A stretch of DNA of 64,000 bases, from positions 64,429 to 128,428 of the forward strand of contig JBGQCF010000001.1 in assembly GCA_041495205.1 (NCBI GenBank), given 5' to 3'. The stretch is from Gammaproteobacteria bacterium (GTDB lineage: Bacteria; Pseudomonadota; Gammaproteobacteria; Burkholderiales; JAHFRG01). Of this stretch, positions 1 through 64,000 are shown in pieces. The position numbers were made by a program, and so were the translations under genes. Below the pieces are notes generated by a model that worked only from the letters and a program-made list of their open reading frames with translations, had not been told where the DNA came from and made no database searches. Numbering within the stretch: the first letter of the stretch is position 1; each line of letters opens with the position of its first letter.

Positions 1-640
1 TTCCAAAGTGGTAAAACCTGCTTAAGCTGATCATTCGAAAGTTCCGGCATCCTATCACCCAAAATTTCATCAGAAGATCGTCATCGCTACTCATCCCGGG
101 GCTGAATTCCAGGCTATATCCGCCTACTAGATGCCACCACTTCCGAAGAACAAGCGTGGGTTGTGAACCCTGACCTTCAACGTCAGTTTTCGTAACCGAC
201 ATGTAATTCTCCAACATCTTAAATTCATCGAAGTCGCTCGGGGTGCTCCCGAAGTCTTGAACAATGACACAAGGATGGCCAGTGTCATACGGCTGAATCA
301 TGGCGGAAAAAAACAGCGCCAGATCGGTCTTCGAGGATTTAATGGCATTTACAAATGCGGTGTCCCACCCTGGGCAGCAGACCATGTCATCATTCACGTA
401 AACAATCCAGTCATTCTTGGCCTGAGCCGCCAAATGATTTACAGAAAGACAGACCCCGATATTTTTCTTTGTATGGCTGTGTTTAAGACCCTGCGATCGA
501 ACCCACTCTAGGGTGCCGTCAGACCCATCATTAACGTGGATTAATATTTCGTGGTCATAGCTTGAAAATTTTCTTATGCTTTCAACGCATAGTTTTAAGT
601 ACGCCAAATTGTTCCATGTCGGAATTAACACGCTGAACAT
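1..640 (-). CDS. Glycosyltransferase family 2, 3'-partial (runs off the left window edge)
   Basis: Absent from the ORF track because it has no in-window stop. My minus-strand translation from ATG 640-638 stays open to base 1: MFSVLIPTWNNLAYLKLCVESIRKFSSYDHEILIHVNDGSDGTLEWV...NDWIVYVNDDMVCCPGWD. It has a GT2-type N-terminus and an acidic DD(D) motif. The + ORF 257..511 is its antisense shadow. Confidence 0.75.
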   Translation of the reverse strand, partial: MFSVLIPTWNNLAYLKLCVESIRKFSSYDHEILIHVNDGSDGTLEWVRSQGLKHSHTKKNIGVCLSVNHLAAQAKNDWIVYVNDDMVCCPGWDTAFVNAIKSSKTDLALFFSAMIQPYDTGHPCVIVQDFGSTPSDFDEFKMLENYMSVTKTDVEGQGSQPTLVLRKWWHLVGGYSLEFSPGMSSDDDLLMKFWVIGCRNFRMISLSRFYHFG

Positions 641-740
641 TGGCAGCACCCCCTATTTATCATCCGTCGAAATATTTCCGAATAATGAATATATACTGGA
701 CACGAGTGCTTATTGCCGCTAAAAAGACAGGGATCTGAAT

Positions 741-2000
741 TTATACCAGCCTGTTTTCAACGACATCCGAGCTGTCACTATTTGTAGCAGCAGCTAACAG
801 AGCTGCTACCGTCAGGCTGTAAAATGCAGCGGTCATCTTAAGGTCGAAAATTTCAACCGTCAGTCCAAAAATAAAAAATCCGACCACCAGGCACACCCCG
901 AGCATCGCGGCAGTTCTTTTCAGGCGTGAGCCGGATTTAGAAGACTGAACAAAGATTGCGAAGGGCACAAAGTAAATGGACAGGATTGATGCCAGCCCCA
1001 AAAGTCCAAACCTCACTGTGGCCGCAAGAATTTCATTATGCACCTCCCCCATTCCTTGGTACGCCGCTTCCTTCGTAATAAAACCTGCTTGACTCAACGG
1101 CCCCATCATCTGGCTGAATCCATCAGGGCCTACACCGAATATCGGGTTTCGTGTAAACAAATAGATAGCGGCCTTCCAATGCTGGAAGCGTATCCCAATT
1201 GCGGTGTCTTCATTCCCCTGGGTAAAAGCGACGATATCTCCGTATATGTCGTCGATTCGGTGATGAATTCCATCAAAGAGTATATAACTGACGAAGCTCG
1301 CTGACACGATTAACGCGATCACCAAGGTGGATCTGGTCAACGTTTTCTCTTTGCTGTGGTATAGCGCCCAAATGATTGCTAATATCGGCACCGCAACCCA
1401 ACCGCCGCGAGAGCCTGTCTGAATAGAGGAATAAATGCCGGCGGCCAATGCCGAAACTTTCAAAATGAGAACCGGAACCGGATCTTTTCGCACCCAGTTA
1501 ACGCTAAACAACGAAAGAAAGCCGAGAATTAGCGATAAATCGCCAAAATGGATGGGATTTAAAAAGTACGAACCCAGCCGACCGCTCAAACCTTTCGGAT
1601 AGAGTGAAATCACCAGAGTCGAGGCAATTGCCCCCAAGGGGAAACCATATTGCAATACCGTTATTGCCGAAATTCGAGTGCGCCGCAACGCTAAATAAAT
1701 TGGAATCGCAAGCAAAAATCTGGAGGGCGCATCGTAAGGTGGTGGCGTAAATTTTGCGTGATAGGCTTGACTGAAAAAAACGGCCAAAACGAGGGAGACC
1801 ATGGCTGCGCTGTAAACGACAGCATTGCGATCCCAGGTTTCATAGGCGTGTTCTTTTTTTGTTTGAGCCAGAAAGTACAGAGAAATTATCACCAGCAAAA
1901 AAAAACATCCGTTAACCCCTCCTTTTAAAGTGAGAAGTAGGATAGGGTAAGAAAATAAAATAATCGGTATCGAACGATTCACGATTGAGCTTATTTTCAC
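741..2000 (-). CDS. O-antigen ligase/polymerase family membrane protein (Wzy_C domain)
   Basis: 419-aa polytopic membrane ORF. TGSRGGWVAVPIL, FGVGPDGF and GEVHNEILAATVRFGLLGL fit the Wzy_C / O-antigen-ligase domain pattern. Sequence alone cannot separate ligase from polymerase. Confidence 0.75.
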   Translation of the reverse strand: MKISSIVNRSIPIILFSYPILLLTLKGGVNGCFFLLVIISLYFLAQTKKEHAYETWDRNAVVYSAAMVSLVLAVFFSQAYHAKFTPPPYDAPSRFLLAIPIYLALRRTRISAITVLQYGFPLGAIASTLVISLYPKGLSGRLGSYFLNPIHFGDLSLILGFLSLFSVNWVRKDPVPVLILKVSALAAGIYSSIQTGSRGGWVAVPILAIIWALYHSKEKTLTRSTLVIALIVSASFVSYILFDGIHHRIDDIYGDIVAFTQGNEDTAIGIRFQHWKAAIYLFTRNPIFGVGPDGFSQMMGPLSQAGFITKEAAYQGMGEVHNEILAATVRFGLLGLASILSIYFVPFAIFVQSSKSGSRLKRTAAMLGVCLVVGFFIFGLTVEIFDLKMTAAFYSLTVAALLAAATNSDSSDVVENRLV

Positions 2001-2253
2001 GATTATAACGTTTACCTAAGTTAAAGCGGTTGTCGAAAGCGCTTCTCTATGGTGGGAAATCGACAGAGGGTTGTTGGCAACCCTGTGTATTCTCCTTGAT
2101 TGAAATGCTTGCTTCGTAGAAATGAGAATATCATTATTATGACTGGCTAGTCGTTAAAATAAAGTTTAAAGGGTTGAGTCCATTTTGTGAATCGTTGTTA
2201 ACGTGATGCTTATTGGCGGATGAAGTGTGCGGAATTATTGAGCGAGTTTTCGT

Positions 2254-2520
2254 TTAACGCAGAGGTGTCCGATTCTCGAGCTGGGCCGTAAACCGGTTCA
2301 ATCCCACTTTCTAACCTCAAATAGGCATCGTCCTGGATTGTGTACCGATGATCAGATAGAAGAATTTCAGCTAAGTCTCGCTGCTTGGGGATGAGCCGCA
2401 GTTATTCATGACCTTGTGCAGGCTCATGTTCACCGAATCATTGGTGTTGGTGGTGTAGATGACGCTCTTGATATCCGGCGGGTAATCAAGAATGGGGTGA
2501 TGCGCGGCCTGTCGAAGGCG
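2254..2520 (-). mobile_element. IS256-family (mutator-type) transposase C-terminal remnant, degenerate
   Basis: Minus-strand reading from 2520: ...ILDYPPDIKSVIYTTNTNDSVNMSLHKVMNNCGSSPSSET*LKFFYLIIGTQSRTMPI*G*KVGLNRFTAQLENRTPLR*. This recalls the conserved C-terminal block of IS256-family transposases (DYPxEIRxxIYTTNxIESLN...RGxFP...LKLLYLA...KWTMPIxxW..ALNxF). It carries three in-frame stops and lacks roughly the first 300 aa. Confidence 0.6.
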
Positions 2521-4401
2521 CTAGGCATGAATTTGTACGGTATTGTATTCCGGCACCCACTTGAGTAAATCCTGTTTTACCTGATCATCCTTAAGCGTAG
2601 TGTTCTGGCCGAGCCATAACGTTACTCCGGCGAGCCATTCCCCATTCACTTGCCTGGCGAGAGCGATGCGAAGTTTCGGGTGGTGTGTCGGCAGGGTATT
2701 TTCATCGTCGGCAAGCAGTTCTTCGTAGAGCTTTTCGCCGGGGCGCAAGCCGGTAAAGACGATTTTTATTTCGTCTTCGCTGAAACCGGAAAGACGGATC
2801 AAATCTTTGGCGAGTTCGGCGATTTTTACCGGTTCGCCCATGTCCATGACAAAAATTTCGCCGCCCTTTCCCATCAGGCCCGCCTGCAGCACCAGTTGCG
2901 CGGCTTCGGAAATGGACATGAAGTAGCGAATGATTTCCGGATGCGTGACGGTCACCGGCCCGCCTTTCTCGATCTGCTCGCGGAATTTCGGGATCACGCT
3001 GCCGGTGCTGCCCAGCACATTACCGAAGCGCACCATCACAAAACGCGTGCTCGATGACTGCTGCAAGGCCTGGCACAGCATTTCCGCAAGGCGCTTGCTC
3101 GCGCCCATGACATTGGTGGGATTGACCGCTTTATCCGTGGAAACCAGCACGAATTTTTCAATCCGGTGCTCGACCGCAGCCTGCGCCAGAACATAAGTGC
3201 CAAGCGCGTTGTTGAGCACCGCTTCCCAGGCGTTTTGCTCCTCCATCAACGGCACATGCTTGTAGGCCGCGGCGTGAAACACGATGGAAGGACGATATTG
3301 CGCCAACACCTGGTCTACCCGCGAGCGGTTCTTCACATCACCGATGACACAGGCCACCGCAGTATCCGGAAAATCGCTTTGAAATTCCTGCTCGATGCGG
3401 TAAAGCGCGTATTCGTTAAGATCGAATAAAATAAGCCTCTGCGGCTTGAAGCGCGCAATCTGCCGGCACAATTCGGAACCGATCGAACCCCCTGCGCCAC
3501 TGATCAAAATCGTTTTCCCGGCAAACAGCCCCTGCAGGCCGGCACTATCCAGAACAACAGGGTCACGCCCGAGTAAATCGTCGAGCTCAACGTGGCGGAT
3601 TTGCGATACCGTGACCTTGCCGCTCAGCAGGTCGTCAAACGAAGGCACCGTCAGGGCCTTCACCCCCGCCTCCACGCAGACATTCATGGCCCGGCGTCGC
3701 GCTGCGTGAGAGGCCGAGGGCATGGCAATGATGGCGTGCTGAATTTGCATGTTTTGTGAGTGAGAGGCAAGCTCGTTGATCTGTCCCAGTACTCTTACCC
3801 CGTGTAAAAGACTTCCGTGTTTTTCCGGGCCATCATCGAGAAATCCCACCACACGCCACTCGTGACTGCGCGCAAGATCCTTGACCAAGCTGGCTGCGGC
3901 ATCGCCGGCACCGAGCACAATCACCGGCTTCGCCTGCAGATTGGCGACGCTGTACAGCCGACGCTCTTTCCATAGCCGGTAGGCAATGCGGCTGCCGCAC
4001 ATGATGAGGAAAAGCAGTATCGGATCCAGAACCAGCACCGAGCGCGGAACCAAAGCCGGAATACGCAGCATCAAGAGCACGAGCGGAGCGGCCATTGCCG
4101 CCGACGCAACCGCAAGGAGGATGCGTTTCAGATCGGGTAGGCTGGCGTAGCGCCAGATGCCCCGGTAAAGGCCAAACCACAAAAAAATGAGCGCCTGCGA
4201 CAGCACAACCCATGGCAGCGTCTGCCACATGCTTCGCAGTTGAGGATGCTCGAAATCCATGTTGAAACGCAGCCAGTAGGCGAGACACCACGCGAGAGCC
4301 ACCGCGACCAGGTCGTGGCCAAAGGCAAGCCAAGCACGGAGGTTGACCCTAGGCGGAAACATAATTGCCGGAATGTCTTTTCCAGTAACGGTCGAAAACA
4401 A
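2521..4401 (-). CDS. Membrane-anchored nucleotide-sugar 4,6-dehydratase, WbpM/PglF/CapD family
   Basis: 626 aa with N-terminal TM helices. VLGAGDAAASL, ILISGAGGSIGSELCRQI, FHAAAYKHVPLME and MGASKRLAEM are the long-form CapD/WbpM signature. The internal Met at 4362 is an alternative start. Confidence 0.85.
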   Translation of the reverse strand: MFSTVTGKDIPAIMFPPRVNLRAWLAFGHDLVAVALAWCLAYWLRFNMDFEHPQLRSMWQTLPWVVLSQALIFLWFGLYRGIWRYASLPDLKRILLAVASAAMAAPLVLLMLRIPALVPRSVLVLDPILLFLIMCGSRIAYRLWKERRLYSVANLQAKPVIVLGAGDAAASLVKDLARSHEWRVVGFLDDGPEKHGSLLHGVRVLGQINELASHSQNMQIQHAIIAMPSASHAARRRAMNVCVEAGVKALTVPSFDDLLSGKVTVSQIRHVELDDLLGRDPVVLDSAGLQGLFAGKTILISGAGGSIGSELCRQIARFKPQRLILFDLNEYALYRIEQEFQSDFPDTAVACVIGDVKNRSRVDQVLAQYRPSIVFHAAAYKHVPLMEEQNAWEAVLNNALGTYVLAQAAVEHRIEKFVLVSTDKAVNPTNVMGASKRLAEMLCQALQQSSSTRFVMVRFGNVLGSTGSVIPKFREQIEKGGPVTVTHPEIIRYFMSISEAAQLVLQAGLMGKGGEIFVMDMGEPVKIAELAKDLIRLSGFSEDEIKIVFTGLRPGEKLYEELLADDENTLPTHHPKLRIALARQVNGEWLAGVTLWLGQNTTLKDDQVKQDLLKWVPEYNTVQIHA

Positions 4402-5377
4402 TCATGCCAAGTGTGTAAGCCGCACTCCAGCCGGCAACCAAAACAATTTGGCTGATCTCATCCTTGCCGATAGCCCACAGGGCGGATAAACCGGCAACGA
4501 GCATCAGAGCATACTCAAACCAGGCGGTTTTGCGATGCCCCCAGCCGATTTGCACCAGCCGCTGGTAATAATGCCCGCGATGCGCCTGCCAGATTTTTTC
4601 CCGCTTCAACGCGCGCTTAAGCAACGTGACGCTGGCATCAACAATAAAAGGCGAAAAAACCAATAGTGGAAACCAGAACGGCCAGTTGTTTTGCGACCAA
4701 CCCATGAGGCCCAGCGTTGCCGCGAGAAAGCCCAGTGGTATGGAACCGGCATCGCCCAAGAAGATTTTGGCCGGGTAGAAATTGAATAACAGAAAGGCAA
4801 GTGCCGCAGCGGCCACGGAGAAATTGACAGCGGCGAAAGACTCGCTGCCCGTCTGCCAGGCGGCGATGCCGTAAAAGCTAAAGCCGAACAGCGCCATTCC
4901 CCCGGCGAGCCCGTCCGAGCCATCCATGAAATTATACAGGTTGGTCATCCAGGCCGTGGCGAGAATGAAAAGCGGCAGTAACAGAACGCCGCCCGCGTTT
5001 GACCACAATATCGCGGCGATGGCCGCAGCCAGAAAATGCGCCGGCAGCCGCCAGACCGGGGAGATGCCGTAGATATCGTCGAGCAACGATATGGCGAGTA
5101 ACAGGGCCAGCGCGATCCAGAGCGGCCATGGCGGCAACAGCAGAAGAAACGAAATGAAGACGCCGAACATCAATCCCAAGCCGCCGGTGCGCGGCACCGG
5201 CGCGGTATGCAGCGAACGAGGATTCGGACGATCAAGCACGATTCGCGACAGACCGCCCTTGACCAGCCACCGCAGCGCCACAAATGCCGCTGCGAACGAC
5301 AGAAGGGGCGCCCAGTAATGGGAATATAGGAAATCCGTAATCAAGGTGCGTTCATCTTCGCTTGAGAAAGAAACCAT
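4349..5377 (-). CDS. Polyprenyl-phosphate HexNAc-1-phosphate transferase (WbpL/WecA/MraY family), initiating transferase
   Basis: 342-aa polytopic ORF. NLYNFMDGSDGLAGG and FLGDAGSIPLGF are Glycos_transf_4 (MraY-like) motifs. It sits between SDR and WbpM-like genes, as wbpL does in Pseudomonas aeruginosa O-antigen loci. Confidence 0.85.
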   Translation of the reverse strand: MVSFSSEDERTLITDFLYSHYWAPLLSFAAAFVALRWLVKGGLSRIVLDRPNPRSLHTAPVPRTGGLGLMFGVFISFLLLLPPWPLWIALALLLAISLLDDIYGISPVWRLPAHFLAAAIAAILWSNAGGVLLLPLFILATAWMTNLYNFMDGSDGLAGGMALFGFSFYGIAAWQTGSESFAAVNFSVAAAALAFLLFNFYPAKIFLGDAGSIPLGFLAATLGLMGWSQNNWPFWFPLLVFSPFIVDASVTLLKRALKREKIWQAHRGHYYQRLVQIGWGHRKTAWFEYALMLVAGLSALWAIGKDEISQIVLVAGWSAAYTLGMIVFDRYWKRHSGNYVSA

Positions 5378-6372
5378 TTTGCGGTTTCCATGAGCCCCTC
5401 GTCTACCGAAAAAGATGGTTTCCAGCCAAGCTCTTTGCGGATTTTTGAGTCCTCGACTTGCAGCGAGTCAAGGAGCCGCTCCGCTTCGGCCGACATACCA
5501 AGCAATTGCGCGGCGAAGCGCAGCGCTGCGGGCGGAAAAGGCCAAAGCCGCGCCGGGCGGTGCATGGCGCGTGCCAGCCGCTTGAGAAGCTGTGCAGTCG
5601 AAACGTCCTCGTTGTCTCTAAGCAGATAAGTTTTGCCTGCCGCTTGCGGATGAGTCGCGCAGATCATTATGGCGTCAACCAGGTTCTCGACGAAGATAAG
5701 ACTCCGCGAGTTGTTTACCGAAGCAAGCGGAAGCGGAATACCGCTTTTTACCGCCTGCAACAGGCGCAGAAAATTGCCTTTTACGCCCGGCCCGTAAACC
5801 AGCGGTGCCCGCAGAATCACCACTTCCAGGTCGGTTTCATCACCGACGCGCTTCAACGCCTGCTCCGCTTCCCATTTGGACACGGCATAAGCATCCTGCG
5901 GGTTGGGAACGTCGGTTTCGGAGAAGCGCTCCCTCTCCCCTGGAGCTTGCCCTGAGTAACGCCGAAGGGGGAGAGGGTGGGGGTGAAAGACAGTTTTTTC
6001 TCCGTTGACCTTCACTGTACTTAAGAAAACCAATCGCTTGACGCCCGTCTGCGATGCCATGCGCGCCAGCCGCTCGGTTGCGTGAGTATTGACCTGGCGG
6101 AATTCCATAAGGGAATCTTCAGCAATTTCCTTCATGATGTGCACGCGCGCCGCCAGGTGAACGATGACGTCTATGCCATGTAACGCCGCCCGCCAGTCGG
6201 TGCCGGGTCCAAGCGAGTCAACACTGCAGGCGATGACCCCGGACGGGAGGACGGGTTTAGTTTGCGAGACTGAGCGGACTGTCCCTTTTACGTCCCAGCC
6301 ACAGGCAAGCAATTGCTTGCACGCTGCCTGGCCGATAAAACCGGTGGCCCCGGTTATCAAGGCGGAAGGCAT
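5341..6372 (-). CDS. NAD-dependent epimerase/dehydratase (extended SDR, WbpK/WbjF-like) with an in-frame palindromic insertion
   Basis: ITGATGFIGQAA Rossmann motif and YAVSKWEAE catalytic YxxxK. A segment VFHPHPLPLRRYSGQAPGERER lies between the conserved VKVNGE and FSETD blocks and is encoded by the hairpin at 5931-5976. Confidence 0.8.
   Translation of the reverse strand: MPSALITGATGFIGQAACKQLLACGWDVKGTVRSVSQTKPVLPSGVIACSVDSLGPGTDWRAALHGIDVIVHLAARVHIMKEIAEDSLMEFRQVNTHATERLARMASQTGVKRLVFLSTVKVNGEKTVFHPHPLPLRRYSGQAPGERERFSETDVPNPQDAYAVSKWEAEQALKRVGDETDLEVVILRAPLVYGPGVKGNFLRLLQAVKSGIPLPLASVNNSRSLIFVENLVDAIMICATHPQAAGKTYLLRDNEDVSTAQLLKRLARAMHRPARLWPFPPAALRFAAQLLGMSAEAERLLDSLQVEDSKIRKELGWKPSFSVDEGLMETAKWFLSQAKMNAP
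5931..5976. repeat. GC-rich palindromic (REP/MITE-like) unit inside a CDS
   Basis: ccctctcccc (5931-5940) is the exact reverse complement of ggggagaggg (5967-5976), with a 26-nt loop and then gtggggg. I saw only one copy in the window. Confidence 0.6.
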
Positions 6373-6392
6373 TTCCTGCCGTGGCGAATCAT

Positions 6393-7460
6393 TTAACGCA
6401 AGAACTCTTCGCCTGTTGTCAGATCTCTATCTTCGACCATCAGCTTGTGCTTTTTTAATAGTTCCAGTGTGCCCCGGAAGTCCAGCACAGAATCTGCAGA
6501 ACTGAACTCTTTAGTAAGCGCATTGCCCACCCCTTTTTCTCCGTCGCCCAACTCCGGAAGCATTGGCCGGATGGCGAAATAATCGCCGCGTTTGACGCAA
6601 TGATGAAGCTCTTCTTCCGAAACCATGATCTCGTGCATTTTTTCGCCAGGGCGTACGCCGATTATCTTAACATCGATGCCGCGGTCACCGATTAACGCCT
6701 TGGCTATGTTTATCACCGTTGCAGAAGGCGCATTGGGAACATAAGTTTCCCCTCTTTTTGCTTCCCGTAATGCGGCAAAGACCGTATTTACGGCTTGATA
6801 GAGGCTGAGCAGGAAGCGAGTCATCTCGGGAGCAGTAATCGTGACCGGCCCACCGTTTCTTATCTGATCATGAAACAGTGGAATTACCGAACCACGGGAT
6901 GACAGCACATTGCCGTAGCGCACGCAGATAAAGCGTGTACTGGGGTTTAGAATGTTCGCCGAAATGAAAATACGTTCCTGCAGCGACTTGGTCATGCCCA
7001 TCACGTTGACCGGCTTGCAGGCCTTGTCGGTGCTGATGCCGATGACAGTCTGCACCGGATAGCTGTTTTCCTGAATGGCGCGGACGATATTGTAAGCGCC
7101 GATACAATTGGTCATGATGGCTTGGGTGGGAAAATATTCACAGGTGGGAACCTGCTTTAATGCCGCCGCGTTGACCACGATGTCAGCGTTTTTCACCGCC
7201 GAGCAAACATCGTCGTAGCCGCGCACATCGCCGATGCGGAATTCGAGCACGTTGAGAAAATTGTTGTAAATCACCTCGTCGGTGGTGACGGTTTTGTGCA
7301 GATACGACACTCGCATCTCGTGCTGCTTGGCCTCGTCCCTGGAAAAGACGATCACTTTTTTGGGCGTGCCGTGTTCGCCGGAAAGCACGCGGCGCACAAA
7401 GGTCTTCCCCATGGAGCCGGTGCCGCCGGTGACCAGAATGGTTTTCCCTTCAAATATCAC
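6393..7460 (-). CDS. UDP-GlcNAc 4,6-dehydratase/5-epimerase (inverting), FnlA/WbjB/Cap5E/WbvB-like short CapD family
   Basis: 355 aa. GKTILVTGGTGSMGKTF, FSRDEAKQHEM, AAALKQVPTCEYFP and RYGNVLSSRGSVIPLF match my recollection of FnlA-type enzymes. The C-terminal tail is longer than in PseB. Confidence 0.8.
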   Translation of the reverse strand: MIFEGKTILVTGGTGSMGKTFVRRVLSGEHGTPKKVIVFSRDEAKQHEMRVSYLHKTVTTDEVIYNNFLNVLEFRIGDVRGYDDVCSAVKNADIVVNAAALKQVPTCEYFPTQAIMTNCIGAYNIVRAIQENSYPVQTVIGISTDKACKPVNVMGMTKSLQERIFISANILNPSTRFICVRYGNVLSSRGSVIPLFHDQIRNGGPVTITAPEMTRFLLSLYQAVNTVFAALREAKRGETYVPNAPSATVINIAKALIGDRGIDVKIIGVRPGEKMHEIMVSEEELHHCVKRGDYFAIRPMLPELGDGEKGVGNALTKEFSSADSVLDFRGTLELLKKHKLMVEDRDLTTGEEFLR

Positions 7461-8323
7461 TTGGATGTCTCCAAAAAGTCTTTCACTAATTCGTCTATCA
7501 TGGCTTCCCAGGTCGGGGGAGCATAGTTGAATTCCGAGCGGAATCTCGATGAATCGAGTCTGCGGTCATACTTGGGCTCTTCATCCGGGATGATTTCTAT
7601 AGGAAGGCGCATTTTCTGCTTGATAAGCGTTAATAAGCCATACTTGCTAATGGGTTCGCTGGACACGTGATAGATGCCCGATGCGCCGGGGTATTTTGCT
7701 ATCAGCATTTCAATAATTCGACTCAATTCGATGGTGGTGAAGCCGGAGAAAATGGCGTTTTTGTAGCCATGAACCACGCCCCTCTGAGCCAGAAACCACT
7801 CCAGCAGACCGCACTTGCGTAAAAGCTCCCTGCCGATAATGGATGTCCTCAATGTGACACATCCGGGCATGTTTACCTCGCCGAGAAGCTTGATCATGCC
7901 ATAGGGATCGTGCGCATCAGGAAGATCGGTTTCCTTGTAATTCCCTCTGGTCCCTGAAAAAACGCAATCTGTGCTGATATGAATCAATCTGGCGCTGAAT
8001 GTATTGCACAGAAGCGCGATCCTGTGGGGCAGAATGGTGTTAATCTCCAGGCTTAAGACGGTATCTTCAGACTCCAGTCTTTGCTTGAGGACACCCGCCG
8101 CATTGATGACAGCTTCGGGACGGAAGTCCTCCATCACTTGGGCAAGCAACCCTATGGAGCTTAATTCGATTCCTGGATAGGCATTCTTGGCGTTAAATAG
8201 CCCGAATGCGGAGTAGTCAGCAAGCTTTCCGCGCAGGGTAACGCGGGTGTCGTGGGCGAGGTAGAGCTGCTTCAGCAACTGGTGGCCCAGCATGCCGGAG
8301 CCCCCGACAATCAGGATGCGCAT
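7457..8323 (-). CDS. RmlD-fold sugar-nucleotide 4-reductase (WbvR-like)
   Basis: The ORF-track start is 8353. I prefer ATG 8323 (MRILIVGGSGMLG Rossmann start). HISTDCVFSG and YGMIKLLGE (YxxxK) fit the dTDP-4-dehydrorhamnose-reductase family. An ATGA overlap joins it to the FnlA-like gene. Confidence 0.7.
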   Translation of the reverse strand: MRILIVGGSGMLGHQLLKQLYLAHDTRVTLRGKLADYSAFGLFNAKNAYPGIELSSIGLLAQVMEDFRPEAVINAAGVLKQRLESEDTVLSLEINTILPHRIALLCNTFSARLIHISTDCVFSGTRGNYKETDLPDAHDPYGMIKLLGEVNMPGCVTLRTSIIGRELLRKCGLLEWFLAQRGVVHGYKNAIFSGFTTIELSRIIEMLIAKYPGASGIYHVSSEPISKYGLLTLIKQKMRLPIEIIPDEEPKYDRRLDSSRFRSEFNYAPPTWEAMIDELVKDFLETSK

Positions 8324-9549
8324 GACTTTTCTTCCACGAGTTGTTTCATCCATTGTTCAAGCTGGTCGAGCAGCCGCCCCCGCTTGAAGTTGGCTTCAAA
8401 ATAAACTCTGCCACGACTTCCCATTGCCGTTCTTTCCGGTCCGGTGAGGCTTGACATCCTGAGCACCGCCTCCGCCAGGGCATCAGGGTTTTCCGGTGCA
8501 ACAGCATACCCGGCACCGGATTCTAGTACTACCCGGGCGGTTTCTCTACCCGCCGCGCTTATGATGGGTCTGCCGCAGGCGAGATACGACTGCAGCTTGC
8601 TCGGAAGCGTCAGGGCAAAAATCGGGTCACGGCGCAAGGTTACCAGCATTACATCTGCGAGCGCAAAATAATGAGGCATGGTTTCCACCGGACGCTGGCC
8701 GAGCAAGTGAACCTGGCCTTGCAGGCCCAGCACATGAACTTGCTCCTCAACCCAATTTTTCCTGTGACCGTCTCCCAGAATCACCCAATGGATGTCGGCG
8801 TAGGGCAGCAGATTTTTCGCGGCCGCCAGAATGGTTTCGAACGACTGTGCAGCTCCGATATTTCCGGCAAACATTACCCGAAAGCCATCTGGCATTTGCT
8901 TCCGCTCCGGCGCATCCACGCTGAGAGTAACCACCTGATACAGCGATTCGGCCCAGTTGGGGAAATAACCCACCTGCAACGGTTCGGCGCCCCGCGCTAT
9001 CACCGAGGCAGTGAAAGCTTCCGATTGCACGAGAATGAGGTCGCATTGGCGGTAAATAAAGCGCACCAGTTTCGTTACCCAATTGAGGATGCGCGGCGAT
9101 CGCACTGCGCCCGTGGCGGAAAGGCTCTCTGGCCACGGGTCCCCCACCCATAGGATAAGCGGCGCTCGTTTCAGCCATTTCAATACGATTGCCGGCAGGC
9201 ATACGGTGATCGGCGACGGTTCATACACAAAAATAAGATCAAACCTGCCGCGGCACTGAAACGGCCCGAAGACGCTGGCGAAAAAGACGAAGGAAAAATA
9301 ATTCAATGCTAGACGCCAGCGTTGCCCTTTTCCTCTTGGGATTAGCGGCACTCTGTAAACCGGCACATCCTGAAATACTTCCTTGCCGCGGGAGAAAAAG
9401 CCGTATCCCGGGAAAAAAATGCCGGTCGGGTAATTCGGTTTGCCGGTGAGCACCGTGATGTCATGCCCGCGTTCCTTCAAGCCGGTTACAAGGTCATTAA
9501 TTCGAAAATTCTCAGGCCAAAAATATTGAGTAACAACAAGTATCTTCAA
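8311..9549 (-). CDS. GT4 glycosyltransferase, WbuB/WbjE-like (L-FucNAc-type transferase family)
   Basis: The N-terminus MKILVVTQYFWPENFRINDLVTGLKERGHDITVLTGKPNYPTG matches my recollection of the WbuB-type pattern (PNYPxG). It has a GT-B C-terminal half. Confidence 0.7.
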   Translation of the reverse strand: MKILVVTQYFWPENFRINDLVTGLKERGHDITVLTGKPNYPTGIFFPGYGFFSRGKEVFQDVPVYRVPLIPRGKGQRWRLALNYFSFVFFASVFGPFQCRGRFDLIFVYEPSPITVCLPAIVLKWLKRAPLILWVGDPWPESLSATGAVRSPRILNWVTKLVRFIYRQCDLILVQSEAFTASVIARGAEPLQVGYFPNWAESLYQVVTLSVDAPERKQMPDGFRVMFAGNIGAAQSFETILAAAKNLLPYADIHWVILGDGHRKNWVEEQVHVLGLQGQVHLLGQRPVETMPHYFALADVMLVTLRRDPIFALTLPSKLQSYLACGRPIISAAGRETARVVLESGAGYAVAPENPDALAEAVLRMSSLTGPERTAMGSRGRVYFEANFKRGRLLDQLEQWMKQLVEEKSCAS

Positions 9550-10697
9550 GATTGTGGTCGAAACAAGATATCATCGTAAACAACCATATATTTCTGAATA
9601 ATCGAGTTCCAGGTAAATCCGGCGGTCACAAATTCTTTCAGCCGTGAACCCATATGTTTCAGGTCGGACGGCTTGCTAAGCAACTCGACCAGCCCCTGCT
9701 GTATCCCTTCTATAGTTGCTGAGACAACTCTGCCGCCACCAACCCTGCCGATGTCGTCAAAACCACATTTATCAGTCAGCAGAACTGGAATTCCTATGGA
9801 GCCTGCCTCCAAAACCACAATAGACATGGCTTCCTGTCTCGAGGGGATAACCAGTATGCTGGCGGCGAGATACGCGCCAGATTTTTCCTTGCCACCGATA
9901 TATCCAACAAAATGAACTCTGTCTGATATTTTCGAAGCCGCCGCGATTTCCCTAAGGCGAGGCAACATTCCATTATCGGGTCCTACGAAAACTAACTGAT
10001 AATTGGGGAACTGATCTTTAATATTACAGAAAGCCCGCAAAAGAATATCGGGACCTTTGATGTAGTTCAGGCGTCCTACAAATAAAATGATAGGGGCCGA
10101 AGGCGTGCCAATTCTTTCCCGGAAACGGCCACCGTCGGGAAACTCGGAATCTGACAAATCCACTCCGTTAGGGATCAACACGACCTTGTCATGGGGTACA
10201 CCGTAACCGGCGAAATGGCCAATTTCTTCGACAGAGATGGCGATGCAGCGGGAGGCGTCCCCAATAATCTTTCTGCCAATTAGCAGGTTGTAAAAGCGTT
10301 TGATGAGTTTTGATCTACCGAAAATAGGTAGGGTTCCCGCCGGGCAGACGACGTAGGGTTTGCGTGCACGCCGGCATATCAGGTAAACCAGCACATTCAG
10401 AATGGTCCAGTGTCCCATGATATGAACGACATCCACGCTACTGATCAGAGTACTCAACGAGCGCAGCGAGAATGCTGGAACAAAAAACCGCTTCAACAAG
10501 CACCGCAGCGCAATTACTTCTATTCCCTCCAGCATCTTCAATCGCTCAGGCGTGATCCCTAAATCAGTGGTAAGAATTGCCGTTTGAACGCCAATCTTTT
10601 TTAAGTGGCGGCTTATCTGTACGGTACGTTCGGCAGCGCCCCCCCCGGTGATCGGGTCAATAAGAACATTCACGTTCAGAACCCTCATAGTAGACAC
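9546..10697 (-). CDS. Glycosyltransferase family 4 (GT-B, group 1)
   Basis: 383 aa. GGAAERTV near the N-terminus and the C-terminal IPSRQEAMSIVVLEAGSIGIPVLLTD block are typical of GT4. Confidence 0.75.
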   Translation of the reverse strand: MSTMRVLNVNVLIDPITGGGAAERTVQISRHLKKIGVQTAILTTDLGITPERLKMLEGIEVIALRCLLKRFFVPAFSLRSLSTLISSVDVVHIMGHWTILNVLVYLICRRARKPYVVCPAGTLPIFGRSKLIKRFYNLLIGRKIIGDASRCIAISVEEIGHFAGYGVPHDKVVLIPNGVDLSDSEFPDGGRFRERIGTPSAPIILFVGRLNYIKGPDILLRAFCNIKDQFPNYQLVFVGPDNGMLPRLREIAAASKISDRVHFVGYIGGKEKSGAYLAASILVIPSRQEAMSIVVLEAGSIGIPVLLTDKCGFDDIGRVGGGRVVSATIEGIQQGLVELLSKPSDLKHMGSRLKEFVTAGFTWNSIIQKYMVVYDDILFRPQS

Positions 10698-10699
10698 CT

Positions 10700-11662
10700 T
10701 TAACTCAGGTGCTGATTTTTATACCATTCAGCAAACTTTGTTAGCCCTAATTCAAAGCTGACTGGTTTTTTGAAACCTAAATTGATCAGCTTTTTAGAGG
10801 AATATACCCGAAAAGGGTTGTCATTAGAGCGTCCTAAAATTCTCAAGGCTATGGAAAGTAGTATGCTGGGGACCGGTACTCTGGGAATGAAGTAGTCTGG
10901 GCGGCCAAAACTTCTTAGTAACACAGTTTCAATGAACCGGTAGTTATTATTGCTACTCTCATCATCTGAAATAATAAATATCTGTCTATCTATATTTAAA
11001 TCCGTTAAGGAAAGAAAAGAAAGACACGCAGTCACGTTATCTACATAAATGGCATTCATTCGTCGTTCGTTATGTACGCAGGACTTGATATAATTAACTA
11101 GCGTACTGCCATTCATTAAGCTGTCAGCGAGTTTAATCAGATTTTTACCTCCAGGACCAAATACGGCAGTCGGTCGCAAAATCACCACCTCCACGCCATC
11201 GGCACTCAGTAAAAACGTTTCAATTTCGTGTTTAATCTGTTCATAGGCCGTGACAGGGTTATAGGGTGTATTTTCATCAACGGCCCGGATCGAGACCTTT
11301 CCCACTACCGTGGCAGTGCTGCAATGAACCAGCCGTTTTGCTTTTGAATCACGGCAGGCCTGAACAAGATTCGAAATCGCTCTTAAGTTATCGGCTTTGG
11401 ATCCCGTTCCCAGGTATGCAAGATTTATGACTATGCTGTCAGGAACAATTAATTTTCTCAGGGTGGTCAAATTCAAAAGATCGCCCTGCACGGTTACAAC
11501 ATTATCTTTCTTAAGTAATGCCGGGGTATTGTTCTGATGGATCAGTAGACGAAGCTGGACATCTTCGAGTATCGGCAAGCGCGGCACGAGGTGCCGGCCT
11601 ATGAAGCTGCTTGCTCCCGTAACGACGTAGGTAGGCATGGTAAGTGCCCTCAAGTCTATCAA
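10700..11662 (-). CDS. NAD-dependent epimerase/dehydratase family protein
   Basis: YVVTGASSFIGRHL Rossmann motif and YEQIKHEIE (YxxxK). The gene is visibly AT-richer than its neighbours. Confidence 0.7.
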   Translation of the reverse strand: MIDLRALTMPTYVVTGASSFIGRHLVPRLPILEDVQLRLLIHQNNTPALLKKDNVVTVQGDLLNLTTLRKLIVPDSIVINLAYLGTGSKADNLRAISNLVQACRDSKAKRLVHCSTATVVGKVSIRAVDENTPYNPVTAYEQIKHEIETFLLSADGVEVVILRPTAVFGPGGKNLIKLADSLMNGSTLVNYIKSCVHNERRMNAIYVDNVTACLSFLSLTDLNIDRQIFIISDDESSNNNYRFIETVLLRSFGRPDYFIPRVPVPSILLSIALRILGRSNDNPFRVYSSKKLINLGFKKPVSFELGLTKFAEWYKNQHLS

Positions 11663-11675
11663 ATGTCGGCCAGTT

Positions 11676-12325
11676 TTATTCTTTAACCGTATCAGGCGGT
11701 GAAGCGCCAGCTTTGCTTATCAAGACATACAATAAGCGGAGATGAATAGTCCAAATCACGACCAACGCTACCCACAGCTGAAGGAAATAAATCATTCCGT
11801 GATACGGAAAATTCAATATACGATTTTGCCATCTTCTGATAAAGCGCGAGGTTCCCATTTTCGGGCTCTCGCGCATTCTCAGCGCCAATTGCTTGGTTTC
11901 CATAAATCAACTGCCAAACCCACTTCTTTCAAAGACCTAACCGTTGTAAAAGTAGTATCACAACCAGCAGGGCGACTGCCGTGGTGATAAGCTTCGCTTT
12001 ATACAATGTGAGCATCATTTCAGTTCTTTGGCGTTTACAAAATTATGTCGTGTTCAGTGGACAATACAGTAATGTCACCCAGCGAGGTCGCGTTCGCGAA
12101 CCATTAACGGATCCAAATACCGAGACGTTTTTCCACGGTGGACTAAACTGCCGCGTAAACCATTAACACAAACAACAGCACGAAGGTGATCGTCACTGAA
12201 AAATAGATGACACCCAACACGTCCGCGCCTAGTTTCCTGAACACAAGATGGGTCGAAACCAGACACAGGACCATGAGAATGGCCTGACCGGACATGTTGG
12301 AAAGGATATTGCGCTTCAGTCCCAT
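11676..12325 (-). pseudogene. Remnant of a Wzx-type (MOP family) flippase gene
   Basis: ORF 12143..12325 encodes MGLKRNILSNMSGQAILMVLCLVSTHLVFRKLGADVLGVIYFSV..., a typical Wzx N-terminus (compare the intact Wzx at 19348..20868), and then stops after 60 aa. Only short broken hydrophobic ORFs fill the remaining ~470 nt. Confidence 0.5.
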
Positions 12326-12352
12326 CTTGCGTTGGACTCACCGGTCAGAACA

Positions 12353-13984
12353 TCATGACTCGCTCGTCGTATCGGAGGCGATATTCGAGGCGGAAGGAGA
12401 CGGCGGATGTCGCTGGATCATGTAAACTGCGGAACCCATGAGCAGACCGATCAGAAACGCCCCGAGGTATTCCCTATACGTTGTCGTGGTAAGCAGTAGC
12501 ATGATCAGGTCAACCATGAACATACCGCCCATGGCGGCCATGATTAGCCGCCGATCAGGAAAATCCTGCCTCAACAGGGGCCGCACAAACCCAATGATGA
12601 GTATACTCAGAGCCAGCAGGAAAAGGACCAATCCCACCCCACCGGTGTCCACCAGCAGGTCGATGAATAGATTATGGCTACCGGCGTCGGTAAGCATTTG
12701 CCCCGTAACAGGGTTGATGCCTCTTGCGGAGGCGCCGAACCCGTCACCCACCAGCACATGGAACCAAGGTGATGTCTTGGACGGTTCGAGTGCTGTCTTG
12801 GCGGACAGGCCCTGGGAGTAAGTTTCCAGGGCTCCATTGATAAGGCTACTGCGCGTATCGTAGCTTCTTGGGAAGCTCTCGGTGTATTGTTTGACCGTCC
12901 CGCAAGGGATCGGCGAATGACCTGCCAAGGTCGAGACACCAATGGCTGAGGCAATGACTCCTACCACCACGAGGCTCCTCACCCATTCCTGCTTGTCGGC
13001 AAACCGCATCACAATAAACACGCCAATTACCCACCCCAGCACGGAGCCTTTGGAACCAGCCAGGAACAGGATGACCGCCGCGAGCAATGACCAGAGGTAG
13101 AACATGTTCCTCAAGCGTCCGCCCTGATGGTGCGCGAGCGCCAGGGAAATTAAGCTGGCCATTGCCGCCAGATACCCCACTTGACTGCGATTAACACTAC
13201 CACCTAATAAATCCCCCCTTATTGTCATATTGTGCAGCCCCATCGGCTGACACTCGTAATAAATTTTTTCAAAGAAATGAGGATAAAAATCCACGGGCAG
13301 CGGGAAGATCGTAACCACATAGAGCAGGGAAAAGGCGATAAGAAAAATCTTCAGCTCGGCCAACCGGGCGCAGGCAAGAATACCCAAAGCGATGTATACC
13401 AGCCAATGGCTGAGAAAGACAAATACGTAATACAGAGAATTGTTCGTGCTTCTCAGGCTCCCCTGGAACAAGGTCAGCAGTGGATGCTCGGAGGAAAAAT
13501 TCCGCCACACGGTATAGGGCGATTGCGCGGCCCTGAAGAATCCGATGGCAAAAACGATGGCCAACAGAATCCACGGTAGAAAATGCGGCCAGCGAAGGCG
13601 AGAAAACTCCGCCAGCAAACCTTCGCGCCAGCGGATAATCAACAAGGTCGCCAGCACTACGGTCGACAGGATACCGAACGCCGAAACACCGGGATGGGCC
13701 ATCGATACCTGCGCAATCAGCTGAATCGAAGTTATGAGAAACGCCACCGCAACGGGCACCGAAATAATACACAGCAGCACATACCCGGCCACCAGCACCG
13801 GCAGCAAGAACCAGGTACCCAGGTTGTGCGCAAGCCCGAGCTTCGTAAATATCAGAATAAAGATGATTAACCCCACCGCCGAAAATATCCGGTGCGGCGT
13901 TAACAGCATCTGGGACATGTCGCTGGCAACGTCTGCTTTTATGTCAATCTCCAATATTATTCTTCCATGCTTCCGCAGCACCAC
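12353..13984 (-). CDS. Wzy_C-family membrane protein (candidate O-antigen polymerase)
   Basis: 543 aa with many TM helices. LAGSKGSVLGWVIGV, VGDGFGAS and AGSHNLFIDLLVDTGGVGL parallel the motifs of the 741..2000 protein. Confidence 0.7.
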   Translation of the reverse strand: MVLRKHGRIILEIDIKADVASDMSQMLLTPHRIFSAVGLIIFILIFTKLGLAHNLGTWFLLPVLVAGYVLLCIISVPVAVAFLITSIQLIAQVSMAHPGVSAFGILSTVVLATLLIIRWREGLLAEFSRLRWPHFLPWILLAIVFAIGFFRAAQSPYTVWRNFSSEHPLLTLFQGSLRSTNNSLYYVFVFLSHWLVYIALGILACARLAELKIFLIAFSLLYVVTIFPLPVDFYPHFFEKIYYECQPMGLHNMTIRGDLLGGSVNRSQVGYLAAMASLISLALAHHQGGRLRNMFYLWSLLAAVILFLAGSKGSVLGWVIGVFIVMRFADKQEWVRSLVVVGVIASAIGVSTLAGHSPIPCGTVKQYTESFPRSYDTRSSLINGALETYSQGLSAKTALEPSKTSPWFHVLVGDGFGASARGINPVTGQMLTDAGSHNLFIDLLVDTGGVGLVLFLLALSILIIGFVRPLLRQDFPDRRLIMAAMGGMFMVDLIMLLLTTTTYREYLGAFLIGLLMGSAVYMIQRHPPSPSASNIASDTTSES

Positions 13985-14305
13985 CCTAAAATGTGGATTC
14001 CCAACTTGCCTAAGGCGATCCGGATTTCCGGATTACCGGAGGCGATGCGAATTTCAAACTTTCCATAGGTGCCACCTTGACCAGCACTGTTTCGCTGGTA
14101 ACGTGGATTTCGAGCGGCAGCGCTTTACCGAGCTTGACCGGATCAAAATTCGACTTGACCTCATTGAGTTTCAGCCCGTGGTAATCAAAGAGGGAATATC
14201 AAGGTGGGTCATATCAACATTGGGCTACCCGTTGTTTCTGAGTTCACATACCATGTGTAATTACGGTTCAACAGAACCCGCACACTTGCCGTAATCTTCG
14301 ACAGG

Positions 14306-15199
14306 TTAAGCTGCTGGACGCACGCGTTCCCAATAGGCTGAAAACTCACCTATTCTCTGAATTTCTTCGGTAATGCCGTGCTTGCACCGATAGTCATGAA
14401 CAGCCTGCTTGCAACCATCCAGATAATAATCGTCCACTATGATGTAGCCACCTAGTGATAACTTGGGATATAGATTTGCAAGCGCGTCCATAGTTGATTC
14501 GTACATGTCGCCGTCAAGCCGCAGCAACGCCAGCGCTTTTATCGGCGCGCCTGGTAAGGTGTCTTTGAACCACCCCTTAAGGAATTTCACTTGCTCATCA
14601 AGTAAGCCGTATCTCTCAAAATTACGCTTCACCTGTTCCAACGAAATCCCAAGATAATTGTTGAACGTATGATGCGGATCCCCGGCGTCGGATGGATAAC
14701 GGGCTGCATCCGGCGGGGGTAATCCCTGGAAGGAGTCAGCAGCCCACACAGTGCGATCTGTTACGCCATGCGCCTTCAAAACGCCGCGCATAAAGATTGT
14801 GGCGCCACCGCGCCACACTCCTGTTTCGATCAAGTCCCCAGGAATATTCCTGCGAAGGATCTCTTCGATACAAAATTGAATATTATCCAAACGCTTCAAG
14901 CCGATCATCGTATCGGCTAATGGCGGCCAATCCCTCCCTTCAATTCGGTTGGTGGGATCAAATTTGAAGCGTCGCGCGAGGCAGACGCGGCCGGCTGTGC
15001 CCGTGCTAATAAGGCCATCAACCATCTTTAGTATCCAATAGATAGATTTTCGAAGCGGAGATGTCCTCGGCAGCGTTTCAATAGAAGCTAATGTTTCGCC
15101 CCAAAGATAATAAGTCAGTGTGTGCTTCAGTAGCGTCAGATACAGATACCTCGCGTCTTCTAGTACGGCAAGATCGTTGGCTATAGTTCGTAACATCAT
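14306..15199 (-). CDS. TylF/MycF/NovP-family sugar O-methyltransferase
   Basis: IETGVWRGGATIFMRG, ADSFQGLPPPD and LRLDGDMYESTMDALANLYPKLSLGGYIIVDDY are hallmark macrocin-O-methyltransferase (TylF) family blocks. Confidence 0.85.
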   Translation of the reverse strand: MMLRTIANDLAVLEDARYLYLTLLKHTLTYYLWGETLASIETLPRTSPLRKSIYWILKMVDGLISTGTAGRVCLARRFKFDPTNRIEGRDWPPLADTMIGLKRLDNIQFCIEEILRRNIPGDLIETGVWRGGATIFMRGVLKAHGVTDRTVWAADSFQGLPPPDAARYPSDAGDPHHTFNNYLGISLEQVKRNFERYGLLDEQVKFLKGWFKDTLPGAPIKALALLRLDGDMYESTMDALANLYPKLSLGGYIIVDDYYLDGCKQAVHDYRCKHGITEEIQRIGEFSAYWERVRPAA

Positions 15200-15357
15200 A
15201 GTTATGTGACCCTAAAATAATTTTACTAAACTTCTGCTTGCCCTTATTTAATAGTTATAACCGAATCTGGTGTATGGCGGAAGGCTGAGAAGGCGGCGTA
15301 TCTCTGCTGAAATCCAAGTGTCGAGTTTGGGTTATCAGCAAAAAAGGAGGTACGCCA

Positions 15358-15450
15358 ATGAGTGAGGATAGCGTTGTTCAGTTTCGGAAACCAGGGGAAG
15401 TCGCGGATGCGCTTACCGAGCTGCTTCGGGAAGGCGCGCAGCGACTGATC
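15358..15450 (+). mobile_element. IS256-family transposase N-terminal remnant (about 30 codons) with its own RBS
   Basis: aaaaaggagg SD sequence 8 nt upstream of ATG 15358. MSEDSVVQFRKPGEVADALTELLREGAQRLIE recalls the N-terminus of one IS256 subgroup (..PGxxxDxLTxVLREGAQRLLAQAxEAEV). Similarity ends near 15450, and the IS left end is probably within 15250-15357. Confidence 0.5.
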
Positions 15451-15633
15451 GAGGTGCATGAGCGCGCAGCCGCGGCACTCAATGAAGTCGTAAATCTGCT
15501 TGTGAAACCGGCACTGCCAATTATTTGCGCCGCAGACCGGACAGCCGCCATCCGCGACCACATCCCAATCAGAGTTAGCTGCCTGATACTGGCCGTCGAG
15601 ATATCGCTTGCGAATTACGCCGTTGTGGTGCAT
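15451..15633 (-). pseudogene. 5' fragment of a Zn-ribbon methyltransferase gene, truncated by the IS remnant
   Basis: The N-terminal part of ORF 15244..15633 has CPVCGANNW...ECRGCALMHLD (CxxC...CxxC ribbon as at the N-termini of SAM methyltransferases). The rest of that ORF is merely the antisense of the IS-derived sequence, and no SAM-binding domain follows. Confidence 0.5.
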
Positions 15634-15859
15634 CGTGCACCATCGCAGGATTTTGGCTTAATGTTATCCGGCCCTCTCAATACAGCTTTGCGGGAGCCTG
15701 GTTGCGGGGATATTGGCGGTCTAGCCGATGAGGTGGCCTCAAGAGTAATAACGCCAAGAAACTTTTCCTTACGATTTCTAAACTCTGGGAATTTGAAGTT
15801 ACCTGTCAATTACATGAAACCAATATTGCGAATTCCTTGGGTAATTCGCGGAACCTGCA

Positions 15860-16795
15860 TTATCTTGGAAGCAGGCTATTTATCCTCCAAAAGACCTTAT
15901 GGCCCAACCGATTAAATAAGACATTGAAAGCTCTCCTCAGCGTCAGCAATGTAAAAAAATTATTGGGACACAAGGCGAAAGCAATGCGCAAAGCCGCGAG
16001 GCCAAGCCGATAACGGCCGCCCCGGAAGTGCAGTTGGGAGCTGACAAGATGTGCATTGCTGAGCGCTTTATCCTTAAGTTTCACTAAACTTTGAGGTAGT
16101 GTCCCAGATTCAAACAGGCGCGAGACAACCCGTACCGGCTCTGCTGCCTTGAACTCGTCCATTCTGGAAAAAGTCTCCTGGTCTGGGTGTATCCGATATA
16201 ACGCAAGGACTTCGGGAATTCGCAGAAACCGCCCAACAAGCCCGAGCCGCAACCAGTAGTCGTAATCCAGCATTATTTTTAACGAGCTGTCCCACAACCC
16301 CACGGTCTCATATGCAGAGCGTCTAAAAAATGTTCCCGGTCCTGGCGGGCAAATTACTTTCACCACCATGTCGTGGTAGTTAAAATCAGGAGTCTTTACC
16401 CGGCGAATAAACGCAGAGTTTGGGTCAATCAGATTAAAATCGCAGTATGTCAGGACAACGTCGGGATTTGCCAGGATATGATCTACCGATCTGCTGACGG
16501 CGTTGGGCAGCAAAGCGTCGTCCGCTCCGATCCAGGCTAAGATTTTGCCCTTTGACATTTGCCAGCCTTTGTTGAGGGTGTTGACCTGCCCAAGGTTATG
16601 CTGTGATTCCCAATGGAACTTGCCTATATACTTCTGCAGTACTTCACTAGTATTGTCTGTAGATCCATCGTCCAGTACTATTAATTCAACATTGGGGTAA
16701 TCTTGTTTTAGAACGCTCTGGATAGCCTCATCCAAATAATTTCCATGGTTGTATGCAGGAATAACTATGGAGACCAGAGGAAATTCCTCAATCAT
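15860..16795 (-). CDS. Glycosyltransferase family 2
   Basis: The ORF-track start 16909 would overlap the upstream gene by 65 nt. The internal ATG 16795 gives MIEEFPLVSIVIPAYNHGNYLDEAIQSVLKQDYPNVELIVLDDGSTD, a canonical GT2 start, and a DD motif (IGADDAL) follows. Confidence 0.85.
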   Translation of the reverse strand: MIEEFPLVSIVIPAYNHGNYLDEAIQSVLKQDYPNVELIVLDDGSTDNTSEVLQKYIGKFHWESQHNLGQVNTLNKGWQMSKGKILAWIGADDALLPNAVSRSVDHILANPDVVLTYCDFNLIDPNSAFIRRVKTPDFNYHDMVVKVICPPGPGTFFRRSAYETVGLWDSSLKIMLDYDYWLRLGLVGRFLRIPEVLALYRIHPDQETFSRMDEFKAAEPVRVVSRLFESGTLPQSLVKLKDKALSNAHLVSSQLHFRGGRYRLGLAALRIAFALCPNNFFTLLTLRRAFNVLFNRLGHKVFWRINSLLPR

Positions 16796-16844
16796 CCGAC
16801 AGCCTTTGATATTTGCATGACTTCTGATTCTGGGGTTGATGCCG

Positions 16845-17927
16845 TCAGAAGAAATTGGTGATCTGACTGCGAATGGAGTTGATAACGACAGCTGAAGGGG
16901 AGAAATCATGTTCCAGCTCGTAACGGCCTGTCCATGGCTGTGATACGGCGGTTGTAACGGCCTCGATTATATTCTGAGGGTCAAGGCCTGCGACGATGTG
17001 GGCCCCGCCTTCAACCGTTTCTGGCCTTTCGGTAGTCATGCGGACGCTGATGCATGGTACTTTATAGAAGTATGCTTCTTCCGGCGCGGTACCGGAGTCA
17101 GAAATAATGCAGTAACTGTCCATCAGCAGTTTATTGAAGTCATAAAAACCAAGTGGCGCCATAATTCGTACCCCACGCGGGATCTTGATTGCGCCGAGCT
17201 TGCTTTTTGTGCGTGGATGCATGGGATAGACGACGTCACGCTTGAAGCGCTTGTGCAGTTGCCCCAGTGCTTCAATAATCGCTTGCAGGTAAGATCGGTG
17301 ATCCACGTTCTCGCTGCGATGAGCAGTCACCACAATATACCCGCCTTTATCGAGACCAAGGCGCCGGATAATATTGCTCTTCTTAATTTGCGGAAGGAAT
17401 GCCCACATCGCTTCGAAAGTTGGATTGCCGGTGACGAAAATCTTGGACGGGTGGATGTTCTCGCGCAGCAAGTTTTCCCGGTGATATCGGTTGAAAGGCA
17501 GCAGGATACTGCTCATGTGGTCAATCAGGATGCGATTGCGCTGCTCCGGCATACGGGTATCCCAGGCGCGCAGTCCCGCTTCCATATGAAATGTCTTGAT
17601 GCCGCGGTGAGCCGCCGGCATTACGGAAAGTCCACTAAAGGTATCGCCCAGAATCAGCAATGCATCCGGTTTGATCTTGGCCAGCAATTCGTCGGACTTG
17701 GCGATCACGCCGGCCACTTCGCGGCCGTAGCTGGATGTGTCTATGTTTAATTGATAATCCGGTTTGCGGAGCCGCAAATCTCGGAAGAAAAAATCTTTTA
17801 GCTCCGGCGTGAAATTTTGCCCGGTATGGATCATGATGTGATCGAAATTGAGCTCGTCGAGTTTTTTTAATGTTGACCACAATTTGATCATCTCTGGCCG
17901 AGTGCCGAAAATCGACATTACTTTCAT
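16845..17927 (-). CDS. UDP-N-acetylglucosamine-type 2-epimerase (non-hydrolysing), FnlC/WbjD/Cap5G-like
   Basis: Preferred start ATG 17927, with aagga 7 nt upstream. MKVMSIFGTRPEMIKL...HTGQNFTPELKDFFFRDLRLRKPDYQLN matches my recollection of FnlC/Cap5G-type epimerases. Confidence 0.8.
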   Translation of the reverse strand: MKVMSIFGTRPEMIKLWSTLKKLDELNFDHIMIHTGQNFTPELKDFFFRDLRLRKPDYQLNIDTSSYGREVAGVIAKSDELLAKIKPDALLILGDTFSGLSVMPAAHRGIKTFHMEAGLRAWDTRMPEQRNRILIDHMSSILLPFNRYHRENLLRENIHPSKIFVTGNPTFEAMWAFLPQIKKSNIIRRLGLDKGGYIVVTAHRSENVDHRSYLQAIIEALGQLHKRFKRDVVYPMHPRTKSKLGAIKIPRGVRIMAPLGFYDFNKLLMDSYCIISDSGTAPEEAYFYKVPCISVRMTTERPETVEGGAHIVAGLDPQNIIEAVTTAVSQPWTGRYELEHDFSPSAVVINSIRSQITNFF

Positions 17928-17990
17928 TATCTGGTCCTTTGCATTAATGGTGGCTGACTGAACTGTGGTAATTGGCAACAGCCGTCTTAT

Positions 17991-19307
17991 CTATACCGGC
18001 GTGTTTTGGGTTGGGTGCACAATAAGTCTTACTTCTGGCAGTGGAACGATCATCCTGCCGCCGCCGTCAAGGTACTCCCTGCATTTTCCGGCGATTTCGC
18101 TGAAGTAGCTCCAGGCGAAAATAAGCAAATAGTCAGGCGGAGATTCCTTGAGTATCTCATTGGAGCGGATGAGAAAATGAGACCCCGGCGTATAGTAGCC
18201 CCATTTCGCAGGAGCATCATCAATCAGGTATTCCAGGTGGCTATGGTCAATGCCGCAGTACTGTATGATGGTATTAGCTCTGCCGGACGCGCCGTAACCG
18301 GCGATGCTTCGGCCCTTGGCACGCAACCCTTCGAGGAGTTCCATCAATTTGGCTCTGCGGACTGCAATGTCGGCCGCAAAGCGGATGAAGGTTTCCGCTT
18401 TGTCAAAGCCGGCTGCGATTTCGTCTTTCCGCAACGTCGCCACATGAGGCGATATCACAGCGGCATGGCGCGAATTCTTCTTGCAGACGTAATAGCGCAT
18501 TGAGCCTGCATGTATCGGTATTGGTTTAACATCAAAAATAGTCATGCCAAAACGATCGAAATGGTTGGTCAACGCGATTAGCGAATAATAATAGAGATGC
18601 TCGTGGTAGATCATATCGTATTGCAGACCCTGGATGATCTTGCCGAGATAATGAACATCAAAGACGAATACTCCATCATCGCTCAGTAAATTAAAGATAC
18701 CTTGGGTGACCCCACAAATGTCGGGGATGTGGGCGTACACGTTGTTGGCAACGACCATGTCGGCATTTCCAAACTGACTGGCGATTTTATCGGCAACAGC
18801 TTCGCTGAAAAAATCGTTTATCACGGAAATCCGCGGATCATTAATCGCTTGAACAATATTTGTTGCCGGTTCAACGCCTATCAATGTACGGACGTGTTGC
18901 TCCGCGAGCGGCTTCAACAAGACGCCATCATTACAGCCGATTTCGACGACTGTCGAGTGTTTCGGGTCGAGAAAGCGCAATACCATCTCGCTTGCGTAGT
19001 CAACAAAATGCTCTCTGAGCGTTCGGGTTGCGGAGGAAAAATAGAAATAATTCCCGAACAAAATCCTGGGATCTACAACGTCGCAGAGCTGAACGGCATA
19101 ACAATCACTGCAGAAATACACGCGTAGTGGAAACAACGGCTCCTGCGAAAATTGTTCCGGCTGCAGAAAACCGCCGGCTAGCGCGACGTCACCGAAGTCG
19201 ATAATCTTCTCAAGAGATTGACTTTTGCAGAGCGCGCAGCGCGCGGCCTTGCCTTGAGGCGACTTGCTCTGGTTTTGCGTAAACGCCCCAAGCTTAGTCA
19301 TGGGCAA
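17991..19307 (-). CDS. Zn-ribbon SAM-dependent methyltransferase with C-methyltransferase-type C-terminal domain (TylCIII/KijD1-like architecture)
   Basis: 438 aa. CALCKS...FCSDCYAVQL is an N-terminal Zn ribbon, VVEIGCNDGVLL a SAM motif I, and a long C-terminal Rossmann-like domain follows. It has three paralogues in the window (53260, 55053, 62768). Confidence 0.7.
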   Translation of the reverse strand: MPMTKLGAFTQNQSKSPQGKAARCALCKSQSLEKIIDFGDVALAGGFLQPEQFSQEPLFPLRVYFCSDCYAVQLCDVVDPRILFGNYFYFSSATRTLREHFVDYASEMVLRFLDPKHSTVVEIGCNDGVLLKPLAEQHVRTLIGVEPATNIVQAINDPRISVINDFFSEAVADKIASQFGNADMVVANNVYAHIPDICGVTQGIFNLLSDDGVFVFDVHYLGKIIQGLQYDMIYHEHLYYYSLIALTNHFDRFGMTIFDVKPIPIHAGSMRYYVCKKNSRHAAVISPHVATLRKDEIAAGFDKAETFIRFAADIAVRRAKLMELLEGLRAKGRSIAGYGASGRANTIIQYCGIDHSHLEYLIDDAPAKWGYYTPGSHFLIRSNEILKESPPDYLLIFAWSYFSEIAGKCREYLDGGGRMIVPLPEVRLIVHPTQNTPV

Positions 19308-19347
19308 AAAAGCAACACCGGGAACAGGTGCATATGGTCAGAAAACG

Positions 19348-20868
19348 TTACTTTAAATTATTTCTTGCAGGCCGGAAAAAGCCTAGCAAGGTTTCGCGGT
19401 CTGATTCACACAACAGATATACCCATTCCCAGAAAAGCAGCAGGGACAGGCAAATGATGGTGAACATAATTTTTAGAATCAATATATTCACTAGGCTCAC
19501 GAGCCAAAAGCCTGCAAGGAAAAGCGCTACCACGATGAGCTTAGAAACCGGCTGATGATCTTTTATAATTTGTTCCGGCGCGGGCAACAACCTGTCAGCG
19601 GCGAAAAACAGAAGCGCCGCATCCACCGCGCAGCGGGCATCCCATGCAAATGCAACGCCCGCGATTCCAAACCTGGTCGCGAAAAACCAGACTGCCGCGG
19701 CGTACAGGGGCATTTGCACCGCCAGCAGCTTGGCGGTCACATCCGCCCTGCCCAAGCCTAGCAGCACGGCAAACGGAACCTGGGCCAGCACATTGATCAG
19801 CGTCCCGATCGCAAGCCATCTGGCGACTTGGGCGCTGTGCGCCGCAAAATCGGGACCGACCCATAAAAACAAAAGCTCATCCGCAGTGGCGAGAAGTACT
19901 CCGACTATCGGTACGACAGCAGCCAGCAGGTAATATACAGCGCGCCGCGACAAACCGCGAATCTCGCTGCGCCGATTTGCCGACATGGCACTGAAAACAG
20001 GAAACAGGGCTGCCAGTAAACTGGCGGAAAATATCCAAAGCTTGGTCACCACTTCGTAGGGCGTAGCATAATAACTTACCGCACTCACGGACACGAGGGC
20101 ACCGATCAAGAACCTGTCCAGGGAAACGATGACGGGATTGAGCATGTTGGTAATAGTTAGCCATCCACCGAATTTGACCAGGGGTTTCAGGAATTCGGTT
20201 TGAAACGTATAGCGGCTTTTGAGATCGGGAAGCTGGCGAAGGCATAAAAAAAAGTAAACTAGAAAAACCACGCCGCGGCTGATGATGATGACAGCCACCA
20301 CGGCCGCCAGGTTTTTGGTGAACAGCAACACCAGCAGCGGGGCAAGATAATTGACCGTACTGGCGGGTATCTTGACCTGGTTAACCAGATCAAAGCGGTG
20401 CAGCGCTTCCAGCACGCCGCGAAAAGCGGCCGTTAGCACGATCAACGGGACGGATGCGGCCAACAAATAAAACGAAATCTCGGCTTCCGCCACCAATTGT
20501 GCGGGAATCTTAAGGACGTCCGCTGTCAACCACGGCGTCAACAACCACAGTGCGAAGCCGCCGAGCAATCCGAGCCCCGCATGAAATGTGGCTGAAGTCC
20601 AGATCAGCCCGGGCAGCGCCCCGATTTTTTTGGTTTCGACATATTCGGCGACGAATCTAGTAGTTGCCAGGCCCAGCCCAAAGTCAAACAGCCCAAAATA
20701 TCCCATCACTACCCAAGCGAGGGCTAACAGCCCAAAGCGGTCAGTGCCCAGCCCCTTGATGATGAGCGGAATCGTAAACAGAGCTACTAGGACGGGCGCG
20801 GCCATGCCAAAAAAATTCCACAAGGTATTACGCGCGATCGGCCGTTTGTTTAAGACATTCACATCCAT
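19348..20868 (-). CDS. wzx: Wzx-type oligosaccharide flippase (MOP superfamily)
   Basis: 506 aa with about 14 TM helices. The N-terminus IARNTLWNFFGMAAPVLVALFTIPLIIKGLGTDRFGLLALAW is typical of polysaccharide-biosynthesis (Wzx) proteins. Confidence 0.8.
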   Translation of the reverse strand: MDVNVLNKRPIARNTLWNFFGMAAPVLVALFTIPLIIKGLGTDRFGLLALAWVVMGYFGLFDFGLGLATTRFVAEYVETKKIGALPGLIWTSATFHAGLGLLGGFALWLLTPWLTADVLKIPAQLVAEAEISFYLLAASVPLIVLTAAFRGVLEALHRFDLVNQVKIPASTVNYLAPLLVLLFTKNLAAVVAVIIISRGVVFLVYFFLCLRQLPDLKSRYTFQTEFLKPLVKFGGWLTITNMLNPVIVSLDRFLIGALVSVSAVSYYATPYEVVTKLWIFSASLLAALFPVFSAMSANRRSEIRGLSRRAVYYLLAAVVPIVGVLLATADELLFLWVGPDFAAHSAQVARWLAIGTLINVLAQVPFAVLLGLGRADVTAKLLAVQMPLYAAAVWFFATRFGIAGVAFAWDARCAVDAALLFFAADRLLPAPEQIIKDHQPVSKLIVVALFLAGFWLVSLVNILILKIMFTIICLSLLLFWEWVYLLCESDRETLLGFFRPARNNLK

Positions 20869-20891
20869 TGCTTTCCGTTATGAAGTAGTCA

Positions 20892-21179
20892 TCAACTTTG
20901 GTTCGACGCGGTTTTCAAGCGTGGAGCTCGCATCCAGGAACTTACGAATGCAGTTTGCCGAAGGGGGTGAAAATAATCACGGACGAAATCTATCGCCTTA
21001 TTTCGTCCAGCGCTGAATTCACCTTCAGTCATCGTGCGCATACGTTCAAGAACCGTTGCGAACTCGCGCTGGTTGGAAACGCGCCAGCAGAAAGCCGGGT
21101 TTCCCAACACCGGGTCGGGATTAATCGCATCCTGAAGGCGAAAATTAATAATCGGTTTGCTGGCCATCAGCGATTCCAA
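20892..21179 (-). pseudogene. C-terminal remnant of a paralogue of the 632-aa protein at 23263..25161
   Basis: VSSTVALESLMASKPIINFRLQDAINPDPVLG aligns by eye with FSSNSSSAGLDALLAGLSVVIFLDDEDFNHSPLRG near the C-terminus of 23263..25161. An in-frame TAG lies immediately upstream, and there is no room for the ~530 missing residues. Confidence 0.45.
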
Positions 21180-21300
21180 AGCGACCGTGGACGAAACCTA
21201 TGCATTGAGACTTACCAGCGACCCGATTGTCACTTTCAGTCAAAATAACTTGCTTAGTTTTTGTGAGACGCATAAGTAGAACTCATTAATTGAAGTTAAG

Positions 21301-22215
21301 TTACTTGGATTCCCTGTTTTTTTTTGATGTTTTCAATCCATTCGCTTTCTTACATAGATAGCTCAAATAACTTACAAGATAAAATAAATAAATTCGTAAA
21401 GATCTACGTGAGTAGAGTCGCATGGTATATTTTCTTGCCCGATAATCAGACGCGAGATGCTTTAAATACTCCATGTGTCCATAATTTGAAGAAGGAATAG
21501 GCTCTAACCAACAGCGCGCTCCGGAAACCACTTTCAGGCTAACCCCCCTACTTTTAAGGTGGTAAGAATGAATAACGTCTTCGTAATAAGCCTTGCCTTC
21601 AAATGGATAGAAATTCTCCAATACCAGATTTTTTCTGTGATGCATTACGCAACCCCCAGCCAGCCATTCAACATCGAATGATTCATTATTAGCGTTCTTC
21701 GGATCAATGCCGACAGGTGAACCGGATTTATCAATTTTCCCAGGCTGATAGCCGGCCGAGCCGTTCATGAGCCAATAATAGATTTTCCGTATTATTTTAT
21801 TTCTTTCAGGTTGCTTGTAAACGGATTCACCAGTTGAAAAGCTCATTAGCGATGGTGCAACAGCAACCTCAGTACCGAGTATCCTTAGAGTTTTCAGGAG
21901 ATGCTCGATACAATGCTCGTCCACAAGGATGTCGTCATCCAACTGCATTACGATATCATGCGATGCGTTTCGAAATCCAATCGCTCTTTGTGCAACCTGT
22001 CCCCTGCAGTCTGTGACGATTACCTTTACATTGCGGTAAGAGAAGTTCTGGACTTTGTGGGCTTCATTGGTAGGAATGCAGACGAGTATTTCGTCGGGGA
22101 CGATGGATCCACGATTAAGTACCTCAATCGTGCCTTTTAGGGAATCGTCTCCCAAGGTCGCAATGACCACTGTCATTGGGTATGGCTGTAAATTAAAACG
22201 TGTATCCGATATCAC
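21301..22215 (-). CDS. Glycosyltransferase family 2
   Basis: MTVVIATLGDDSLKGTIEVLNRGSIVPDEILVCIP and QLDDDILV (DxD) indicate GT2. The ORF-track start is a GTG, and Met-14 (22176) is an alternative. The gene is AT-rich. Confidence 0.75.
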   Translation of the reverse strand: MISDTRFNLQPYPMTVVIATLGDDSLKGTIEVLNRGSIVPDEILVCIPTNEAHKVQNFSYRNVKVIVTDCRGQVAQRAIGFRNASHDIVMQLDDDILVDEHCIEHLLKTLRILGTEVAVAPSLMSFSTGESVYKQPERNKIIRKIYYWLMNGSAGYQPGKIDKSGSPVGIDPKNANNESFDVEWLAGGCVMHHRKNLVLENFYPFEGKAYYEDVIHSYHLKSRGVSLKVVSGARCWLEPIPSSNYGHMEYLKHLASDYRARKYTMRLYSRRSLRIYLFYLVSYLSYLCKKANGLKTSKKNRESK

Positions 22216-22328
22216 GATCTTCCAATTAGTATCTTCTGAATCATTTGTCCAGATGGAGTTGAGTGTGCCTGCAATTTCCTGCAGGAACTAGGCACAGGGA
22301 GGAATGATGTTATGGGCTATTCCTGAAG

Positions 22329-23255
22329 TTATTGAGAAACCGAATGGAATAATTCCAGACGGCGTCCCTGTGCTTCCTGGGAACGCAGAGCAACCAGATA
22401 CTCGTCTAAACAGCCCAGCCCCCTTTCTAGCCTCTGCCGCGCCTTGGCGTTGTCCAATGACATATCCCGCGGGCGTTTGGCACGTAAATTCGCATGAGCC
22501 ACTTGACCACGTCGGATCAAGTCATCCGGCAGTGCAAAGCACTTGACCAGTTGAAGTGCGAACTCATATTTAGATGCCCGCTCATCCCCCACCAGATTAA
22601 AAATACCCGAGGCGCCGGACGCGGAAAGTTCATGGGATGCCAGCGCCAGAAAATCCGCAAGGATAGGGGTGAAATAAACATCATCGAACAGTGAAAGAGG
22701 CTTTCCGGCTCGCAGGTTGTAGATAATCCAATCGCTGAACGATTGTCGCTGGGCATGCCCCCAGCCAAAAAAATTTGTTCGCACGATAAGTGCCTGCGGA
22801 CAGGCCTGTTGAACCGCCCGCTCCGCGAGGAGCTTGCTTTGGCCAAACTTGTTAAGCGGCTGCGGTGGGGCATCCTCACTATAAGAGCTGCTATTGCCTG
22901 CAAACAGGTGATCCGTAGAGATGTGAATTAGTTTGATTTTCTTACTCGCCGATGCCAGCGCCACATTCCGTGTAATCTCGGCATTCGCCTGGTACGCCAG
23001 GACAGGAGCTTCCTCACAGCGGTCGACGTTGGTCAGCCCTGCCGTGTGAACAACCAGGTCAGGCGAGAGTTGGTCTAGTTGGTGTCCAAGTCGCACGGGA
23101 TCTTCCAGATCGAGCTTGCACGAAGTCGTTCCCGCCAGTTTAACGGAGTGCAGGTGCGTTCCCAGAATGACATCCCATTTATCACGCACTGCACAAGCCC
23201 AATTGAGTGCCAGCAAACCACTGCCACCAGTAAGGACAACACGCTGTTTCTTCAT
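22329..23255 (-). CDS. RmlD-fold sugar-nucleotide reductase family protein
   Basis: VVLTGGSGLLALNW, HISTDHLFAG and FGQSKLLAE (YxxxK position) fit the family. It is the full-length paralogue of the truncated gene at 48469..49107. Confidence 0.7.
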   Translation of the reverse strand: MKKQRVVLTGGSGLLALNWACAVRDKWDVILGTHLHSVKLAGTTSCKLDLEDPVRLGHQLDQLSPDLVVHTAGLTNVDRCEEAPVLAYQANAEITRNVALASASKKIKLIHISTDHLFAGNSSSYSEDAPPQPLNKFGQSKLLAERAVQQACPQALIVRTNFFGWGHAQRQSFSDWIIYNLRAGKPLSLFDDVYFTPILADFLALASHELSASGASGIFNLVGDERASKYEFALQLVKCFALPDDLIRRGQVAHANLRAKRPRDMSLDNAKARQRLERGLGCLDEYLVALRSQEAQGRRLELFHSVSQ

Positions 23256-23262
23256 TTTTCAA

Positions 23263-25161
23263 TCATCCGTTAATCCCTACTTCTGAGACTAATTTACGCC
23301 ATCGCGGCAACTGGTTGTCCACCCAGAAAAAGTCGCCAGCCGCAGGAGGAAATTCGTTGCGCCTACCTGCCTGCAGCGCGTGCGCCAATTCTTCAGCCGT
23401 GCTCGCAAACCGTATGCCCCCAACCCCGCGCAAAGGACTGTGATTGAAGTCCTCGTCATCAAGAAAAATCACTACGGACAAACCAGCCAGTAAGGCATCC
23501 AACCCGGCAGAGGAACTATTGCTGGAGAATGCCAAATCAAAATTCGGCATGATCTCAGCCAAAGGCGCATCCGTCAGCTCAAATGAAAGAGTTGGACAAT
23601 CCTCCCTTTCAATTGGGCAGACCGGGTGTGGTTTAAGCGTCAAGGATATTTCTGTATCTATCAAATGGGATGCGGCTTCAATACAACGGAGCATTTTGAG
23701 GGTTTGCTTGAAAGTGAAATCGCCAAGAATCAGAACTTTCTTCTGCAAGCTCTGAGCCTGGAGGCCCGCTGATGCCGGAGCATCGACAGGCTTCTTCAAC
23801 TTGCCGGAACCCAAAGCGGTCAAATATTGGAAACGCAAAGCCTCAACCTCGAGGAGTCGTTCAGGCGGATACCCCGCCTCGACGAATGCCTTCCAGGCCA
23901 TCGGGCCATTGACGGCCAAATGATTTGGTAATGGCTTAGCCCAGTTTCGCTTCGAAATCAAGCTGCGTGGGTCATCGAAGTTGTTCAAGTGCCAATAAAC
24001 CACGGTAGCATGCGGCACCCCGATAATTTCACCGTGTCCATGCCGTCGCCACGCGCGAAGCAGGGCACATTCCCAACCCTGATTCTCCCAAATATAAAGC
24101 CCGATTTTTTGGTTGGGCATGTTCTTGAGAGCGACATCGAAAAGCTCTACCCACAAACAGTTGCTAATAGCTGTTGAACCATTCAAAGAGGCTAGCCAAT
24201 CGCTTCGCAAGAGTGGCCATAGCCAGACAGCGGACCCCTTTGGATTGAAGGCGCGACTGATTTCCCTCAAGCGCCAGGAGACCGCATTGAGCCGGATCCA
24301 GTTTTTCAATGCCCGAAGCACAACGCTCCATGACAAGTATGTTTCCAGAAAGGTGTGATACCCCTGTTTGTAAGCATCATGATTAAACAGGCGCAGCCAG
24401 TTAAGGCCCGTCTTGACATCAGGAGTCCCAGGGCTGAGCAGAAAGTGGTGAATCCAGTTGGCACGCTTCCCGCTGTCTTGGAGAAGCTTCGGTAGCCCCT
24501 CCCATTGCCGGGGAGAGAAACGCCCCTTCGCACCGGAAGCCGGATCCAGATTAAAAAAGTATGAACACAGAAAGATGGTGTTGTTACCGGAAAACCATTG
24601 AGGCTTTTGGAGCTTGCGAAGCGGCCATCGCGTCACAAGATGTCTTAGGCTGATCAAGCCCTGCATTGAATATGGCAAGGCACGATAAAAGCTGCGCAGT
24701 GACCATTCCTGCCTGGATTTTTTCACCGGCCGCCAAATAAAGTTGATTCGAAGATTTTGGCATAACCTCCGGATTGCCTGAGCAAGGTTGCGATCAGAGC
24801 TGTCGAGAGTCAGCTCGGAGGGTTTCTCTTCAAGAAGAATTTCCTCCAGGGCCATCAAACGCAGACAACCATAAATTCGCGCCGATTTGAAAGGGCTTTT
24901 TTCAGACAACTGGGTCATCCACCAGAAGCTGAAGCCATCGCCCAGATCGAGATGCTCGACAATACGCTTGCCATCTATCTGGCTCTCACCCAGATCATGG
25001 ATAAATGCGAGGTACTTGGCCCTCAGGCGCTCGGCATGATCTTCCAGATATCGCGGGACAGAAGCGCCTGACGAACGATGGGCGTAGCTTTGCCAGTGCA
25101 ATACTTTTCCGATCGCACCAGGCGGATCGTGCTTATGATCCCAGACAATCACCGAAGCCAT
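23263..25161 (-). CDS. Large uncharacterised surface-carbohydrate biosynthesis protein (possible GT-B-like transferase)
   Basis: 632 aa with no motif I can assign firmly. The C-terminal region KKVLILGDFTFK...LKPHP...FDLAFSSNSSSAGLDALLAGLSVVIF looks like a Rossmann-type transferase end. An RefSeq-style 'surface carbohydrate biosynthesis protein' family may apply, but that is unverified. Confidence 0.4.
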   Translation of the reverse strand: MASVIVWDHKHDPPGAIGKVLHWQSYAHRSSGASVPRYLEDHAERLRAKYLAFIHDLGESQIDGKRIVEHLDLGDGFSFWWMTQLSEKSPFKSARIYGCLRLMALEEILLEEKPSELTLDSSDRNLAQAIRRLCQNLRINFIWRPVKKSRQEWSLRSFYRALPYSMQGLISLRHLVTRWPLRKLQKPQWFSGNNTIFLCSYFFNLDPASGAKGRFSPRQWEGLPKLLQDSGKRANWIHHFLLSPGTPDVKTGLNWLRLFNHDAYKQGYHTFLETYLSWSVVLRALKNWIRLNAVSWRLREISRAFNPKGSAVWLWPLLRSDWLASLNGSTAISNCLWVELFDVALKNMPNQKIGLYIWENQGWECALLRAWRRHGHGEIIGVPHATVVYWHLNNFDDPRSLISKRNWAKPLPNHLAVNGPMAWKAFVEAGYPPERLLEVEALRFQYLTALGSGKLKKPVDAPASAGLQAQSLQKKVLILGDFTFKQTLKMLRCIEAASHLIDTEISLTLKPHPVCPIEREDCPTLSFELTDAPLAEIMPNFDLAFSSNSSSAGLDALLAGLSVVIFLDDEDFNHSPLRGVGGIRFASTAEELAHALQAGRRNEFPPAAGDFFWVDNQLPRWRKLVSEVGING

Positions 25162-26057
25162 TACTGTGGCAACGGATCCAAGATAGCCAGGATTTCTCCA
25201 GGCAGCTTCAAGCGGTAGCGAAGCGCGCCGACATCATCAGATTTTCTTTTTCGAATGGAGAATGCTGCGAAACAAAGCCTTGCATAGGGTGTTACCGCCG
25301 TAACGGATGGCACTCCCCAGTAACCATACGCGTTAATTTCGGAAGGGTTGAACTTGAGAAGCTGCTGAATCAGGCCCTTTGCATTGAGAACGACATAGGA
25401 CGCGCGTTCACCCTCCATGATCCCGTCATAGTTGATAAATTGATAGGATCGATTGAAGTCACCACATCCTTCCTCGGCCGTCAGCCGGAAGGTTGAGACC
25501 AAATGACCGCCGGGAACAACGTGGTTCCAGGCCGCAGCCAGCATCTCGGAAAAACAAATATTCCAATCGACGCAACTGAGCGAAAAAACAACATCAAAGC
25601 GCTTGTCATGAAGCACATCCCGGCTTAAGTCTAATATATCCCCGCACAGGATATGTGCCTTGGGGTTCATTCTTCGCCCAGCCTCAGCGGCTGCCTGATT
25701 GATTTCCACGCCGGTGTAATTTTCAATTCCAAACCGGTCCCGGAGCGCCAGACCCAAGCCGCCACACCCGCAGCCTATATCGAGAATTGCGTCGTCACGA
25801 TCGAGACCCAGCTGGTCGATGATGACGCGTTCGGATTCATAGAACTGTTGCCATGCGACGCGATTCTGCGCGAAGTAGCGGGCCAGTCGATCCGTCTGAT
25901 AAACGATGTTTTTCACTGCTTCGGCGTGTTTCACTTGCGGGGAACGAGCGCTATTTGTAAAGGCTCCAGATTTCATCCGATGCCATGTGCTTTTCGACAA
26001 GCTTGATATCGTCCGGGCTATCGACTGAAAATGACTCAATGTATGGATAGGGCGCAA
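25161..26057 (-). CDS. Class I SAM-dependent methyltransferase
   Basis: ILDIGCGCGGLGLAL (motif I) and FDVVFSLS (motif II). The start is uncertain because the ORF overlaps the upstream gene by 107 nt, and Met-28 at 25976 is an alternative. Confidence 0.75.
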   Translation of the reverse strand: MRPIHTLSHFQSIARTISSLSKSTWHRMKSGAFTNSARSPQVKHAEAVKNIVYQTDRLARYFAQNRVAWQQFYESERVIIDQLGLDRDDAILDIGCGCGGLGLALRDRFGIENYTGVEINQAAAEAGRRMNPKAHILCGDILDLSRDVLHDKRFDVVFSLSCVDWNICFSEMLAAAWNHVVPGGHLVSTFRLTAEEGCGDFNRSYQFINYDGIMEGERASYVVLNAKGLIQQLLKFNPSEINAYGYWGVPSVTAVTPYARLCFAAFSIRKRKSDDVGALRYRLKLPGEILAILDPLPQ

Positions 26058-26721
26058 TGTACTGCCGAAAGGACATATCTAGAATGCGGTTACTGTCGCA
26101 GGCTTCGAGTTTTTCCAGGCGCGTCTCCGCATGCGCTGTAAACGCCTTGAGGTATTGCCAACGAAAAGCAAAAATACCGTAAATTCGACGCGCCATAAGG
26201 GCGGGAGAGAATTTGCCCTTGCAATAAGGAAGCGGTGCGCGAGACGTATAAAGCACCTCTCCGGCTTCGTTATGAATTATTTTGACGGTGTCAGGATTCA
26301 ACCATATCGATTCTTCAGTAATGTGCATTGCCAAGACCGTGCAGGGAATCGACGGATCTGCCCGCAGGGGAGAAACCACAGCATCGATCATGTCTGGCCG
26401 CATCATTGGCTCATCGCCCTGCACACACACGACAATGTCGCTGTCGCCAACAGTCTCCCCTAAGCGTTCAACCGCCTCTGCAACGCGATCAAGCGCTCGA
26501 GTGTGATGAGATCCAGTCATGACGACCGGGATGCCTTTCTTCTTTGAGAACTCTTCAATTTCATGGTCGCAGGTGGCCAACACCAGGTTATCCCATCCAC
26601 GGTACATTTTGGCGCGCAAGTAGACGTGCTCAACCATTGGACGGCCACGAATCGGATGCAGGGGCTTGCCAGGGAATCGCGAGGCCGCCATGCGTGCAGG
26701 TATGACACCAATTATTTTCAT
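25951..26721 (-). CDS. KdsB-like cytidylyltransferase (CMP-ulosonic acid synthetase family)
   Basis: MKIIGVIPARMAASRFPGKPLHPIRGRPMVEHV, VCVQGDEPMM and LEKLEACDSNRIL parallel E. coli KdsB blocks as I recall them (IIPARxxSxRxPGKPL, VQGDEPM, LExLEQLRxL). Confidence 0.75.
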   Translation of the reverse strand: MKIIGVIPARMAASRFPGKPLHPIRGRPMVEHVYLRAKMYRGWDNLVLATCDHEIEEFSKKKGIPVVMTGSHHTRALDRVAEAVERLGETVGDSDIVVCVQGDEPMMRPDMIDAVVSPLRADPSIPCTVLAMHITEESIWLNPDTVKIIHNEAGEVLYTSRAPLPYCKGKFSPALMARRIYGIFAFRWQYLKAFTAHAETRLEKLEACDSNRILDMSFRQYIAPYPYIESFSVDSPDDIKLVEKHMASDEIWSLYK

Positions 26722-27030
26722 TTTAATCTGTTAAAAATATGAAAGAGACTGGGCGAATCAAGATCCAGTAATTATTCAGCACGATTTTCGCCGGCTTTTT
26801 TAAAACGATATTAGTGGGCAACGGAATCCGCGGAGGTGGCCAAAACCACATGCTACTCGGGCCATTACGATCGTCCGAATGCCAATCCTAAATCGAATAT
26901 GCGCTAACCAGGGAACCTTATTTTTTCAACCCATTCTTTCCATGAAGCCTGATGTAAGTCTGGGTTGGATAAAGAACAATATGCTGCTCACACATGAGGA
27001 TTCTCTTGGGATCTGTTCCCGCTGTAATTC
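26722..27030 (-). promoter_or_regulatory. Largest intergenic gap inside the 21-35 kb gene block; candidate internal promoter region
   Basis: 309 nt with no credible ORF. On the minus strand there is a TTGATT-16 nt-TATTTT pair (26761-26756 / 26739-26734), but it lies only 12 nt from the ATG, so the assignment is weak. Confidence 0.2.
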
Positions 27031-28134
27031 TCAATTACTCGTTGGCAGATTTGTCCGATAGAGACGGGCCAGATCATTATCCAGCTGACCCAGTCGTGCA
27101 CTATCACCTGCAGTAGAAACGTTTACCCAGCTCTGAGTCTCATCGGCCAGGTAAAAGGAATTCAAGAGCTGAATCGTCGAGAGAGTGTCTTCATAGTTCA
27201 CAGGAAACGGCTTATCTTTTTCAAAGAACGCAAGAATCTCTTCGTATATCTTTACGTGACCATGACCATAGACATTTCCGGAGAAATCTTCTGAGTTCTT
27301 AGCGCAAGCCGCTGGATCCGGCGTATAGACCTGCAGTTCATTTACGGCAATTCCACCAATTTGTGCCAGACCGTTTTCGCAGACCAAAGAAAGACTCGCC
27401 TCATAATCAATAGGACGCGCGGCAGTGGTGACCTCAAGCGCGCCTATTGCCCCATTTTCAAACGCAATAGCGGCGGTAGCCGTATCCTCGACCTCGATAT
27501 CCACACCCAAAGTTCTGTGGATGCTGCAAACACGGCTAACGTCACCGCCCATGAGTTTGAGCAAGTCGATATGGTGAATACCCTGATTGGTCAGGCATCC
27601 GCCATCCATGGAAAATGTCCCGCGCCAAGGGGCCAGGTCGTAATAGCGTTGGGGCCGGCACCACCGGACACGCACCGCAACCAAACGTAACTGACCAAGT
27701 TCACCGTGTGCTAAACCCTGCAACACACGCTTTACCGCCAAATTATGGCGATTTTGAAATACAGCAAATATTTGAACACCCGCCGCTGCTGCTTTCGCAT
27801 ACGCTTCCTTCACCTGCGAAGGCTTCATGAAGGTCGGTTTTTCGACGATAACGTTTTTTCGGTATCGAGAGATGATATCCAGCGCATGCTCGTAGTGCAT
27901 ACCCGACGGAGTAACAATTGCTACAGTATTTATTTGTGGATTCTCTAATAGCATCTGATGATAATTTTCATAAGCCTTTGCGCCGAACTGCTCATGATAG
28001 GCTTTTGCTTTTTCAGGGATAAGGTCGCATACGGCAGTGAGCTCAACTCCTTCGGTTTGGGCAATTGATCGGCAATGGTGTCCTGAAACGCGCCCGCATC
28101 CAATAATGGCGACCTTGACGGCATTGTTCTTCAT
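27031..28134 (-). CDS. Gfo/Idh/MocA-family NAD(P)-dependent oxidoreductase
   Basis: VKVAIIGCGRVSGHH N-terminal Rossmann motif, EKP motif (VIVEKPT), and a C-terminal alpha/beta domain. Confidence 0.8.
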   Translation of the reverse strand: MKNNAVKVAIIGCGRVSGHHCRSIAQTEGVELTAVCDLIPEKAKAYHEQFGAKAYENYHQMLLENPQINTVAIVTPSGMHYEHALDIISRYRKNVIVEKPTFMKPSQVKEAYAKAAAAGVQIFAVFQNRHNLAVKRVLQGLAHGELGQLRLVAVRVRWCRPQRYYDLAPWRGTFSMDGGCLTNQGIHHIDLLKLMGGDVSRVCSIHRTLGVDIEVEDTATAAIAFENGAIGALEVTTAARPIDYEASLSLVCENGLAQIGGIAVNELQVYTPDPAACAKNSEDFSGNVYGHGHVKIYEEILAFFEKDKPFPVNYEDTLSTIQLLNSFYLADETQSWVNVSTAGDSARLGQLDNDLARLYRTNLPTSN

Positions 28135-29219
28135 GATTTGCGTCCCACGGCCCGTTTTATGAGATCAACCACCTGGGCCATGATCGCACGGGGCGCGACA
28201 GTGAATCTGCTGTAGCCCGCAAGGCAAGGGTGATCAAATGATGCTCGGTAATATACTTTGCTTGAGAGGACGGAGTGTATGGCCTGACTCTGCCCGCCAA
28301 AAGCAACATGCAAGAAGTTACCCGATGTTGGCAAAACCCTGAGACCCAAAGAGCGCATTTCCTCAACAAAAAAGGCCTTCCCTTCGTTGATTCTGACCAC
28401 TGCCTGCGCCATTTCGGATGTCTTATCCAGCATCCTGGACATGAACTCCACAGCAATCGTACTCACCTCGTACATTGGCCGCATTTTGTGCAGAAGAGCA
28501 ATCGTTTCCGGGTGAGCCACGGCGTATCCGATACGAAGACCGGCGGCACCCCACGCCTTGGCAAATGTTCTCGCTACAATCAGATTGCGGGAAGTCGTCC
28601 AGGATACTGCCGACCATTCGTAAAATGGATGATAGGCCTCATCCAGCAGCAAGACCGCCTCTACTGCCTCGCATTCCGCAAGAATCTTGCGCAGCACATC
28701 TGGCGCAAGGACTGTGCCGGTGGGACTGTCCGGGTTAGGCAGGCATAACAGCTTCGGTTTGCGTTTGCGCAGAGCACTAATAATGGCGGCTGGATCCAGG
28801 CGTGGGCCGGCTTCTGTGCCTTCATATTCAATCGGGCATACCTCTGCTCCGAACATCTGGCTATAAACTGGATACATCGCAAACGTCGGGACGGTATGGA
28901 TTACGCCGTCCCCATCCTCGACAAATGCCTCGAACGCGGAGCGAATCGCCCCATCGCTTCCCGGCGTCAAAAGTAAACATTCCGGGCTCACCCCGACCCA
29001 GTGCGCAAGCTTCCGATAGGTTTCTCCCGCTTCCGGATAACTGGCCAATGCCAAAGGCGGAATTTGCTGGAGCACTTCACCCGATAGCGCCATTAGGACA
29101 GGATCCAGATTCTCGTTCTTATCAAGCCACAAACGGTCCAAATTTCTGGGAATTGAATTCAGAGCGCTGGGTCGCAGCAGCTGTGGATTCAAAAGAGATC
29201 GTCTGGGACGTATGCTCAT
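28131..29219 (-). CDS. Class I/II PLP aminotransferase, histidinol-phosphate aminotransferase (HisC)-like
   Basis: LDKNENLDP, PNPDSPTG, LDEAY and RTFAKAWGAAGLRIGY (PLP-lysine block) are HisC-family signatures. Confidence 0.8.
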   Translation of the reverse strand: MSIRPRRSLLNPQLLRPSALNSIPRNLDRLWLDKNENLDPVLMALSGEVLQQIPPLALASYPEAGETYRKLAHWVGVSPECLLLTPGSDGAIRSAFEAFVEDGDGVIHTVPTFAMYPVYSQMFGAEVCPIEYEGTEAGPRLDPAAIISALRKRKPKLLCLPNPDSPTGTVLAPDVLRKILAECEAVEAVLLLDEAYHPFYEWSAVSWTTSRNLIVARTFAKAWGAAGLRIGYAVAHPETIALLHKMRPMYEVSTIAVEFMSRMLDKTSEMAQAVVRINEGKAFFVEEMRSLGLRVLPTSGNFLHVAFGGQSQAIHSVLSSKVYYRASFDHPCLAGYSRFTVAPRAIMAQVVDLIKRAVGRKS

Positions 29220-30181
29220 TGAATTGTTGCTTCATTAACATTAGGGAGAGTTGGGATATCGTTTTCGTCCAACCCATTGATTGCGGCGCGCCCCATGGCC
29301 AGAATCGCCTCCTCGGCGCTGCCGCCAATGTGCGGTGTAACGAGGAAGTTGGGAAGCGCCAGCAGTTCTTTATCCTGGGGCGGCTCTACTGCGAACACAT
29401 CGAAGGCTGCGGCCGCCAGGCGCTTGTCCTGCAGCATCTGCTTCAAGGCCACCTCGTCGACCAATCCTCCCCGGGCGGTGTTGATTAGCACGGCAGTCGG
29501 CTTCATTATGCCAAGCCTGCGGGCATCAAGCATGCCACGGGTGCTGTCATCCAAAGGCACGTGCAGGGTAACGATGTCGGATCGCGCCAAGAGAGTCTCG
29601 AGGCTTACCAGTTCGACACCATGGGCCGCGTAGAAATCGGGATAATCCCGAATGTCGTTCACCAAAATTGGACAATCGAAGGCCTGCAACAGAGGCACTA
29701 AGTCCTTGCCAATATGGCCGCAGCCAATGATGCCAACGGTTCGTCCAGTCAAATGACCTCCGACATGTTGCCGCCATGTACCCGATAAGATTTCACGATA
29801 GGCTGCCGGCACGTGGCGCAGCATGGCGATCGCGAACGAGATGACCAGTTCCGATACCGAGCGGCGGTTAACCCCGCTGGTCCAGCCCAAGCGTTTGCCA
29901 TAGGCACGCATGGCGGCCATGTCAATCATGTCCAGCCCAACGCCATATTTGCTGATGACTTTGAGCCCGGGCAGTCGGGACAATACCGACTCGTCAATTG
30001 TTTCAAGGGCGGTGATCGCCTTGTCATGCCCTCTCAGAAACTCGACCAGGCTGTCCCCCTTTAACTGGAGGCCCGCGTCGTTGAAGGTGACCTGCTGATA
30101 ACGCGCCAGCAATTCGGCGCGCAGAATGGGGTTCCTGGAAAAGGAGCGGGAGCAGACCGCGACTTTGACTGTAGGACTCAT
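29216..30181 (-). CDS. D-isomer-specific 2-hydroxyacid dehydrogenase (PGDH-like)
   Basis: GIIGCGHIGKDL NAD motif, NTARGGLVDE, and PHIGGSAEEA (catalytic His region). Confidence 0.8.
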   Translation of the reverse strand: MSPTVKVAVCSRSFSRNPILRAELLARYQQVTFNDAGLQLKGDSLVEFLRGHDKAITALETIDESVLSRLPGLKVISKYGVGLDMIDMAAMRAYGKRLGWTSGVNRRSVSELVISFAIAMLRHVPAAYREILSGTWRQHVGGHLTGRTVGIIGCGHIGKDLVPLLQAFDCPILVNDIRDYPDFYAAHGVELVSLETLLARSDIVTLHVPLDDSTRGMLDARRLGIMKPTAVLINTARGGLVDEVALKQMLQDKRLAAAAFDVFAVEPPQDKELLALPNFLVTPHIGGSAEEAILAMGRAAINGLDENDIPTLPNVNEATIQ

Positions 30182-31263
30182 CCATTAAGCTCCGCGAGAA
30201 ACTTTTCGCACTGAGAACGAAAGGTTTTGTCGGGTGGGACCTGTACTTGCTGGATTGCCGCGTCGGCGCCCACCGGGAAAATCAGACAAAGCATAGTGCT
30301 CGTATTCTTCTTGTCCTTCATAAGCGCGGAGAGCATTACATCGACTGGAATCGGAGTTGCCGCATATTTTTCATAATTCTTGCGCAGAATTGGATGCATC
30401 CGATGGTAATGCTCCACTGGCAACAGCCCACGCTTTACAGCAATGTAATTGGCCATATCCATGCCAATCGTGACAGCAATGCCATGCGGCACCGCGTAAT
30501 GAGTCGCTGACTCGATGGCGTGACCAAAGCTGTGGCCGTAATTGAAGATGTTGCGAATCCCGCGGTCGAACTCATCCTTCTCAATGAAAGGCTGCTTTAT
30601 GAGTAATGCCGCCCGGATATACCGCAGGAGCACATCTCGAGTTGAAAACAACTGATCGAAATCAGCCGCCAACCGATCAAACGCAGCTATCCCGTCTATC
30701 GCATGCACCTTGATGATTTCCCCAACACCAGAATGAATGTCCTTGTCTTCAAGAGTTTCAAGAAATCCTGTATGGATGAATATGGTCTGAGGGGGATTGA
30801 AGGTACCGAGAATATTTTTGGTAGGACCAAGGTTAATGGAGCTTTTTGAACCAATGCACGAATCTGCCTGGGCCAGCAGCGTCGTCGGTACAAAGCGCCA
30901 GGGAAGGCCTCGCAGTAGCGTGCTTGCAATGAAACAGGTGATGTCCTGAACAATGCCGCCACCGACCGCAACAAGCGTGTGATCACGCCGCACCTTATTC
31001 AGCACCAGGCGCTCCAAAACGGGTATCGTCTTTTCTATCGATTTATTCTCCTCGATTGCCTCAATAACAATGGTGTTGGGATGATCAAGAATGGCACGGA
31101 GATCAGATTCATATAGTCGCGCCACATTGGCATCAATCAGGAAATGAGGCTCACCCTCGAACAGTCGAGCGGGATCAGACAATAGTGTGTTGTCAAAAAC
31201 TACTGAATATGGCCCTCTGTGAGATTGAATCACCAACTGCTCAGACACGACTAAAGCCCCCAT
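30178..31263 (-). CDS. 3-dehydroquinate-synthase-family enzyme (sugar-phosphate cyclase / group III ADH superfamily)
   Basis: GGGIVQDITCFIASTLLRGLPWRFVPTTLLAQADSCIGSKSSINL, GHSFGHAIES and HGIAVTIGM parallel the DHQS blocks GGGVxGDxxGFxAAxxxRGxxxxQxPTTLLAQVDSSVGGK, GHTFGHAIE and HGEAVAxGM. Confidence 0.75.
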   Translation of the reverse strand: MGALVVSEQLVIQSHRGPYSVVFDNTLLSDPARLFEGEPHFLIDANVARLYESDLRAILDHPNTIVIEAIEENKSIEKTIPVLERLVLNKVRRDHTLVAVGGGIVQDITCFIASTLLRGLPWRFVPTTLLAQADSCIGSKSSINLGPTKNILGTFNPPQTIFIHTGFLETLEDKDIHSGVGEIIKVHAIDGIAAFDRLAADFDQLFSTRDVLLRYIRAALLIKQPFIEKDEFDRGIRNIFNYGHSFGHAIESATHYAVPHGIAVTIGMDMANYIAVKRGLLPVEHYHRMHPILRKNYEKYAATPIPVDVMLSALMKDKKNTSTMLCLIFPVGADAAIQQVQVPPDKTFRSQCEKFLAELNG

Positions 31264-31957
31264 CTATGGCGATGTTCTGGCCGGCGAGGTAAGTGTTTTC
31301 TTCGCTGGCAAGCCATAGGACCAAGCGAGCAATTTCGTCGGCCTGTCCGAGCCGACGTGCCGGCACTCTGGAAACAAGGGACTGTATCCCTGCTTCGCCA
31401 AGCACACGGCGGGTCAATTCAGTATCAATAATGCCGGGCGCTATGCTGTTTGCGATGATGCCATCGGCTGAATGTTCAGCAGCCAAAGCCAGCGTCATAC
31501 CGTCTATTGCAAATTTGCTGGTGGAATAGGACGCCCGGTATTCCTTGCTGATCTTGCCCCAGATGGATGACACATTAACTATGCGGCCCCATCCTTTGCT
31601 TTTCATTGCCGGTATTGCCGCTTGGCAAAGCAAAAAAGGCGCAAAGACATTCACCTGCTGAATAGACAGAAAATCATCCGGCGCAATCTCCACAAATGGC
31701 GCGATCTTGTTGATGCCAACATTATTTACCAGCACGTCGGGTGCGGCACGGCGCACGCACTCGGCGCAGGCCCTGATTTGTTCAACGTCCGAAAAGTCCG
31801 CGGCGACCCACTCCTGGCACGCATCATCCGTTTCGTTAATCTTGCGGGTGCGCGTGCCTATCACCCATGCGCCTTCGGCCCGAAACGCTTGCGCAATCGC
31901 CCGCCCTATCCCCCGGGAGGCGCCAGTGACAAATACTTTTTTATCCGAAAAACGCAT
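31241..31957 (-). CDS. Short-chain dehydrogenase/reductase (FabG-like)
   Basis: VFVTGASRGIGRAIA and YSTSKFAIDGM (YxxxK). Confidence 0.8.
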   Translation of the reverse strand: MRFSDKKVFVTGASRGIGRAIAQAFRAEGAWVIGTRTRKINETDDACQEWVAADFSDVEQIRACAECVRRAAPDVLVNNVGINKIAPFVEIAPDDFLSIQQVNVFAPFLLCQAAIPAMKSKGWGRIVNVSSIWGKISKEYRASYSTSKFAIDGMTLALAAEHSADGIIANSIAPGIIDTELTRRVLGEAGIQSLVSRVPARRLGQADEIARLVLWLASEENTYLAGQNIAIDGGFSRV

Positions 31958-31969
31958 ATTTTTATTTAC

Positions 31970-32596
31970 CTATACAGTCCGGATATACCGCAACAGGTAT
32001 GCTCCCACGAGATGGTCAATGACCATGTGGGCATCCTCTGCGGGGCCGTATTCCTTGAGTTCCGTTGGAATATGGATTCCCTCGTCGGCCAGAGTTTTCA
32101 TCTTGCCGCCATCGAAGGCGGTAATAGCCACGGTCTTGATGCCTGCCGAGCGGGCATGGTCAAAGGCCTTGAGCAGATTGGGCGAATTGCCGGAGGCTGA
32201 AATGCCGACCAGCACGTCCCCCTTCTTTCCCAGAATCCGCAGTTGTCTGACGAAAATTTCTTCGTAGCCAAAATCATTAGCCAATGCGGTAATGATTGGA
32301 ACGTTGTCGGTCAGGCTTATCGCGCGGAACGGTTTGTCATAGTGATTGGTGCCAATTGCAAGGTCATTGGCAAAGTGACTCGCGGTGGCGGCACTGCCGC
32401 CGTTACCGATAAAGAATACCGTGGCACCTCGTTCGCGCGCGTCCAGCAAAGTTTGAATAAAGCGCCCAACATCCGCCGTATCGACACGCTGAAGGACAGA
32501 TTGCAGATAGTTAAGGTAGGCGACGGCGAAAGCGACCGGATCAGTGGTGAAAAAACGATCAATGTTGTTCATGGCTGTATGGGTTTGGGATGTCAT
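31970..32596 (-). CDS. SIS-domain sugar-phosphate isomerase, GmhA-like
   Basis: The ORF-track start is 32695. I prefer Met-34 (32596) because the extension overlaps the upstream gene. FFIGNGGSAATASHFANDL and GISASGNSPNLL are GmhA/SIS blocks. Confidence 0.75.
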   Translation of the reverse strand: MTSQTHTAMNNIDRFFTTDPVAFAVAYLNYLQSVLQRVDTADVGRFIQTLLDARERGATVFFIGNGGSAATASHFANDLAIGTNHYDKPFRAISLTDNVPIITALANDFGYEEIFVRQLRILGKKGDVLVGISASGNSPNLLKAFDHARSAGIKTVAITAFDGGKMKTLADEGIHIPTELKEYGPAEDAHMVIDHLVGAYLLRYIRTV

Positions 32597-33611
32597 AGGA
32601 TTGACGCCAAATAGGATCTGCGTAGTAGATTTTGAAAACGAGTTGCATGGTGCGCAAGGCATCTTCGGAGGTGCCGCTCTGCACCGGTCTGTCATTCAGG
32701 ATGCAGTCGGCGAACGCGGCAATTTCTGCGTCCCAGGAGAGATCTTTATTGTAGCGGGTAACCTGCTCCTGGGGATCGCCCTGGTCATTGTCGGGGTCCG
32801 CCTGCACTACGGTCAAAGTTTCGGCGCCGTAACTTTTGGTCCCCGACAGAATCCCGCCGAGGATGAGACTGCCTCGCTCGAGGTTGATATCGAGATGAAA
32901 GCGGTGCCGCCATTGGGTGGCCGAGGAATTGAGCATGCCGACAACGCCTTCGGCCGTCCGCATCAGGGCATAGGCATTGTCTTCCACATCATAGCCCCAG
33001 TGGCTGTTAGAGATGAAGCTCTGAACCTCGTTGAACTCACCTCCGAACAGGCGCATGAGGTCAACCATGTGTATGCCCTGATCAAGCAGCACCCCGCCCC
33101 CGGCAATCTCGCGTTTAGTGCGCCAGTCCCGCTGGTCGAAAGTAATCAGCTTCGCCTTGCCATAGACGCCACGCATATTGATGACTCGACCGAGCTCGCC
33201 GGAGCGCAGGATTCTGAGGGCATCCTGCACGGACTCGTGGTAGCGATGATTGAAGCCATACATGAGCTTGAGGGCGGGATACCGGCGCTCGTGGGCGATG
33301 ACCCGCAGGACGTCTTCGACATTGCGCCCCGGCGGCTTCTCACAAAAAACATGCAATCCGGATTCGAGGCCGGCAATCGTAACTTCCGCGGCAATATCGT
33401 TGGTCATGCAGACTATCAGAATGTCCAGGTCTTCCGTCAGCAAGCGTCGGTAAGCCCTGTAATAGCGAATGCCATCGGCGAGCGTGCCCTCGCCATCAAA
33501 GGTTTGGTCGCACACCGCCACCACGCGCAGACGCGGATCTCGAACGATGCAGTCCTTCCGGCGCTTGCCAACCACGCCGAACCCGGCTATGCCGACTTTT
33601 AGTTGAGTCAT
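32559..33611 (-). CDS. Gfo/Idh/MocA-family oxidoreductase
   Basis: LKVGIAGFGVVGKRR Rossmann motif and VFCEKPP motif. The 352-aa + ORF 32544..33602 is its antisense shadow. Confidence 0.8.
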   Translation of the reverse strand: MTQLKVGIAGFGVVGKRRKDCIVRDPRLRVVAVCDQTFDGEGTLADGIRYYRAYRRLLTEDLDILIVCMTNDIAAEVTIAGLESGLHVFCEKPPGRNVEDVLRVIAHERRYPALKLMYGFNHRYHESVQDALRILRSGELGRVINMRGVYGKAKLITFDQRDWRTKREIAGGGVLLDQGIHMVDLMRLFGGEFNEVQSFISNSHWGYDVEDNAYALMRTAEGVVGMLNSSATQWRHRFHLDINLERGSLILGGILSGTKSYGAETLTVVQADPDNDQGDPQEQVTRYNKDLSWDAEIAAFADCILNDRPVQSGTSEDALRTMQLVFKIYYADPIWRQSYDIPNPYSHEQH

Positions 33612-33691
33612 TGTGCCTCGATTTCCTCTCCGGCTAGTACGATAGTCTGTCCGGGTTTTCTGGGCTGAGCCGGTGGCAGGCAGACTAACAC

Positions 33692-34537
33692 TTACTTAAC
33701 CCAGATCTGATTGAAAGTATGCTTGGCCGAGCCCGTATCAGAATCGAAATAATCCGCATGCGTTTTTTTCTTAAGAGTAAAGCCCGTTTCCTTCAGATAC
33801 ATGCTCGCATTGTCGGCCTGAGCGGTGAATTTATCGTTTATTTCAATCAGAATACCTTTTACCTTGAGCAGGATAGGTTTCCCGCCTTTGAGAATCAAAT
33901 GCTCGATGCCATCGACATCCATCTTTATATAGTCAGGCTGGGGAATCTTCAAACGCTCGACTGCGTCGCACATGGAAAGGCCGATGGTTGGAAACTCGAA
34001 GACTTTACGCATGACTTCACCATCATGGCCATATGACTGACCAAAAGTGGACAGCGCGCCACCCCACTCGGTGTTCGTCATGTTGAGCTTGCTGGCAGCC
34101 AATGTCTCAGCAAGTGGTAGCGGAACGATGGTGATTTGCTCCGTAAGGTCATTGAGAAAGATATTGCGGGCCAGCAGCTCCAGATTGAAGACCGACGGTT
34201 CAAAGGCAAACACCTTGCACCCTCTCTGCTTGGCTGCGTAGCAAGAATAAAGACCAACGTTCGCCCCGATATCCCACACAACCGAGCTATTGGGTATGCT
34301 ATCGATCCATTCGAGGGTCTCTGGTTCCTTTGTAGAAAAAGTGTCGGCACGGTATCTGTTGAGCGCATTGGGGATGGCAAAGCTCAGGTTCAAACCCAGG
34401 TGATTCACCTTTTGTGTTCGGTTCATCGCATTACTGATGATCTGCGCGTAAACATAGCGCCCAACGAAATTTTTTTCCAGAAGGGCAACCGCCCAATTGA
34501 TTAGCCGCTTGAGACCCGATTTGATAATTTGTTTCAA
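33692..34537 (-). CDS. FkbM-family methyltransferase
   Basis: VWDIGANVGLYSCYAA, FAFEPSVFN and IKMDVDGIEHLILKG are FkbM-family blocks. The ORF begins with TTG in the track. Confidence 0.8.
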   Translation of the reverse strand: MKQIIKSGLKRLINWAVALLEKNFVGRYVYAQIISNAMNRTQKVNHLGLNLSFAIPNALNRYRADTFSTKEPETLEWIDSIPNSSVVWDIGANVGLYSCYAAKQRGCKVFAFEPSVFNLELLARNIFLNDLTEQITIVPLPLAETLAASKLNMTNTEWGGALSTFGQSYGHDGEVMRKVFEFPTIGLSMCDAVERLKIPQPDYIKMDVDGIEHLILKGGKPILLKVKGILIEINDKFTAQADNASMYLKETGFTLKKKTHADYFDSDTGSAKHTFNQIWVK

Positions 34538-34851
34538 TTTATAACACCTATTTTGGTAACGTTTCGCCGTAATTTCCTAATGCGTTAAGGCCTCCTTAGA
34601 AAAAACGCTGCTTAACGCGGAAACTGCGGCATTGAGAAGGGCCTCCGGGCTATTAGCAAAATTTATTAATGACGGCGAATCGCCAAAGTCATCTCGGACT
34701 ATTCTGCCTGGGCCGACTGTCCCGGGTGGGACAACGCCAGATAGAAAACGCGATAACCCAATTTCCTTAATATCCGGGCGACAAAATCGAGATGCGAGGG
34801 CAGCGCTGCAAATATGATATCCGCTTTCTCGTGACCCATACCTGGCATGGA

Positions 34852-35769
34852 TTACGCTTCTATTGCTTTGAAGAGTACGGCGCGGAAATCCTGGCAGGAC
34901 AGGATACAGGTCTCACCGGCTGATTGATGTTTCGCGAAATACGCGGCAATGTTTTCGCGGATGGTGGCGCGCGTGAGATGCTCGATTTCCACCTGAAATG
35001 CCCTGCCCAAAGACATCGTGTCGATGACGATCACGCTTTTCTTCGCAATCCGCACGAATTCGTCGACGATTCTTTGATGGCTCGACTGGGTCTGCAGTAT
35101 GGTCGGTTCGAGCAGGGTGGAGAAAACGTGGCAGATAAGAACATGATCCACACTTTTATCGGTGAAAGATCCCAGAAACTCGAAATCGAGGATGCTGCCT
35201 TGACTTAGAGTCCGGTTGACGCTCCCGTCCACGCCAGCTTTGGCCACCCGGAGGCAGCGCTCGTCGATGTCGAAGCCTGTGTACGGCGAACGGGGATACC
35301 TGCTCAAAATGAATTTCAGGTTTTGTCCTTTGCCGCAGCCTGCGTCCAGAAAGCTTTCGCCGTCCTTGTAGCCGATCGTCGCCGGATAGCTATCCAGAAA
35401 CAACTGCAATCTGCTGTCCAAACCGGCGAACTGATTCATGCACTCCTGCTTTGAAAGCTTATCCAGATTCAGATAGCCTCTGCCGCCCTTCGCGTAATGC
35501 ACGAGATTTTGCGTTTTGTATACCTGCAGGGTGTATTCGGTGCGCGCTTCCTTCCAGATGGCGCGAATGGCGCGCCAAAACGACGCCTGCAACGCGAACA
35601 GCGTCCCGAGGGCAGATGGTCGCCCGAGAACTGGATTTTCGACGGACCGCAGAAATTGCTGATCGCTTATCCAGATTTCGAAGTGAACCGGCAAACGGAC
35701 GAGCACCTGAAACAGCGGCTTCAGTTTGCTTGAATACTGATCACGAAGGAGCTGCAGTCGCTTTTTCAT
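34852..35769 (-). CDS. Class I SAM-dependent methyltransferase
   Basis: FLDAGCGKGQNLKFIL motif I, GFDIDERCL, and VDHVLICHVF. Confidence 0.7.
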   Translation of the reverse strand: MKKRLQLLRDQYSSKLKPLFQVLVRLPVHFEIWISDQQFLRSVENPVLGRPSALGTLFALQASFWRAIRAIWKEARTEYTLQVYKTQNLVHYAKGGRGYLNLDKLSKQECMNQFAGLDSRLQLFLDSYPATIGYKDGESFLDAGCGKGQNLKFILSRYPRSPYTGFDIDERCLRVAKAGVDGSVNRTLSQGSILDFEFLGSFTDKSVDHVLICHVFSTLLEPTILQTQSSHQRIVDEFVRIAKKSVIVIDTMSLGRAFQVEIEHLTRATIRENIAAYFAKHQSAGETCILSCQDFRAVLFKAIEA

Positions 35770-35800
35770 TGTGACTATGCGATGGGAAGCGGCGACAATG

Positions 35801-36055
35801 TCACCCCACCAATCCCCACCCCATCGGTGTTCCCTTTTTCACATCCCGATTCACCCGGCGGCCGAGGAGCATGTCGTAATATTTTGGCGCCAGTCCCATG
35901 CCCTGGCGGCGCTCAGGCAGCAGGCGACATGTGGCCGACCACAGGGAGACCGTCGCGCTTCGCATACCGCCTCGAAGAGCGCGTAGCCGAAAGATCTGTT
36001 GATTAGAAAGGACCCGGCGCAGTACGGCTTTCATTTTTCCACCGATTCCAGCCAT
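35801..36055 (-). pseudogene. 3' remnant (SAF-domain end) of a second NeuB-family ulosonic-acid synthase gene
   Basis: C-terminal GMGLAPKYYDMLLGRRVNRDVKKGTPMGWGLVG is identical at 28/33 positions to the C-terminus of the intact synthase at 38342..39385 (GMGLPPKYYEMLLGRRVNQDVKKGTPMRWELVG). Nucleotide similarity over 35801-35905 vs 38342-38446 is about three quarters by eye, and nothing upstream resembles the TIM-barrel part. Confidence 0.6.
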
Positions 36056-37699
36056 CTAAATGTGTGCCACCTTCAATTGAAAATTGACATGAGAACAAAG
36101 CCAGGCCTTAAGCTGGTCCGGCCCCGAGATAATAGGGATTCCATGGGCTGCCCTGTCATCGCTTTGCAAGTGACTGGTAGGATCATAATACACGGAAGGC
36201 TTGCCCAGCTCCCTGGCGATCAACGCCGTCGAAGTAAACGGCATGGAAATCACCGCGCAACTCGACTCGATAACCCGCAAGGCAGAGATTTCTGGTTCAA
36301 CCAACACAATGCCCCCTCGCTTGGATAGCCTGTCTGCGAAATGCCGGTATTGCGGATGCGCAATGTTGCCAATTCTTCGTTTGCGCTTCCACAACATAAC
36401 TACATCCAACTGGTGAGTGGCATCGGCAATGTGCTCCAGAAACCTTTCACTCGTGGCAGGAATGTAGAATTCGTAATCGGCACCCAATAAGCAGTAACTT
36501 GACAGCCTGTGAGGCGTGATATCGAAAACTGCCACTCCGGGCCTTTCTGGTTGTGGCATCTCGACGGCACTACTCTGGAAGTAGATCGGGCCGACGACGC
36601 TTACGTTAGCGCTCTCGCCGACGGCACGGCGGACGAAATCCGCTTGATACTCATCCCATACCAGATAGTGAGGCCAATTCATGGCCTGCCAGCCATACAT
36701 GAGTTTTGGGTAGCCATTTGGTCGCTTAAAAGATTCGCAATTAGTTGAGTAGAAATAAAAGGTGATCCGAGAACCATGCTTTTCCGCTTCGTACGTCCAG
36801 AGTGGCCGGTAGATCCAGCCCGAATTGTGGAACAGATAATCCCGAGCCAAACTGTTGGGCTCATACGTGCGTATCGTTTCGGCTAAAGATGCTTCGCCAA
36901 GCATAAGCGCATGCCACCAACGGCCGCGCAAAAGGTCGAAAACTGCAAGTGCACCTGACGCAATACTCCATCCAATGAAGCGCACCAATGCACCAATTTG
37001 AGTCAATGGCGAGATGGCTGATGGCACCGGGATTACGGGTATGCCGTCAACGGCACTCGGAGCGACACCCTCGACGCTGTGACATAGCGTATCGAGTTCA
37101 CCAATTCTGCCAGGCCATTGCTGATACCAGGTCACAATGTCGTGGCTGCGTCCGTCCTTGCAAGGCTGAGGCAGGTTATCCGCAGTGAGTGTGCCAAAAT
37201 ACGCAAACCTTCCTGGCGCTCGAAACGAGGGACGGATTATTTCCTTCACGCTGCCGGCAAGTCGCCTTGCGATTAACACCATCCCGTAAGCGAGAAACAA
37301 GGCAACAAAACCGTTCCACGCTAACGCCGACCGAATCTTTGCGACCTTGAAACCGTGCTGCTCGACAACTCGACGCCATTCAGGCGGCAGAGGGTGAACC
37401 ACATCGGAGCCAGGCTTTCCGAGCGCGTAGAGCAGTGCTTTATTGAGATTCAACCCACCCACACGAACCAACAGATACTGCCGGATGACAAGTTCCGCAT
37501 CCGTTAAGCCGGCGCCAAAAATGCGCTTTGAAGCGCGGCCCTTGCATTGGTTTAACCGGGTGTTTGTTAAAGCTTCTTTAACGGCCGTAATTCTGCCAAG
37601 TTGATTCGACACTTTCAGGGACCGATAGCCTCGCATCATGCGCCTAAGACGCCGGCGTCCCCTGCGTTGCAGTAAATCAGTAATCAAAGGTATTTTCAT
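36056..37699 (-). CDS. Uncharacterised polysaccharide-biosynthesis protein carrying a PFTS motif
   Basis: 547 aa. AVISMPFTSTALIARELGKPSVYYDP contains the PFTS motif that I recall as the name-giving feature of a RefSeq family ('polysaccharide biosynthesis PFTS motif protein'). Its biochemical role is unknown to me. Confidence 0.45.
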   Translation of the reverse strand: MKIPLITDLLQRRGRRRLRRMMRGYRSLKVSNQLGRITAVKEALTNTRLNQCKGRASKRIFGAGLTDAELVIRQYLLVRVGGLNLNKALLYALGKPGSDVVHPLPPEWRRVVEQHGFKVAKIRSALAWNGFVALFLAYGMVLIARRLAGSVKEIIRPSFRAPGRFAYFGTLTADNLPQPCKDGRSHDIVTWYQQWPGRIGELDTLCHSVEGVAPSAVDGIPVIPVPSAISPLTQIGALVRFIGWSIASGALAVFDLLRGRWWHALMLGEASLAETIRTYEPNSLARDYLFHNSGWIYRPLWTYEAEKHGSRITFYFYSTNCESFKRPNGYPKLMYGWQAMNWPHYLVWDEYQADFVRRAVGESANVSVVGPIYFQSSAVEMPQPERPGVAVFDITPHRLSSYCLLGADYEFYIPATSERFLEHIADATHQLDVVMLWKRKRRIGNIAHPQYRHFADRLSKRGGIVLVEPEISALRVIESSCAVISMPFTSTALIARELGKPSVYYDPTSHLQSDDRAAHGIPIISGPDQLKAWLCSHVNFQLKVAHI

Positions 37700-37744
37700 G
37701 CGAGATTGAAGATGCGCTCAAAGCCTGGAGAGCTGGAAGAGGAA

Positions 37745-38332
37745 CTACGGTTCGTGGTTTTCAAGACGCCAGATCATGGTGAGTGCCCCAGACATAGGCT
37801 TCTGAATATGGGGAGTATCAGCCACGACAAACCCAACCTTCTCATATGCCTTCACGGCTGTAAGATTATCCTTACTAACGCCCAACAAAATCTGCCTGAT
37901 ACTGCGATGTTCCTTGAGCCATCGCGCGCTTGCATTGAGAACCTCTGCTGCTACCCCCTTGCTCCGATAGGCAGGGTCCCCAATCAACATACCCATGATG
38001 GCGTAGCCCAAGCCCGAGTTCACCGGTTCGTACTTGATATTGCCGATGTGCAGTCCGGAGGCCTTCTCGAAGATGCCGAGGAAAAGAATGTCGTCTCGCC
38101 CAATGCGCTCAAGCACATACTGCCTGAGATCAGAGAGTTTCCGCACTACTGTCGCAGCAGCAATGAACTTCTTGGATTCCGAATCACTTAGCCAATCGAG
38201 GTATCTTTGCGTGACATCCTTTTCGGTAAGCTCACGAAGCAGGAATCGTTCAGTGTTTATTTCAACCTTGGCAGTCATCTCACGAAGATATTCTATTGCC
38301 TGCTCAACACTGGCCGTCATGGTTAGACGCAA
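37745..38332 (-). CDS. GNAT-family N-acetyltransferase (RimJ/RimL-like)
   Basis: 195 aa. LRELTEKDV..., GDPAYRSKGVAAEVL (acetyl-CoA binding Q/RxxGxG/A-like block) and AYEKVGF. Confidence 0.7.
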   Translation of the reverse strand: MRLTMTASVEQAIEYLREMTAKVEINTERFLLRELTEKDVTQRYLDWLSDSESKKFIAAATVVRKLSDLRQYVLERIGRDDILFLGIFEKASGLHIGNIKYEPVNSGLGYAIMGMLIGDPAYRSKGVAAEVLNASARWLKEHRSIRQILLGVSKDNLTAVKAYEKVGFVVADTPHIQKPMSGALTMIWRLENHEP

Positions 38333-38341
38333 TCTAGCGCA

Positions 38342-39385
38342 CTACCCCACCAACTCCCACCTCATCGGTGTACCCTTCTTCACATCCTGATTTACTCGAC
38401 GTCCCAAAAGCATCTCGTAATACTTCGGTGGCAATCCCATCCCAGGACGCACACAGCGCAGATTCTCCAGTGTTAGCACCTCCCCTGCCTTGAGATCTGC
38501 TGCAATATAAATTGATCGCCGAAACACCAACGATTTCTTCTCAGCCTCGCTTGGACCATAGGTCACCTGCCCCAATGACTGCCATGCCCGTTCAGTCTCA
38601 ACCACCAGCGCACGCAGTTCCTCGGGTTCTAGCGAGAAGCTACTGTCTACGCCGCCATCGGCACGGCGCAGGGTGAAGTGTTTCTCGATGACCGTGGCAC
38701 CGTGGGCGACCGCCGCCACCGATGCACCCACTCCCATGGTGTGATCTGACAACCCCACTTCACAGTTGAACAGAGTGCGTAGGTGAGGAATGGTGAGCAC
38801 GTTGCTATCTTTTGCTGTAGCTGGATAGGTGCTGGTGCATTTGAGTAAAACAAGATCTCGGCAGCCGGCCTCGCGGGCGGCGCGCACGGCATCGTCGATT
38901 TCGGCCAGTGTCGCCATGCCGGTGGAGATGATCATCGGCTTACCGGTGGTCGCCACCTTTCGGATTAGCGGCAGATGTACGTTCTCGAACGACGCGATCT
39001 TGTAGGCGGGCACATCCAGCCCTTCGAGAAAATCGACCGCGCTTTCGTCGAACGGCGTGCTGAAGCAGAGCATGCCCCGTTCGCGCGCCCGCTGCATGAT
39101 GGGTAAATGCCATTCCCATGGAGTGTAGGCGAGCTTGTAGAGATCGTGCAGACTCTTGCCCTTCCAGAGGCTCTGCTCGTCATCGATGAAAAATTCGCCC
39201 TCTCGGACATCCAGGGTAATGGTATCCGCGGTAAAAGTCTGTAGCTTGAGGGCATGAGCGCCGGCCTTGGCTGCGGCCTCGACGATTTGCAGCGCCCGTT
39301 CAAGCGACTGGTTATGGTTGCCGGACATTTCCGCGATTACAAAAGGCGGCGCGTCGAGTCCGATCTTTCTTTCAGCTATTTGCAT
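38342..39385 (-). CDS. pseI: Pseudaminic acid synthase (NeuB family, PseI-type)
   Basis: The ORF-track start 39628 is an artefactual extension overlapping the upstream gene. ATG 39385 gives MQIAERKIGLDAPPFVIAEMSGNHNQSL. KLQTFTADTITL, SLWKGKSLHDLYKLAYTPWEWH (the insert I associate with PseI rather than NeuB/LegI), YKIASFEN and GLSDHT support the call, with a C-terminal SAF domain. Confidence 0.75.
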   Translation of the reverse strand: MQIAERKIGLDAPPFVIAEMSGNHNQSLERALQIVEAAAKAGAHALKLQTFTADTITLDVREGEFFIDDEQSLWKGKSLHDLYKLAYTPWEWHLPIMQRARERGMLCFSTPFDESAVDFLEGLDVPAYKIASFENVHLPLIRKVATTGKPMIISTGMATLAEIDDAVRAAREAGCRDLVLLKCTSTYPATAKDSNVLTIPHLRTLFNCEVGLSDHTMGVGASVAAVAHGATVIEKHFTLRRADGGVDSSFSLEPEELRALVVETERAWQSLGQVTYGPSEAEKKSLVFRRSIYIAADLKAGEVLTLENLRCVRPGMGLPPKYYEMLLGRRVNQDVKKGTPMRWELVG

Positions 39386-39396
39386 GGTCGTCCTGC

Positions 39397-40086
39397 CTAG
39401 CGTGAAATAAGCTTGCGTCCGAGGATGAAGGCTTCTGCCGCTTCCACGCCAACTGTCGCTCCGCGCCAGCGCGCCAGAGCTTCCACCGCCTGCAGCGATC
39501 GCGGATGGGGAAATTCCCGCAATTCGCCGGCATAGGCGCTGAGGGCGGAGCGCTTGATGTCCAGCGTGGCCGAAATATCCACAAAATAATTGGGCAGGAA
39601 AGGTTCCGCCGAGCCCGGAGGACGCCATTCCGTGGAGGACGGCACTTCGAAGAACAGCAACTCCTGAACCGGATGCCCGGGCTGCGGCCGGCAGGCGGCG
39701 ATTACGGCCTCATGCACCACTTGATGATCGATGTTCACATCGCCGGAGTGGTGAGTGAGCAGCGTTGACGGCCGGTATCGATCGATGAAACTTTCGATCT
39801 TCTTGACCACATCCAACAGGTCCAGCCCGTCGAGGCGGTTATCCGGCAAAGCCAGGCTTTCCACCGAAGCACAACCTAGGATACCGCAGGCGGCTTGTGC
39901 CGCCGCATTTCGCGCCGCCATTCGACCGACATCGCCTGAACTTGCAGCCTCCGGCGCCCTCGAGCCTTCCCCATCGGCCATAAGCAATACATGCACTGAG
40001 CGGCCCTCTTGCGCATAGCGGGCGATGGTTCCGCCGCAACCGAGCACTTCGTCATCTGGATGAGCCGCTACTATCAGGATAGACAT
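39397..40086 (-). CDS. PIG-L/LmbE-family N-deacetylase
   Basis: ILIVAAHPDDEVLGCGGT and HSGDVNIDH metal-binding motifs. Confidence 0.8.
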   Translation of the reverse strand: MSILIVAAHPDDEVLGCGGTIARYAQEGRSVHVLLMADGEGSRAPEAASSGDVGRMAARNAAAQAACGILGCASVESLALPDNRLDGLDLLDVVKKIESFIDRYRPSTLLTHHSGDVNIDHQVVHEAVIAACRPQPGHPVQELLFFEVPSSTEWRPPGSAEPFLPNYFVDISATLDIKRSALSAYAGELREFPHPRSLQAVEALARWRGATVGVEAAEAFILGRKLISR

Positions 40087-40089
40087 GAG

Positions 40090-40875
40090 CTAGTCCAATT
40101 TCGCCGTCAAAACGTTCCTGACAAGGTACGCGGAAATATTGCGTCCGAGGAGCGCGTCCCTCGACGCCACCAATCCCTGATGGGTGCCGCGACCCGTGTA
40201 TTTGATGGATTGGCCGTGCAGGTCGGTCAGGCGCCCTCCTGCCTCGGAAAGAATGAGTTCCGGCCCGGCAACATCCCAATCTCTAACCGGCACATCTTTG
40301 GCGAACGCGTCAGCCGAACCCTCGGCAACACGGCAAATCTTCAATCCCAGGCTTCCGCTTTCGATATATCCTTTGAATGACAAGTCGTTGTACACGCCAG
40401 CCGCCATCCCTCTGGGTTCAGGATAATTGTCAATCAACGTCAGACCCAGCGTCGTCTTGTATGGAAGCCGGCGACCATTCATGAACGCGCCAGAACCCCG
40501 GTTTGCAACAAACATCTCATCCGTGGCGGGCGCATAAACAACCGCAATCAGCGGTTCGCCATGGTCCATTAGGGCAAGCTGAGTGACATATCCGGAAAAA
40601 CCGGCAATGTAACTCGCAGTACCGTCGATCGGATCAATCAGCCAATAGCGCCCTTCGCGGAAATCAGGCGGCCCTCCCCGATCTTCCTCGCTGATTACAG
40701 GGTATTGGGTATGCAATCTGGACAACCCGGCGCAAATCATTTGATGCGCCCACTCGTCAGCCTTTGCGTGATACTGGGTGCCGTCCCACGACCCTTCGGC
40801 TCCACCGTCGGAAAGCCAGCCCCTAAGCGACGCGCCTACTTCGCGCATCATGCCGCTCAAGGCGTCAAGCATCAA
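40090..40875 (-). CDS. Inositol-monophosphatase / CysQ-family phosphatase
   Basis: ISEED, WLIDPIDGT and WDVAGPELIL are the IMPase-family metal-binding motifs. Confidence 0.75.
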   Translation of the reverse strand: MMLDALSGMMREVGASLRGWLSDGGAEGSWDGTQYHAKADEWAHQMICAGLSRLHTQYPVISEEDRGGPPDFREGRYWLIDPIDGTASYIAGFSGYVTQLALMDHGEPLIAVVYAPATDEMFVANRGSGAFMNGRRLPYKTTLGLTLIDNYPEPRGMAAGVYNDLSFKGYIESGSLGLKICRVAEGSADAFAKDVPVRDWDVAGPELILSEAGGRLTDLHGQSIKYTGRGTHQGLVASRDALLGRNISAYLVRNVLTAKLD

Positions 40876-41825
40876 ACCAACTCCTTAACCAGATTCATCT
40901 CATGACCTCTGATTGCCCCGATTTCAAAATCCTTCTGCTCGCGGGCACACTGTGCCAGCCACTCGGACTGGGGCGTCGGTTTCACGCCGGAGAACAAAAA
41001 CAAGTTCGATCCAGTGATATTCAACGCGCTTTCGCGCCACAAAGGTTCAATATCCAAATAGGCCGGCAATCGCTGCCGCAATATCTGCTCAGGGGCATCA
41101 ATCATGCATGGTTCTTTGCCCAATCCGGCAGAGATATCCCGAACCACTTGCCGAACCGCTATCCCCGCGTGGGGCAGGCACTCCCACATCACACGATCAT
41201 TTTCAAGCATTGATTGCAGACTTTCCACGATAGCACTGGATAGGTCCTCTACCCATGCAATTTGGGCAAGGTTCGTCCCGCCATTTACCAGGATAATGGG
41301 ATTGCCGTCCTGTATGCGATTGGCATAAAACGCCACGCGGCCGGTGTGATCATGGCTGCCCCAGAAGATTGGCAGCCTCAGGATTATTGCCTTACGTCCC
41401 TTTGATTGCTGAACATCAACCGCCCGCTCGGCTTCATTCTTCCCAAGCAGGTATTTCCGCGTGACAGGCAGAAGATTCTTCATCTTCTCATCTGCGGGAC
41501 GATCAATCAACTGGTCGGCGTCCCGGCTATGGCCCAACCGCGTCACCCACGTCGAAGAGATAAGAAAATAGGGGACTTTTGCGATACATCCAAGCGCTTC
41601 GCTTACGTCGAAAGAATCGTAGGCCAGGAAATCAAACACCGCATCGAATGCATCCGCTGACACGCTTCTCAAGCCCTGCGATCGTTCGGAGAGAACGCAT
41701 TTTATGCCGGTTGGCAAGTTGTCGCCGCGGCGCGATATCACCGTCACCTCTTGATTTTTGGACAAAAGTCTTCGAATTAGTGCTAACCCGAGGAGGCGGG
41801 TACCGCCGATAACCAACACCTTCAT
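40872..41825 (-). CDS. NAD-dependent epimerase/dehydratase-family protein (atypical SDR)
   Basis: MKVLVIGGTRLLGLALIRRLL Rossmann start. I recognised no clear YxxxK, so the function is uncertain. Confidence 0.55.
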   Translation of the reverse strand: MKVLVIGGTRLLGLALIRRLLSKNQEVTVISRRGDNLPTGIKCVLSERSQGLRSVSADAFDAVFDFLAYDSFDVSEALGCIAKVPYFLISSTWVTRLGHSRDADQLIDRPADEKMKNLLPVTRKYLLGKNEAERAVDVQQSKGRKAIILRLPIFWGSHDHTGRVAFYANRIQDGNPIILVNGGTNLAQIAWVEDLSSAIVESLQSMLENDRVMWECLPHAGIAVRQVVRDISAGLGKEPCMIDAPEQILRQRLPAYLDIEPLWRESALNITGSNLFLFSGVKPTPQSEWLAQCAREQKDFEIGAIRGHEMNLVKELV

Positions 41826-41829
41826 GTTG

Positions 41830-42879
41830 CTACGCTATGAATTCATTCAGCCACGTCCTTCTCAGCTTCAGGCCGTGCGAGAAAGACATGAGACCATCGG
41901 GCGCAGTCACTGAATCCTGCGACTCGCCCAAATAGACGGATACAAAATCGATGCCTGCGGCCAGCACCAAACACGCGGTCGTCGATATGCGCGGGTTTAT
42001 TTCGAACGGTTTCGCATCTCCCGCTCCAGTTTTCACGAGCTGGATGTTGTAACACCCCCCGACGGGTTGAGCTGCGTGAATTGCGGCACAGGAAGCGATC
42101 ACGCGTTCATCGTTATCCGTTTCCGCACGCAGGGTAATTCCACGCTTGATTCCGACCTTTACCGGGACGACGGCGCGCAATTTTCCCGCCCGGTCGGCGG
42201 CCATCATCACCGTATATTCCTGTCCCACAAGCAACTCCTGCAGGACGAACTCCTCCGGACGGCGACCGGAGAGAACGATATGCGCCTGCAATTCCTGTTC
42301 GGAGCGAACGATGGCAACGCCGCGCGAGCCTCGCCCCTGGCGTGGTTTGACGATGCACGGGAAGGGAATTTGCAGATGCCCGCTGAGCGGTTTGGTCTCC
42401 GGAACGGGCACACCGTGTCCCCGGAGAAGTGCGTTGGACGTCAATTTGTCAAGGTGGGCACTGACGAATGTAGCAGATGGAAGCAATACCTCGCATTTCA
42501 TTCCATCCCGCGCATTCGCAATGGGCAGCAGTTCCTCGTCAACGCCGGGGATAAGAAGGTCCGCTTCGATTTCACAGCACAGGCGCTGGAGTTCCCCGAC
42601 GAATGCGGGGGCGGACGCAAATGGTATCTGGTGCCACCGGTTCGATGCGATTGAATGGGGTTTGGCATCATTGTCGGCATCGGCAAAATGCACTTCGTAA
42701 CGCGCATCCAGCAAGCGGTTGAGCGCCTCGGTGCCAGCGCCGCCGCCACCGGTGAAAAGCAGTCTCTTGCTCGCGTTATCAGGAAACCGGCTGGCTACAA
42801 TGGTCGACACTGCCTTCCTTATCAATCCCAGGACCGCATCAAAGCGTAAGGCGATACGCGACGGCGCCCCGCGCCCCAT
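41830..42879 (-). CDS. ATP-grasp domain protein
   Basis: FPCIVKPRQGRGSRGVAIV, FVLQELLVGQEYTV and FEINPRISTT are ATP-grasp blocks. The start is uncertain because of a 41-nt overlap with the upstream gene. Confidence 0.7.
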   Translation of the reverse strand: MGRGAPSRIALRFDAVLGLIRKAVSTIVASRFPDNASKRLLFTGGGGAGTEALNRLLDARYEVHFADADNDAKPHSIASNRWHQIPFASAPAFVGELQRLCCEIEADLLIPGVDEELLPIANARDGMKCEVLLPSATFVSAHLDKLTSNALLRGHGVPVPETKPLSGHLQIPFPCIVKPRQGRGSRGVAIVRSEQELQAHIVLSGRRPEEFVLQELLVGQEYTVMMAADRAGKLRAVVPVKVGIKRGITLRAETDNDERVIASCAAIHAAQPVGGCYNIQLVKTGAGDAKPFEINPRISTTACLVLAAGIDFVSVYLGESQDSVTAPDGLMSFSHGLKLRRTWLNEFIA

Positions 42880-44416
42880 CCGGCATGCCTTCGAATCCCA
42901 AGGACTCGAAAACCTTGCGCGACGGATGATTGCCGCACTTCACCTGACCGGTTACCGAGGCGCCGGGCATGTCGCCGCGAAGCTTCAGCAAAGCCGCTTC
43001 GAGGATGCGGCGACCCAGGCCACGCCCGCGAAACACTTGCGCAAGCGAGTAATCGACTTTCCATGTGTGGTCCTGGCGCTCGAATCGCACCTGTCCGAGC
43101 GCAATACCATCAGTTGTCTCGATGATATAGAGACGGCATCCATCCGGGTTGCGCAAACGCTTCTGAAACCAGACGCGATGGCTTGCCGCGGGGATCGGCT
43201 CCGGCGAGAAAGCGTTGGCGCGAGTACTTGGGTCATTGGCCCACCTCAGCAACAGCGCCTCGTCTTCCAGCCTGGCGAGCCGTACCCGCAGCAGAGTGCT
43301 TTCCGTTACCGTCAGCGCCGCGCAAACGCGATCGACTCCGCTGCCGTCAACCGCGCCGCGACAGCGCAGGGACCAATTTTCATCCAGATCCCGTCGCAGG
43401 AGTTCGTCCAAGGCCTTGGCGATCGTCGGCTCATCCACTTCATCCCGGTTTCCCAGCCAGCGAATCAGGCCGCGTTGATGCAATTCGGCGGCGATGGGGC
43501 GCTGGTTCTCCGACAAGGTCACCACCAAAGCGGGCAACCCGAGGCATAGACGCTCCCAACTGGTCGCCCCGCCGGCGCCTATGGCCAGATCGGCCGCCAT
43601 CATTAGCGGCGCCAGGGATGGCAGGCCACTATGGAGGTGAACGTTCCCGTGCCCCGCCGCCTGCCGTCGTATCTCCGCAGTATGCGGACCGGCGGCATTG
43701 ATGACCGCATCGACCACAATGTCGGTCCGGTTGAGTTGCAGAAATGCGGCGAGGGCGCGACCCATCAGATTGTCGCTGTCGGCGCCGCTGAAAAAAATGA
43801 AAATCCGGCGGATCGGCCCTTCCCGCGGGGGAGTGCGATCACGCAGCTCCCCATAGGCGGGTTGCAGCAGAGCGTATTCCGGCCCCAGCAACAGGCTGCA
43901 CGCCGCAGGCACTTTGCCGGCGTAGCGAATGTCCATCTGCGCCACCAGGTTCTGGTCGAGGAGCAGGTCGCAGTCATGCACCCTGTCGGCCAGATCATCG
44001 ATCACCATGATGCGCTCAGCCGATGTTCGCAGGGCGCTTTCCCAGCGGGAGTCGATGGCGTAGTGGTCAACCACCAGCCAGTCGAGCTTTTTGCCCATGA
44101 ATTCGATAGCGGCGCTGGTTTGCTCAGCATCCTCCTGCCAAGTGGCTCCAAGCCAAGCTGCATGGGCGAGGGTGCCTTTGGCTTGCATTCCTGGCTTGGG
44201 TGCAGACAATCGGCTGACGGTGAAGCTCCGCTCCTCAATCAGGTTGCAGAGGTGACCGTCGTGCTCACGGCAGACGAAAGACACCACTGCACCGTGCTCA
44301 CGTAGCGCATCCGCCAGCGTCAGGGAACGCATGACGTGACCGCGACCAATGGTCAGGGATGCGTCAGTGCGTACAACGACATTAGTCACTCGACCCATGA
44401 GCTGCCCCAATCTCAA
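42839..44416 (-). CDS. pseG: Bifunctional PseG (UDP-2,4-diacetamido-2,4,6-trideoxy-L-altropyranose hydrolase) :: PseH-like GNAT acetyltransferase
   Basis: N-terminal VVRTDASLTIGRGHVMRSLTLADALREHG and GAGGATSWERLCLGLP fit PseG. The C-terminal ~165 aa (LRVRLARLEDEALLLRWANDPSTRANAF...RGRGLGRRILEAAL) is a GNAT domain, as in PseH. Confidence 0.8.
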   Translation of the reverse strand: MRLGQLMGRVTNVVVRTDASLTIGRGHVMRSLTLADALREHGAVVSFVCREHDGHLCNLIEERSFTVSRLSAPKPGMQAKGTLAHAAWLGATWQEDAEQTSAAIEFMGKKLDWLVVDHYAIDSRWESALRTSAERIMVIDDLADRVHDCDLLLDQNLVAQMDIRYAGKVPAACSLLLGPEYALLQPAYGELRDRTPPREGPIRRIFIFFSGADSDNLMGRALAAFLQLNRTDIVVDAVINAAGPHTAEIRRQAAGHGNVHLHSGLPSLAPLMMAADLAIGAGGATSWERLCLGLPALVVTLSENQRPIAAELHQRGLIRWLGNRDEVDEPTIAKALDELLRRDLDENWSLRCRGAVDGSGVDRVCAALTVTESTLLRVRLARLEDEALLLRWANDPSTRANAFSPEPIPAASHRVWFQKRLRNPDGCRLYIIETTDGIALGQVRFERQDHTWKVDYSLAQVFRGRGLGRRILEAALLKLRGDMPGASVTGQVKCGNHPSRKVFESLGFEGMPDGARGAVAYRLTL

Positions 44417-46440
44417 TTCAATCGTTTAAAACCGGCATGGCAGACCGGCCCTTTAAGCAGGTTCATGACGTCCCGCCCCTCCTCGCATTCCTTGATGAGT
44501 GCGAAAACGGGATCCAGCGCCTGGAAAAACTGCGCCACAACATCGGGAGTGTGTTCGGTGCACACATACACGCTTGTCCCGGCCAGATAACCCTTGGCCA
44601 GCATCTCCTGGGTGATCAGGGTTTTATACGCCGGCGCGTTGGGGCTGTTGAAAGAGAATCCGGTCAGCGCCGGCAAGCCGTTAGTGGTGATGGACAGTCC
44701 ATGCTTGCCGGCCAGGGCCTTCCATTTGGCGGTGATCTCCCGTCCGGTTTGGGTGATGTGTTCCCACGACTTGATGCGCTCCATGACTTCCAGCGTCTTG
44801 AGCGCCGCGCTCGGGCCGATACGTTCGGTCCAGAAGGTGCTGCTGATAAAAGTACTCTGTGCGGCTTCCATAACCGCACGTTTGCCGATGGCGGCAGTAA
44901 TGGCGTAGCCGTTGCCAAGCGCCTTGCCGAACATCGCCATGTCCGGCTCAACGCCGTAGAGCTTGTGCAGGCCGCCAAAGGTCTGGCGAAAACCGGACGT
45001 GCACTCGTCGAAGATCAGCACGATGCCTTTGTCGGTGGCGAGCTGCCTGACTTTTTCCAAAAAACCGTTCTCAGGGCCCACATTGCGCGAGACTTCCATC
45101 TTGATCACACCGATATCGTGGTCGCGCACCAGCATTTCCAACTCCGGAAAGTTGTTGTAGCTGAAAGGCAGCACGCTGCCGCGCAGGACCTGGGGTACGC
45201 CCTTGGGCTCCAGACCGGGCAGCAGATGACCGGCCAGATTTTGCTCGTCTCCCAGGTTGGCGGCCAGGTACCAATCGTGCCATCCGTGGTAGCCGCAGAT
45301 GGCGACCTTGTCGCGGCCCGAGGCGGCGCGAGCAATACGGATTGCGATGGCGTTTGCTTCGCCGCCTGAGCGTGCGAAGCGCGCCATATCCGCCCAAGGG
45401 TGCAGCGCAATCAGCTTTTCGGCCAGATAGACTTCTTCCGGGCAATTCAAGGTGGACATATTGCCGGCGGCGATGGTCTGGTGGACGGCCTCGTCCACTT
45501 CCGGATGGCCGTAACCCAGAATGTTGGTGCCGACGCCCATGATGGACATGTCGATGTATTCACGCCCGTCCAGATCCCACACACGGCAGCCCTTGGCCTT
45601 GCTGAAGTAGGCTGGCCACTGCTCGGGCAGAAACATTTCCGGCCGCTTGGAAAGCAGCATGTTGCCGCCGGGAATCACCCGCTTGGCGCGCTTCCAGAGT
45701 TTTTGTCCGGCGCCCAGAGTGGCTCCTTTGTTGCGGACGAGATGTTGGTTGGCCTGGAAGAGTGCCGGCCGTGCTTGGCGGAGCGCCAGCACTTCTTGCC
45801 AGCTAAAGTCGTTGCGCGGGTGGAAGTAGTTAAACACGGCAGCAATGACTTCAAAGTCCGCTGCTTCGTCGACCGTCCACCGCTCCATCGAGGGGTCTTC
45901 CTCATACGCAACGTTGCCGGTCTTGAACAGCCCGGACTCTCGAATGAAGGGCGTGACATGCTCGCGCTCGGCAGGTTTGGTCGCCTGCCGGGCTGCCTGT
46001 TCCAGCGCACGGAAGGAAAACACCTCCGTATCCAACCCGTCCGGGTAGGAGCGCGGCCACGTGTTGCTGAGGTAGTCGACGCCTTGCTCTTTGTGAGCGG
46101 CGATGACCAGATCGACCAGATCCGGGTCAATCAGCGGACAGTCGCCGGTAATGCGCACCACGGCTTCCGGCTGATGCGGCTTCGCGGCCTGGTAGAAGCG
46201 GTCCAGCACATCGTTTTCGCTGCCCTGAAAGACTTCGTAACCGAGACTGCGCACATGATCGGCCAAGGGCTGGTTCCGAGGATCATCCGAGGTAGCCAGG
46301 ATAATCCGGTCAATGCGCTTGGCCTTGGCCAGCCGACGCAGCAACAGCTCAATCATCGGCACGCCATTGATGGGGCGCATGACCTTGCCGGGAAAGCGAG
46401 TGGAACCCATGCGGGCCTGAACAATGGCAATGGTTTTCAT
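44413..46440 (-). CDS. Fusion: SpsF-like cytidylyltransferase domain :: class-III (glutamate-1-semialdehyde aminomutase-like) PLP aminotransferase
   Basis: N-terminal MKTIAIVQARMGSTRFPGKVMRPINGVPMIELL...RITGDCPLIDP is a CTP_transf_3 / SpsF-type domain. The C-terminal ~430 aa has GGNMLLSKRP, ARSGGEANAIAIRIARA, IFDECTSGFR and MFGKALGNGY (PLP lysine block) of class-III aminotransferases. Confidence 0.75.
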   Translation of the reverse strand: MKTIAIVQARMGSTRFPGKVMRPINGVPMIELLLRRLAKAKRIDRIILATSDDPRNQPLADHVRSLGYEVFQGSENDVLDRFYQAAKPHQPEAVVRITGDCPLIDPDLVDLVIAAHKEQGVDYLSNTWPRSYPDGLDTEVFSFRALEQAARQATKPAEREHVTPFIRESGLFKTGNVAYEEDPSMERWTVDEAADFEVIAAVFNYFHPRNDFSWQEVLALRQARPALFQANQHLVRNKGATLGAGQKLWKRAKRVIPGGNMLLSKRPEMFLPEQWPAYFSKAKGCRVWDLDGREYIDMSIMGVGTNILGYGHPEVDEAVHQTIAAGNMSTLNCPEEVYLAEKLIALHPWADMARFARSGGEANAIAIRIARAASGRDKVAICGYHGWHDWYLAANLGDEQNLAGHLLPGLEPKGVPQVLRGSVLPFSYNNFPELEMLVRDHDIGVIKMEVSRNVGPENGFLEKVRQLATDKGIVLIFDECTSGFRQTFGGLHKLYGVEPDMAMFGKALGNGYAITAAIGKRAVMEAAQSTFISSTFWTERIGPSAALKTLEVMERIKSWEHITQTGREITAKWKALAGKHGLSITTNGLPALTGFSFNSPNAPAYKTLITQEMLAKGYLAGTSVYVCTEHTPDVVAQFFQALDPVFALIKECEEGRDVMNLLKGPVCHAGFKRLN

Positions 46441-47303
46441 AGCGCAGCCCAGCGGGCGGGATTCAACAAATCGATGTCGTGGGTTTGCAATTCCCTGGGG
46501 ACTTGCGGCATCGGGCCTGCGATTGCCTGAAGAACCTCCTTGAGTTGCTTCAGGCTATCGACACCGATGATGACTTTAGTGATTTCCGAATACGATAAGG
46601 CGTAACGGAGACAGGCTTGCAATGGGGTCAGCTTGGAGTATGTCAGCCACTTTTCCAGGTTCGACCAGAGCGACGCCCACCGATTGAATTTTTTGGGGCG
46701 GTCGCTTGGTGTCATTAAAAGCAGCCCCTGGAGAAAAACCGACCGCGCGTGGAATTCTATGCCCCGCTCCGTCAGGCGAGGCAGCCAACCCGAATCGATC
46801 AAGCGGCGGTCCATGATGTTAAAAGGCGCCTGGACGATATCAAATTGATACCGGCTGCAGAGTGCGTCGAGTTCTGCGGGTTCGTAGATCGAAATGCCGA
46901 TTTTCCCGACAAGTCCGTCGCGTTTCAGTTGCTGCAAGACTTGGTGGAGCCTATCACCGTCTTGTTCCAGCAGCTGCTGCGGCCGGTGCAACAGAAGGCC
47001 GTACAGGCTTTTGATCTTCAGCCGTTGCAAGGAACTGCGGAGGGCATCTGCCACCCACTGAGAGACATCACTGCAAGCTTCCGGTACGGCCGGCAACTTC
47101 GACACGACCCGCCAGTCCGATATGCCGATCTCACCCAACCGCCTCTCGCTGTCGCCATACGCAATCGCCGTATCGAGCATCTCCATGCCGCTGGCCCTCG
47201 CATGACCGAGGATGGATTGGGCTTCTCCGTATAAAACCTGGCCTTGCTTGTTCGCGATGCCGTAATCGAGGCCAAACTGAACGGTGCCAAGGGCAAGCTT
47301 CAC
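46437..47303 (-). CDS. Aldo/keto reductase
   Basis: MKLALGTVQFGLDYG, LDTAIAYGDSE and GISIYEP fit the AKR family pattern. Confidence 0.75.
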   Translation of the reverse strand: MKLALGTVQFGLDYGIANKQGQVLYGEAQSILGHARASGMEMLDTAIAYGDSERRLGEIGISDWRVVSKLPAVPEACSDVSQWVADALRSSLQRLKIKSLYGLLLHRPQQLLEQDGDRLHQVLQQLKRDGLVGKIGISIYEPAELDALCSRYQFDIVQAPFNIMDRRLIDSGWLPRLTERGIEFHARSVFLQGLLLMTPSDRPKKFNRWASLWSNLEKWLTYSKLTPLQACLRYALSYSEITKVIIGVDSLKQLKEVLQAIAGPMPQVPRELQTHDIDLLNPARWAAL

Positions 47304-48472
47304 GCCAGCAGTCCCTTGAAAGCCCTGATGACATATTCCTGCTGGTCGTCCGTCAGGTCATAAAAAAGCGGAATGCTCAAGGCCTCCTGGTAATAGTTCC
47401 GGGCATTGGGATAATCCTCCGGCTTGAAACCCAGCCTGAGGTAATAGGGTTGGGCGGGCACCGGAATGAAATGCACCTGGGTTCCGACCTGCCGGGACTT
47501 GAGTTCCTGCATCAGTCGTCCCCGGCTCAGGCCCGCCGCTTTAAAATCAATTCGAAGCACATAAAGGTGGTGACCGCTCTGGTCGCGTCCCGCAACCTGG
47601 GCCGGACGACAATTGCGCATGCCGGAAAATGCCTTGTCGTATGCCTTGACGAGGTCGCGCCGGCGCGCAATGAACCTGTCGAGGTTTTTGAGCTGCGACA
47701 GCGCCAGGCCGCACTGGATGTCGGTGATGCGGTAGTTGAACCCCAGTTCCTGCATCTCGTAGTACCAGGGGGACTGCACGCCATCGGTTACGGCTTCCTC
47801 AGGTAATTGAAACGGATCGTCCAGTTTGTTGATGCCGTGGCTGCGCAAGCGTAAAAGTTTTCGGTAGGTGGGCTCGTCGTTAGTGGTGATCATGCCCCCC
47901 TCACCAGCCGCGATCGCCTTTACGGGGTGGAAGGAAAAGACCGTCATGAGCGAGTGCGCGCATGAGCCGACTCGCCGGCCGTCCGGGTACCGGGCGCCAA
48001 GGGCGTGGGCCGCGTCCTCAATCACGACAGCGCCTGCTTTATCGGCAGCCGATTTGATTGTGGGCATATCGCATGGCAAGCCGGCAAAATGAACGGGCAC
48101 CACCGCGCGAGCATCAGGATTTTTTGCAAGAGCCTCGTTGAGGCTGTCCGGGGAAATATTGACCGTATCGGGATCAATGTCCGCGAAGACCGGTCTTCCG
48201 CCGGCATAGAGCGCGGCATTTGCGCTGGCAACGAAGGTAACGGGCGAGGTGATCAGTGATGTGCCCGGGCCGACTCCAGCGGCCAGGGCGGCCAGATGCA
48301 GGCCGGCGGTGCCACTCGCCACCGCCACAGTAAATTTCACACCGACATACTCCGCCACGGCTCGCTCGAATCTCTCAATGGTTGGACCCTGGGTCAGCGC
48401 GCCGCTTCTCAGCACATCCACAACGGCCTGGATGTTTTCTTCATCGATATGATGTTTTCCGTATGGAATCAT
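47300..48472 (-). CDS. pseC: UDP-4-amino-4,6-dideoxy-N-acetyl-beta-L-altrosamine transaminase (DegT family, PseC-type)
   Basis: MIPYGKHHIDEENIQAVVDVLRSGALTQGPTIERFE and FSFHPVKAIAAGEGGMITTND (PLP-Lys) match my recollection of the PseC family signature. Confidence 0.8.
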   Translation of the reverse strand: MIPYGKHHIDEENIQAVVDVLRSGALTQGPTIERFERAVAEYVGVKFTVAVASGTAGLHLAALAAGVGPGTSLITSPVTFVASANAALYAGGRPVFADIDPDTVNISPDSLNEALAKNPDARAVVPVHFAGLPCDMPTIKSAADKAGAVVIEDAAHALGARYPDGRRVGSCAHSLMTVFSFHPVKAIAAGEGGMITTNDEPTYRKLLRLRSHGINKLDDPFQLPEEAVTDGVQSPWYYEMQELGFNYRITDIQCGLALSQLKNLDRFIARRRDLVKAYDKAFSGMRNCRPAQVAGRDQSGHHLYVLRIDFKAAGLSRGRLMQELKSRQVGTQVHFIPVPAQPYYLRLGFKPEDYPNARNYYQEALSIPLFYDLTDDQQEYVIRAFKGLLA

Positions 48473-49107
48473 AGATTCTGCACTTCACGGGCCAATCCGT
48501 TTTGCTCTTGCTGGTGAAGCCTTGCGATGTGCTCGTCAATTCCGCCGAGCTTTCTGCCCAGCACGCGGCAGGCTTTCCGGTTGGATAGGCTCATGTCCTG
48601 CGGCCGCCGGACCAATTCAGGGCGGTCGGCCAGGACCCCGAGCTTGATGCCACCGGGGGTAAGATTGAACCCTTCCGCGATCTTGAGCCCGAAATCGTAC
48701 TTTGAGATGCGCTCGTCCCCGACCACATGGAAGATGCCGCTGGCCTTGAGGCCGATCAGATCATGGACGGCTTGCGCCGCCGCCTCGATAAGGATCGGCG
48801 TGTAAAAGACATCTTTGAACAAGTTCAACTCTTTGCCCGAGCGGAGCGCGCCAACGATCACATCGCTGAACGAACGGCGATAGCTTGGCCCCCAACCATA
48901 GAAATTTGTGCGAACCACGAGGGATTGAGAATGAGCGTCAAGAACTCGACCCTCTGCTTCGGCTTTTGTCCGTCCATAGACATTTTTCGGTGCGACCAGG
49001 TGTGTTTCATTCACCAATGAAGCTTCCCCGGAGAACAAATGGTCCGTGGAGATATGCACCAGCGGCAATCCCAGCCTGGCACAGGCGCGCGCCACGTGGG
49101 CCGCCAA
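48469..49107 (-). pseudogene. 5'-truncated RmlD-fold reductase gene (lacks the Rossmann NAD-binding N-terminus)
   Basis: The 212 aa begin at (TTG)AAHVARACARLGLPLVHISTDHLFSG and align with residues ~95-308 of 22329..23255 (shared HISTDHLF, VRTNFxGWG, SFSD, TPIL, SGIFxxVGDERxSKYxF, RPxDMSL). The in-frame TAA of the upstream gene lies 2 codons before the first residue. Confidence 0.6.
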
Positions 49108-49113
49108 CGAGCA

Positions 49114-50484
49114 TTAATTCAGCAGGTCCACATGTTTGCGTAAGAATGCCGCTCCAATGCGCGCCTTGATTTCGCCTTCAGGATGGGTGGGCACGTGCTG
49201 ACGGACAATCTCCCAGAACCGTTGCTGCAATTCTTCATCTTCTTGCGTTGCCCGCCAAACGCCTTTAATGCGATCATCGACCTCTGCAGCTAAATCACGA
49301 ATTTCTTCTCGAGAGTTGCTGATTAGCTCGACACCTGCTGTTTCGAATGTTTGCGTATGGGTGGCATTTGCCACGCCAGCCACAAAAAGCTCGCGCAGGC
49401 TGAGCATACGTCCTTCTTCCTTATGCCAGGCACGCTTTAAAGTGAACGGAGTAGAGTTCCAATGATATACACTGTAAATCGTCTGTGGCCCGGAGAAGTT
49501 TACAAATGCGAAAGGTCGTTTGAATATTGTAGATACGGCAAATATTCCAGAATCGCTACCCAGATAGAATCGGCAATTACCAAGCAAATAAATGTCCGAA
49601 AAGTCGCCCCTCTCAACGTGATTTGCATAGTCGATCACCTTTGGATTGCTAGATACCAAAGGCTGCTCAGTAGATGACCCCATCCGCAAAACGTAATACC
49701 CCCTGCTTGCCAATTCCTCCGCACAGAGCGCCATACTTTGTACATCAAAATCACGGTACTTGTGATATTTCCAATCCATTCCGCTTTCCACCTGGTCGAG
49801 ATAAGCGCTGTCTCGATTGTGCAAACAGACCCATGACGCACCGATAGGAATACCGAGTCGTTCCAAAAGTTTTCTTCCCCGCGAATGCTCATCTTCAGTA
49901 AATTGAAGATGGGTATCAGTGTTTTCCAGAAAACAGAGATCTGTAGGGGGAAACGTGAGTCGATGTATATCGCCGCCGGTCCACAATTGACACGCTCTTT
50001 CCAGGGAGCCTATTAGCCCTGCGCACGGATATATACGGAAAGTTCTGGCAAACATGAGTCTTAGTTGCTGGTTACTGACCGCGCTCGAGCAGCCAATAAG
50101 ATCAAAAATACGGCGCTTGCGGCGCTCAACGTCGCGCAAACACAGATAACCTTCGGTGTTGCAAAGGTGCCCGATGCGGGAAGCATCTATTACACCAAGA
50201 CGAATCAAAATAAATGGCCGAGCGGCAACAATAAAAACCACTAAAGGCAGAAGCGCAAAGGCCTGTATCCAAGCGATGATTGCTCTCGCCGTCGGCCCTA
50301 TCATGCGACGCGTTTTGCGGATAATAACCGGCCACTCTACGGTTCTCATCCGGACACTCCACGGCGCACAAAAACAAATGTGCCAAGCACCTGCCCGCCC
50401 ATAAGCATTAGGCGCACCCGCATCAAAATCAGATCTCGCAACGAAAGATAGAGCTGATCGACCGCACCGCCGAGGTGTTTGCAA
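49114..50484 (-). CDS. Putative glycosyltransferase of an uncharacterised family (paralogue of 57879..59411)
   Basis: Shared blocks with 57879..59411: W(V/F)xLHxRD(S/A)xY, Y(R)xxD(V/I)xS, RGGY/RGYYV(L/I)R(M/V)G and F(Y/V)(L/V)G(S/V)(D/S)SG. I recall a RefSeq 'TIGR04372 family glycosyltransferase' with this look, but that is unverified. The true start is probably Met-46 (50349) or later. Confidence 0.5.
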   Translation of the reverse strand: MQTPRRCGRSALSFVARSDFDAGAPNAYGRAGAWHICFCAPWSVRMRTVEWPVIIRKTRRMIGPTARAIIAWIQAFALLPLVVFIVAARPFILIRLGVIDASRIGHLCNTEGYLCLRDVERRKRRIFDLIGCSSAVSNQQLRLMFARTFRIYPCAGLIGSLERACQLWTGGDIHRLTFPPTDLCFLENTDTHLQFTEDEHSRGRKLLERLGIPIGASWVCLHNRDSAYLDQVESGMDWKYHKYRDFDVQSMALCAEELASRGYYVLRMGSSTEQPLVSSNPKVIDYANHVERGDFSDIYLLGNCRFYLGSDSGIFAVSTIFKRPFAFVNFSGPQTIYSVYHWNSTPFTLKRAWHKEEGRMLSLRELFVAGVANATHTQTFETAGVELISNSREEIRDLAAEVDDRIKGVWRATQEDEELQQRFWEIVRQHVPTHPEGEIKARIGAAFLRKHVDLLN

Positions 50485-50633
50485 CGGCTGCTGACAAGCG
50501 CGAAGTCAGTCTGGATCTGAAGCCGTTGTACGCCAAACGGGCCGCCCTTTATCCGAATCAGATATTCTGCAATCCTGTTCGTTAGAGGTCTTAAATCAGT
50601 TGTGCAACCCGCTGCTAACAAGATAGCTCGCAA
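50450..50633 (-). pseudogene. Degenerate 5' fragment of a sugar-phosphate nucleotidyltransferase gene
   Basis: (TTG)RAILLAAGCTTDLRPLTNRIAEYLIRIKGGPF resembles the NTP-transferase N-terminus (xAxILAAGxGTRLxPLTxxxPKxLxxIxGKP), but the G-T-R and P-K signature residues are replaced. Homology fades after ~60 codons. Confidence 0.5.
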
Positions 50634-50667
50634 AACTCTTATTCTTAACCTACACGAAACTCGAACA

Positions 50668-51357
50668 CTAATCCTTGTCCCATTGCGATCTCAAATCTTC
50701 GAGTGTTCTCAGGGATAGACTAATATTCTCAAATGGAATTCCTTCCAATTCTTTCATACTACGCTCCCACCATTTGGTAGCTTGAATTTTGTCAATAGTG
50801 TCGTCCGAAAATCTCATTCGGATGATTCTCGCAGGATTGCCACCAACAATTGAATATGGCGCAACGTCTTTTATCACGATAGATCCAGCCGCCACTATCG
50901 CACCATTCCCGATCTTAACCCCTTTGATAATTACAGAATTATCCCCGACCCAGACATCATTTCCGATTTCGGTCTTAACTGATCTTGCCTCTAAATAGCC
51001 CTGAGAATCTGAAGTGAGTATCGTTTCACCGTAAGATTCAGTCGTATTTCTGTACCCTACTTCATGCACAGTGAGAGAGTCCGTTGGATGCGAAAAAGCA
51101 CCCACGGAAACTCTGGATCCAAATGTACAATAATTTCCCGAACATGTATCAGCCAAATAGGAAAAATACGCAACCCCTACATATCTTCCGAGATCACTCC
51201 GATTTATACAACTACATAACCCTAAGAATAAATTCCCCGACAAACGGGAATTCATTATTTTTGCAAACGGCGCAAGCTTGATATGTTCGTTGAAGGTAAT
51301 ATCAATTTCTTTTTTATTATTTAAATAGTCGATCGTGATCTTCTTCATTTTTCGCAT
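50668..51357 (-). CDS. Hexapeptide-repeat acetyltransferase (CatB/Vat xenobiotic-acetyltransferase-like)
   Basis: [53 protein letters not shown] is the LbH core plus the typical GGNPA(R/K)xI tail. The gene is clearly AT-richer than its flanks. Confidence 0.8.
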
Positions 51358-51472
51358 TCTTTCGCGAAGCGCAACAATCGAATATGGCCTGGCTGGGGAA
51401 CGTTAAAAGACCCGGATACGCGAACCTGCATAAGCAATGATTGTATTTACCAGTTGATTGTTGTGGTTTCTA

Positions 51473-52204
51473 TCAGCTCTGGATAAATGACTCATCAGAG
51501 GAATTGATAATTTTTGCCGGCACACCCACTGCAGTAGAGTTAGTCGGCACATCCTTGAGCACCACCGCACCGGCACCTATGATTGAATTCGCACCAATTC
51601 GCACGCGATTAATAAGGACTGCGCCGGTGTGAATGTGGCAGCACTCTCCCAGAACTACGTTCCCGGCAGTCACAACGCCTGGATCAACCTGGCAGCATTC
51701 CTGCAGTACATTGTGGTGGTCAATCTGTACACCGGTGTTTACGATGACGCCTGATTGGATTTCCGCCTTGTACCCGATAATACAGCCGGCATTTATCCAC
51801 ACACCATCGTCGATTCGGGCGTTGGGCAATATTATTGTGCTTGGATGTATTGCCGAAACGAGCTGTAGGTCGCTGTTCCTGACCGACTCAATTTGATTTT
51901 GGCGGTGTCTATTGACCGGGTCGAGACAAAGTACCTTCCTTACCCCCATCCCCAATAGGATTTCAATCCAGTCTGGAGAAACAATTAGAGGGCGCCCTTT
52001 AAAGACACCTTTATGCGGAAACTCCGTCGTCTTACACACCCTTTTCTTATTCTCTTCCTCAATATCGACTTCGGTAAAAGAATCTGAATCGACGACAAAA
52101 CAGGCGATCTTCAGACCGGTCGCTTTCTCGAACCAGGATTCCACCTGCCCGGCAGATCCATCAAAGTACCCGACAATGGCAACGGCGTTTTTACGAGAAG
52201 GCAT
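51473..52204 (-). CDS. NeuD/PglD-family sugar N-acetyltransferase (LbH)
   Basis: N-terminal Rossmann-like VAIVGYFDGSAGQV, then hexapeptide repeats ending VGVPAKII, an architecture like PglD/NeuD. Confidence 0.75.
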   Translation of the reverse strand: MPSRKNAVAIVGYFDGSAGQVESWFEKATGLKIACFVVDSDSFTEVDIEEENKKRVCKTTEFPHKGVFKGRPLIVSPDWIEILLGMGVRKVLCLDPVNRHRQNQIESVRNSDLQLVSAIHPSTIILPNARIDDGVWINAGCIIGYKAEIQSGVIVNTGVQIDHHNVLQECCQVDPGVVTAGNVVLGECCHIHTGAVLINRVRIGANSIIGAGAVVLKDVPTNSTAVGVPAKIINSSDESFIQS

Positions 52205-53285
52205 GGATTGCCGAAATGACCTGCTCTATATTGGACAGCGGTTGTTCCGGCCCCGCAGGAAGGTACACGCCGGCCCTCCCGAAAGGCTCCGAATTGGGGT
52301 AATGCCCGGAATCATTAAAGTAAGGGGCACGGTTCAAGTCAGGGTAAAATGGCCGGCACTGGATACCCTTTTCAGAGAGAAAATGAATCAATTCCTCGCG
52401 GGACTCACAAAGCGCCTCGATGTAGACGGGAACCTCGCCAGCATCCAGATTCACTGGTATCAACCTTATAAATGGAATCCCCGAAAGTCCTTCCGCGTAG
52501 GCCTGATAGATCTTCTTGAGCTTCTCGATTCTTTGCGGGAGCAGTTTGAGTTGTTCTATACCCACTGCCGCCAGAATATCAGTGAATCGAAAGTTGAATC
52601 CCGGGCGATCCCATTTTGCGTTGACGATGTCACCGACTCCGTGAGTTCGCATCGCGACGAGCCTTCTATAGGTCTCCTCGTTTTTGGTGGCGACAAAACC
52701 GCCCTGTCCGGTCGAAATTACCTTTGCCACTGAAAACGAGAAGCAGCCCATGTCAGATTGAGTCCCCAGGAAGCCGTCCGGATTCCGCGAACCCAACGCT
52801 TGTGCGGCATCCTCAATTACGATCAAACCATGACGGCGGGCTATTTCGTTGATGGCACGCATATCCGCGGACCTGCCGCACACGTGTACCGGGATAATTG
52901 CCTTGGTCTTCTTGGTTATTGCTCCTTCGACCAGTTCCGCGTTGATAATCGGCCGCCCCGGCTCTACGTCAACCAACTTCACCGAAGCACCCAACAACAA
53001 AGGGGCGTGCGCAGTCGCTATCCAGGTTCTGTTGGGGACAATAACCTCATCCCCCGGGCCTACACCCGACACCCACGTACTCATCAGCAGAGCGGTACTT
53101 CCGCTCGTTGTCGCGACCACATAGGGAACACCCAGATAGGCCGCGAGGCGGCGCTCGAACTCGGCGACAACGGGCCCTTGGCTGACGTGTTCCTGAGCGA
53201 TCGCCCGCGCGATCGCTTGAGCTTCGCCGTTGTTAAATCCGGTTCTCCACCAACTGACGTTATTTTTCATTCCGCTGGGCGTCAA
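52191..53285 (-). CDS. DegT/DnrJ/EryC1/StrS-family sugar aminotransferase
   Basis: GPVVAEFERRLAAYLGVPYVVATTSGSTAL and FSFSVAKVISTGQGGFV (PLP-Lys block). Confidence 0.85.
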   Translation of the reverse strand: MTPSGMKNNVSWWRTGFNNGEAQAIARAIAQEHVSQGPVVAEFERRLAAYLGVPYVVATTSGSTALLMSTWVSGVGPGDEVIVPNRTWIATAHAPLLLGASVKLVDVEPGRPIINAELVEGAITKKTKAIIPVHVCGRSADMRAINEIARRHGLIVIEDAAQALGSRNPDGFLGTQSDMGCFSFSVAKVISTGQGGFVATKNEETYRRLVAMRTHGVGDIVNAKWDRPGFNFRFTDILAAVGIEQLKLLPQRIEKLKKIYQAYAEGLSGIPFIRLIPVNLDAGEVPVYIEALCESREELIHFLSEKGIQCRPFYPDLNRAPYFNDSGHYPNSEPFGRAGVYLPAGPEQPLSNIEQVISAIHAFS

Positions 53286-54531
53286 TGACGCGAAGATAAG
53301 GAAGTGGCACCAGGAACTTACCGCCTGAGTTTAGAAATGCCTTGTGCCTCTCAAGGATACTTTTCTGGTGCTGCCATGCCAAAACGACCACATAGTCCGG
53401 GTGATCTTCATACATCTTCTCCGACGGGTAAACGGGAATATGATGGCCCGGCGAATAGCGACCGTGCTTCAGAGAGTTGTCGTCCACCAAATACTCCATG
53501 AATGGCGCCAGCTCGAAATGATGGGTCAGCGTCGTCGTACTGTGGGAGGCGCCGAATCCGACAATCCTCTTTCTGGCGTCTTTCAGGTTCCGAAGATTCT
53601 CAAGCACTTGCCCCTTCGCAATTTGTATATCCGAGGCGAACTTTTGGTATGTGGCCACCGCGCGCATCCCTTGGGCACGTTCTTCATCAATTAATTGATC
53701 CACTGACAAATCGCCGCTTCTAGACCCGTTTCGCAATTGACCGATAACGCGGATCGATCCACCTTTGGGTGATGTCTTTGTTGCTTGAATAAGCTCCAGT
53801 CCACATGACCCAAAAATATTCTTCAATACCTCGACTGTAAAATACGAAAAGTGCTCATGGTAGATATAGTCAAACATCCGGATCTTCATCTGTTCGGGGT
53901 GATACCCGGTCTGCACAACAAAGATTCCATCACGCGTCAAAAGTCTTGAAACGGACTTCGTGAAAGCCATGACATCATCTATATTTGCATACATGTAGTT
54001 TGCCGTAACAATGCCGGCTAATCCGCAGTCTTTCATTATTTTTGAAGCGACGTCGTCCGTAAAAAAACCATTTATTGTTGGCAATCCTGCTTCATTTGCC
54101 TGCTTGGCGATTGACTGAGCGGGCTCAACACCCAAAACTTTCATTCCAGTCCGCTTGAAAGACGCCAGCATGGAGCCGTCGTTGCTACCCAGGTCGACTA
54201 CAAGTGAGCCCTCCGGAATGTCGAAGTATCTAACGATCTCTTTCGCATAGTCATCATAGTGATTCCTTAACCCGACCGTGACCCCGCTTACGTAAACATA
54301 ATCAACGTAGCTTGCTTCGGGATTCACCACATAAGGTAGATGAACGTAACCACAATCCCGGCAGATCGCCAGCTCGAGCGGATAGACGGGCTGGGTTACA
54401 TCCTTGTGCTCCTCTCTTACAAACTGATCCTCCAGCGGTGTGGCGCTGAGGCGAAGAACAGTCTCTATGTGGCTACTCCCACACACCCGACAATGCTCGT
54501 CGTGCCGGAGAACTTTTTTACTCATATTCAA
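53260..54531 (-). CDS. Zn-ribbon SAM methyltransferase with C-methyltransferase-type C-terminal domain
   Basis: CRVCGS...ICRDCGYVHL ribbon, VVDLGSNDGSML motif I, and a C-terminal domain colinear with 17991..19307. Confidence 0.7.
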   Translation of the reverse strand: MNMSKKVLRHDEHCRVCGSSHIETVLRLSATPLEDQFVREEHKDVTQPVYPLELAICRDCGYVHLPYVVNPEASYVDYVYVSGVTVGLRNHYDDYAKEIVRYFDIPEGSLVVDLGSNDGSMLASFKRTGMKVLGVEPAQSIAKQANEAGLPTINGFFTDDVASKIMKDCGLAGIVTANYMYANIDDVMAFTKSVSRLLTRDGIFVVQTGYHPEQMKIRMFDYIYHEHFSYFTVEVLKNIFGSCGLELIQATKTSPKGGSIRVIGQLRNGSRSGDLSVDQLIDEERAQGMRAVATYQKFASDIQIAKGQVLENLRNLKDARKRIVGFGASHSTTTLTHHFELAPFMEYLVDDNSLKHGRYSPGHHIPVYPSEKMYEDHPDYVVVLAWQHQKSILERHKAFLNSGGKFLVPLPYLRVIDAQRNEK

Positions 54532-54540
54532 TAGATTTTT

Positions 54541-55056
54541 CTACTGAATCAGTGTTTCAATGCGTGCAACAAATGCCCTACGGCCGGCGCTTTGCTCCTC
54601 CGGCGCCCAATCCGGAAACACAGTTTTTTCTCGCAGAAACGGGCCTTCTGTAGTTTCATGGAATACAAGGAATTGTGATCGAACCAAAAGGGTGTGATAA
54701 ATCGGCTCGGACAGCCGGTAATAAAAGAGCTTGCCTGAGTTAAGGTCACCCATCCTGATGACCTGGCGGATGGTTCCGTCGTCATGGAACAACACCACAT
54801 CCACCTCGCCCTCCAGTATCGCCATTGATTCCGCTTTTCCCAAATGTTTGTGGGGACGAACATAACAATCCGAAGTATGCACAATGAACATTTCATGCAG
54901 CCGGTCACCCGGTGAGCGATGGGCACAGAGGCGGATTCTTTGGCGCGGATTGAGCAGCGCCAATCGCTTCAGCTGCGCCAGGTCCGCGGATTCAACGGTA
55001 ACGACTTCTTCCAGTGGGTAGAGGACTTCATCGCTTTCCTTATGGGTAGGGATCAT
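54541..55056 (-). CDS. Cupin-fold protein (WbuC-like)
   Basis: 171 aa. RLCAHRSPGDRLHEMFIVHTSDCYVRPHKHLGKAESMAILEGEVDVVLFHDDG shows cupin metal-site His residues and fits my recollection of the WbuC cupin family found in FucNAc-type O-antigen loci. Confidence 0.5.
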   Translation of the reverse strand: MIPTHKESDEVLYPLEEVVTVESADLAQLKRLALLNPRQRIRLCAHRSPGDRLHEMFIVHTSDCYVRPHKHLGKAESMAILEGEVDVVLFHDDGTIRQVIRMGDLNSGKLFYYRLSEPIYHTLLVRSQFLVFHETTEGPFLREKTVFPDWAPEEQSAGRRAFVARIETLIQ

Positions 55057-56273
55057 CGCATCCGATCCAAATCCTGTGCACTGCCCGGAAAAATGGATGC
55101 AAAGATGCCCCCTTGCTCGACAAAGCGCGGGTGATTGGCTATCACCTTGGGCTGATTTTGTGGATTAAGGCCCAGAAGGCAAGTGCTGATGTGTCCAGAG
55201 TAAAGCGCTTCGGAGCCTTTTATGTCGAGCGCTCCAATCGGCATTCGCATTCCTTTTTTATTGGCGTTATCGTCGAGCACGCAAGAGATCAGGTCGGTTA
55301 CCCCCATCAAAGAAAGAAAGGCAACCGAAAGGTGCCCTGCTCCAAACAAGGCAATTGGGCCGCGTTCCCGACGGATAGTTTCAAGTTTCTTGCGGATTCC
55401 CGCACGACGACGGACTAAAGTCTCGGCAAAACCACAGGCACGAGCCACTTCGTTTGCGACAACTTGGCGATCCGGATCGCTATTAACCGCAGCCAACGAA
55501 GCTTCCTGCACTATAGCAACGATCGAATTCTCCAAAACATAAGGCACGGATTCAAAATGAACAATCGCAAAACCAGATGCGTACAGTAACTGCTTGAACG
55601 TAAAACTCGTGAAATAGAAAACGTGCTCCTCCCAGATGGTTGTGCAATCGCCCGCATGCAATGCGCGCTCACAGTCAGGGAGTTCCCAGACTATATATCC
55701 TCCCGGTTTGATTAAATCTCTAATGAACTGAATGAACTCGGGCAGGTTGTAAGCATGCTCGACAACGTGGCGCACAATTAATACATCAGCAGCACCGCAA
55801 TGTTCTCGGATCTGCGCAGCTTTTGCCCGCGTCAACACTGATTGGAAAGTCTCAACATTTGCAAGGCTATCCGTGACGCCAAGATCCCGCTGGGGGTTGA
55901 TGCGCCAAGTCTTGCCATAGCCACGGTTTTCCAGTCGCCTTAGGGTCGAATCATCCTTGAAACTATAGGCGCCAAACACCGAGTTCCGGGTAACATCCGG
56001 AAGGGCGATTAGTGTTTCAACGAGATCATCAAGGTGATCCTCCGGTTCAAAGCAGGTCAACCACTCATAGCGTGGTTTTAATTCTTCGACGGGAAAGGTT
56101 TCACCCAGGTGAAGAAGCCCAGTGTCCGGGCAAAGGCGAAGTTGCAGAGGAAATCTTGGCGCTTCAGTCAGATCATCAACTGATAAAAAACGATTTGAAA
56201 TGGGCTGAAGCCCAAGATCGATTAGTAAATCTCCAGAAGACTCCAGGTGCTTGAGCTCTGAAATATTCATCAT
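55053..56273 (-). CDS. SAM methyltransferase, C-methyltransferase-type architecture, Zn-ribbon cysteines lost
   Basis: Colinear with 53260..54531 and 17991..19307 (LGLQPISNRFL, VRHVVEHAYNL, C-terminal GAGHLSVAFL), but the N-terminal CxxC pairs are absent. Confidence 0.6.
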   Translation of the reverse strand: MMNISELKHLESSGDLLIDLGLQPISNRFLSVDDLTEAPRFPLQLRLCPDTGLLHLGETFPVEELKPRYEWLTCFEPEDHLDDLVETLIALPDVTRNSVFGAYSFKDDSTLRRLENRGYGKTWRINPQRDLGVTDSLANVETFQSVLTRAKAAQIREHCGAADVLIVRHVVEHAYNLPEFIQFIRDLIKPGGYIVWELPDCERALHAGDCTTIWEEHVFYFTSFTFKQLLYASGFAIVHFESVPYVLENSIVAIVQEASLAAVNSDPDRQVVANEVARACGFAETLVRRRAGIRKKLETIRRERGPIALFGAGHLSVAFLSLMGVTDLISCVLDDNANKKGMRMPIGALDIKGSEALYSGHISTCLLGLNPQNQPKVIANHPRFVEQGGIFASIFPGSAQDLDRMR

Positions 56274-56282
56274 TAAGAGTGT

Positions 56283-57155
56283 TTAGCCATGATTGAGCAT
56301 TCGAGACAGGCCATCTTCCAGGGAGGTAAACTGAAAACCGGGGGTCAAAAGAGACTTGATCTTGCGGGCATCGAAGGCGTTGTCGGCTTTTTGCTTGCTC
56401 CGGGGGCGGGATTTGACCTCAAGGTTTGGAAATTTGGCCTTCAGAGTAACGACAACATCAGCAAAACAGTAACTCGTTCCACTTGCCACGTTCAATTCAC
56501 CTTCAAAATCGGTATCGATAAGTTCCTCAATCAAGCGGCAAATATCATCAATGTAGATAAACTCTCGCCGTTCCGTTCCATCTCCCCAAAGAGTAATGGG
56601 CGTACCTTCCAATGCCGCGGCAGCGAAACCGGAAGGTCCGTAGGTTTTGCCATTGTCGCCTGGCCCATAGACCAGCGGTGGGCGCAGGCAAACCAATGAG
56701 GTTAGTTGATTGGCGGCGCAGATTTTTCTTAAAAGGCGCTCCGCACTGTACTTGGCGATGCCGTAATAGGACGTTGGATTGATCGGCGTTTGCTCGCTGA
56801 TACAGGTGTTTTCCGTCTCTTCCCCATAAACGGCGGCTGAACTGAGGAAAATAAGGCGCCTGATCGGGTGATCCTCCAGCAAGTGGCAAATATTTTCCAC
56901 GATAGCCATGTTCTGCCGGAAAGCTTCCAAAGTGTCGCCGAACTGCCGTTTAACGGCAGCCATCAACACCAAGGCGCTCTCCTGAGTGAGATGGGGTACG
57001 AGTTGGGCCGCGCTGCTTGAGTTACCCAGATCGATATCCGGCAGGGATCGGCCTATTACTTCCCTGACTCCAGAGCGTGAAAGAAGTCGCTCCAGATGCG
57101 ACCCGATAAAGCCGGAGTGCCCCAGGATAATAACTCTTTCAACCTTTCGCATCAT
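56283..57155 (-). CDS. NAD-dependent epimerase/dehydratase (extended SDR)
   Basis: VIILGHSGFIGSHL and YGIAKYSAE (YxxxK). Confidence 0.75.
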   Translation of the reverse strand: MMRKVERVIILGHSGFIGSHLERLLSRSGVREVIGRSLPDIDLGNSSSAAQLVPHLTQESALVLMAAVKRQFGDTLEAFRQNMAIVENICHLLEDHPIRRLIFLSSAAVYGEETENTCISEQTPINPTSYYGIAKYSAERLLRKICAANQLTSLVCLRPPLVYGPGDNGKTYGPSGFAAAALEGTPITLWGDGTERREFIYIDDICRLIEELIDTDFEGELNVASGTSYCFADVVVTLKAKFPNLEVKSRPRSKQKADNAFDARKIKSLLTPGFQFTSLEDGLSRMLNHG

Positions 57156-57158
57156 GAA

Positions 57159-57866
57159 TCAGGACTTCACCTTGTTCCCGGTTCCCAACACAAAGAGATA
57201 CTGGCACATCGGTGCGAAGCCGGTATGCAAAACCTCATCGTTCATGCCAAAAAGGAACGCATGATCAAAATATTTTCCAATCAATTTCTTCAAATCCTGG
57301 CCATTCATGCAATTTACATGTCCTTCCTTACTTGGCGGCGAAGCATAAGCCTGCGACTCAAGGGATGGCGCACCACAGATGAACACTCCACCGGGCTTAA
57401 TGGAAAGACATATGTTTTTCAGGTAAGCCTCTTCGTGTTCTTTCGGTATATGTTCAATGACATCCAGAGAGAAGGCGGCATCGAACAAATCACCAGCGTG
57501 ATAGGGACCTGTCAGTATGTCATGGACGGCGAGCGTGACGGGCCACTCTCGGTCAATATGCTTACCTGCCTCTTCTATGAACACGGGATCGAAATCAATG
57601 GCATGGAGTTCATCAACCTCGGGGTGTAATAATCGACTGGCAAAAGCATCCCCACAACCCACTTCCAATACACGTGAATAGCCCGTCAGCATTTTTGCAA
57701 CAAATTTGTGGCGGGCAAGGGTAAATCCAAGCAGCTTGGGGTCCAGACGCCACATCACACTGGCCCTGAGACTCATTGGCGAGAGGCCCTTGGCCTTCAT
57801 CATCTCAATCATGAACTGATATTGGTATTCTCTTGTGTATTTTGTGCTCATTTTAAGTGTGTTCAA
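57159..57866 (-). CDS. Class I SAM-dependent methyltransferase
   Basis: VLEVGCGDAFASRLL motif I and FDAAFSLDVIEHI. Confidence 0.75.
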   Translation of the reverse strand: MNTLKMSTKYTREYQYQFMIEMMKAKGLSPMSLRASVMWRLDPKLLGFTLARHKFVAKMLTGYSRVLEVGCGDAFASRLLHPEVDELHAIDFDPVFIEEAGKHIDREWPVTLAVHDILTGPYHAGDLFDAAFSLDVIEHIPKEHEEAYLKNICLSIKPGGVFICGAPSLESQAYASPPSKEGHVNCMNGQDLKKLIGKYFDHAFLFGMNDEVLHTGFAPMCQYLFVLGTGNKVKS

Positions 57867-57878
57867 AAATTGATTTTT

Positions 57879-59411
57879 TCAGAGCAGCCCCTGATTCGCA
57901 TAATTCTGTATAAACGCTTTCCCCATCCTTCCCATGTCTCCGTATCCACTGTACTTCTTATAGAGATCGGTGATTGATCCCTGACGCTTCTCGTCCTCTT
58001 CCGAATACATTGCGTTACCATCCAAACGATCTAGCATCTCCGCAACGACGTCTCTTATGTCCTCTGGGGAGTTATCAATGATGTCTATCTTTTTCTGCTC
58101 ATATCCGTGAGAAGTAAACATACGCCCCAGATTAGTAGAAAGCACTTCATGAAAGGTTGCGTACCGGCGCTCCCCTCTCAGCCAAAGCAGCTTTGGAATG
58201 AAAAGACAGTTTCCGGCATGGGGACGACCGGACATCGGGACGAAATTAGTCATCACAACAGGCACGCCGAATAGAACGGGAGTTAGCACGGGGCCTGACG
58301 AAACTCCGACGAAACAACGGCATTGCGAGAACAGGAAAATATCCATCCTATTTGATCGAACATCGCTGAGAGCGTAGTCAAAAAACCCCGTCATCCCAGC
58401 GAATGGTTTCATCTTTGGGTCTCCCACTCGAATGACATAGCCACCGCGTTGGACTACCTCCTGAATGGCCAGCTTGTAACTCTCGATGTCCGCATTTCGA
58501 TATGAATCATATGCTTCGTCTGCAAGATAGGAACCCGTCTTATACCCCGCATCCCTGACATGAAGGCTTACGAACCACGCATCCCTTGGGATCCCAACCT
58601 TTTCCAGTTGTTCCCTTCCATATTCCTGATCGTCGGCATTTAACTGAAACAGGGGTTTGCGATTTTGTTTTTCCCATTCCTTTTGAACGACGCACTTCGC
58701 ATGTTCGATATAGATGGCTTTGCCCCGCAGGGTGGCGGACATACAGACATCTGATTCCAGATATTTTCTGAGCGGGGAAAGCTGCCGGATGACCTCTTCG
58801 TCATCAAACACGGTTATATATTGCTTCCAGTAATCAAGCATGACGGGGTTGAGGACCGGATCTCCCGGGTGAATTAATTGGATTAATTTGCGCTTAGGAA
58901 GCCACCCGAGAAGCATGGCCTTCACATGCGTGTCCAGGTAGGCATGAGCATTGTAATATTGGAAAATATCCTCATTAATGATCCGGAGTCCCAGAACATC
59001 GAGATGCTTCTGCCTGATAATACTGTCTTGGGTATTAATAAAATCCTGCATGACGTTCTGGAGATTATCGGTGTCCTGCAACATGAGATGCGAGGTGCAG
59101 ACCCTAACCCGCCACTTCAAAATGCACTCCGGATATGCTTCCCGATACCGCTGAAAGTAATACAAGAACAACCTGGAATACGTGATGAGGTCATGGCTGC
59201 GATGCCCGAAGATCAGGCTCAATATCTTTTCGTAACCCCAGCGCCTTTGGGGGACAGCGGAGACCACCGCTGCATAGAAATAATATTTTATCGGGAACGC
59301 AATGCGCTGACAGGCTGATCCGCACTTTGCAAAGATTGAACGGAGGACCTTTAAAGATTGCGCCGCTCGCGGAGGCAGTAACCGTACTATTTGAGCGCGG
59401 CTCAGGAACAT
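57879..59411 (-). CDS. Putative glycosyltransferase of an uncharacterised family (paralogue of 49114..50484)
   Basis: 510 aa. WFVSLHVRDAGY, YRNADIESY, RGGYVIRVGD and FVGVSSGP align with the 49114..50484 protein. Confidence 0.5.
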   Translation of the reverse strand: MFLSRAQIVRLLPPRAAQSLKVLRSIFAKCGSACQRIAFPIKYYFYAAVVSAVPQRRWGYEKILSLIFGHRSHDLITYSRLFLYYFQRYREAYPECILKWRVRVCTSHLMLQDTDNLQNVMQDFINTQDSIIRQKHLDVLGLRIINEDIFQYYNAHAYLDTHVKAMLLGWLPKRKLIQLIHPGDPVLNPVMLDYWKQYITVFDDEEVIRQLSPLRKYLESDVCMSATLRGKAIYIEHAKCVVQKEWEKQNRKPLFQLNADDQEYGREQLEKVGIPRDAWFVSLHVRDAGYKTGSYLADEAYDSYRNADIESYKLAIQEVVQRGGYVIRVGDPKMKPFAGMTGFFDYALSDVRSNRMDIFLFSQCRCFVGVSSGPVLTPVLFGVPVVMTNFVPMSGRPHAGNCLFIPKLLWLRGERRYATFHEVLSTNLGRMFTSHGYEQKKIDIIDNSPEDIRDVVAEMLDRLDGNAMYSEEDEKRQGSITDLYKKYSGYGDMGRMGKAFIQNYANQGLL

Positions 59412-59426
59412 ATTTCCCAGTAATAT

Positions 59427-59879
59427 CTAGCCACTGCTTGAGGAATTCGGCTTGCAGCCATGCGTGGAAATGAGAAACTTTTCAATCCTCACGAGATTCT
59501 CGATCAATCCCGGTACGACTGGAACTGTTTTTAAATCCTCGAGAGATAACCACCGCATAGCCTGTCCCTCACCAAGCACCAGCACCTCGTCGCCAACCTG
59601 GCAATGAACCGGAAAGACATGATTGTGTGCGGCACCAGCCCCACGCCACTCCCAACAAAATAGCTCATCTCTCACTTGACCCGGAACACATCCCAGTTCC
59701 TCACGAAGTTCACGCTCCAACGCGTTCCGCAGGTTTTCGCCCTGCTCGACAAGGCCGCCGAAAAAAGTCCAGAAACCGGGGAAGGGAAGTCCGGGGGCAT
59801 AATCTCGCTGCTGCAACAGTATCCGGCCGTCATTTCTGTAGATGAGCGCCTTCACCGCATGATTCACAGGCTCGGTCAA
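59427..59879 (-). CDS. NUDIX hydrolase
   Basis: Nudix box GGLVEQGENLRNALERELREELG (GX5EX7REUXEEXGU). Confidence 0.85.
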   Translation of the reverse strand: MTEPVNHAVKALIYRNDGRILLQQRDYAPGLPFPGFWTFFGGLVEQGENLRNALERELREELGCVPGQVRDELFCWEWRGAGAAHNHVFPVHCQVGDEVLVLGEGQAMRWLSLEDLKTVPVVPGLIENLVRIEKFLISTHGCKPNSSSSG

Positions 59880-59902
59880 AGGAGAGACCTCATCATCGAC
59901 GC

Positions 59903-61009
59903 TTAAGAGTGTTCAAGAAACACCGGCCCATTGGTGGACATGCTGATGCTTGAGCCGGAGACGAATTCTGTCAGCGCATATCGCAGATCCTCATCAATCT
60001 GCTGCTCCAGACGTGCGCTCATCCATTTGGCCAGTTCTGTCCGATAGGCGTGAACCGCAGGATCCATAATGCGGCACGCCTCAAGGCCAAGTAGCGGTGA
60101 GAGTCTTGCGTCATCGCACTTGCCTGCAGCGGCGATCGAGAGAAAGCTTTTCAGCATGGATTGCAGGGGGCCTGGTGCGCGATCCCATTCGGGATCGCCC
60201 GTCTTCTCATTGCCTTCGGAGCGAATGCAGCCAGGCTCAGAAGTAAAATCAAGCTCGCAGGAGCGTTCGGTTGTCTCAACCTGAATCATCCGGCAACGTT
60301 TCAGAGCATTGCGCTCGAGAACCGCCGCACAGGGGAATTCACCAGCCTGCAGGTCAAGCCTGACTCTTGCGCCGCCGCGCTCAATCGTGACGCCGTTAAA
60401 CCGGACGGGATCAACCGTGAGGGTGCGCAGGAGGGACAGGATATGCGGAAAGACGTCGTGAATGACTGATATTGAAGAATCGTAGTGCTTCTGCTCTCCG
60501 TGGCGAATTTCCGTTGCAGGATCAGTCCATGTGAAGTTGATTCTTTTGACCGAACCGGAGCGGGCAATATCGTCTGCAAAAACTTGAGCATACCGCGCGA
60601 AGCGAAACACATGCCCGGCGCACAGCGGCACACCGAGCTTTCCCGCCATATCGATCAGTAGACCCGCGTCCACCGCTGTAAGCGCGAATGGCTTTTCAAC
60701 CAGAGTCGGCGCTCCGGCAAGAAGCGCTGCTACCGTTGCCGGAAAGTGCGATCGCGCTGCATTCGCAACGATCACCGCCTCGGGCCTGCCGGCGTCGTCA
60801 TATCTCGGCCATTGATTGGCCACCTCGACACGGCCGACCCCGGTCTTTTGCGCCCAGTTTCGCAAGCCCTCGGCATTCCCCGGCGAGTGCATTGAGACGG
60901 CAACCTCGCCCGGCAACAACTCATTTAAAGCGACGGCGATTGTCCGCGCCCAACGGCCGCCGCCAAGTATCGCTATTTTCCGCTGTCCTCGCCGAAACCG
61001 TCCCATCAT
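59903..61009 (-). CDS. Gfo/Idh/MocA-like oxidoreductase
   Basis: KIAILGGGRWARTIAVAL Rossmann start, LVEKPFAL (EKP motif), and a C-terminal domain of appropriate length. Confidence 0.65.
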   Translation of the reverse strand: MMGRFRRGQRKIAILGGGRWARTIAVALNELLPGEVAVSMHSPGNAEGLRNWAQKTGVGRVEVANQWPRYDDAGRPEAVIVANAARSHFPATVAALLAGAPTLVEKPFALTAVDAGLLIDMAGKLGVPLCAGHVFRFARYAQVFADDIARSGSVKRINFTWTDPATEIRHGEQKHYDSSISVIHDVFPHILSLLRTLTVDPVRFNGVTIERGGARVRLDLQAGEFPCAAVLERNALKRCRMIQVETTERSCELDFTSEPGCIRSEGNEKTGDPEWDRAPGPLQSMLKSFLSIAAAGKCDDARLSPLLGLEACRIMDPAVHAYRTELAKWMSARLEQQIDEDLRYALTEFVSGSSISMSTNGPVFLEHS

Positions 61010-61737
61010 CGATCGGGTCGTTCTGCTTTACGACCCGCTACGACATACTGCGCGCCAACCGGTATGCGGGAAAGCGCGCGGTCAAGCGCTCGAAAGAACT
61101 TTTGAGCGAAAGGGGTAAACAGCGTGTAGCGTACTTGCGGCGCGGATAACCCCGCATCAATAAACAAGCGGCGGAGCCGCCAGGGTGGGAGAAGCATGGC
61201 GTTCTTGTCCAATTCGCATGTGCGCACCACCCACTGGGTCGCAGGATTAAAGGGGTTGTGTTCGATCACGACCAACTGCCCGCCCGGTCGAACGACCCTG
61301 GCCATTTCCCGCATGAATTCCGGCCATTGCTGTTTGGGAATATGATGCAACACGCAAATTGCGTACGCACAGTCAAAGACGTTGTCTTCGTGCGGCAACC
61401 GATTGCCTTCATAGGCTTTATAATTGACACCGGGATTTTCGCGCGTGGCCAAGGCCAGGGAATCCTGCGATACATCGATGCCATGAAGCTCGCCCACGGC
61501 TTTCGCGATCTCGCCATGGCCCAAACCAATGCCACAACCGACATCCAGCACCTTCAAACTTTTTAGCGGTCCTACTGAAATGAATGTATCGAGAAGCCGC
61601 TCGACCTTATCACGCACGAAGAACGCATGCTTTTGGCCAAAATATTTCGTCGATCTCTCGATCGCCGCCTGATATGTCCGTGCATACGAATCAAATTCCT
61701 TGCTCATGCCGGAACCTTCAATTACCCGTGCGTCCAT
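61006..61737 (-). CDS. Class I SAM-dependent methyltransferase (Methyltransf_11-like)
   Basis: VLDVGCGIGLG motif I, FDCAYAICVLHHI, and GGQLVVIEHNP. Confidence 0.8.
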   Translation of the reverse strand: MDARVIEGSGMSKEFDSYARTYQAAIERSTKYFGQKHAFFVRDKVERLLDTFISVGPLKSLKVLDVGCGIGLGHGEIAKAVGELHGIDVSQDSLALATRENPGVNYKAYEGNRLPHEDNVFDCAYAICVLHHIPKQQWPEFMREMARVVRPGGQLVVIEHNPFNPATQWVVRTCELDKNAMLLPPWRLRRLFIDAGLSAPQVRYTLFTPFAQKFFRALDRALSRIPVGAQYVVAGRKAERPDR

Positions 61738-61742
61738 ATGGC

Positions 61743-62765
61743 TCAGGCACTTTTATGCCCCCCGATGCCATTGGCATGATCACTCGGGACATTGACAGAA
61801 CGTTCGACAATCACCAGAGGGCGATTCTGCTGCTGAAGATACACTTGACCCAGGTATTTGCCGATGATGGCCAGAAACATCCCATTCAAACTGATACTCA
61901 AGAGTAAAAGCAGCACTATGGTGGCGAAGCCGCCCGGCCAGTCGCTCCCATAAAATATCGCTGCCGCAAAATAATACATCGCCAAACCAACGGTGATCGC
62001 TGAGATGATAAAACTAATGTAGCCTGCCAGCCTGAGCGGAAACAGCGTCATGAAAAAGATTCCATCGCTCGCGAGATTCACCAGTCTGCGCAAGGGAAAC
62101 TTGCTTCGCCCATGCCTGCGTTTGGCACGGTCATAGGGAATACCGGCTTCATTTATGGCGAATGCCGATGTCAATCCCCTGAGGTAAGGGTTGATGTCAT
62201 TCAGGGCCATCACTCTGTCCAGCACCGTGCGATCGATCAGCCGGAAGTCGCCTGCATCGCGGGTGATGCGATCCTCCGATATATGGTTGATAAATGCGTA
62301 GAATGCCCGCCGCCCCCAGGCCAGGAAATGATTTTCCTCGCGACAACGACGAATCCCGACCACGACATCGTGCCCACGTTTCCAAAGATCAAGAAATTCG
62401 AGGATGAGTCCCGGTGGATCCTGGAGGTCACAATCAATTTGCACGACCGCCTCGCCCTGCGCCAGGCGATAGCCCGCCATAAGTGAACGATGAAATCCGT
62501 AATTCCGATTGAACCGCAGCACCTTCACGCGTGGATCGCGCACAGCGATTTCTGTAAGTCGTACAAACGTCGAATCCTCACTATGGTTGTCTGTGAAAAT
62601 CATTTCGACATCGTATCGCGTATCCGACTTGAAGACTTCGCAGAGTGCGTCATAGGCGAGGCGTACATTCGTTTCTTCGTTATAGACAGGCACAACAATC
62701 GACACGAGACGGCGCTGTTGACCAGCTTTCCTTGCAACATCCGTGAGGTCGCTTTCGATGCCCAT
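61743..62765 (-). CDS. GT2 polyprenyl-phosphate glycosyltransferase (GtrB/ArnC/DPM1-like)
   Basis: VSIVVPVYNEETN, FTDNHSEDST and QIDCDLQDPP (DxD) are followed by two C-terminal TM helices (FFMTLFPLRLAGYISFIISAI; IVLLLLLSISLNGMFLAIIG), the GtrB/ArnC architecture. Confidence 0.8.
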   Translation of the reverse strand: MGIESDLTDVARKAGQQRRLVSIVVPVYNEETNVRLAYDALCEVFKSDTRYDVEMIFTDNHSEDSTFVRLTEIAVRDPRVKVLRFNRNYGFHRSLMAGYRLAQGEAVVQIDCDLQDPPGLILEFLDLWKRGHDVVVGIRRCREENHFLAWGRRAFYAFINHISEDRITRDAGDFRLIDRTVLDRVMALNDINPYLRGLTSAFAINEAGIPYDRAKRRHGRSKFPLRRLVNLASDGIFFMTLFPLRLAGYISFIISAITVGLAMYYFAAAIFYGSDWPGGFATIVLLLLLSISLNGMFLAIIGKYLGQVYLQQQNRPLVIVERSVNVPSDHANGIGGHKSA

Positions 62766-62767
62766 AC

Positions 62768-64000
62768 TTAAACCGCCGTCCTATCCATTGCGGATACTTG
62801 TATAAAATCTTCCCCGCTCACAATTGGCAGAACGCGCCCCTGAAAACCCAACTTTTTGAGATACGACAACACCTCGCCCTGGATATGCCAGGCAAGATTA
62901 ACGATTGGAGCAGAGTCAGACATGTCAAGTTCCTCGTCAGACAGGATTGGAATACCGGTCCCGGGAACATAGCATCCCACTTTAGGCGACATTGGCTGTT
63001 CATAGACCGCGCTGATGTGCTCCTCCGTCAACTTGAGGAGTTCCAATATGATTGCAGCTCGACCGGGGAATGCCTTCGCCCTTAATCTGCCATGATTTTC
63101 AATTTCGCTTAGCAGTTCTTTTCTTTTTCTTTGGCGCCATGCCTCTATATTTGCAGCCATTCGAGAAAACCCCTGAGCGAACAGGGACTCTCGTCGAAGA
63201 ACTTCAATTTCATCAACTACTCTACCGGCCGAAACGGGAGTGCGTGAAAGGAAGACGCGGATATTTCCCCCGTATCTCCTGGGGAATTCAAGACCAACGA
63301 TATGGGCATTTAAAGACCTGGCGATAAATTTGAACGACGTATAGCTGTACGTCCGTGGGTGCTCGTGGTAGAACGTGTCGAATTGGTTGAGCTCCAGCAC
63401 GGATCCCAAGTAGTGATTTTCCACGACAAGATGCGACGTCGTGTTTTGCATGAGAACATCGAGCGCCGCCAGCACATCCTCGAGATCTTCAATGTGGGCA
63501 AAGACATTCGTGAACGTAACTATGTCGGGCTTCCCGTATTTTTCGACAAAGCTGAGCGCGACCTCCTTGTTGAAATAATCCTGCATCACGTTGTGGTGCT
63601 TTGACCGCGCCTCAACGGCAGCATCCGTCGGTTCTATTCCGTATGTTCTCGCGCCCTTCTCCTTGAACATCGAAAGCAGGCTCCCGTCATTGCATCCAAT
63701 ATCCAGTATCGTTTTGCCGGCTAAACGCCCGAATTGTGATTCGCACGAATCAACAAGCTCTCTCATCCCATTCAAAACATCTTTCGTTAGTGCGGCCCTG
63801 TAATGGTATGTATGAGGGAATAAAATATGTTTCGGCACCTGGTATTGCTGATGCGCGGTCTTGCAGTTGTTACAGAAAAGGATCTGGATGGGGTATTTTT
63901 CGGTTTTTCTCTGCTCGCCTATCCTGACCAGGTCGTCGCACATTGCGTGATATCCCAGATCCAGAACCTTCTCCAGTTCATGGTTTCCGCAGACTTCACA
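62768..64000 (-). CDS. Zn-ribbon SAM methyltransferase with C-methyltransferase-type C-terminal domain, 5'-partial (start beyond right window edge)
   Basis: The ORF track starts at Met 63943, but the frame stays open to base 64000: CEVCGNHELEKVLDLGYHAMCDDL..., which with the downstream FCNNCKTAHQ forms the N-terminal Zn ribbon seen in paralogues 17991 and 53260. ILDIGCNDGSLL is motif I. Confidence 0.7.
   Translation of the reverse strand, partial: CEVCGNHELEKVLDLGYHAMCDDLVRIGEQRKTEKYPIQILFCNNCKTAHQQYQVPKHILFPHTYHYRAALTKDVLNGMRELVDSCESQFGRLAGKTILDIGCNDGSLLSMFKEKGARTYGIEPTDAAVEARSKHHNVMQDYFNKEVALSFVEKYGKPDIVTFTNVFAHIEDLEDVLAALDVLMQNTTSHLVVENHYLGSVLELNQFDTFYHEHPRTYSYTSFKFIARSLNAHIVGLEFPRRYGGNIRVFLSRTPVSAGRVVDEIEVLRRESLFAQGFSRMAANIEAWRQRKRKELLSEIENHGRLRAKAFPGRAAIILELLKLTEEHISAVYEQPMSPKVGCYVPGTGIPILSDEELDMSDSAPIVNLAWHIQGEVLSYLKKLGFQGRVLPIVSGEDFIQVSAMDRTAV

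Follow-up and report, generated by a model that had tools for sequence, protein, structure and literature searches.

A methyltransferase-rich glycan locus of at least 78 kb in an uncultured soil Burkholderiales bacterium: a probable O-antigen locus and a mosaic of sugar-pathway cassettes

The stretch of DNA analysed here (the window, 64 kb in length) is the central part of a glycan locus that occupies at least 78 kb of a single strand. It is probably a Wzx/Wzy-dependent lipopolysaccharide O-antigen locus of the rfb type, adjoining genes for the core oligosaccharide; the host is an uncultured soil betaproteobacterium of the order Burkholderiales. By gene content and composition the locus is a mosaic in which five modules are distinguished: the conserved wbpL-wbpM anchor together with its UDP-HexNAc genes; a Wzx, Wzy and glycosyltransferase block; an 11-gene cassette of AroB-related and KdsB-like enzymes; a modified pseudaminic acid cassette; and a CDP-glucose, C-methyltransferase and split-transketolase cassette. 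An earlier note on this sequence had described a very large single-strand glycan locus rich in methyltransferase, aminotransferase and oxidoreductase genes, a description that holds; for the content, a mosaic of horizontally shared cassettes is a better fit than one exceptional tailoring pathway.

All 58 open reading frames (ORFs) in the window with Pfam or NCBIfam support lie on the minus strand, as had been claimed of every credible gene, and gene calls from public assemblies (JGI, NCBI and Logan) tile the window without a break, each on that same strand; coordinates given below are those of minus-strand features. The single exception is a plus-strand ORF of 185 aa (15358-15915), which has one match below 1e-30 among 1.84 billion representative proteins, 91% identical and of equal length, the remaining matches being weak and short. 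Packing is operon-like, with numerous 4 nt overlaps and around 95% of the sequence coding. Both edge genes are cut: a GT2 glycosyltransferase at 1-640 (Pfam Glycos_transf_2; 308 aa when whole, as found in two other loci) and, lacking its N terminus, a TcaB9-type C-methyltransferase at 62768-64000 (424-446 aa uncut). Glycan genes on the same strand extend at least 10 kb beyond the upstream edge (RfbF and RfbG equivalogs, a split transketolase, a methyltransferase and a Zn-ADH) and around 5.6 kb beyond the downstream edge (GT2 genes, an MBOAT and a heptosyltransferase), bearing out the prediction that the locus passes both. The span examined is approximately 78 kb; the 5' end of the locus lies beyond it, where more export or assembly genes may be present.

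The anchor comprises a WbpM/PglF-like membrane UDP-GlcNAc 4,6-dehydratase (2521-4401; Polysacc_synt_2, 406 bits), a WbpL/WecA-type initiating HexNAc-1-P transferase (4349-5377; Glycos_transf_4), which sits beside wbpM in relatives too, and an SDR epimerase/reductase (5341-6372; Epimerase family, 31-68% identity in relatives). WbpM recurs in 80 related loci, with identities of 54-95%; its relatives belong to genomes of Burkholderiales, Nitrosomonas and Usitatibacter, and these share with the studied locus only wbpM, wbpL and one SDR gene, i.e. the anchor alone. The UDP-HexNAc and other sugar genes encode the following: a PseB/FnlA-like soluble UDP-GlcNAc 4,6-dehydratase (6393-7460; Polysacc_synt_2, 294 bits), scoring 301 bits for PseB and 245 bits for FnlA, each below the cut-off; an RmlD-like 4-reductase (7457-8353; RmlD_sub_bind); WecB, a non-hydrolysing UDP-GlcNAc 2-epimerase (16845-17978; TIGR00236, 253 bits against a cut-off of 210); and a second RmlD-like reductase (22329-23255; RmlD_sub_bind, 161 bits). 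Acting together, the dehydratase, RmlD-like reductase and WecB would produce a UDP-2-acetamido-6-deoxy-L-hexose. An SDR epimerase/dehydratase of low GC content (0.43) is encoded at 10700-11662.

The approximately 78 kb examined encodes a single WbpL, a single Wzx and one candidate each for Wzy and the ligase, and no Wzz, Bac_transf or second initiating enzyme. The Wzx flippase (19348-20868; Polysacc_synt) has at least nine hydrophobic segments; the earlier note had counted one and a half flippases, but the half was not confirmed, no Wzx-like fragment having been found in any intergenic gap. Two Wzy_C proteins were found, as expected, one of them below the Pfam cut-off of 31.7 bits: this protein (12353-13984; 24.8 bits), with at least nine hydrophobic segments, is the probable O-antigen polymerase. 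The other (741-2000; 63.7 bits) has at least six such segments, a weak RfaL match and a position between wbpM and core glycosyltransferase genes, and is a probable WaaL-like O-antigen ligase. Glycosyltransferases are represented by two GT4-family (GT-B) enzymes at 8311-10697 (8311-9549 and 9546-10697; Glycos_transf_1 and Glyco_trans_4 domains), three further GT2 enzymes (15860-16909; 21301-22215, which has a low GC content of 0.42 and is uncalled in the NCBI copy; and 61743-62765) and two TIGR04372-family members (49114-50484, 188 bits; 57879-59411, 221 bits). Around eleven transferases in total is many for one repeat unit, a number that counts against a single product and leaves room for a second.

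The AroB-related cassette, which is collinear with a section of the rfb locus of Leptospira kmetyi at 55-80% identity, recurs in the same gene order in an Elusimicrobiota metagenome-assembled genome (MAG; 50-80% identity), and those of its genes that are shared with a gammaproteobacterial MAG and a Sulfuricella MAG show 70-89% identity. It is named for a putative sugar-phosphate phospholyase (cyclizing) at 30178-31263 (TIGR04425, 471 bits, cut-off 400), which keeps the DHQS motifs and has relatives at 70-90% identity across many phyla, and for a KdsB-like cytidylyltransferase at 25951-26721 (NF003952, 213 bits, cut-off 193), 80% identical to the Leptospira gene. Also with Leptospira counterparts are two Gfo/Idh/MocA oxidoreductases (27031-28134 and 32559-33611), a HisC-like class I/II aminotransferase (28131-29219), a PGDH-like D-2-hydroxyacid dehydrogenase (29216-30181), a FabG-like short-chain dehydrogenase (31241-31957) and a GmhA-like SIS isomerase (31970-32695). 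The last cassette gene encodes a TIGR04326 'surface carbohydrate biosynthesis' protein (23263-25161; 538 bits, 55% identity to the L. kmetyi orthologue), the AlphaFold model of which (pLDDT 87) matches GT-B proteins among PDB structures, indicating a GT-B fold. This cassette would supply an acid sugar or cyclitol, which is probably CMP-activated and transferred by the TIGR04326 protein.

At the junction with the next module, positions 35790-35895 encode 35 aa with 83% identity to the C terminus of PseI (across some 100 nt, nucleotide identity is around 82% as estimated from the alignment; called as an 84 aa ORF in a Logan assembly). To judge from this similarity it is a pseI 3' remnant and a recombination scar. 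A PFTS-motif polysaccharide biosynthesis protein follows (36056-37699; TIGR04417, 381 bits); the Leptospira cassette is likewise headed by a PFTS gene. The pseudaminic acid synthase PseI itself is at 38342-39385 (TIGR03586, 502 bits, cut-off 340; a 347 aa gene call), accompanied by the PseC aminotransferase (47300-48472; TIGR03588, 479 bits, cut-off 423), PseG, a UDP-sugar hydrolase, fused to a PseH-like GNAT domain (42839-44416; PseG 287 bits, cut-off 153; PseH just 21.6 bits), and a fusion protein that joins a KdsB-like cytidylyltransferase to a class III aminotransferase (44413-46440). Among these genes are a GNAT N-acetyltransferase (37745-38332), a PIG-L family de-N-acetylase (39397-40086), an inositol monophosphatase/CysQ-family phosphatase (40090-40875), an SDR-fold protein (40872-41825), an ATP-grasp ligase (41830-42879) and an aldo/keto reductase (46437-47303). 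The PseC, PseG-GNAT, PseI and fusion proteins would make a modified CMP-pseudaminic acid, the N-acyl groups of which are probably exchanged by the PIG-L, ATP-grasp and GNAT enzymes. No protein of the locus reaches the NCBIfam equivalog thresholds for PseB, PseH or PseF, and the nonulosonic acid may therefore not be canonical pseudaminic acid. A truncated RmlD-like gene (48469-49107) lacks the N-terminal Rossmann segment, covering only profile positions 83-283 and aligning to residues 97-297 of the 305 in the RmlD at 22329.

Beyond these genes lies the lowest GC gene of the window (0.40), for a hexapeptide acyltransferase (50668-51357), together with those for a NeuD/PglB/VioB-like sugar N-acetyltransferase (51473-52204; 145 bits, below the 161 cut-off), a WbuC-family cupin (54541-55056; TIGR04366, 133 bits), a NUDIX hydrolase (59427-59879) and a Gfo/Idh/MocA oxidoreductase matching in its N-terminal domain only (59903-61009). 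A DegT-family sugar aminotransferase (52191-53285) and an SDR epimerase/reductase (56283-57155) belong to a conserved transketolase and C-methyltransferase cassette, which is contiguous on another metagenome contig at 51-95% identity and partial in at least seven further loci; in the studied locus a CDP-glucose block has been inserted within it and splits it. Directly upstream of the C-methyltransferase at the window edge, and so outside the window, lie a CDP-glucose 4,6-dehydratase and a G1P cytidylyltransferase. The predicted products are aminated and N-acylated 6-deoxyhexoses derived from CDP-glucose, with C-methyl groups added by TcaB9-type enzymes; the split transketolase and Zn-ADH may supply a two-carbon branch. 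Recounting the window gave the four aminotransferases and three Gfo/Idh/MocA enzymes previously listed, and, where about nine SDR-fold enzymes had been noted, nine that are intact and a tenth that is truncated.

Methyltransferases make up around 1-2% of bacterial genes. Ten of the 58 family-supported genes here belong to methyltransferase families (one TylF, one FkbM, four TcaB9-like and four class I by Pfam and NCBIfam, as had been proposed), a share far above what chance would give (binomial p ~1e-7 for a background of 2%), and an eleventh lies just upstream of the window. The TylF/NovP/MycF-type sugar O-methyltransferase (14306-15199; TylF, 348 bits) matches NovP and MycF in the PDB at E = 1e-79 to 1e-85, whilst the TcaB9/MtmC-type NDP-hexose C-methyltransferase at 17991-19307 (Methyltransf_13, 23 and 14 domains) aligns end to end with MtmC, KijD1 and TcaB9 (4rv9 and 3ndi, E = 1e-76 to 1e-82); the folds previously assigned are thus backed by solved structures. 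The class I enzymes are at 25161-26057, within the AroB-related cassette (61-62% identity to Elusimicrobiota and Leptospira cassette genes), 34852-35769, 57159-57866, a member of the conserved cassette, and 61006-61737; the FkbM-family protein (33692-34537) is 64% identical to a product of the Sulfuricella cassette. Not all ten are intact, as the earlier note had them: the conserved-cassette C-methyltransferase at 53260-54531 keeps SAM motif I, but the divergent TcaB9-like protein at 55053-56273 lacks both this motif and the two CxxC pairs of zinc cysteines, and is doubtful as a methyltransferase. Nor was a supposed disrupted methyltransferase at 15451-15633 confirmed: the 129 aa ORF there (15244-15633), despite a CxxC...CxxC motif, has no family match, homologue or methyltransferase-profile match. 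The methyltransferase paralogues are only 20-33% identical to one another and, with per-gene GC contents of 0.40-0.62, the pseI remnant and the truncated rmlD, mark the locus as a mosaic.

The wide GC range, and the close relatives of the cassettes in unrelated phyla, might suggest a metagenomic mis-assembly joining glycan genes of different organisms. This is effectively refuted by independent assemblies: a JGI contig of 124 kb, a 114 kb contig from an NCBI MAG and several Logan contigs from different runs all carry identical proteins in the same order, overlapping public loci cover the window without a break, and one window protein lies on a 734 kb contig. The chimeric contig that the earlier note had named as grounds for rejecting its reading is hence highly improbable. 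Equally hard to credit is the idea that these genes build a glycosylated secondary metabolite. TylF-, TcaB9- and FkbM-type methyltransferases and DegT aminotransferases are hallmark enzymes of antibiotic deoxysugar biosynthesis, and the best solved-structure matches (MtmC, KijD1, TcaB9, NovP and MycF) come from antibiotic pathways; however, PKS, NRPS and aglycone genes are absent, WbpL, WbpM, Wzx, Wzy_C proteins and a heptosyltransferase are all present, and TylCIII-type C-methyltransferases have already been proposed for Coxiella LPS sugars.

More plausible than either, albeit still unlikely, is the earlier suggestion of two or three glycans encoded back to back. The O-antigen could, for example, be joined by a second surface polysaccharide or by nucleotide-sugar donors for flagellin or pilin glycosylation, and the number of genes would then stem from several products instead of a single complex repeat unit. 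Around ten glycosyltransferase-like genes accompany WbpL, each of the four nucleotide-sugar cassettes occurs alone in other genomes, and where modules meet, gaps of 183-690 nt leave room for promoters; scans for promoters, terminators and the ops element gave no signal above chance. Pseudaminic acid, moreover, is a common flagellin modification. Yet ABC transporter, Wza/Wzc, Kps, Maf and flagellar genes are all absent from the approximately 78 kb, and Leptospira keeps the same AroB-related cassette within a single rfb locus. The single initiating transferase, Wzx, Wzy candidate and ligase candidate favour one complex O-antigen.

For such an O-antigen, the products and substrates being predicted from gene families, WbpM and WbpL would make the first HexNAc-type sugar and attach it to undecaprenyl phosphate. 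Around ten further glycosyltransferases or putative transferases would then extend the unit using nucleotide sugars from the four pathway cassettes, before Wzx flips it, Wzy links the units into a polymer and the WaaL-like protein attaches this to the core. The methyltransferases, nine to eleven in number, would either act within individual cassettes, C-methylating NDP-4-keto sugars, or be directed at the hydroxyl or amino groups of sugars (TylF, FkbM and class I types); it is reasonable to predict methylated amino and deoxy sugars. The locus probably grew as ready-made cassettes were acquired horizontally and placed upstream of the vertically conserved wbpL-wbpM anchor.

The claim that this content far exceeds a typical O-antigen cluster stands against enterobacterial clusters but not against Leptospira rfb loci. 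Since these exceed 100 kb and carry 1-12 SAM methyltransferases, neither the size nor the methyltransferase density is unprecedented, and the 11-gene collinear cassette is shared with one of them. Its AroB-related cassette is the most promising lead of the locus, which is large and methyltransferase-rich yet of a known kind, with sugar-pathway cassettes that also occur in Leptospira and other phyla.

An ORF listing and stop-to-stop analysis of the window found 56 reading frames of at least 200 codons on the minus strand, amounting to 20,593 codons, and 15 on the plus strand (3,918 codons), every one of which lies antisense inside a minus-strand gene. A chain of 58 minus-strand ORFs was used as the input to a Pfam scan; family matches were found in 51, and six of the remaining seven were placed by NCBIfam. 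Around 95% of the window is coding, with 4 nt overlaps in many gene pairs. It is also fully tiled by public gene calls on identical sequence, drawn from a 124 kb JGI metagenome contig, a 114 kb NCBI MAG contig (GCA_041491045.1) and several Logan assemblies, in which all genes bar one ORF are on the same strand. Hence the single-strand glycan super-locus proposed in an earlier note is borne out by ORF listing, family scans and public gene calls alike, and the presence of the identical sequence in JGI, NCBI and Logan assemblies led us to reject the idea that it is an assembly chimera; one of the window's proteins (P0121) is also encoded on a 734 kb contig. The sole opposite-strand public call is a 185 aa ORF (15358-15915, plus strand), for which a search of 1.84 billion representative proteins gave one strong match, equal in length and 91% identical; its other matches are few, weak and confined to the first 28-50 residues. 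A low-GC GT2 gene (21301-22215, minus strand; locus L002, 3024-3899) is annotated in the JGI and Logan copies, whereas the gene calls of the NCBI MAG copy omit it and have small opposite-strand ORFs in its place; strain-level disruption or a difference in annotation may account for this.

The edge genes are both cut by the window and, as had been anticipated, glycan genes were found beyond either edge. Upstream, beyond the high-coordinate edge, lie genes for a CDP-glucose 4,6-dehydratase, a glucose-1-phosphate cytidylyltransferase, two unknown proteins, a Zn-ADH, a class I methyltransferase, a split transketolase and another unknown protein; downstream are the remainder of a GT2 gene, an MBOAT gene with that of its partner protein, two further GT2 genes and a heptosyltransferase gene. 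The visible same-strand glycan region therefore spans at least 78 kb. The upstream view ends at a window-equivalent position of around 72.8 kb, the 5' end of the locus lying beyond this point, and an exact-match scan of metagenome contigs for that end gave no match.

The gene layout at the low-coordinate end is that of an LPS O-antigen locus, with a WbpM/PglF-type membrane dehydratase, a WbpL/WecA-type initiating transferase, an SDR and a Wzy_C protein situated beside core-oligosaccharide genes. The initiating polyprenyl-phosphate sugar-1-phosphate transferase (4349-5377; Glycos_transf_4, 105 bits) adjoins wbpM in relatives too. In a scan of a genome collection, the nearest relative of WbpM was 95% identical and came from a soil MAG, with the next, at 60-67%, belonging to Pelomicrobium, Sulfuricellaceae and Nitrosomonas, thereby placing the host among uncultured Burkholderiales. 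Only wbpM, wbpL and the adjoining SDR gene are common to the window and all 80 related loci, everything further upstream being different; hence the locus combines a conserved anchor with an acquired, strain-specific region, as O-antigen loci usually do. Beyond the anchor, the Wzy_C protein at 741-2000 (63.7 bits) is probably the WaaL ligase rather than a polymerase, and heptosyltransferase (Glyco_transf_9) and GT2 genes are found within about 6 kb downstream of it. A Wzx flippase (19348-20868; Polysacc_synt / Polysacc_synt_3) and a candidate Wzy polymerase (12353-13984) each have at least nine hydrophobic segments, the latter scoring 24.8 bits against the Wzy_C cut-off of 31.7 and having no NCBIfam match. 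No family match to a Wzz chain-length regulator was detected among the genes of the window and the flanks examined; it may be encoded elsewhere in the genome. The MBOAT gene and that of its 330 aa partner, which lie between the O-antigen and core genes (locus L010, 16039-18518), resemble O-acylation pairs of the AlgI/AlgJ or DltB type, and the glycan may additionally be O-acylated.

This census agrees with the counts of four aminotransferases, three Gfo/Idh/MocA oxidoreductases, two Wzy_C proteins and one Wzx in the earlier note, and its nine or so SDR-fold enzymes correspond to nine intact genes plus a truncated rmlD-like one (48469-49107). The further half flippase that it listed was not recovered, a blastx search of all intergenic gaps against the window's proteins having found no Wzx fragment. 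Overall, the observation it reported is confirmed, whilst its interpretation, a heavily methylated, multi-aminosugar glycan or two or three glycans encoded back to back, is supported in part only. That several glycans are encoded appears rather unlikely, as across the span of at least 78 kb there is a single initiating enzyme, a single flippase, a single polymerase candidate and a single ligase, with no other export system; this argues for one complex O-antigen, which we regard as the probable product. The alternative that the region is a natural-product biosynthetic cluster was rejected. The O-antigen wbp clusters of Pseudomonas aeruginosa have wbpL and wbpM at the 3' end, with a horizontally acquired sugar and glycosyltransferase region upstream and Wzx/Wzy assembly; they are roughly 15-25 kb long, with few or no methyltransferases. 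The present locus has the same anchor, a variable acquired region upstream of it and, probably, Wzx/Wzy-dependent assembly, but is at least 78 kb long and carries 11 methyltransferase-family genes together with four separate cassettes for unusual sugars.

Ten of these 11 genes are in the window, the other being the upstream class I gene, and the ten reported from the sequence alone stand up to Pfam analysis as one TylF-type, one FkbM-type, four Zn-ribbon/Methyltransf_14 and four class I enzymes, albeit with a doubtful SAM site in that encoded at 55053-56273. All are on the minus strand. The TylF-type protein (14306-15199) aligns with the sugar O-methyltransferases NovP and MycF; the FkbM-type gene is at 33692-34537, the plain class I genes are at 25161, 34852, 57159 and 61006, and the Zn-ribbon genes are at 17991, 53260, 55053 and 62768. 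Solved structures support the predicted methyltransferase folds, with the 17991 protein aligning end to end with the sugar 3-C-methyltransferases MtmC, KijD1 and TcaB9 (E = 1e-82). The C-methyltransferase paralogues are 20-33% identical to each other, too divergent to be recent duplicates. They share with TcaB9, MtmC, KijD1 and TylCIII a three-domain layout of Zn ribbon, SAM domain and C-terminal domain, but differ in that four to five paralogues are present in one locus, that one of them is without SAM motif I and that the carrier, dTDP in the known systems, is here probably CDP (RfbF/RfbG). Precedent for an enzyme of the TcaB9/TylCIII type in an LPS pathway comes from Coxiella burnetii, in which the TylCIII-type C-methyltransferase CBU_0691 has been proposed to act in the formation of virenose, a branched LPS sugar. 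A supposed disrupted methyltransferase was not substantiated: the 129 aa ORF concerned (15244-15633) has a CxxC...CxxC arrangement, but no Pfam or NCBIfam match and no homologue, and its candidacy as a remnant was rejected when it failed to match a profile built from the four C-methyltransferases.

The N-terminal four-Cys Zn domain, SAM motif I and the C-terminal Methyltransf_14 domain are all present in the proteins encoded at 17991-19307, 53260-54531 and 62768-64108. The fourth (55053-56273) has neither CxxC zinc pair, and 'GAYSFKDDSTL' stands in place of SAM motif I, which reads '(E/D)(I/L)G(C/S)NDG' in the other three, whilst it keeps an overall match to the TcaB9-like fold (E = 1e-15). 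Five metagenome orthologues (in loci L102, L114, L121, L125 and L171; 39-68% identity) retain 'SFKDD(S/T)'. A gene for a WbuC cupin adjoins this gene in the window and in most of the orthologue-bearing loci, and in several loci the orthologue is also adjoined by a canonical C-methyltransferase gene. The protein and its orthologues form a conserved divergent subfamily in which SAM binding is doubtful; the window's representative may not be a methyltransferase, and the 'SFKDD' TcaB9-like subfamily may have taken on a reaction that is not methyl transfer.

The locus can be divided into modules. The first, at 2.5-11.7 kb, comprises the anchor, a PseB/FnlA-like dehydratase, an RmlD-like reductase, two GT4 transferases and an SDR, and with the WecB epimerase at 16845 probably constitutes a pathway for a UDP-2-acetamido-6-deoxy-L-hexose. 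The second (12.3-23.3 kb) contains the Wzy candidate, the TylF O-methyltransferase, a GT2, WecB, a C-methyltransferase, Wzx, a further GT2 and RmlD.

The third module (23.3-37.7 kb) encodes, in order, a TIGR04326 protein, a class I methyltransferase, a KdsB-like cytidylyltransferase, a GFO, a HisC-like aminotransferase, a PGDH-like dehydrogenase, an AroB-related protein (TIGR04425; 30178-31263), a FabG-like SDR, a GmhA-like SIS protein, a GFO, the FkbM protein, a class I methyltransferase and a PFTS protein. The AroB-related cassette within it spans 23263-33611, perhaps together with the PFTS gene (36056-37699). Eight of its genes are found in conserved order in an Elusimicrobiota MAG, six of them at 72-80% identity, the methyltransferase at 61% and the TIGR04326 protein at 50%. 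Leptospira kmetyi has a collinear run of genes for PFTS, GFO, SIS, SDR, AroB-related, 2-hydroxyacid dehydrogenase, aminotransferase, GFO, cytidylyltransferase, methyltransferase and TIGR04326 proteins, which are 55-80% identical despite being encoded in DNA of 40% GC. WbpM, which is vertically inherited, is 55-67% identical to its family-level relatives; that the cassette's identities across phyla exceed this points to its horizontal transfer. Variants with an HpcH-type aldolase are present in gammaproteobacterial and Sulfuricella MAGs, the common genes being 70-89% identical. In these variants, which are without the HisC-like aminotransferase, a gene for the HpcH/HpaI-type aldolase adjoins that of the cytidylyltransferase (L093, 4695-5534; L095, 4942-5706). 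The two arrangements suggest that the AroB-related pathway exists in two versions, one with the aldolase and one with the aminotransferase.

The AroB-related protein aligns over its length with solved dehydroquinate synthase (DHQS) structures (E = 2.5e-44), to which it is closer than to the sedoheptulose-7-phosphate cyclase ValA or to DOIS, and retains the DHQS nucleotide, metal and substrate motifs (GGG..D, PTTLLAQ.DS..G.K..IN..KN and DE..GIR...N.GH.FGHA.E). It scores 256 bits against the aroB equivalog cut-off of 305, and is above the cut-off of TIGR04425, the sole annotation of which is that of a hypothetical cyclizing phospholyase; the protein has thousands of relatives, 70-90% identical, spread across phyla. 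Its closest known counterparts are DHQS (AroB) and the sugar-phosphate cyclases EEVS and DOIS, but it is invariably encoded in a glycan cassette, together with a KdsB-like cytidylyltransferase, rather than among shikimate-pathway genes. This constant association suggests a CMP-activated acidic product, transferred by the TIGR04326 protein. The AlphaFold model of the latter (pLDDT 87, pTM 0.87) has a predicted GT-B fold, its best PDB matches being GT1-family transferases and UDP-GlcNAc 2-epimerases (E around 2e-7). The AroB-related enzyme could catalyse a DHQS-type cyclisation of a 3-deoxy-ulosonate phosphate or ketose phosphate to a carbocyclic acid, the candidate product being a CMP-activated acid of this kind (quinate-like, 'carba-ulosonic') or an aminated or methylated derivative, which the GT-B protein would install in the O-antigen. 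There is perhaps a small chance that the cassette makes a class of monosaccharide not yet described in bacterial glycans; caryose as its product is pure speculation. In the literature searched, no mention was found of TIGR04425, TIGR04326, TIGR04417, TIGR04372 or 'AroB-related', nor any paper linking a dehydroquinate synthase to the Leptospira rfb locus, and that on caryose and carbocyclic LPS held no biosynthetic information.

A modified pseudaminic-acid cassette occupies 37.7-50.5 kb. PseC (479 bits against a curated cut-off of 423), PseG (287 against 153) and PseI (502 against 340) are equivalogs of those in the Campylobacter/Helicobacter pathway (PseB, C, H, G, I and F). In NCBIfam scans of the locus no equivalogs of PseB, PseH or PseF were present, with PseH reaching 21.6 bits against a cut-off of 93 and PseF 23.7 against 206; the best PseB candidate (6393-7460; 301 bits against 408, and 245 bits for FnlA) is 40 kb away from the cassette. 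Functional analogues of PseH and PseF are plausible. Unlike the known pathway, PseG is here fused to a GNAT domain, and a 675 aa fusion protein (44413-46440, minus strand) consists of a KdsB-like cytidylyltransferase, which falls outside the PseF equivalog family, and a class III (GSA-aminomutase-like) aminotransferase. Genes for additional PIG-L, ATP-grasp, GNAT, AKR, SDR and phosphatase proteins are interspersed, which suggests de-N-acetylation and re-acylation of the nonulosonic acid.

The last module runs from 50.7 kb to beyond the window, and consists of two acyltransferases, a DegT aminotransferase, a C-methyltransferase, the WbuC cupin, the divergent TcaB9-like protein, an SDR, a class I methyltransferase, a TIGR04372 transferase, a NUDIX hydrolase, a GFO, a class I methyltransferase, a GT2 and a C-methyltransferase, followed upstream by RfbG, RfbF, the two unknown proteins, the Zn-ADH, the class I methyltransferase and the split transketolase. 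Both CDP-glucose genes are found a short way past the window edge, on the upstream side of the C-methyltransferase gene at 62768, and score well above their cut-offs (cytidylyltransferase TIGR02623, 469 bits against 300; dehydratase TIGR02622, 476 against 278). Metagenome contig L102 has the block of transketolase, methyltransferase and ADH genes attached directly to the NUDIX-to-DegT block, at 51-95% identity, and parts of this arrangement recur in at least seven other loci; hence, in the present locus, a conserved cassette has been split by inserted CDP-glucose, GT2, methyltransferase and GFO genes. Together, the split transketolase (N and C subunits), class I methyltransferase and Zn-ADH make up a unit that is widespread (L007, 1-6771, upstream of the window; also L102 and others) and has more than 580 relatives in metagenome contigs, often joined to C-methyltransferase, WbuC and DegT genes. 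Its product is possibly a two-carbon branched sugar.

Other marks of mosaicism are evident, GC content ranging from 0.40 to 0.62 between genes. The 3' remnant of a second pseI, around 100 nt long (35790-35895, minus strand), sits precisely where the PFTS gene meets the methyltransferase gene at 34852, and looks like a recombination scar at a module boundary; it is 83% identical at the protein level, and approximately 82% at the DNA level as estimated from the alignment, to the corresponding part of the complete pseI at 38342. An 84 aa ORF is called over this gap in a Logan assembly (35801-36055). The truncated rmlD-like gene (48469-49107, minus strand) encodes no N-terminal Rossmann segment, aligning only with residues 97-297 of the 305 in the intact copy at 22329-23255, to which it is 46-48% identical; the gene lies upstream of pseC, with an overlap of 4 nt, in the position expected of pseB. 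A hexapeptide acyltransferase gene (50668-51357, minus strand) has a GC content of 0.40 and a GC3 of 0.39, compared to 0.50-0.58 in its neighbours, and is flanked by two intergenic gaps; it is probably a recent single-gene insertion. No IS elements, nor repeats of at least 40 nt, were found as module borders in the window, except for the similarity of the two rmlD copies, and tRNA and Rfam scans of the window returned no match. Promoter and terminator counts in positions 1-20000 were at the level of shuffled sequence (22 against 19.2, and 29 against 24.9), and the one match to the ops/JUMPstart core GGCGGTAG was on the wrong strand and at chance level. Intergenic gaps of 183-690 nt, at which operons might begin, are present at 11.7-12.4, 13.98-14.3, 15.2-15.9, 20.9-21.3, 26.7-27.0, 34.5-34.9, 35.8-36.1 and 50.5-50.7 kb.

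Gene families, their order, strand and conservation, and the mosaic structure are direct observations; the assembly route that can be drawn from them is a proposal. WbpM and WbpL would start the repeat unit on undecaprenyl phosphate, to which around ten transferases (four to five GT2, two GT4, two TIGR04372, TIGR04326 and possibly PFTS) would add the sugars of the four cassettes. TcaB9-type enzymes would C-methylate NDP-4-keto-6-deoxyhexoses, probably CDP-linked here, and the TylF, FkbM and class I enzymes would methylate hydroxyl or amino groups, with Wzx, Wzy and the ligase completing assembly.

The closest parallel in scale is found in Leptospira, the rfb loci of which are reported to range from around 4 kb to over 100 kb and contain 1-12 SAM methyltransferases, 2-9 PLP enzymes, 8-18 Rossmann-fold proteins and 12-20 GT-A proteins each. 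The present locus lies inside these ranges of size and content, has the TIGR04326, TIGR04372, TIGR04417, TIGR04425 and WbuC families in common with them (the four TIGR families all scoring above their cut-offs in the window) and shares 11 consecutive collinear genes with L. kmetyi; hence it is a locus of an already known kind. It differs in its betaproteobacterial host, in having a GC content of around 0.52 rather than 0.40, and in its wbpL/wbpM anchor, the L. kmetyi segment seen having a Bac_transf-type initiating enzyme; pseudaminic-acid and transketolase/CDP-glucose/C-methyltransferase cassettes have also been added at this position, and the remaining gene content is different. In this uncultured betaproteobacterium, therefore, a giant O-antigen locus of the Leptospira type is combined with a wbpL/wbpM anchor of the Pseudomonas type.

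That a locus of this sort exists would not surprise a specialist; what this one does add are two uncharacterised cross-phylum cassettes, one of them common to a Leptospira species, and a TcaB9-like subfamily without the SAM motif. Giant, single-strand, methyltransferase-rich O-antigen loci are not peculiar to Leptospira, being found also in uncultured soil Betaproteobacteria, and are built from portable multi-gene cassettes that cross phyla at 55-90% protein identity. Two of these, the AroB-related/KdsB-like/TIGR04326 and the split-transketolase/C-methyltransferase/WbuC cassettes, are widespread without having an assigned product, and together with the TcaB9-like subfamily they turn into concrete, testable biochemical questions. 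The LPS of Leptospira defines serovars, yet its structure is poorly understood. Since one cassette is common to a Leptospira species, the cassette products, once worked out in a tractable host, would inform leptospiral serology as well as environmental glycobiology.

Follow-up and report, generated by a model that had tools for sequence, protein, structure and literature searches.

A widespread, uncharacterised gene cassette: a new CMP-activated acidic sugar of seven carbons as its most likely product

Layout and distribution of the cassette

The window, a stretch of 64,000 nucleotides from a gammaproteobacterium (contig JBGQCF010000001.1), contains ten open reading frames from which an earlier note had proposed a sugar pathway; all are on the minus strand, with the coordinates and families given there, and both the three ATGA start/stop overlaps (30178-30181, 29216-29219 and 28131-28134) and the 309-nt gap that it described are found in the sequence. 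The ten genes are real, but the conserved unit reaches beyond the 25951-35769 then allotted to it, upstream as far as a PFTS-motif protein with a predicted GT-B fold and downstream through a further methyltransferase to a second predicted GT-B protein. In the order of transcription the features are:

36056-37699, minus strand: PFTS-motif polysaccharide biosynthesis protein (TIGR04417 / PF27878), candidate glycosyltransferase
35801-36055, minus strand: 84-aa ORF; a diverged copy of the pseI 3' end makes up its 3' ~105 nt (35801-35905)
34852-35769, minus strand: class I SAM methyltransferase (Pfam Methyltransf_31/25/11), specific to the window
33692-34537, minus strand: FkbM-family methyltransferase (TIGR01444, 76 bits, cut-off 37.7), putative tailoring
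32559-33611, minus strand: Gfo/Idh/MocA oxidoreductase 1 (Gfo1; Pfam), proposed heptose-7-phosphate 1-dehydrogenase (aldose to 1,5-lactone)
31970-32572, minus strand: GmhA-like SIS isomerase (ORF to 32695), proposed to convert sedoheptulose-7-P to heptose-7-P
31241-31957, minus strand: classical SDR ketoreductase (Pfam adh_short_C2, 168 bits), proposed reducer of the post-elimination ketone
30178-31263, minus strand: AroB-like NAD+/metal enzyme (TIGR04425), proposed phosphate-eliminating phospho-lyase
29216-30181, minus strand: D-2-hydroxyacid dehydrogenase (Pfam 2-Hacid_dh_C, 185.6 bits), proposed to oxidise a heptonate C2 hydroxyl to the 2-keto (ulosonic) acid
28131-29219, minus strand: HisC-type class I/II aminotransferase (Pfam Aminotran_1_2, 143.5 bits), proposed amination partner of Gfo2
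27031-28134, minus strand: Gfo/Idh/MocA oxidoreductase 2 (Gfo2), proposed ring-hydroxyl dehydrogenase yielding a keto group for transamination
26722-27030, minus strand: 309-nt spacer, in which 26921-27026 is the remnant of a methyltransferase 3' end
25951-26721, minus strand: KdsB-like CMP-transferase of a cassette-specific subfamily, proposed CMP activation of the acid sugar
25161-25976, minus strand: class I SAM methyltransferase (Pfam; ORF to 26057, called as 271 aa), putative tailoring
23263-25161, minus strand: TIGR04326 'surface carbohydrate biosynthesis protein' with a predicted GT-B fold, putative transferase of the CMP-sugar

A core consisting of Gfo1, the SIS protein, the SDR, the AroB-like protein and usually the 2-hydroxyacid dehydrogenase was found in 44 species-level genomes from many phyla. 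Of 72 related genome loci, 44 have Gfo1, the SDR and the AroB-like gene together; 29 of these 44 also have the SIS gene, which three actinobacterial loci lack, and 36 the 2-hydroxyacid dehydrogenase. Gfo1, which defines the core, is 37-88% identical to the window's copy. The gene set also recurs as a unit in many metagenomic contigs, a recurrence which, taken with that in the genomes, is far above chance. Among the core loci, 32 have flanks of 6 kb or more on both sides, and 31 of these hold a CTP_transf_3 cytidylyltransferase; in Leptospira stimsonii 11 consecutive genes keep their order at 50-78% amino acid identity. Thus close homologues of the whole cassette do exist, none of them with an assigned product. 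The core recurs as a unit, but the first methyltransferase (34852-35769) of the proposed gene set has no homologue among 74 related loci; in Leptospira (L078) its slot is taken by a 6-phosphogluconolactonase-like gene. In more distant 'type B' loci an AroB-like and SDR pair occurs with an HpcH-like aldolase and without a cytidylyltransferase.

No description of the cassette was found in the full-text literature searched and no curated family assigns it a product, the only specific curated labels in the cassette (TIGR04425, TIGR04326 and TIGR04417) being 'hypothetical equivalog' or uncharacterised families. The idea of a coherent, unassigned pathway finishing in CMP activation is therefore upheld.

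Borders, spacer and gene remnants

Both border proteins are candidate glycosyltransferases. The PFTS protein scores 380.8 bits against its NCBIfam model (cut-off 100), and its AF2 model (pLDDT 83.6) matches OtsA, TagF, TarL and CalG3 in a Foldseek search of the PDB (E 5e-6 to 1e-4); distant homologues stand upstream of the cassette in loci L005/6/8/9, as does a PF27878 protein in Leptospira L078. The TIGR04326 protein (537.9 bits, cut-off 250; KPHP and FSSNSSS motifs) has an AF2 model with pLDDT 86.6 and pTM 0.88 whose Foldseek matches in the PDB are GT-B enzymes (E 6e-7 to 1e-4); the protein is encoded in 13 core loci out of 44 and in the majority of type A metagenomic loci. The neighbours of the core are either GT-B fold proteins or MptE-like/DUF115 proteins.

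Of the 44 core loci, 13 hold the FkbM gene (42-77% identity), and the methyltransferase at 25161-25976 is kept after KdsB in type A loci (38-70% identity), with a corresponding gene call in L075/L076. The methyltransferase that has decayed in the 309-nt spacer stands intact between Gfo2 and KdsB in L005, L008 and L069, Rhodocyclaceae and Sulfuritalea loci, and the remnant matches it at 67% over 33 aa (tblastx, E 3e-12) and 78% over 59 nt (blastn). In the spacer, promoter and terminator signals did not exceed those of shuffled sequences, and no other regulatory feature was detected.

A decayed NeuB-family synthase had been reported immediately upstream of the cassette, and with it a possible dependence on such an enzyme. 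The 84-aa ORF, which has no Pfam match, indeed has a NeuB/PseI fragment at its C-terminus: over the final 35 aa, 29 positions (83%, BLASTP) are identical to residues 394-428 of the window's PseI, and the DNA alignment with pseI spans 132 columns at 84% mean identity. Since just the last ~100 nt of pseI are covered, the fragment is consistent with a recombination scar and would represent no functional gene. It does not demonstrate a NeuB requirement, and some complete cassettes, that of Leptospira stimsonii being one, have no NeuB gene in the surrounding 10 kb.

Enzymes of activation, amination and phosphate removal

The KdsB-like protein matches NF003952 at 213 bits (cut-off 193) and the kdsB equivalog TIGR00466 at 145.1 (below 155.2). 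It keeps QGDEP, with 'LRHIGIYAYRA' changed to 'RRIYGIFAFRW' and 'EQLR' to 'DSNR', a signature constant across KdsB type A. Both solved KdsB sequences used for comparison have His181 and Tyr185 (E. coli numbering, positions assigned by motif counting); in the cassette-linked cytidylyltransferases of either kind the two residues are replaced without exception. In E. coli KdsB, Tyr185 forms a hydrogen bond to Kdo O5 (PMC12199768). Because both residues are lost, the gene is not the ordinary housekeeping kdsB, a possibility named in the earlier note, but belongs to a cassette-linked subfamily. The core is served by five distinct lineages of Kdo/sialic-type CMP-transferases, which, together with the GT-B or MptE-like/DUF115 neighbours, suggests that the product is a true glycosyl donor.

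Gfo2 has as its best PDB relatives 3q2k (E 3e-56) and 3q2i (3.5e-55), which we take to be WlbA, UDP-GlcNAcA 3-dehydrogenases, and it matches the NCBIfam UDP-GlcNAc 3-dehydrogenase at 4e-26. It co-occurs with KdsB type A in 10 of 10 full-flank loci, and the HisC-type aminotransferase, present in 10 core loci, is found only alongside these two. The transaminase beside Gfo2 varies by lineage, being HisC-type in the window and DegT-like in Pelagibacteraceae loci, and the pair probably forms an amination module. The DegT-like gene of these Pelagibacteraceae loci (L049, L053 and L054) belongs to family F8, which also includes the window's PseC gene.

The AroB-like protein scores 471 bits against TIGR04425 (cut-off 400) and 256 against aroB TIGR01357 (below 305). 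Every catalytic and binding residue that was checked is kept, the equivalents of A. nidulans DHQS D146, K152, N162, E194, K250, R264, N268, H271, H275 and H287 being invariant in 69 of 69 homologues. K250 and R264 are carboxylate binders in A. nidulans DHQS, and retention of their equivalents with the phosphate-binding set points to an acid phosphate as substrate. The likeness to Kdo8N formation suggested in the earlier note is a poor one, as KdnB is an oxidase of the Fe-ADH type whereas the cassette protein is AroB-type with the full phosphate-binding set, and the partner for amination is homologous to sugar-nucleotide 3-dehydrogenases.

The SDR gene overlaps the start of the AroB-like gene, to which it is translationally coupled, and adjoins it in 65 of 72 loci. 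Five metagenomic cassettes that are otherwise syntenic (L085, L100, L109, L110 and L122) have, instead of the pair, an IMPase-family phosphatase of 248-262 aa in the same slot, between SIS and the 2-hydroxyacid dehydrogenase; the latter is retained and, like the aminotransferase, Gfo2 and KdsB, is still 55-86% identical to the window's copy. The five fall in at least four separate places in the KdsB tree, all keeping the CDSNR motif and three of them the exact RIYGIFAFRW pattern. With the swap thus scattered, the SDR and AroB-like pair looks like a phosphate-removal step.

This bears on the possibility, also raised in the earlier note, that the AroB-like enzyme cyclises its substrate to a carbocyclic product. 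To our knowledge every characterised member of the AroB family is a cyclase, none stopping before cyclisation, and the NCBI label of TIGR04425 says 'cyclizing'. The sequence leaves the order of the AroB-like enzyme and the 2-hydroxyacid dehydrogenase free, and if the latter came first, the resulting 2-keto acid phosphate would be DAHP-like and should cyclise; in type B loci the HpcH-like aldolase would supply a 2-keto substrate, which suggests cyclisation there. However, replacement of the pair by a plain phosphatase in cassettes otherwise so closely related weakens the carbocyclic reading, and we consider it unlikely, and less probable than the product favoured below.

A proposed route to the sugar

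The evidence for early steps comes from Gfo1 and its neighbours. The nearest solved relatives of Gfo1 are glucose-fructose oxidoreductase (1e-19) and aldose-aldose oxidoreductase, C1 aldose oxidisers that would support oxidation at C1. A lactonase of the 6-phosphogluconolactonase family (PF01182, 209 bits) adjoins Gfo1 in 8 of the 44 core loci and is also found in L078, L083, L109 and L118, and its presence suggests a sequence from sedoheptulose-7-P through heptose-7-P and heptonate-7-P to a 2-keto acid. The SIS gene probably begins with the ATG at 32572, which makes its protein 200 aa long, the length seen in Leptospira L078 and in L109. The protein scores 131 bits against gmhA TIGR00441, under the 209 cut-off, and this similarity is the one piece of evidence for a C7 origin of the favoured route. 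The 2-hydroxyacid dehydrogenase finds its best NCBIfam matches in SerA, glyoxylate reductase and PdxB, all under cut-off.

The cassette would accordingly be read as a self-contained, horizontally mobile pathway to a CMP-activated seven-carbon 2-ulosonic acid, made by oxidation of a heptose phosphate and not by PEP condensation. The GmhA-like isomerase would convert sedoheptulose-7-P to heptose-7-P, and Gfo1 would oxidise C1 to a lactone, opened by the Pgl-like lactonase in some loci and perhaps spontaneously elsewhere, to give heptonate-7-P. The AroB-like enzyme would then perform the first half only of dehydroquinate-synthase chemistry: C5 would be transiently oxidised by NAD+, the 7-phosphate would leave by beta-elimination, and re-reduction would give 6-keto-7-deoxyheptonate; because C2 would still be a hydroxyl, no carbonyl would be available for ring closure. 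The coupled SDR would reduce C6, and the 2-hydroxyacid dehydrogenase would oxidise C2 to a 7-deoxy-hept-2-ulosonic acid, closing to a pyranose. Activation by the KdsB-like enzyme to the CMP-sugar, replacement of one ring hydroxyl by an amino group through Gfo2 and the aminotransferase, and tailoring by the methyltransferases would follow, with transfer by TIGR04326 and/or PFTS proteins into a Wzx/Wzy-type surface polysaccharide. Directly observed are the family memberships, the conserved and modular make-up of the gene set, the active-site residues, the absence of His181 and Tyr185 from the KdsB-like enzyme, the phosphatase swap and the predicted GT-B folds. We infer the identity of the substrate, the order of the third to fifth steps, the position of amination and the choice of GT-B transferase. 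The second KdsB subfamily is in every case (11/11) accompanied by an HpcH/HpaI aldolase, of which the scheme gives no account.

The 'ulosonic-type sugar' reading is thus the one favoured in the end, and we hold it somewhat probable that the product is an aminated and methylated 7-deoxy-hept-2-ulosonic acid whose CMP form is a true glycosyl donor. The literature searches brought up no comparable hept-2-ulosonic acid, and we know of none among glycan structures. The cassette is real, widespread and uncharacterised; its most likely product is a new seven-carbon acidic sugar, activated with CMP and destined for a cell-surface polysaccharide, and in making it the cassette appears to use a homologue of a shikimate-pathway enzyme in a previously undescribed role.

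Gene content, flanks and scars of the cassette

The ten open reading frames that the earlier note had placed in one cassette were all borne out in family and strand by ORF calls and by Pfam and NCBIfam searches, and the ATGA overlaps (three) and 309-nt spacer that it had described were likewise seen in the sequence; as the overlaps indicate, the cassette genes are translationally coupled. The conserved unit is larger than the note had drawn it, extending downstream to a TIGR04326 gene and upstream to a PFTS-motif gene, and the first methyltransferase had no counterpart in the related loci compared. For the SIS gene the ATG at 32572 is the probable start codon, which would give a product of 200 aa, matching the length of its homologues.

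Genes of the cassette and its flanks (those with a strand were assigned with Pfam/NCBIfam)
34852-35769, minus: class I methyltransferase
33692-34537, minus: FkbM methyltransferase
32559-33611, minus: Gfo/Idh/MocA oxidoreductase, Gfo1
31970-32695, minus: GmhA-like SIS protein
31241-31957, minus: classical SDR
30178-31263, minus: AroB-like protein
29216-30181, minus: D-2-hydroxyacid dehydrogenase, 2HADH
28131-29219, minus: HisC-type aminotransferase
27031-28134, minus: second Gfo/Idh/MocA oxidoreductase, Gfo2
25951-26721, minus: KdsB-like cytidylyltransferase
25161-~25976: methyltransferase downstream of KdsB, travels with the cassette
23263-25161: TIGR04326 'surface carbohydrate biosynthesis protein', 632 aa, 538 bits, downstream of KdsB, travels with the cassette
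36056-37699: 'PFTS motif' protein TIGR04417, 547 aa, upstream of the cassette

One surface-polysaccharide locus, with its genes on a single strand, fills the 64-kb window; besides the cassette it encodes Wzx, Wzy/ligase-type proteins, a WecA-like initiating transferase and many glycosyltransferases, and it holds a pseudaminic-acid module with PseC and PseI. In the pseudaminic-acid part there is a 675-aa fusion (44413-46440) of a CTP_transf_3 CMP-transferase domain with a class III aminotransferase resembling glutamate-1-semialdehyde aminomutase, near a GNAT fusion protein, an ATP-grasp protein, an epimerase, a CysQ/IMPase-like phosphatase and a PIG-L deacetylase, and this neighbourhood looks like an unassigned module for a modified nonulosonic acid. 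The PseI ORF (38342-39628) has a 94-residue N-terminal extension and overlaps the PIG-L gene (39397-40086) by 232 nt; since the PseI profile starts at residue 94, the true start is probably downstream. An RmlD-like ORF (48469-49107) is truncated at its 5' end: its 212 aa correspond to rmlD profile positions 82-280, and the N-terminal portion that binds the nucleotide is missing. It shares 48% identity with an intact paralogue (22329-23255) and probably represents a pseudogene or a further recombination remnant. TIGR04372 'glycosyltransferase' domains were found in two proteins (49114-50484 and 57879-59411), and the ORFs 53260-54531 and 55053-56273 had no NCBIfam match at E <= 1e-10; all four add to the uncharacterised components of this very large locus.

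The cassette itself is bordered and interrupted by remnants. The final 35 pseI codons recur at the end of an 84-aa ORF (35801-36055) with 83% amino-acid identity to the window's PseI, the duplicated stretch being 35801-35905 (~105 nt) against the pseI 3' end at 38342-38450 (84% nucleotide and 83% amino-acid identity). In L014, L022, L023, L052 and L056 (related loci compared with the window) a NeuB/PseI gene lies immediately upstream of the cassette, so that the fragment is best understood as a scar left when recombination imported the cassette. There is no NeuB-family PEP-condensing synthase in the cassette, and complete cassettes with no NeuB within 10 kb exist. The note's suggestion that the pathway had once been an ulosonic one built around such a synthase, or still was through pseI in trans, was rejected as probably wrong, given that a mere ~100 nt at the end of pseI are duplicated and that NeuB-less cassettes are complete. 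The 309-nt spacer (26722-27030) is the deletion scar of a methyltransferase gene, positions 26921-27026 being a decayed 3' remnant (tblastx 67% over 33 aa) of a gene whose intact form lies between Gfo2 and KdsB in L005, L008 and L069 (Rhodocyclaceae, Sulfuritalea). A promoter or terminator in the spacer gave no signal above shuffled controls, and with the scar in its place the gap was rejected as an internal control element of either kind.

A genome scan with the AroB-like protein as query, one genome per species, yielded 74 loci, and co-occurrence was counted in 72 loci by tblastn, in which the queries competed with one another. In 44 of the 72 the AroB-like gene was accompanied by both Gfo1 and the SDR; SIS was present in 29 of these core loci, including all close relatives, and 2HADH in 36, the remaining eight having additional Gfo-like genes. 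No SIS gene was found in L013, L014 and L016. Of the core loci, 32 had 6 kb or more of sequence on each side (full-flank loci), and a cytidylyltransferase of the Kdo/sialic-acid family was found in 31 of them. The carriers include Beta-, Gamma- and Alphaproteobacteria, Nitrospirota, Actinomycetota, Elusimicrobiota, Gemmatimonadota, Bdellovibrionota, Bacteroidota, Spirochaetota, SAR11 and others, with Leptospira (in a surface-polysaccharide gene cluster), Legionellaceae, Coxiellaceae and nitrifier-related lineages among the hosts, and the cassette is spread across these many phyla by horizontal transfer. Leptospira stimsonii and L. kmetyi are culturable carriers. In L. stimsonii (L078; GCA_003545875.1, contig QHCS01000002.1, ~522.6-534.5 kb), which has been cultured, the order is PFTS, Pgl-like, FkbM, Gfo1, SIS, SDR, AroB-like, 2HADH, aminotransferase, Gfo2, cytidylyltransferase, methyltransferase and TIGR04326, and the eleven genes from FkbM to TIGR04326 stand in the window's order with 50-78% amino-acid identity. 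A protein identical to the window's TIGR04326 is also encoded on contig JBGPUF010000001.1 of GCA_041491045.1. The context of the cassette is always glycan assembly, with Wzx, Wzy, glycosyltransferases and an initiating transferase. Two loci binned as a Nitrososphaeria archaeon (L039) and a Dehalococcoidia bacterium (L040) have the same gene-family order and identical percentage identities to the window queries, and at least one of the two taxonomic assignments is probably a binning error.

The AroB-like enzyme and its exchange for a phosphatase

The AroB-like protein passes TIGR04425 (471.3 bits against a cut-off of 400; residues 12-358 matching profile positions 1-347 of 348), a hypothetical equivalog that NCBI labels 'AroB-related putative sugar phosphate phospholyase (cyclizing)', and falls below the cut-offs of both the aroB equivalog TIGR01357 (256.5 against 305 bits) and Fe-ADH_2 (22.1 against 28 bits). 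With the numbering of 3-dehydroquinate synthase (DHQS) set by an ungapped match to residues 241-296 of A. nidulans 1dqs, the equivalents of D146, K152, N162, E194, K197, K250, R264, N268, H271, H275 and H287 are all present, so that a protein devoid of catalytic residues, which the note had allowed for, is not what the window encodes; the same residues are invariant in 69 homologues, save that K197 is His in 10. In the DHQS structure K250 and R264 bind the substrate carboxylate and K152, N162, N268 and H275 the phosphate, and because both sets are kept the substrate of the AroB-like enzyme should be a sugar acid phosphate. The marker Glu of DOIS, which we take to be BtrC Glu243 at the position of DHQS Asn268, is absent, window N241, which aligns with BtrC 243 (2d2x residues 217-275), being Asn as in DHQS. 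In the sedoheptulose-7-phosphate cyclases (EEVS, DDGS, EVS) the carboxylate-binding residues of DHQS would be expected to have changed to suit a neutral ketose phosphate; the match to the cyclase ValA is weak in the segment that holds the conserved K250 and R264 (E 0.028). Proteins of the TIGR04425 type are now annotated as 3-dehydroquinate synthase or 'cyclizing phospholyase' in many genomes. The context of the gene is glycan assembly, with no shikimate genes alongside it in the 64-kb window.

The most informative observation came from a metagenome scan with the KdsB-like protein as query, which returned many syntenic cassettes. In five of these (L085, L100, L109, L110 and L122) the SDR and AroB-like pair is missing, and the same slot, between SIS and 2HADH, is taken by a 248-262 aa IMPase-family phosphatase (e.g. 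L109 4940-5686) with the motif W-x-x-D-P-L-D-G-T and scores of 101 bits for HisN and 97 bits for FBPase/IMPase. These cassettes retain Gfo1, SIS, 2HADH, the aminotransferase, Gfo2 and KdsB, the last four being closely related to the window's proteins (55-86% identity). In a neighbour-joining tree of KdsB the five fall in at least four separate places among 42 AroB-bearing cassettes, while the CDSNR motif is kept in all five and the exact RIYGIFAFRW in three, from which it follows that the exchange was repeated and that the downstream enzymes were not retuned. The simplest reading of these sequences is that the AroB-like and SDR pair does the job of the phosphatase, in that it removes the terminal phosphate, and that there would be little difference between the two products. 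An extra methyltransferase-like gene of ~440 aa follows the phosphatase in L100 and probably also in L085.

It is proposed from these comparisons that the AroB-like enzyme does not cyclise. It shares its fold with DHQS, DOIS, EEVS, DDGS, EVS and EboD and its set of NAD+-, metal-, phosphate- and carboxylate-binding residues with DHQS, and a core of oxidation, phosphate elimination and reduction is probably common to it and the sugar-phosphate cyclases; but it is encoded in glycan loci, always with an SDR, and is interchangeable with a phosphatase, unlike any known cyclase. A functional analogy can be drawn with the NDP-hexose 4,6-dehydratases, in which transient NAD+ oxidation beside the terminal carbon, beta-elimination and reduction lead to a terminal methyl group, as found in 6-deoxyhexoses and 9-deoxy nonulosonic acids, although their fold is unrelated, and the AroB-like enzyme would expel phosphate, not water, from a substrate not yet nucleotide-linked.

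The competing scheme, a carbocyclic product, had been offered in the note. In the form considered here 2HADH would act first, the AroB-like enzyme would then carry out the full DHQS reaction on a 3-hydroxy, DAHP-like hept-2-ulosonate-7-phosphate, and the SDR would reduce the ring ketone to a pentahydroxy-cyclohexane-carboxylic acid ('carba-ulosonic acid'), which would be aminated, methylated, linked to CMP through its tertiary hydroxyl and transferred by a pseudo-glycosyltransferase. All characterised AroB-type sugar-phosphate enzymes known to us cyclise, and by established DHQS chemistry a 2-keto group and a C6 enolate present together cyclise spontaneously; the complete and invariant DHQS residue set, and the word 'cyclizing' in the TIGR04425 label, accord with such a reaction, and the fold matches of TIGR04326 include the GT-B pseudo-glycosyltransferase VldE (ranks 16, 35 and 46), though ordinary GT-B enzymes rank better. 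The repeated phosphatase swap with the KdsB signature and downstream enzymes unchanged argues the other way, as the same cytidylyltransferase, dehydrogenase, transaminase and transferase would have to take both a pyranose with a CH2OH group and a carbocycle with no side chain. On chemical grounds, moreover, a CMP ester of a tertiary carbocyclic alcohol should be a poor alkyl donor, there being no ring oxygen to stabilise the cation, and the recruitment of five independent CMP-transferase lineages is more readily imagined if the product is an ordinary 2-ulosonic acid. Because of the phosphatase swap the carbocyclic model, for all that the DHQS residues and the type B loci favour it, is set behind the model of a 7-deoxy sugar; we regard it as rather unlikely, and the note's alternative as probably wrong. 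It is just as improbable that the TIGR04326 and PFTS proteins install a carba-ulosonic acid by a non-glycosidic bond while the phosphatase cassettes make its pyranose counterpart. Were the carbocyclic model true, the product would be the first CMP-carbasugar and, among bacterial surface glycans, the first carbasugar acid, and its transfer a new type of pseudo-glycosyl transfer.

The type B loci are a separate group of AroB-like and SDR pairs (L042, L046, L048, L055, L057-L059, L061-L065, L068 and L072-L074), more distant from the window's (31-44% identity), whose hosts include Prochlorococcus, Pelagibacteraceae, Acidobacteria and Coxiellaceae. The pairs adjoin CDP-glucose 4,6-dehydratase genes, a GT2 gene and a GtrA-like protein, and have as neighbours a distant HpcH-like protein and a 600-aa thiamine-diphosphate (acetolactate-synthase-like) enzyme; no Kdo-type cytidylyltransferase was found in these loci. 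Their product probably differs from that of the cassette, and cyclisation looks more likely there, where the aldolase-like gene could supply the 2-keto substrate of a carbocyclic scheme.

Proposed activation, amination and transfer of the sugar

The KdsB-like protein falls short of the kdsB equivalog TIGR00466 (145.1 against a cut-off of 155.2 bits) and passes the broader subfamily model NF003952 (213 against 193 bits). The catalytic QGDEP motif (Gln98, Asp100) is kept, with VQGDEPM in all cassette-linked cytidylyltransferases. The KdsB motif LRHIGIYAYRA, however, has become RRIYGIFAFRW in the window (His181 to Ile, Tyr185 to Phe) and EQLR has become DSNR, a signature kept throughout the cassette-linked KdsB subfamily. 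In E. coli KdsB, Tyr185 and Gln98 hydrogen-bond the O5 of Kdo (PMC12199768). Having lost His181 and the O5-binding Tyr185, the KdsB-like protein is not the housekeeping CMP-Kdo synthetase, and as judged from the window and the related loci a plain housekeeping kdsB, which the note had named as a possibility, was ruled out by this active-site signature together with the strict co-occurrence of the subfamily with Gfo2 (10/10 full-flank loci).

Cytidylyltransferases of five kinds serve the cassette, two of them KdsB subfamilies and three of them NeuA-like, the latter in other lineages. The second KdsB subfamily (KdsB') is 35-38% identical to the window's KdsB and has an HpcH/HpaI aldolase alongside in 11/11 cases, usually with a methyltransferase. 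Loci of this variant (L002-L004, L007, L012, L019, L022, L023, L025-L027, L029 and L045) have the same core with the aldolase and a zinc-ribbon methyltransferase added, and Gfo2 and the aminotransferase absent. The aldolase was rejected as a general ulosonic-acid synthase, as three of the five cytidylyltransferase-defined variants, including the window, are without it; one may speculate that in the KdsB' variant it is a C3/C4 epimerase, acting by enolisation or retro-aldol cleavage.

An important consideration is whether these genes form a pathway at all, for they might be a housekeeping kdsB and unrelated oxidoreductases that are neighbours by chance, or might make a natural product of the diffusible aminocyclitol type and no glycan residue. 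In favour of this, the 64-kb window is a mosaic scarred by recombination, and AroB-like cyclases with aminotransferases are, to our knowledge, typical of aminocyclitol antibiotics. Yet the same genes are found together across many phyla, with the constant pairings of KdsB with Gfo2 and of KdsB' with HpcH and a cytidylyltransferase in nearly every full-flank locus, the genes are translationally coupled and the context is glycan assembly throughout, so that either account is very improbable.

The cassette resembles the CMP-Kdo pathway (KdsD, KdsA, KdsC and KdsB) in that a SIS-family isomerase would act on a sugar phosphate, phosphate would then be removed, a KdsB-family enzyme with CTP would activate the anomeric hydroxyl of a 2-ulosonic acid and the donor would pass to GT-B transferases. 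It differs in being without a PEP-condensing synthase, the 2-keto acid presumably coming instead from two oxidations (at C1, then at C2), whereby the 3-hydroxyl would be kept; in an isomerase that is GmhA-like rather than KdsD-like; in the proposed removal of phosphate in the window by an AroB homologue and an SDR and not by a phosphatase; and in a cytidylyltransferase without the Kdo-O5-binding Tyr and adjacent His.

Gfo2 is homologous to PDB 3q2k and 3q2i (E 3e-56; 3q2k residues 5-329 of 367), presumably WlbA, a UDP-GlcNAcA 3-dehydrogenase partnered by a transaminase. Enzymes of the WlbA/WbpB type act at C3 of a nucleotide-linked sugar, with recycling of NAD coupled to 2-oxoglutarate. The likeness to WlbA/WbpB with WlbC/WbpE of the 2,3-diacetamido-mannuronic acid pathway lies in the transaminase pairing, by which a ring hydroxyl of an acidic sugar is converted to an amine, but the partner of Gfo2 is a HisC-type class I/II aminotransferase in place of the DegT type, and its presumed substrate a CMP-linked or free heptulosonic acid in place of a UDP-uronic acid. 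In Pelagibacteraceae loci the transaminase gene beside Gfo2 is DegT-like.

The note had also drawn an analogy with Kdo8N formation in Shewanella; were it to hold in full, the KdsB-like enzyme would make CMP-Kdo, and the AroB-like enzyme and aminotransferase would act on Kdo as KdnB and KdnA do. The parallel is superficially close, with an acidic ulosonic sugar aminated by an oxidoreductase and a class I aminotransferase, a member of the DHQS/Fe-ADH superfamily and a KdsB homologue nearby, and the PGAP subfamily model NF003952 would label the protein a Kdo cytidylyltransferase. KdnB, however, is an Fe-ADH-type oxidase of a terminal alcohol, whereas the DHQS-superfamily member of the cassette is by its scores a true AroB-type enzyme (TIGR04425 471 bits; Fe-ADH_2 22 bits, cut-off 28) with the full phosphate-binding set. 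The aminotransferase, moreover, co-occurs with Gfo2, a Gfo/Idh/MocA oxidoreductase, and not with the AroB-like gene, the KdsB-like enzyme has lost its O5-binding Tyr and adjacent His, and there is no kdsA, kdsC or kdsD within the cassette. The analogy is thus contradicted on several sides, and such tailoring of Kdo is extremely improbable.

For transfer there are two candidates, as the predicted models of TIGR04326 (pLDDT 86.6) and the PFTS protein (pLDDT 83.6) have GT-B fold matches (E 6e-7 to 1e-4 and E 5e-6, respectively), with TM-scores of only 0.3-0.55. In GT-B enzymes of the sialyltransferase type a His-Pro motif is followed ~35-45 residues on by a Ser/Thr-rich phosphate-binding motif. 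In L036, L038 and L051, which have no TIGR04326, an MptE-like/DUF115 protein (PF01973, family f49) is encoded near the core. PF01973 is the family of the flagellin 'motility accessory factor' proteins. In these three loci the MptE-like protein may take the place of TIGR04326 as the transferase for a CMP-sugar of the same kind. A further family of ~465 aa (f51), with no Pfam match, is encoded near the core in L039-L041.

A proposed oxidative route to a CMP-activated acid sugar

The closest solved relatives of Gfo1 are glucose-fructose oxidoreductase and aldose-aldose oxidoreductase, enzymes that oxidise C1 of an aldose. A gene of the 6-phosphogluconolactonase family (PF01182, 209 bits) lies within the cassette in eight of the core loci from genomes, in several loci from metagenomes and in Leptospira stimsonii, which favours a sequence from aldose phosphate through lactone to aldonate phosphate; a 'putative cyclase'-family protein (PF04199) occurs in six other core loci and, in the genome loci so compared, never in one locus with the Pgl-like gene. 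Such a sequence, with its dedicated Pgl-family lactonase, is like that of Zwf and Pgl in the oxidative pentose-phosphate pathway, and the D-2-hydroxyacid dehydrogenase that would then yield a 2-keto acid is like PdxB/SerA-type oxidation of phospho-aldonic acids, but the C1 dehydrogenase is not Zwf and belongs to the Gfo/Idh/MocA family, a heptose is the presumed substrate and the output would go to a nucleotide-sugar pathway.

In the scheme that we favour the GmhA-like SIS protein would convert sedoheptulose-7-phosphate to a heptose-7-phosphate, and Gfo1 would oxidise it at C1, the lactone opening spontaneously or by a lactonase. The AroB-like enzyme would oxidise C5, eliminate the 7-phosphate and re-reduce C5; as C2 would still be an alcohol there would be no carbonyl to attack, and the enol would relax to a 6-ketone, which the SDR would reduce. 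2HADH would then give the 2-keto acid, pyranose closure of which would produce a 7-deoxy-hept-2-ulosonic acid with a 3-hydroxyl, to be activated by the KdsB-like enzyme with CTP. Gfo2 and the aminotransferase would add an amino group, the methyltransferases would tailor the sugar, and TIGR04326 and/or the PFTS protein would transfer it; the phosphatase cassettes would yield the corresponding 7-hydroxy sugar, 16 Da heavier in its CMP-linked form. The 7-deoxy-hept-2-ulosonic acid and the reduced carbocycle of the competing scheme are isomers, each of the formula C7H12O7 until amination. We have good confidence in the general statement that a new CMP-activated acid sugar, destined for a surface glycan, is made from a heptose phosphate by an oxidative route, and hold the specific scheme through 7-deoxy-hept-2-ulosonic acid to be somewhat better than an even prospect.

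The oxidative route may also hold in other details, with a start other than a C7 sugar, a lactone or CMP-linked substrate for the AroB-like enzyme, or amination before activation, and the final sugar would then be like neither the 7-deoxy nor the carbocyclic one. The match of SIS to gmhA is below the cut-off (131 against 209 bits), the loci without SIS and those in which extra Gfo-like genes accompany the loss of 2HADH fit such variation, and the role of the HpcH aldolase is not explained by the favoured scheme; but SIS is present in most core loci and in all close relatives, and it can be reasoned that a C6 substrate, after terminal deoxygenation, gives no pyranose 2-ulosonic acid. We therefore consider a variant of this kind unlikely.

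That the cassette is an unassigned pathway to a new CMP-linked acidic sugar, as the note had claimed, has stood up, full-text searches of the literature for this gene set and for TIGR04425, TIGR04326 or TIGR04417 having found no matching description; its ulosonic-type reading is probably right, the phosphatase swap and the ordinary CMP-transferase lineages being in keeping with it. The system is likely to be akin to those of CMP-activated ulosonic acids, but with an oxidative route that is unprecedented and a role for the DHQS homologue that is likely new. If the favoured reading holds, there would be a second, oxidative route to CMP-activated ulosonic acids that needs no PEP-dependent synthase and gives 3-hydroxy seven-carbon acids, a type of sugar that was not found in the literature searched; we know of no such acid among known glycan structures. 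Given the horizontal spread of the cassette across many phyla, its product is probably a common yet unseen surface antigen. A member of the DHQS family would be a terminal 'deoxygenase' that expels phosphate without ring closure, so that the annotation of the family would change, and the TIGR04326 and PFTS-motif proteins would gain their first functional handles.
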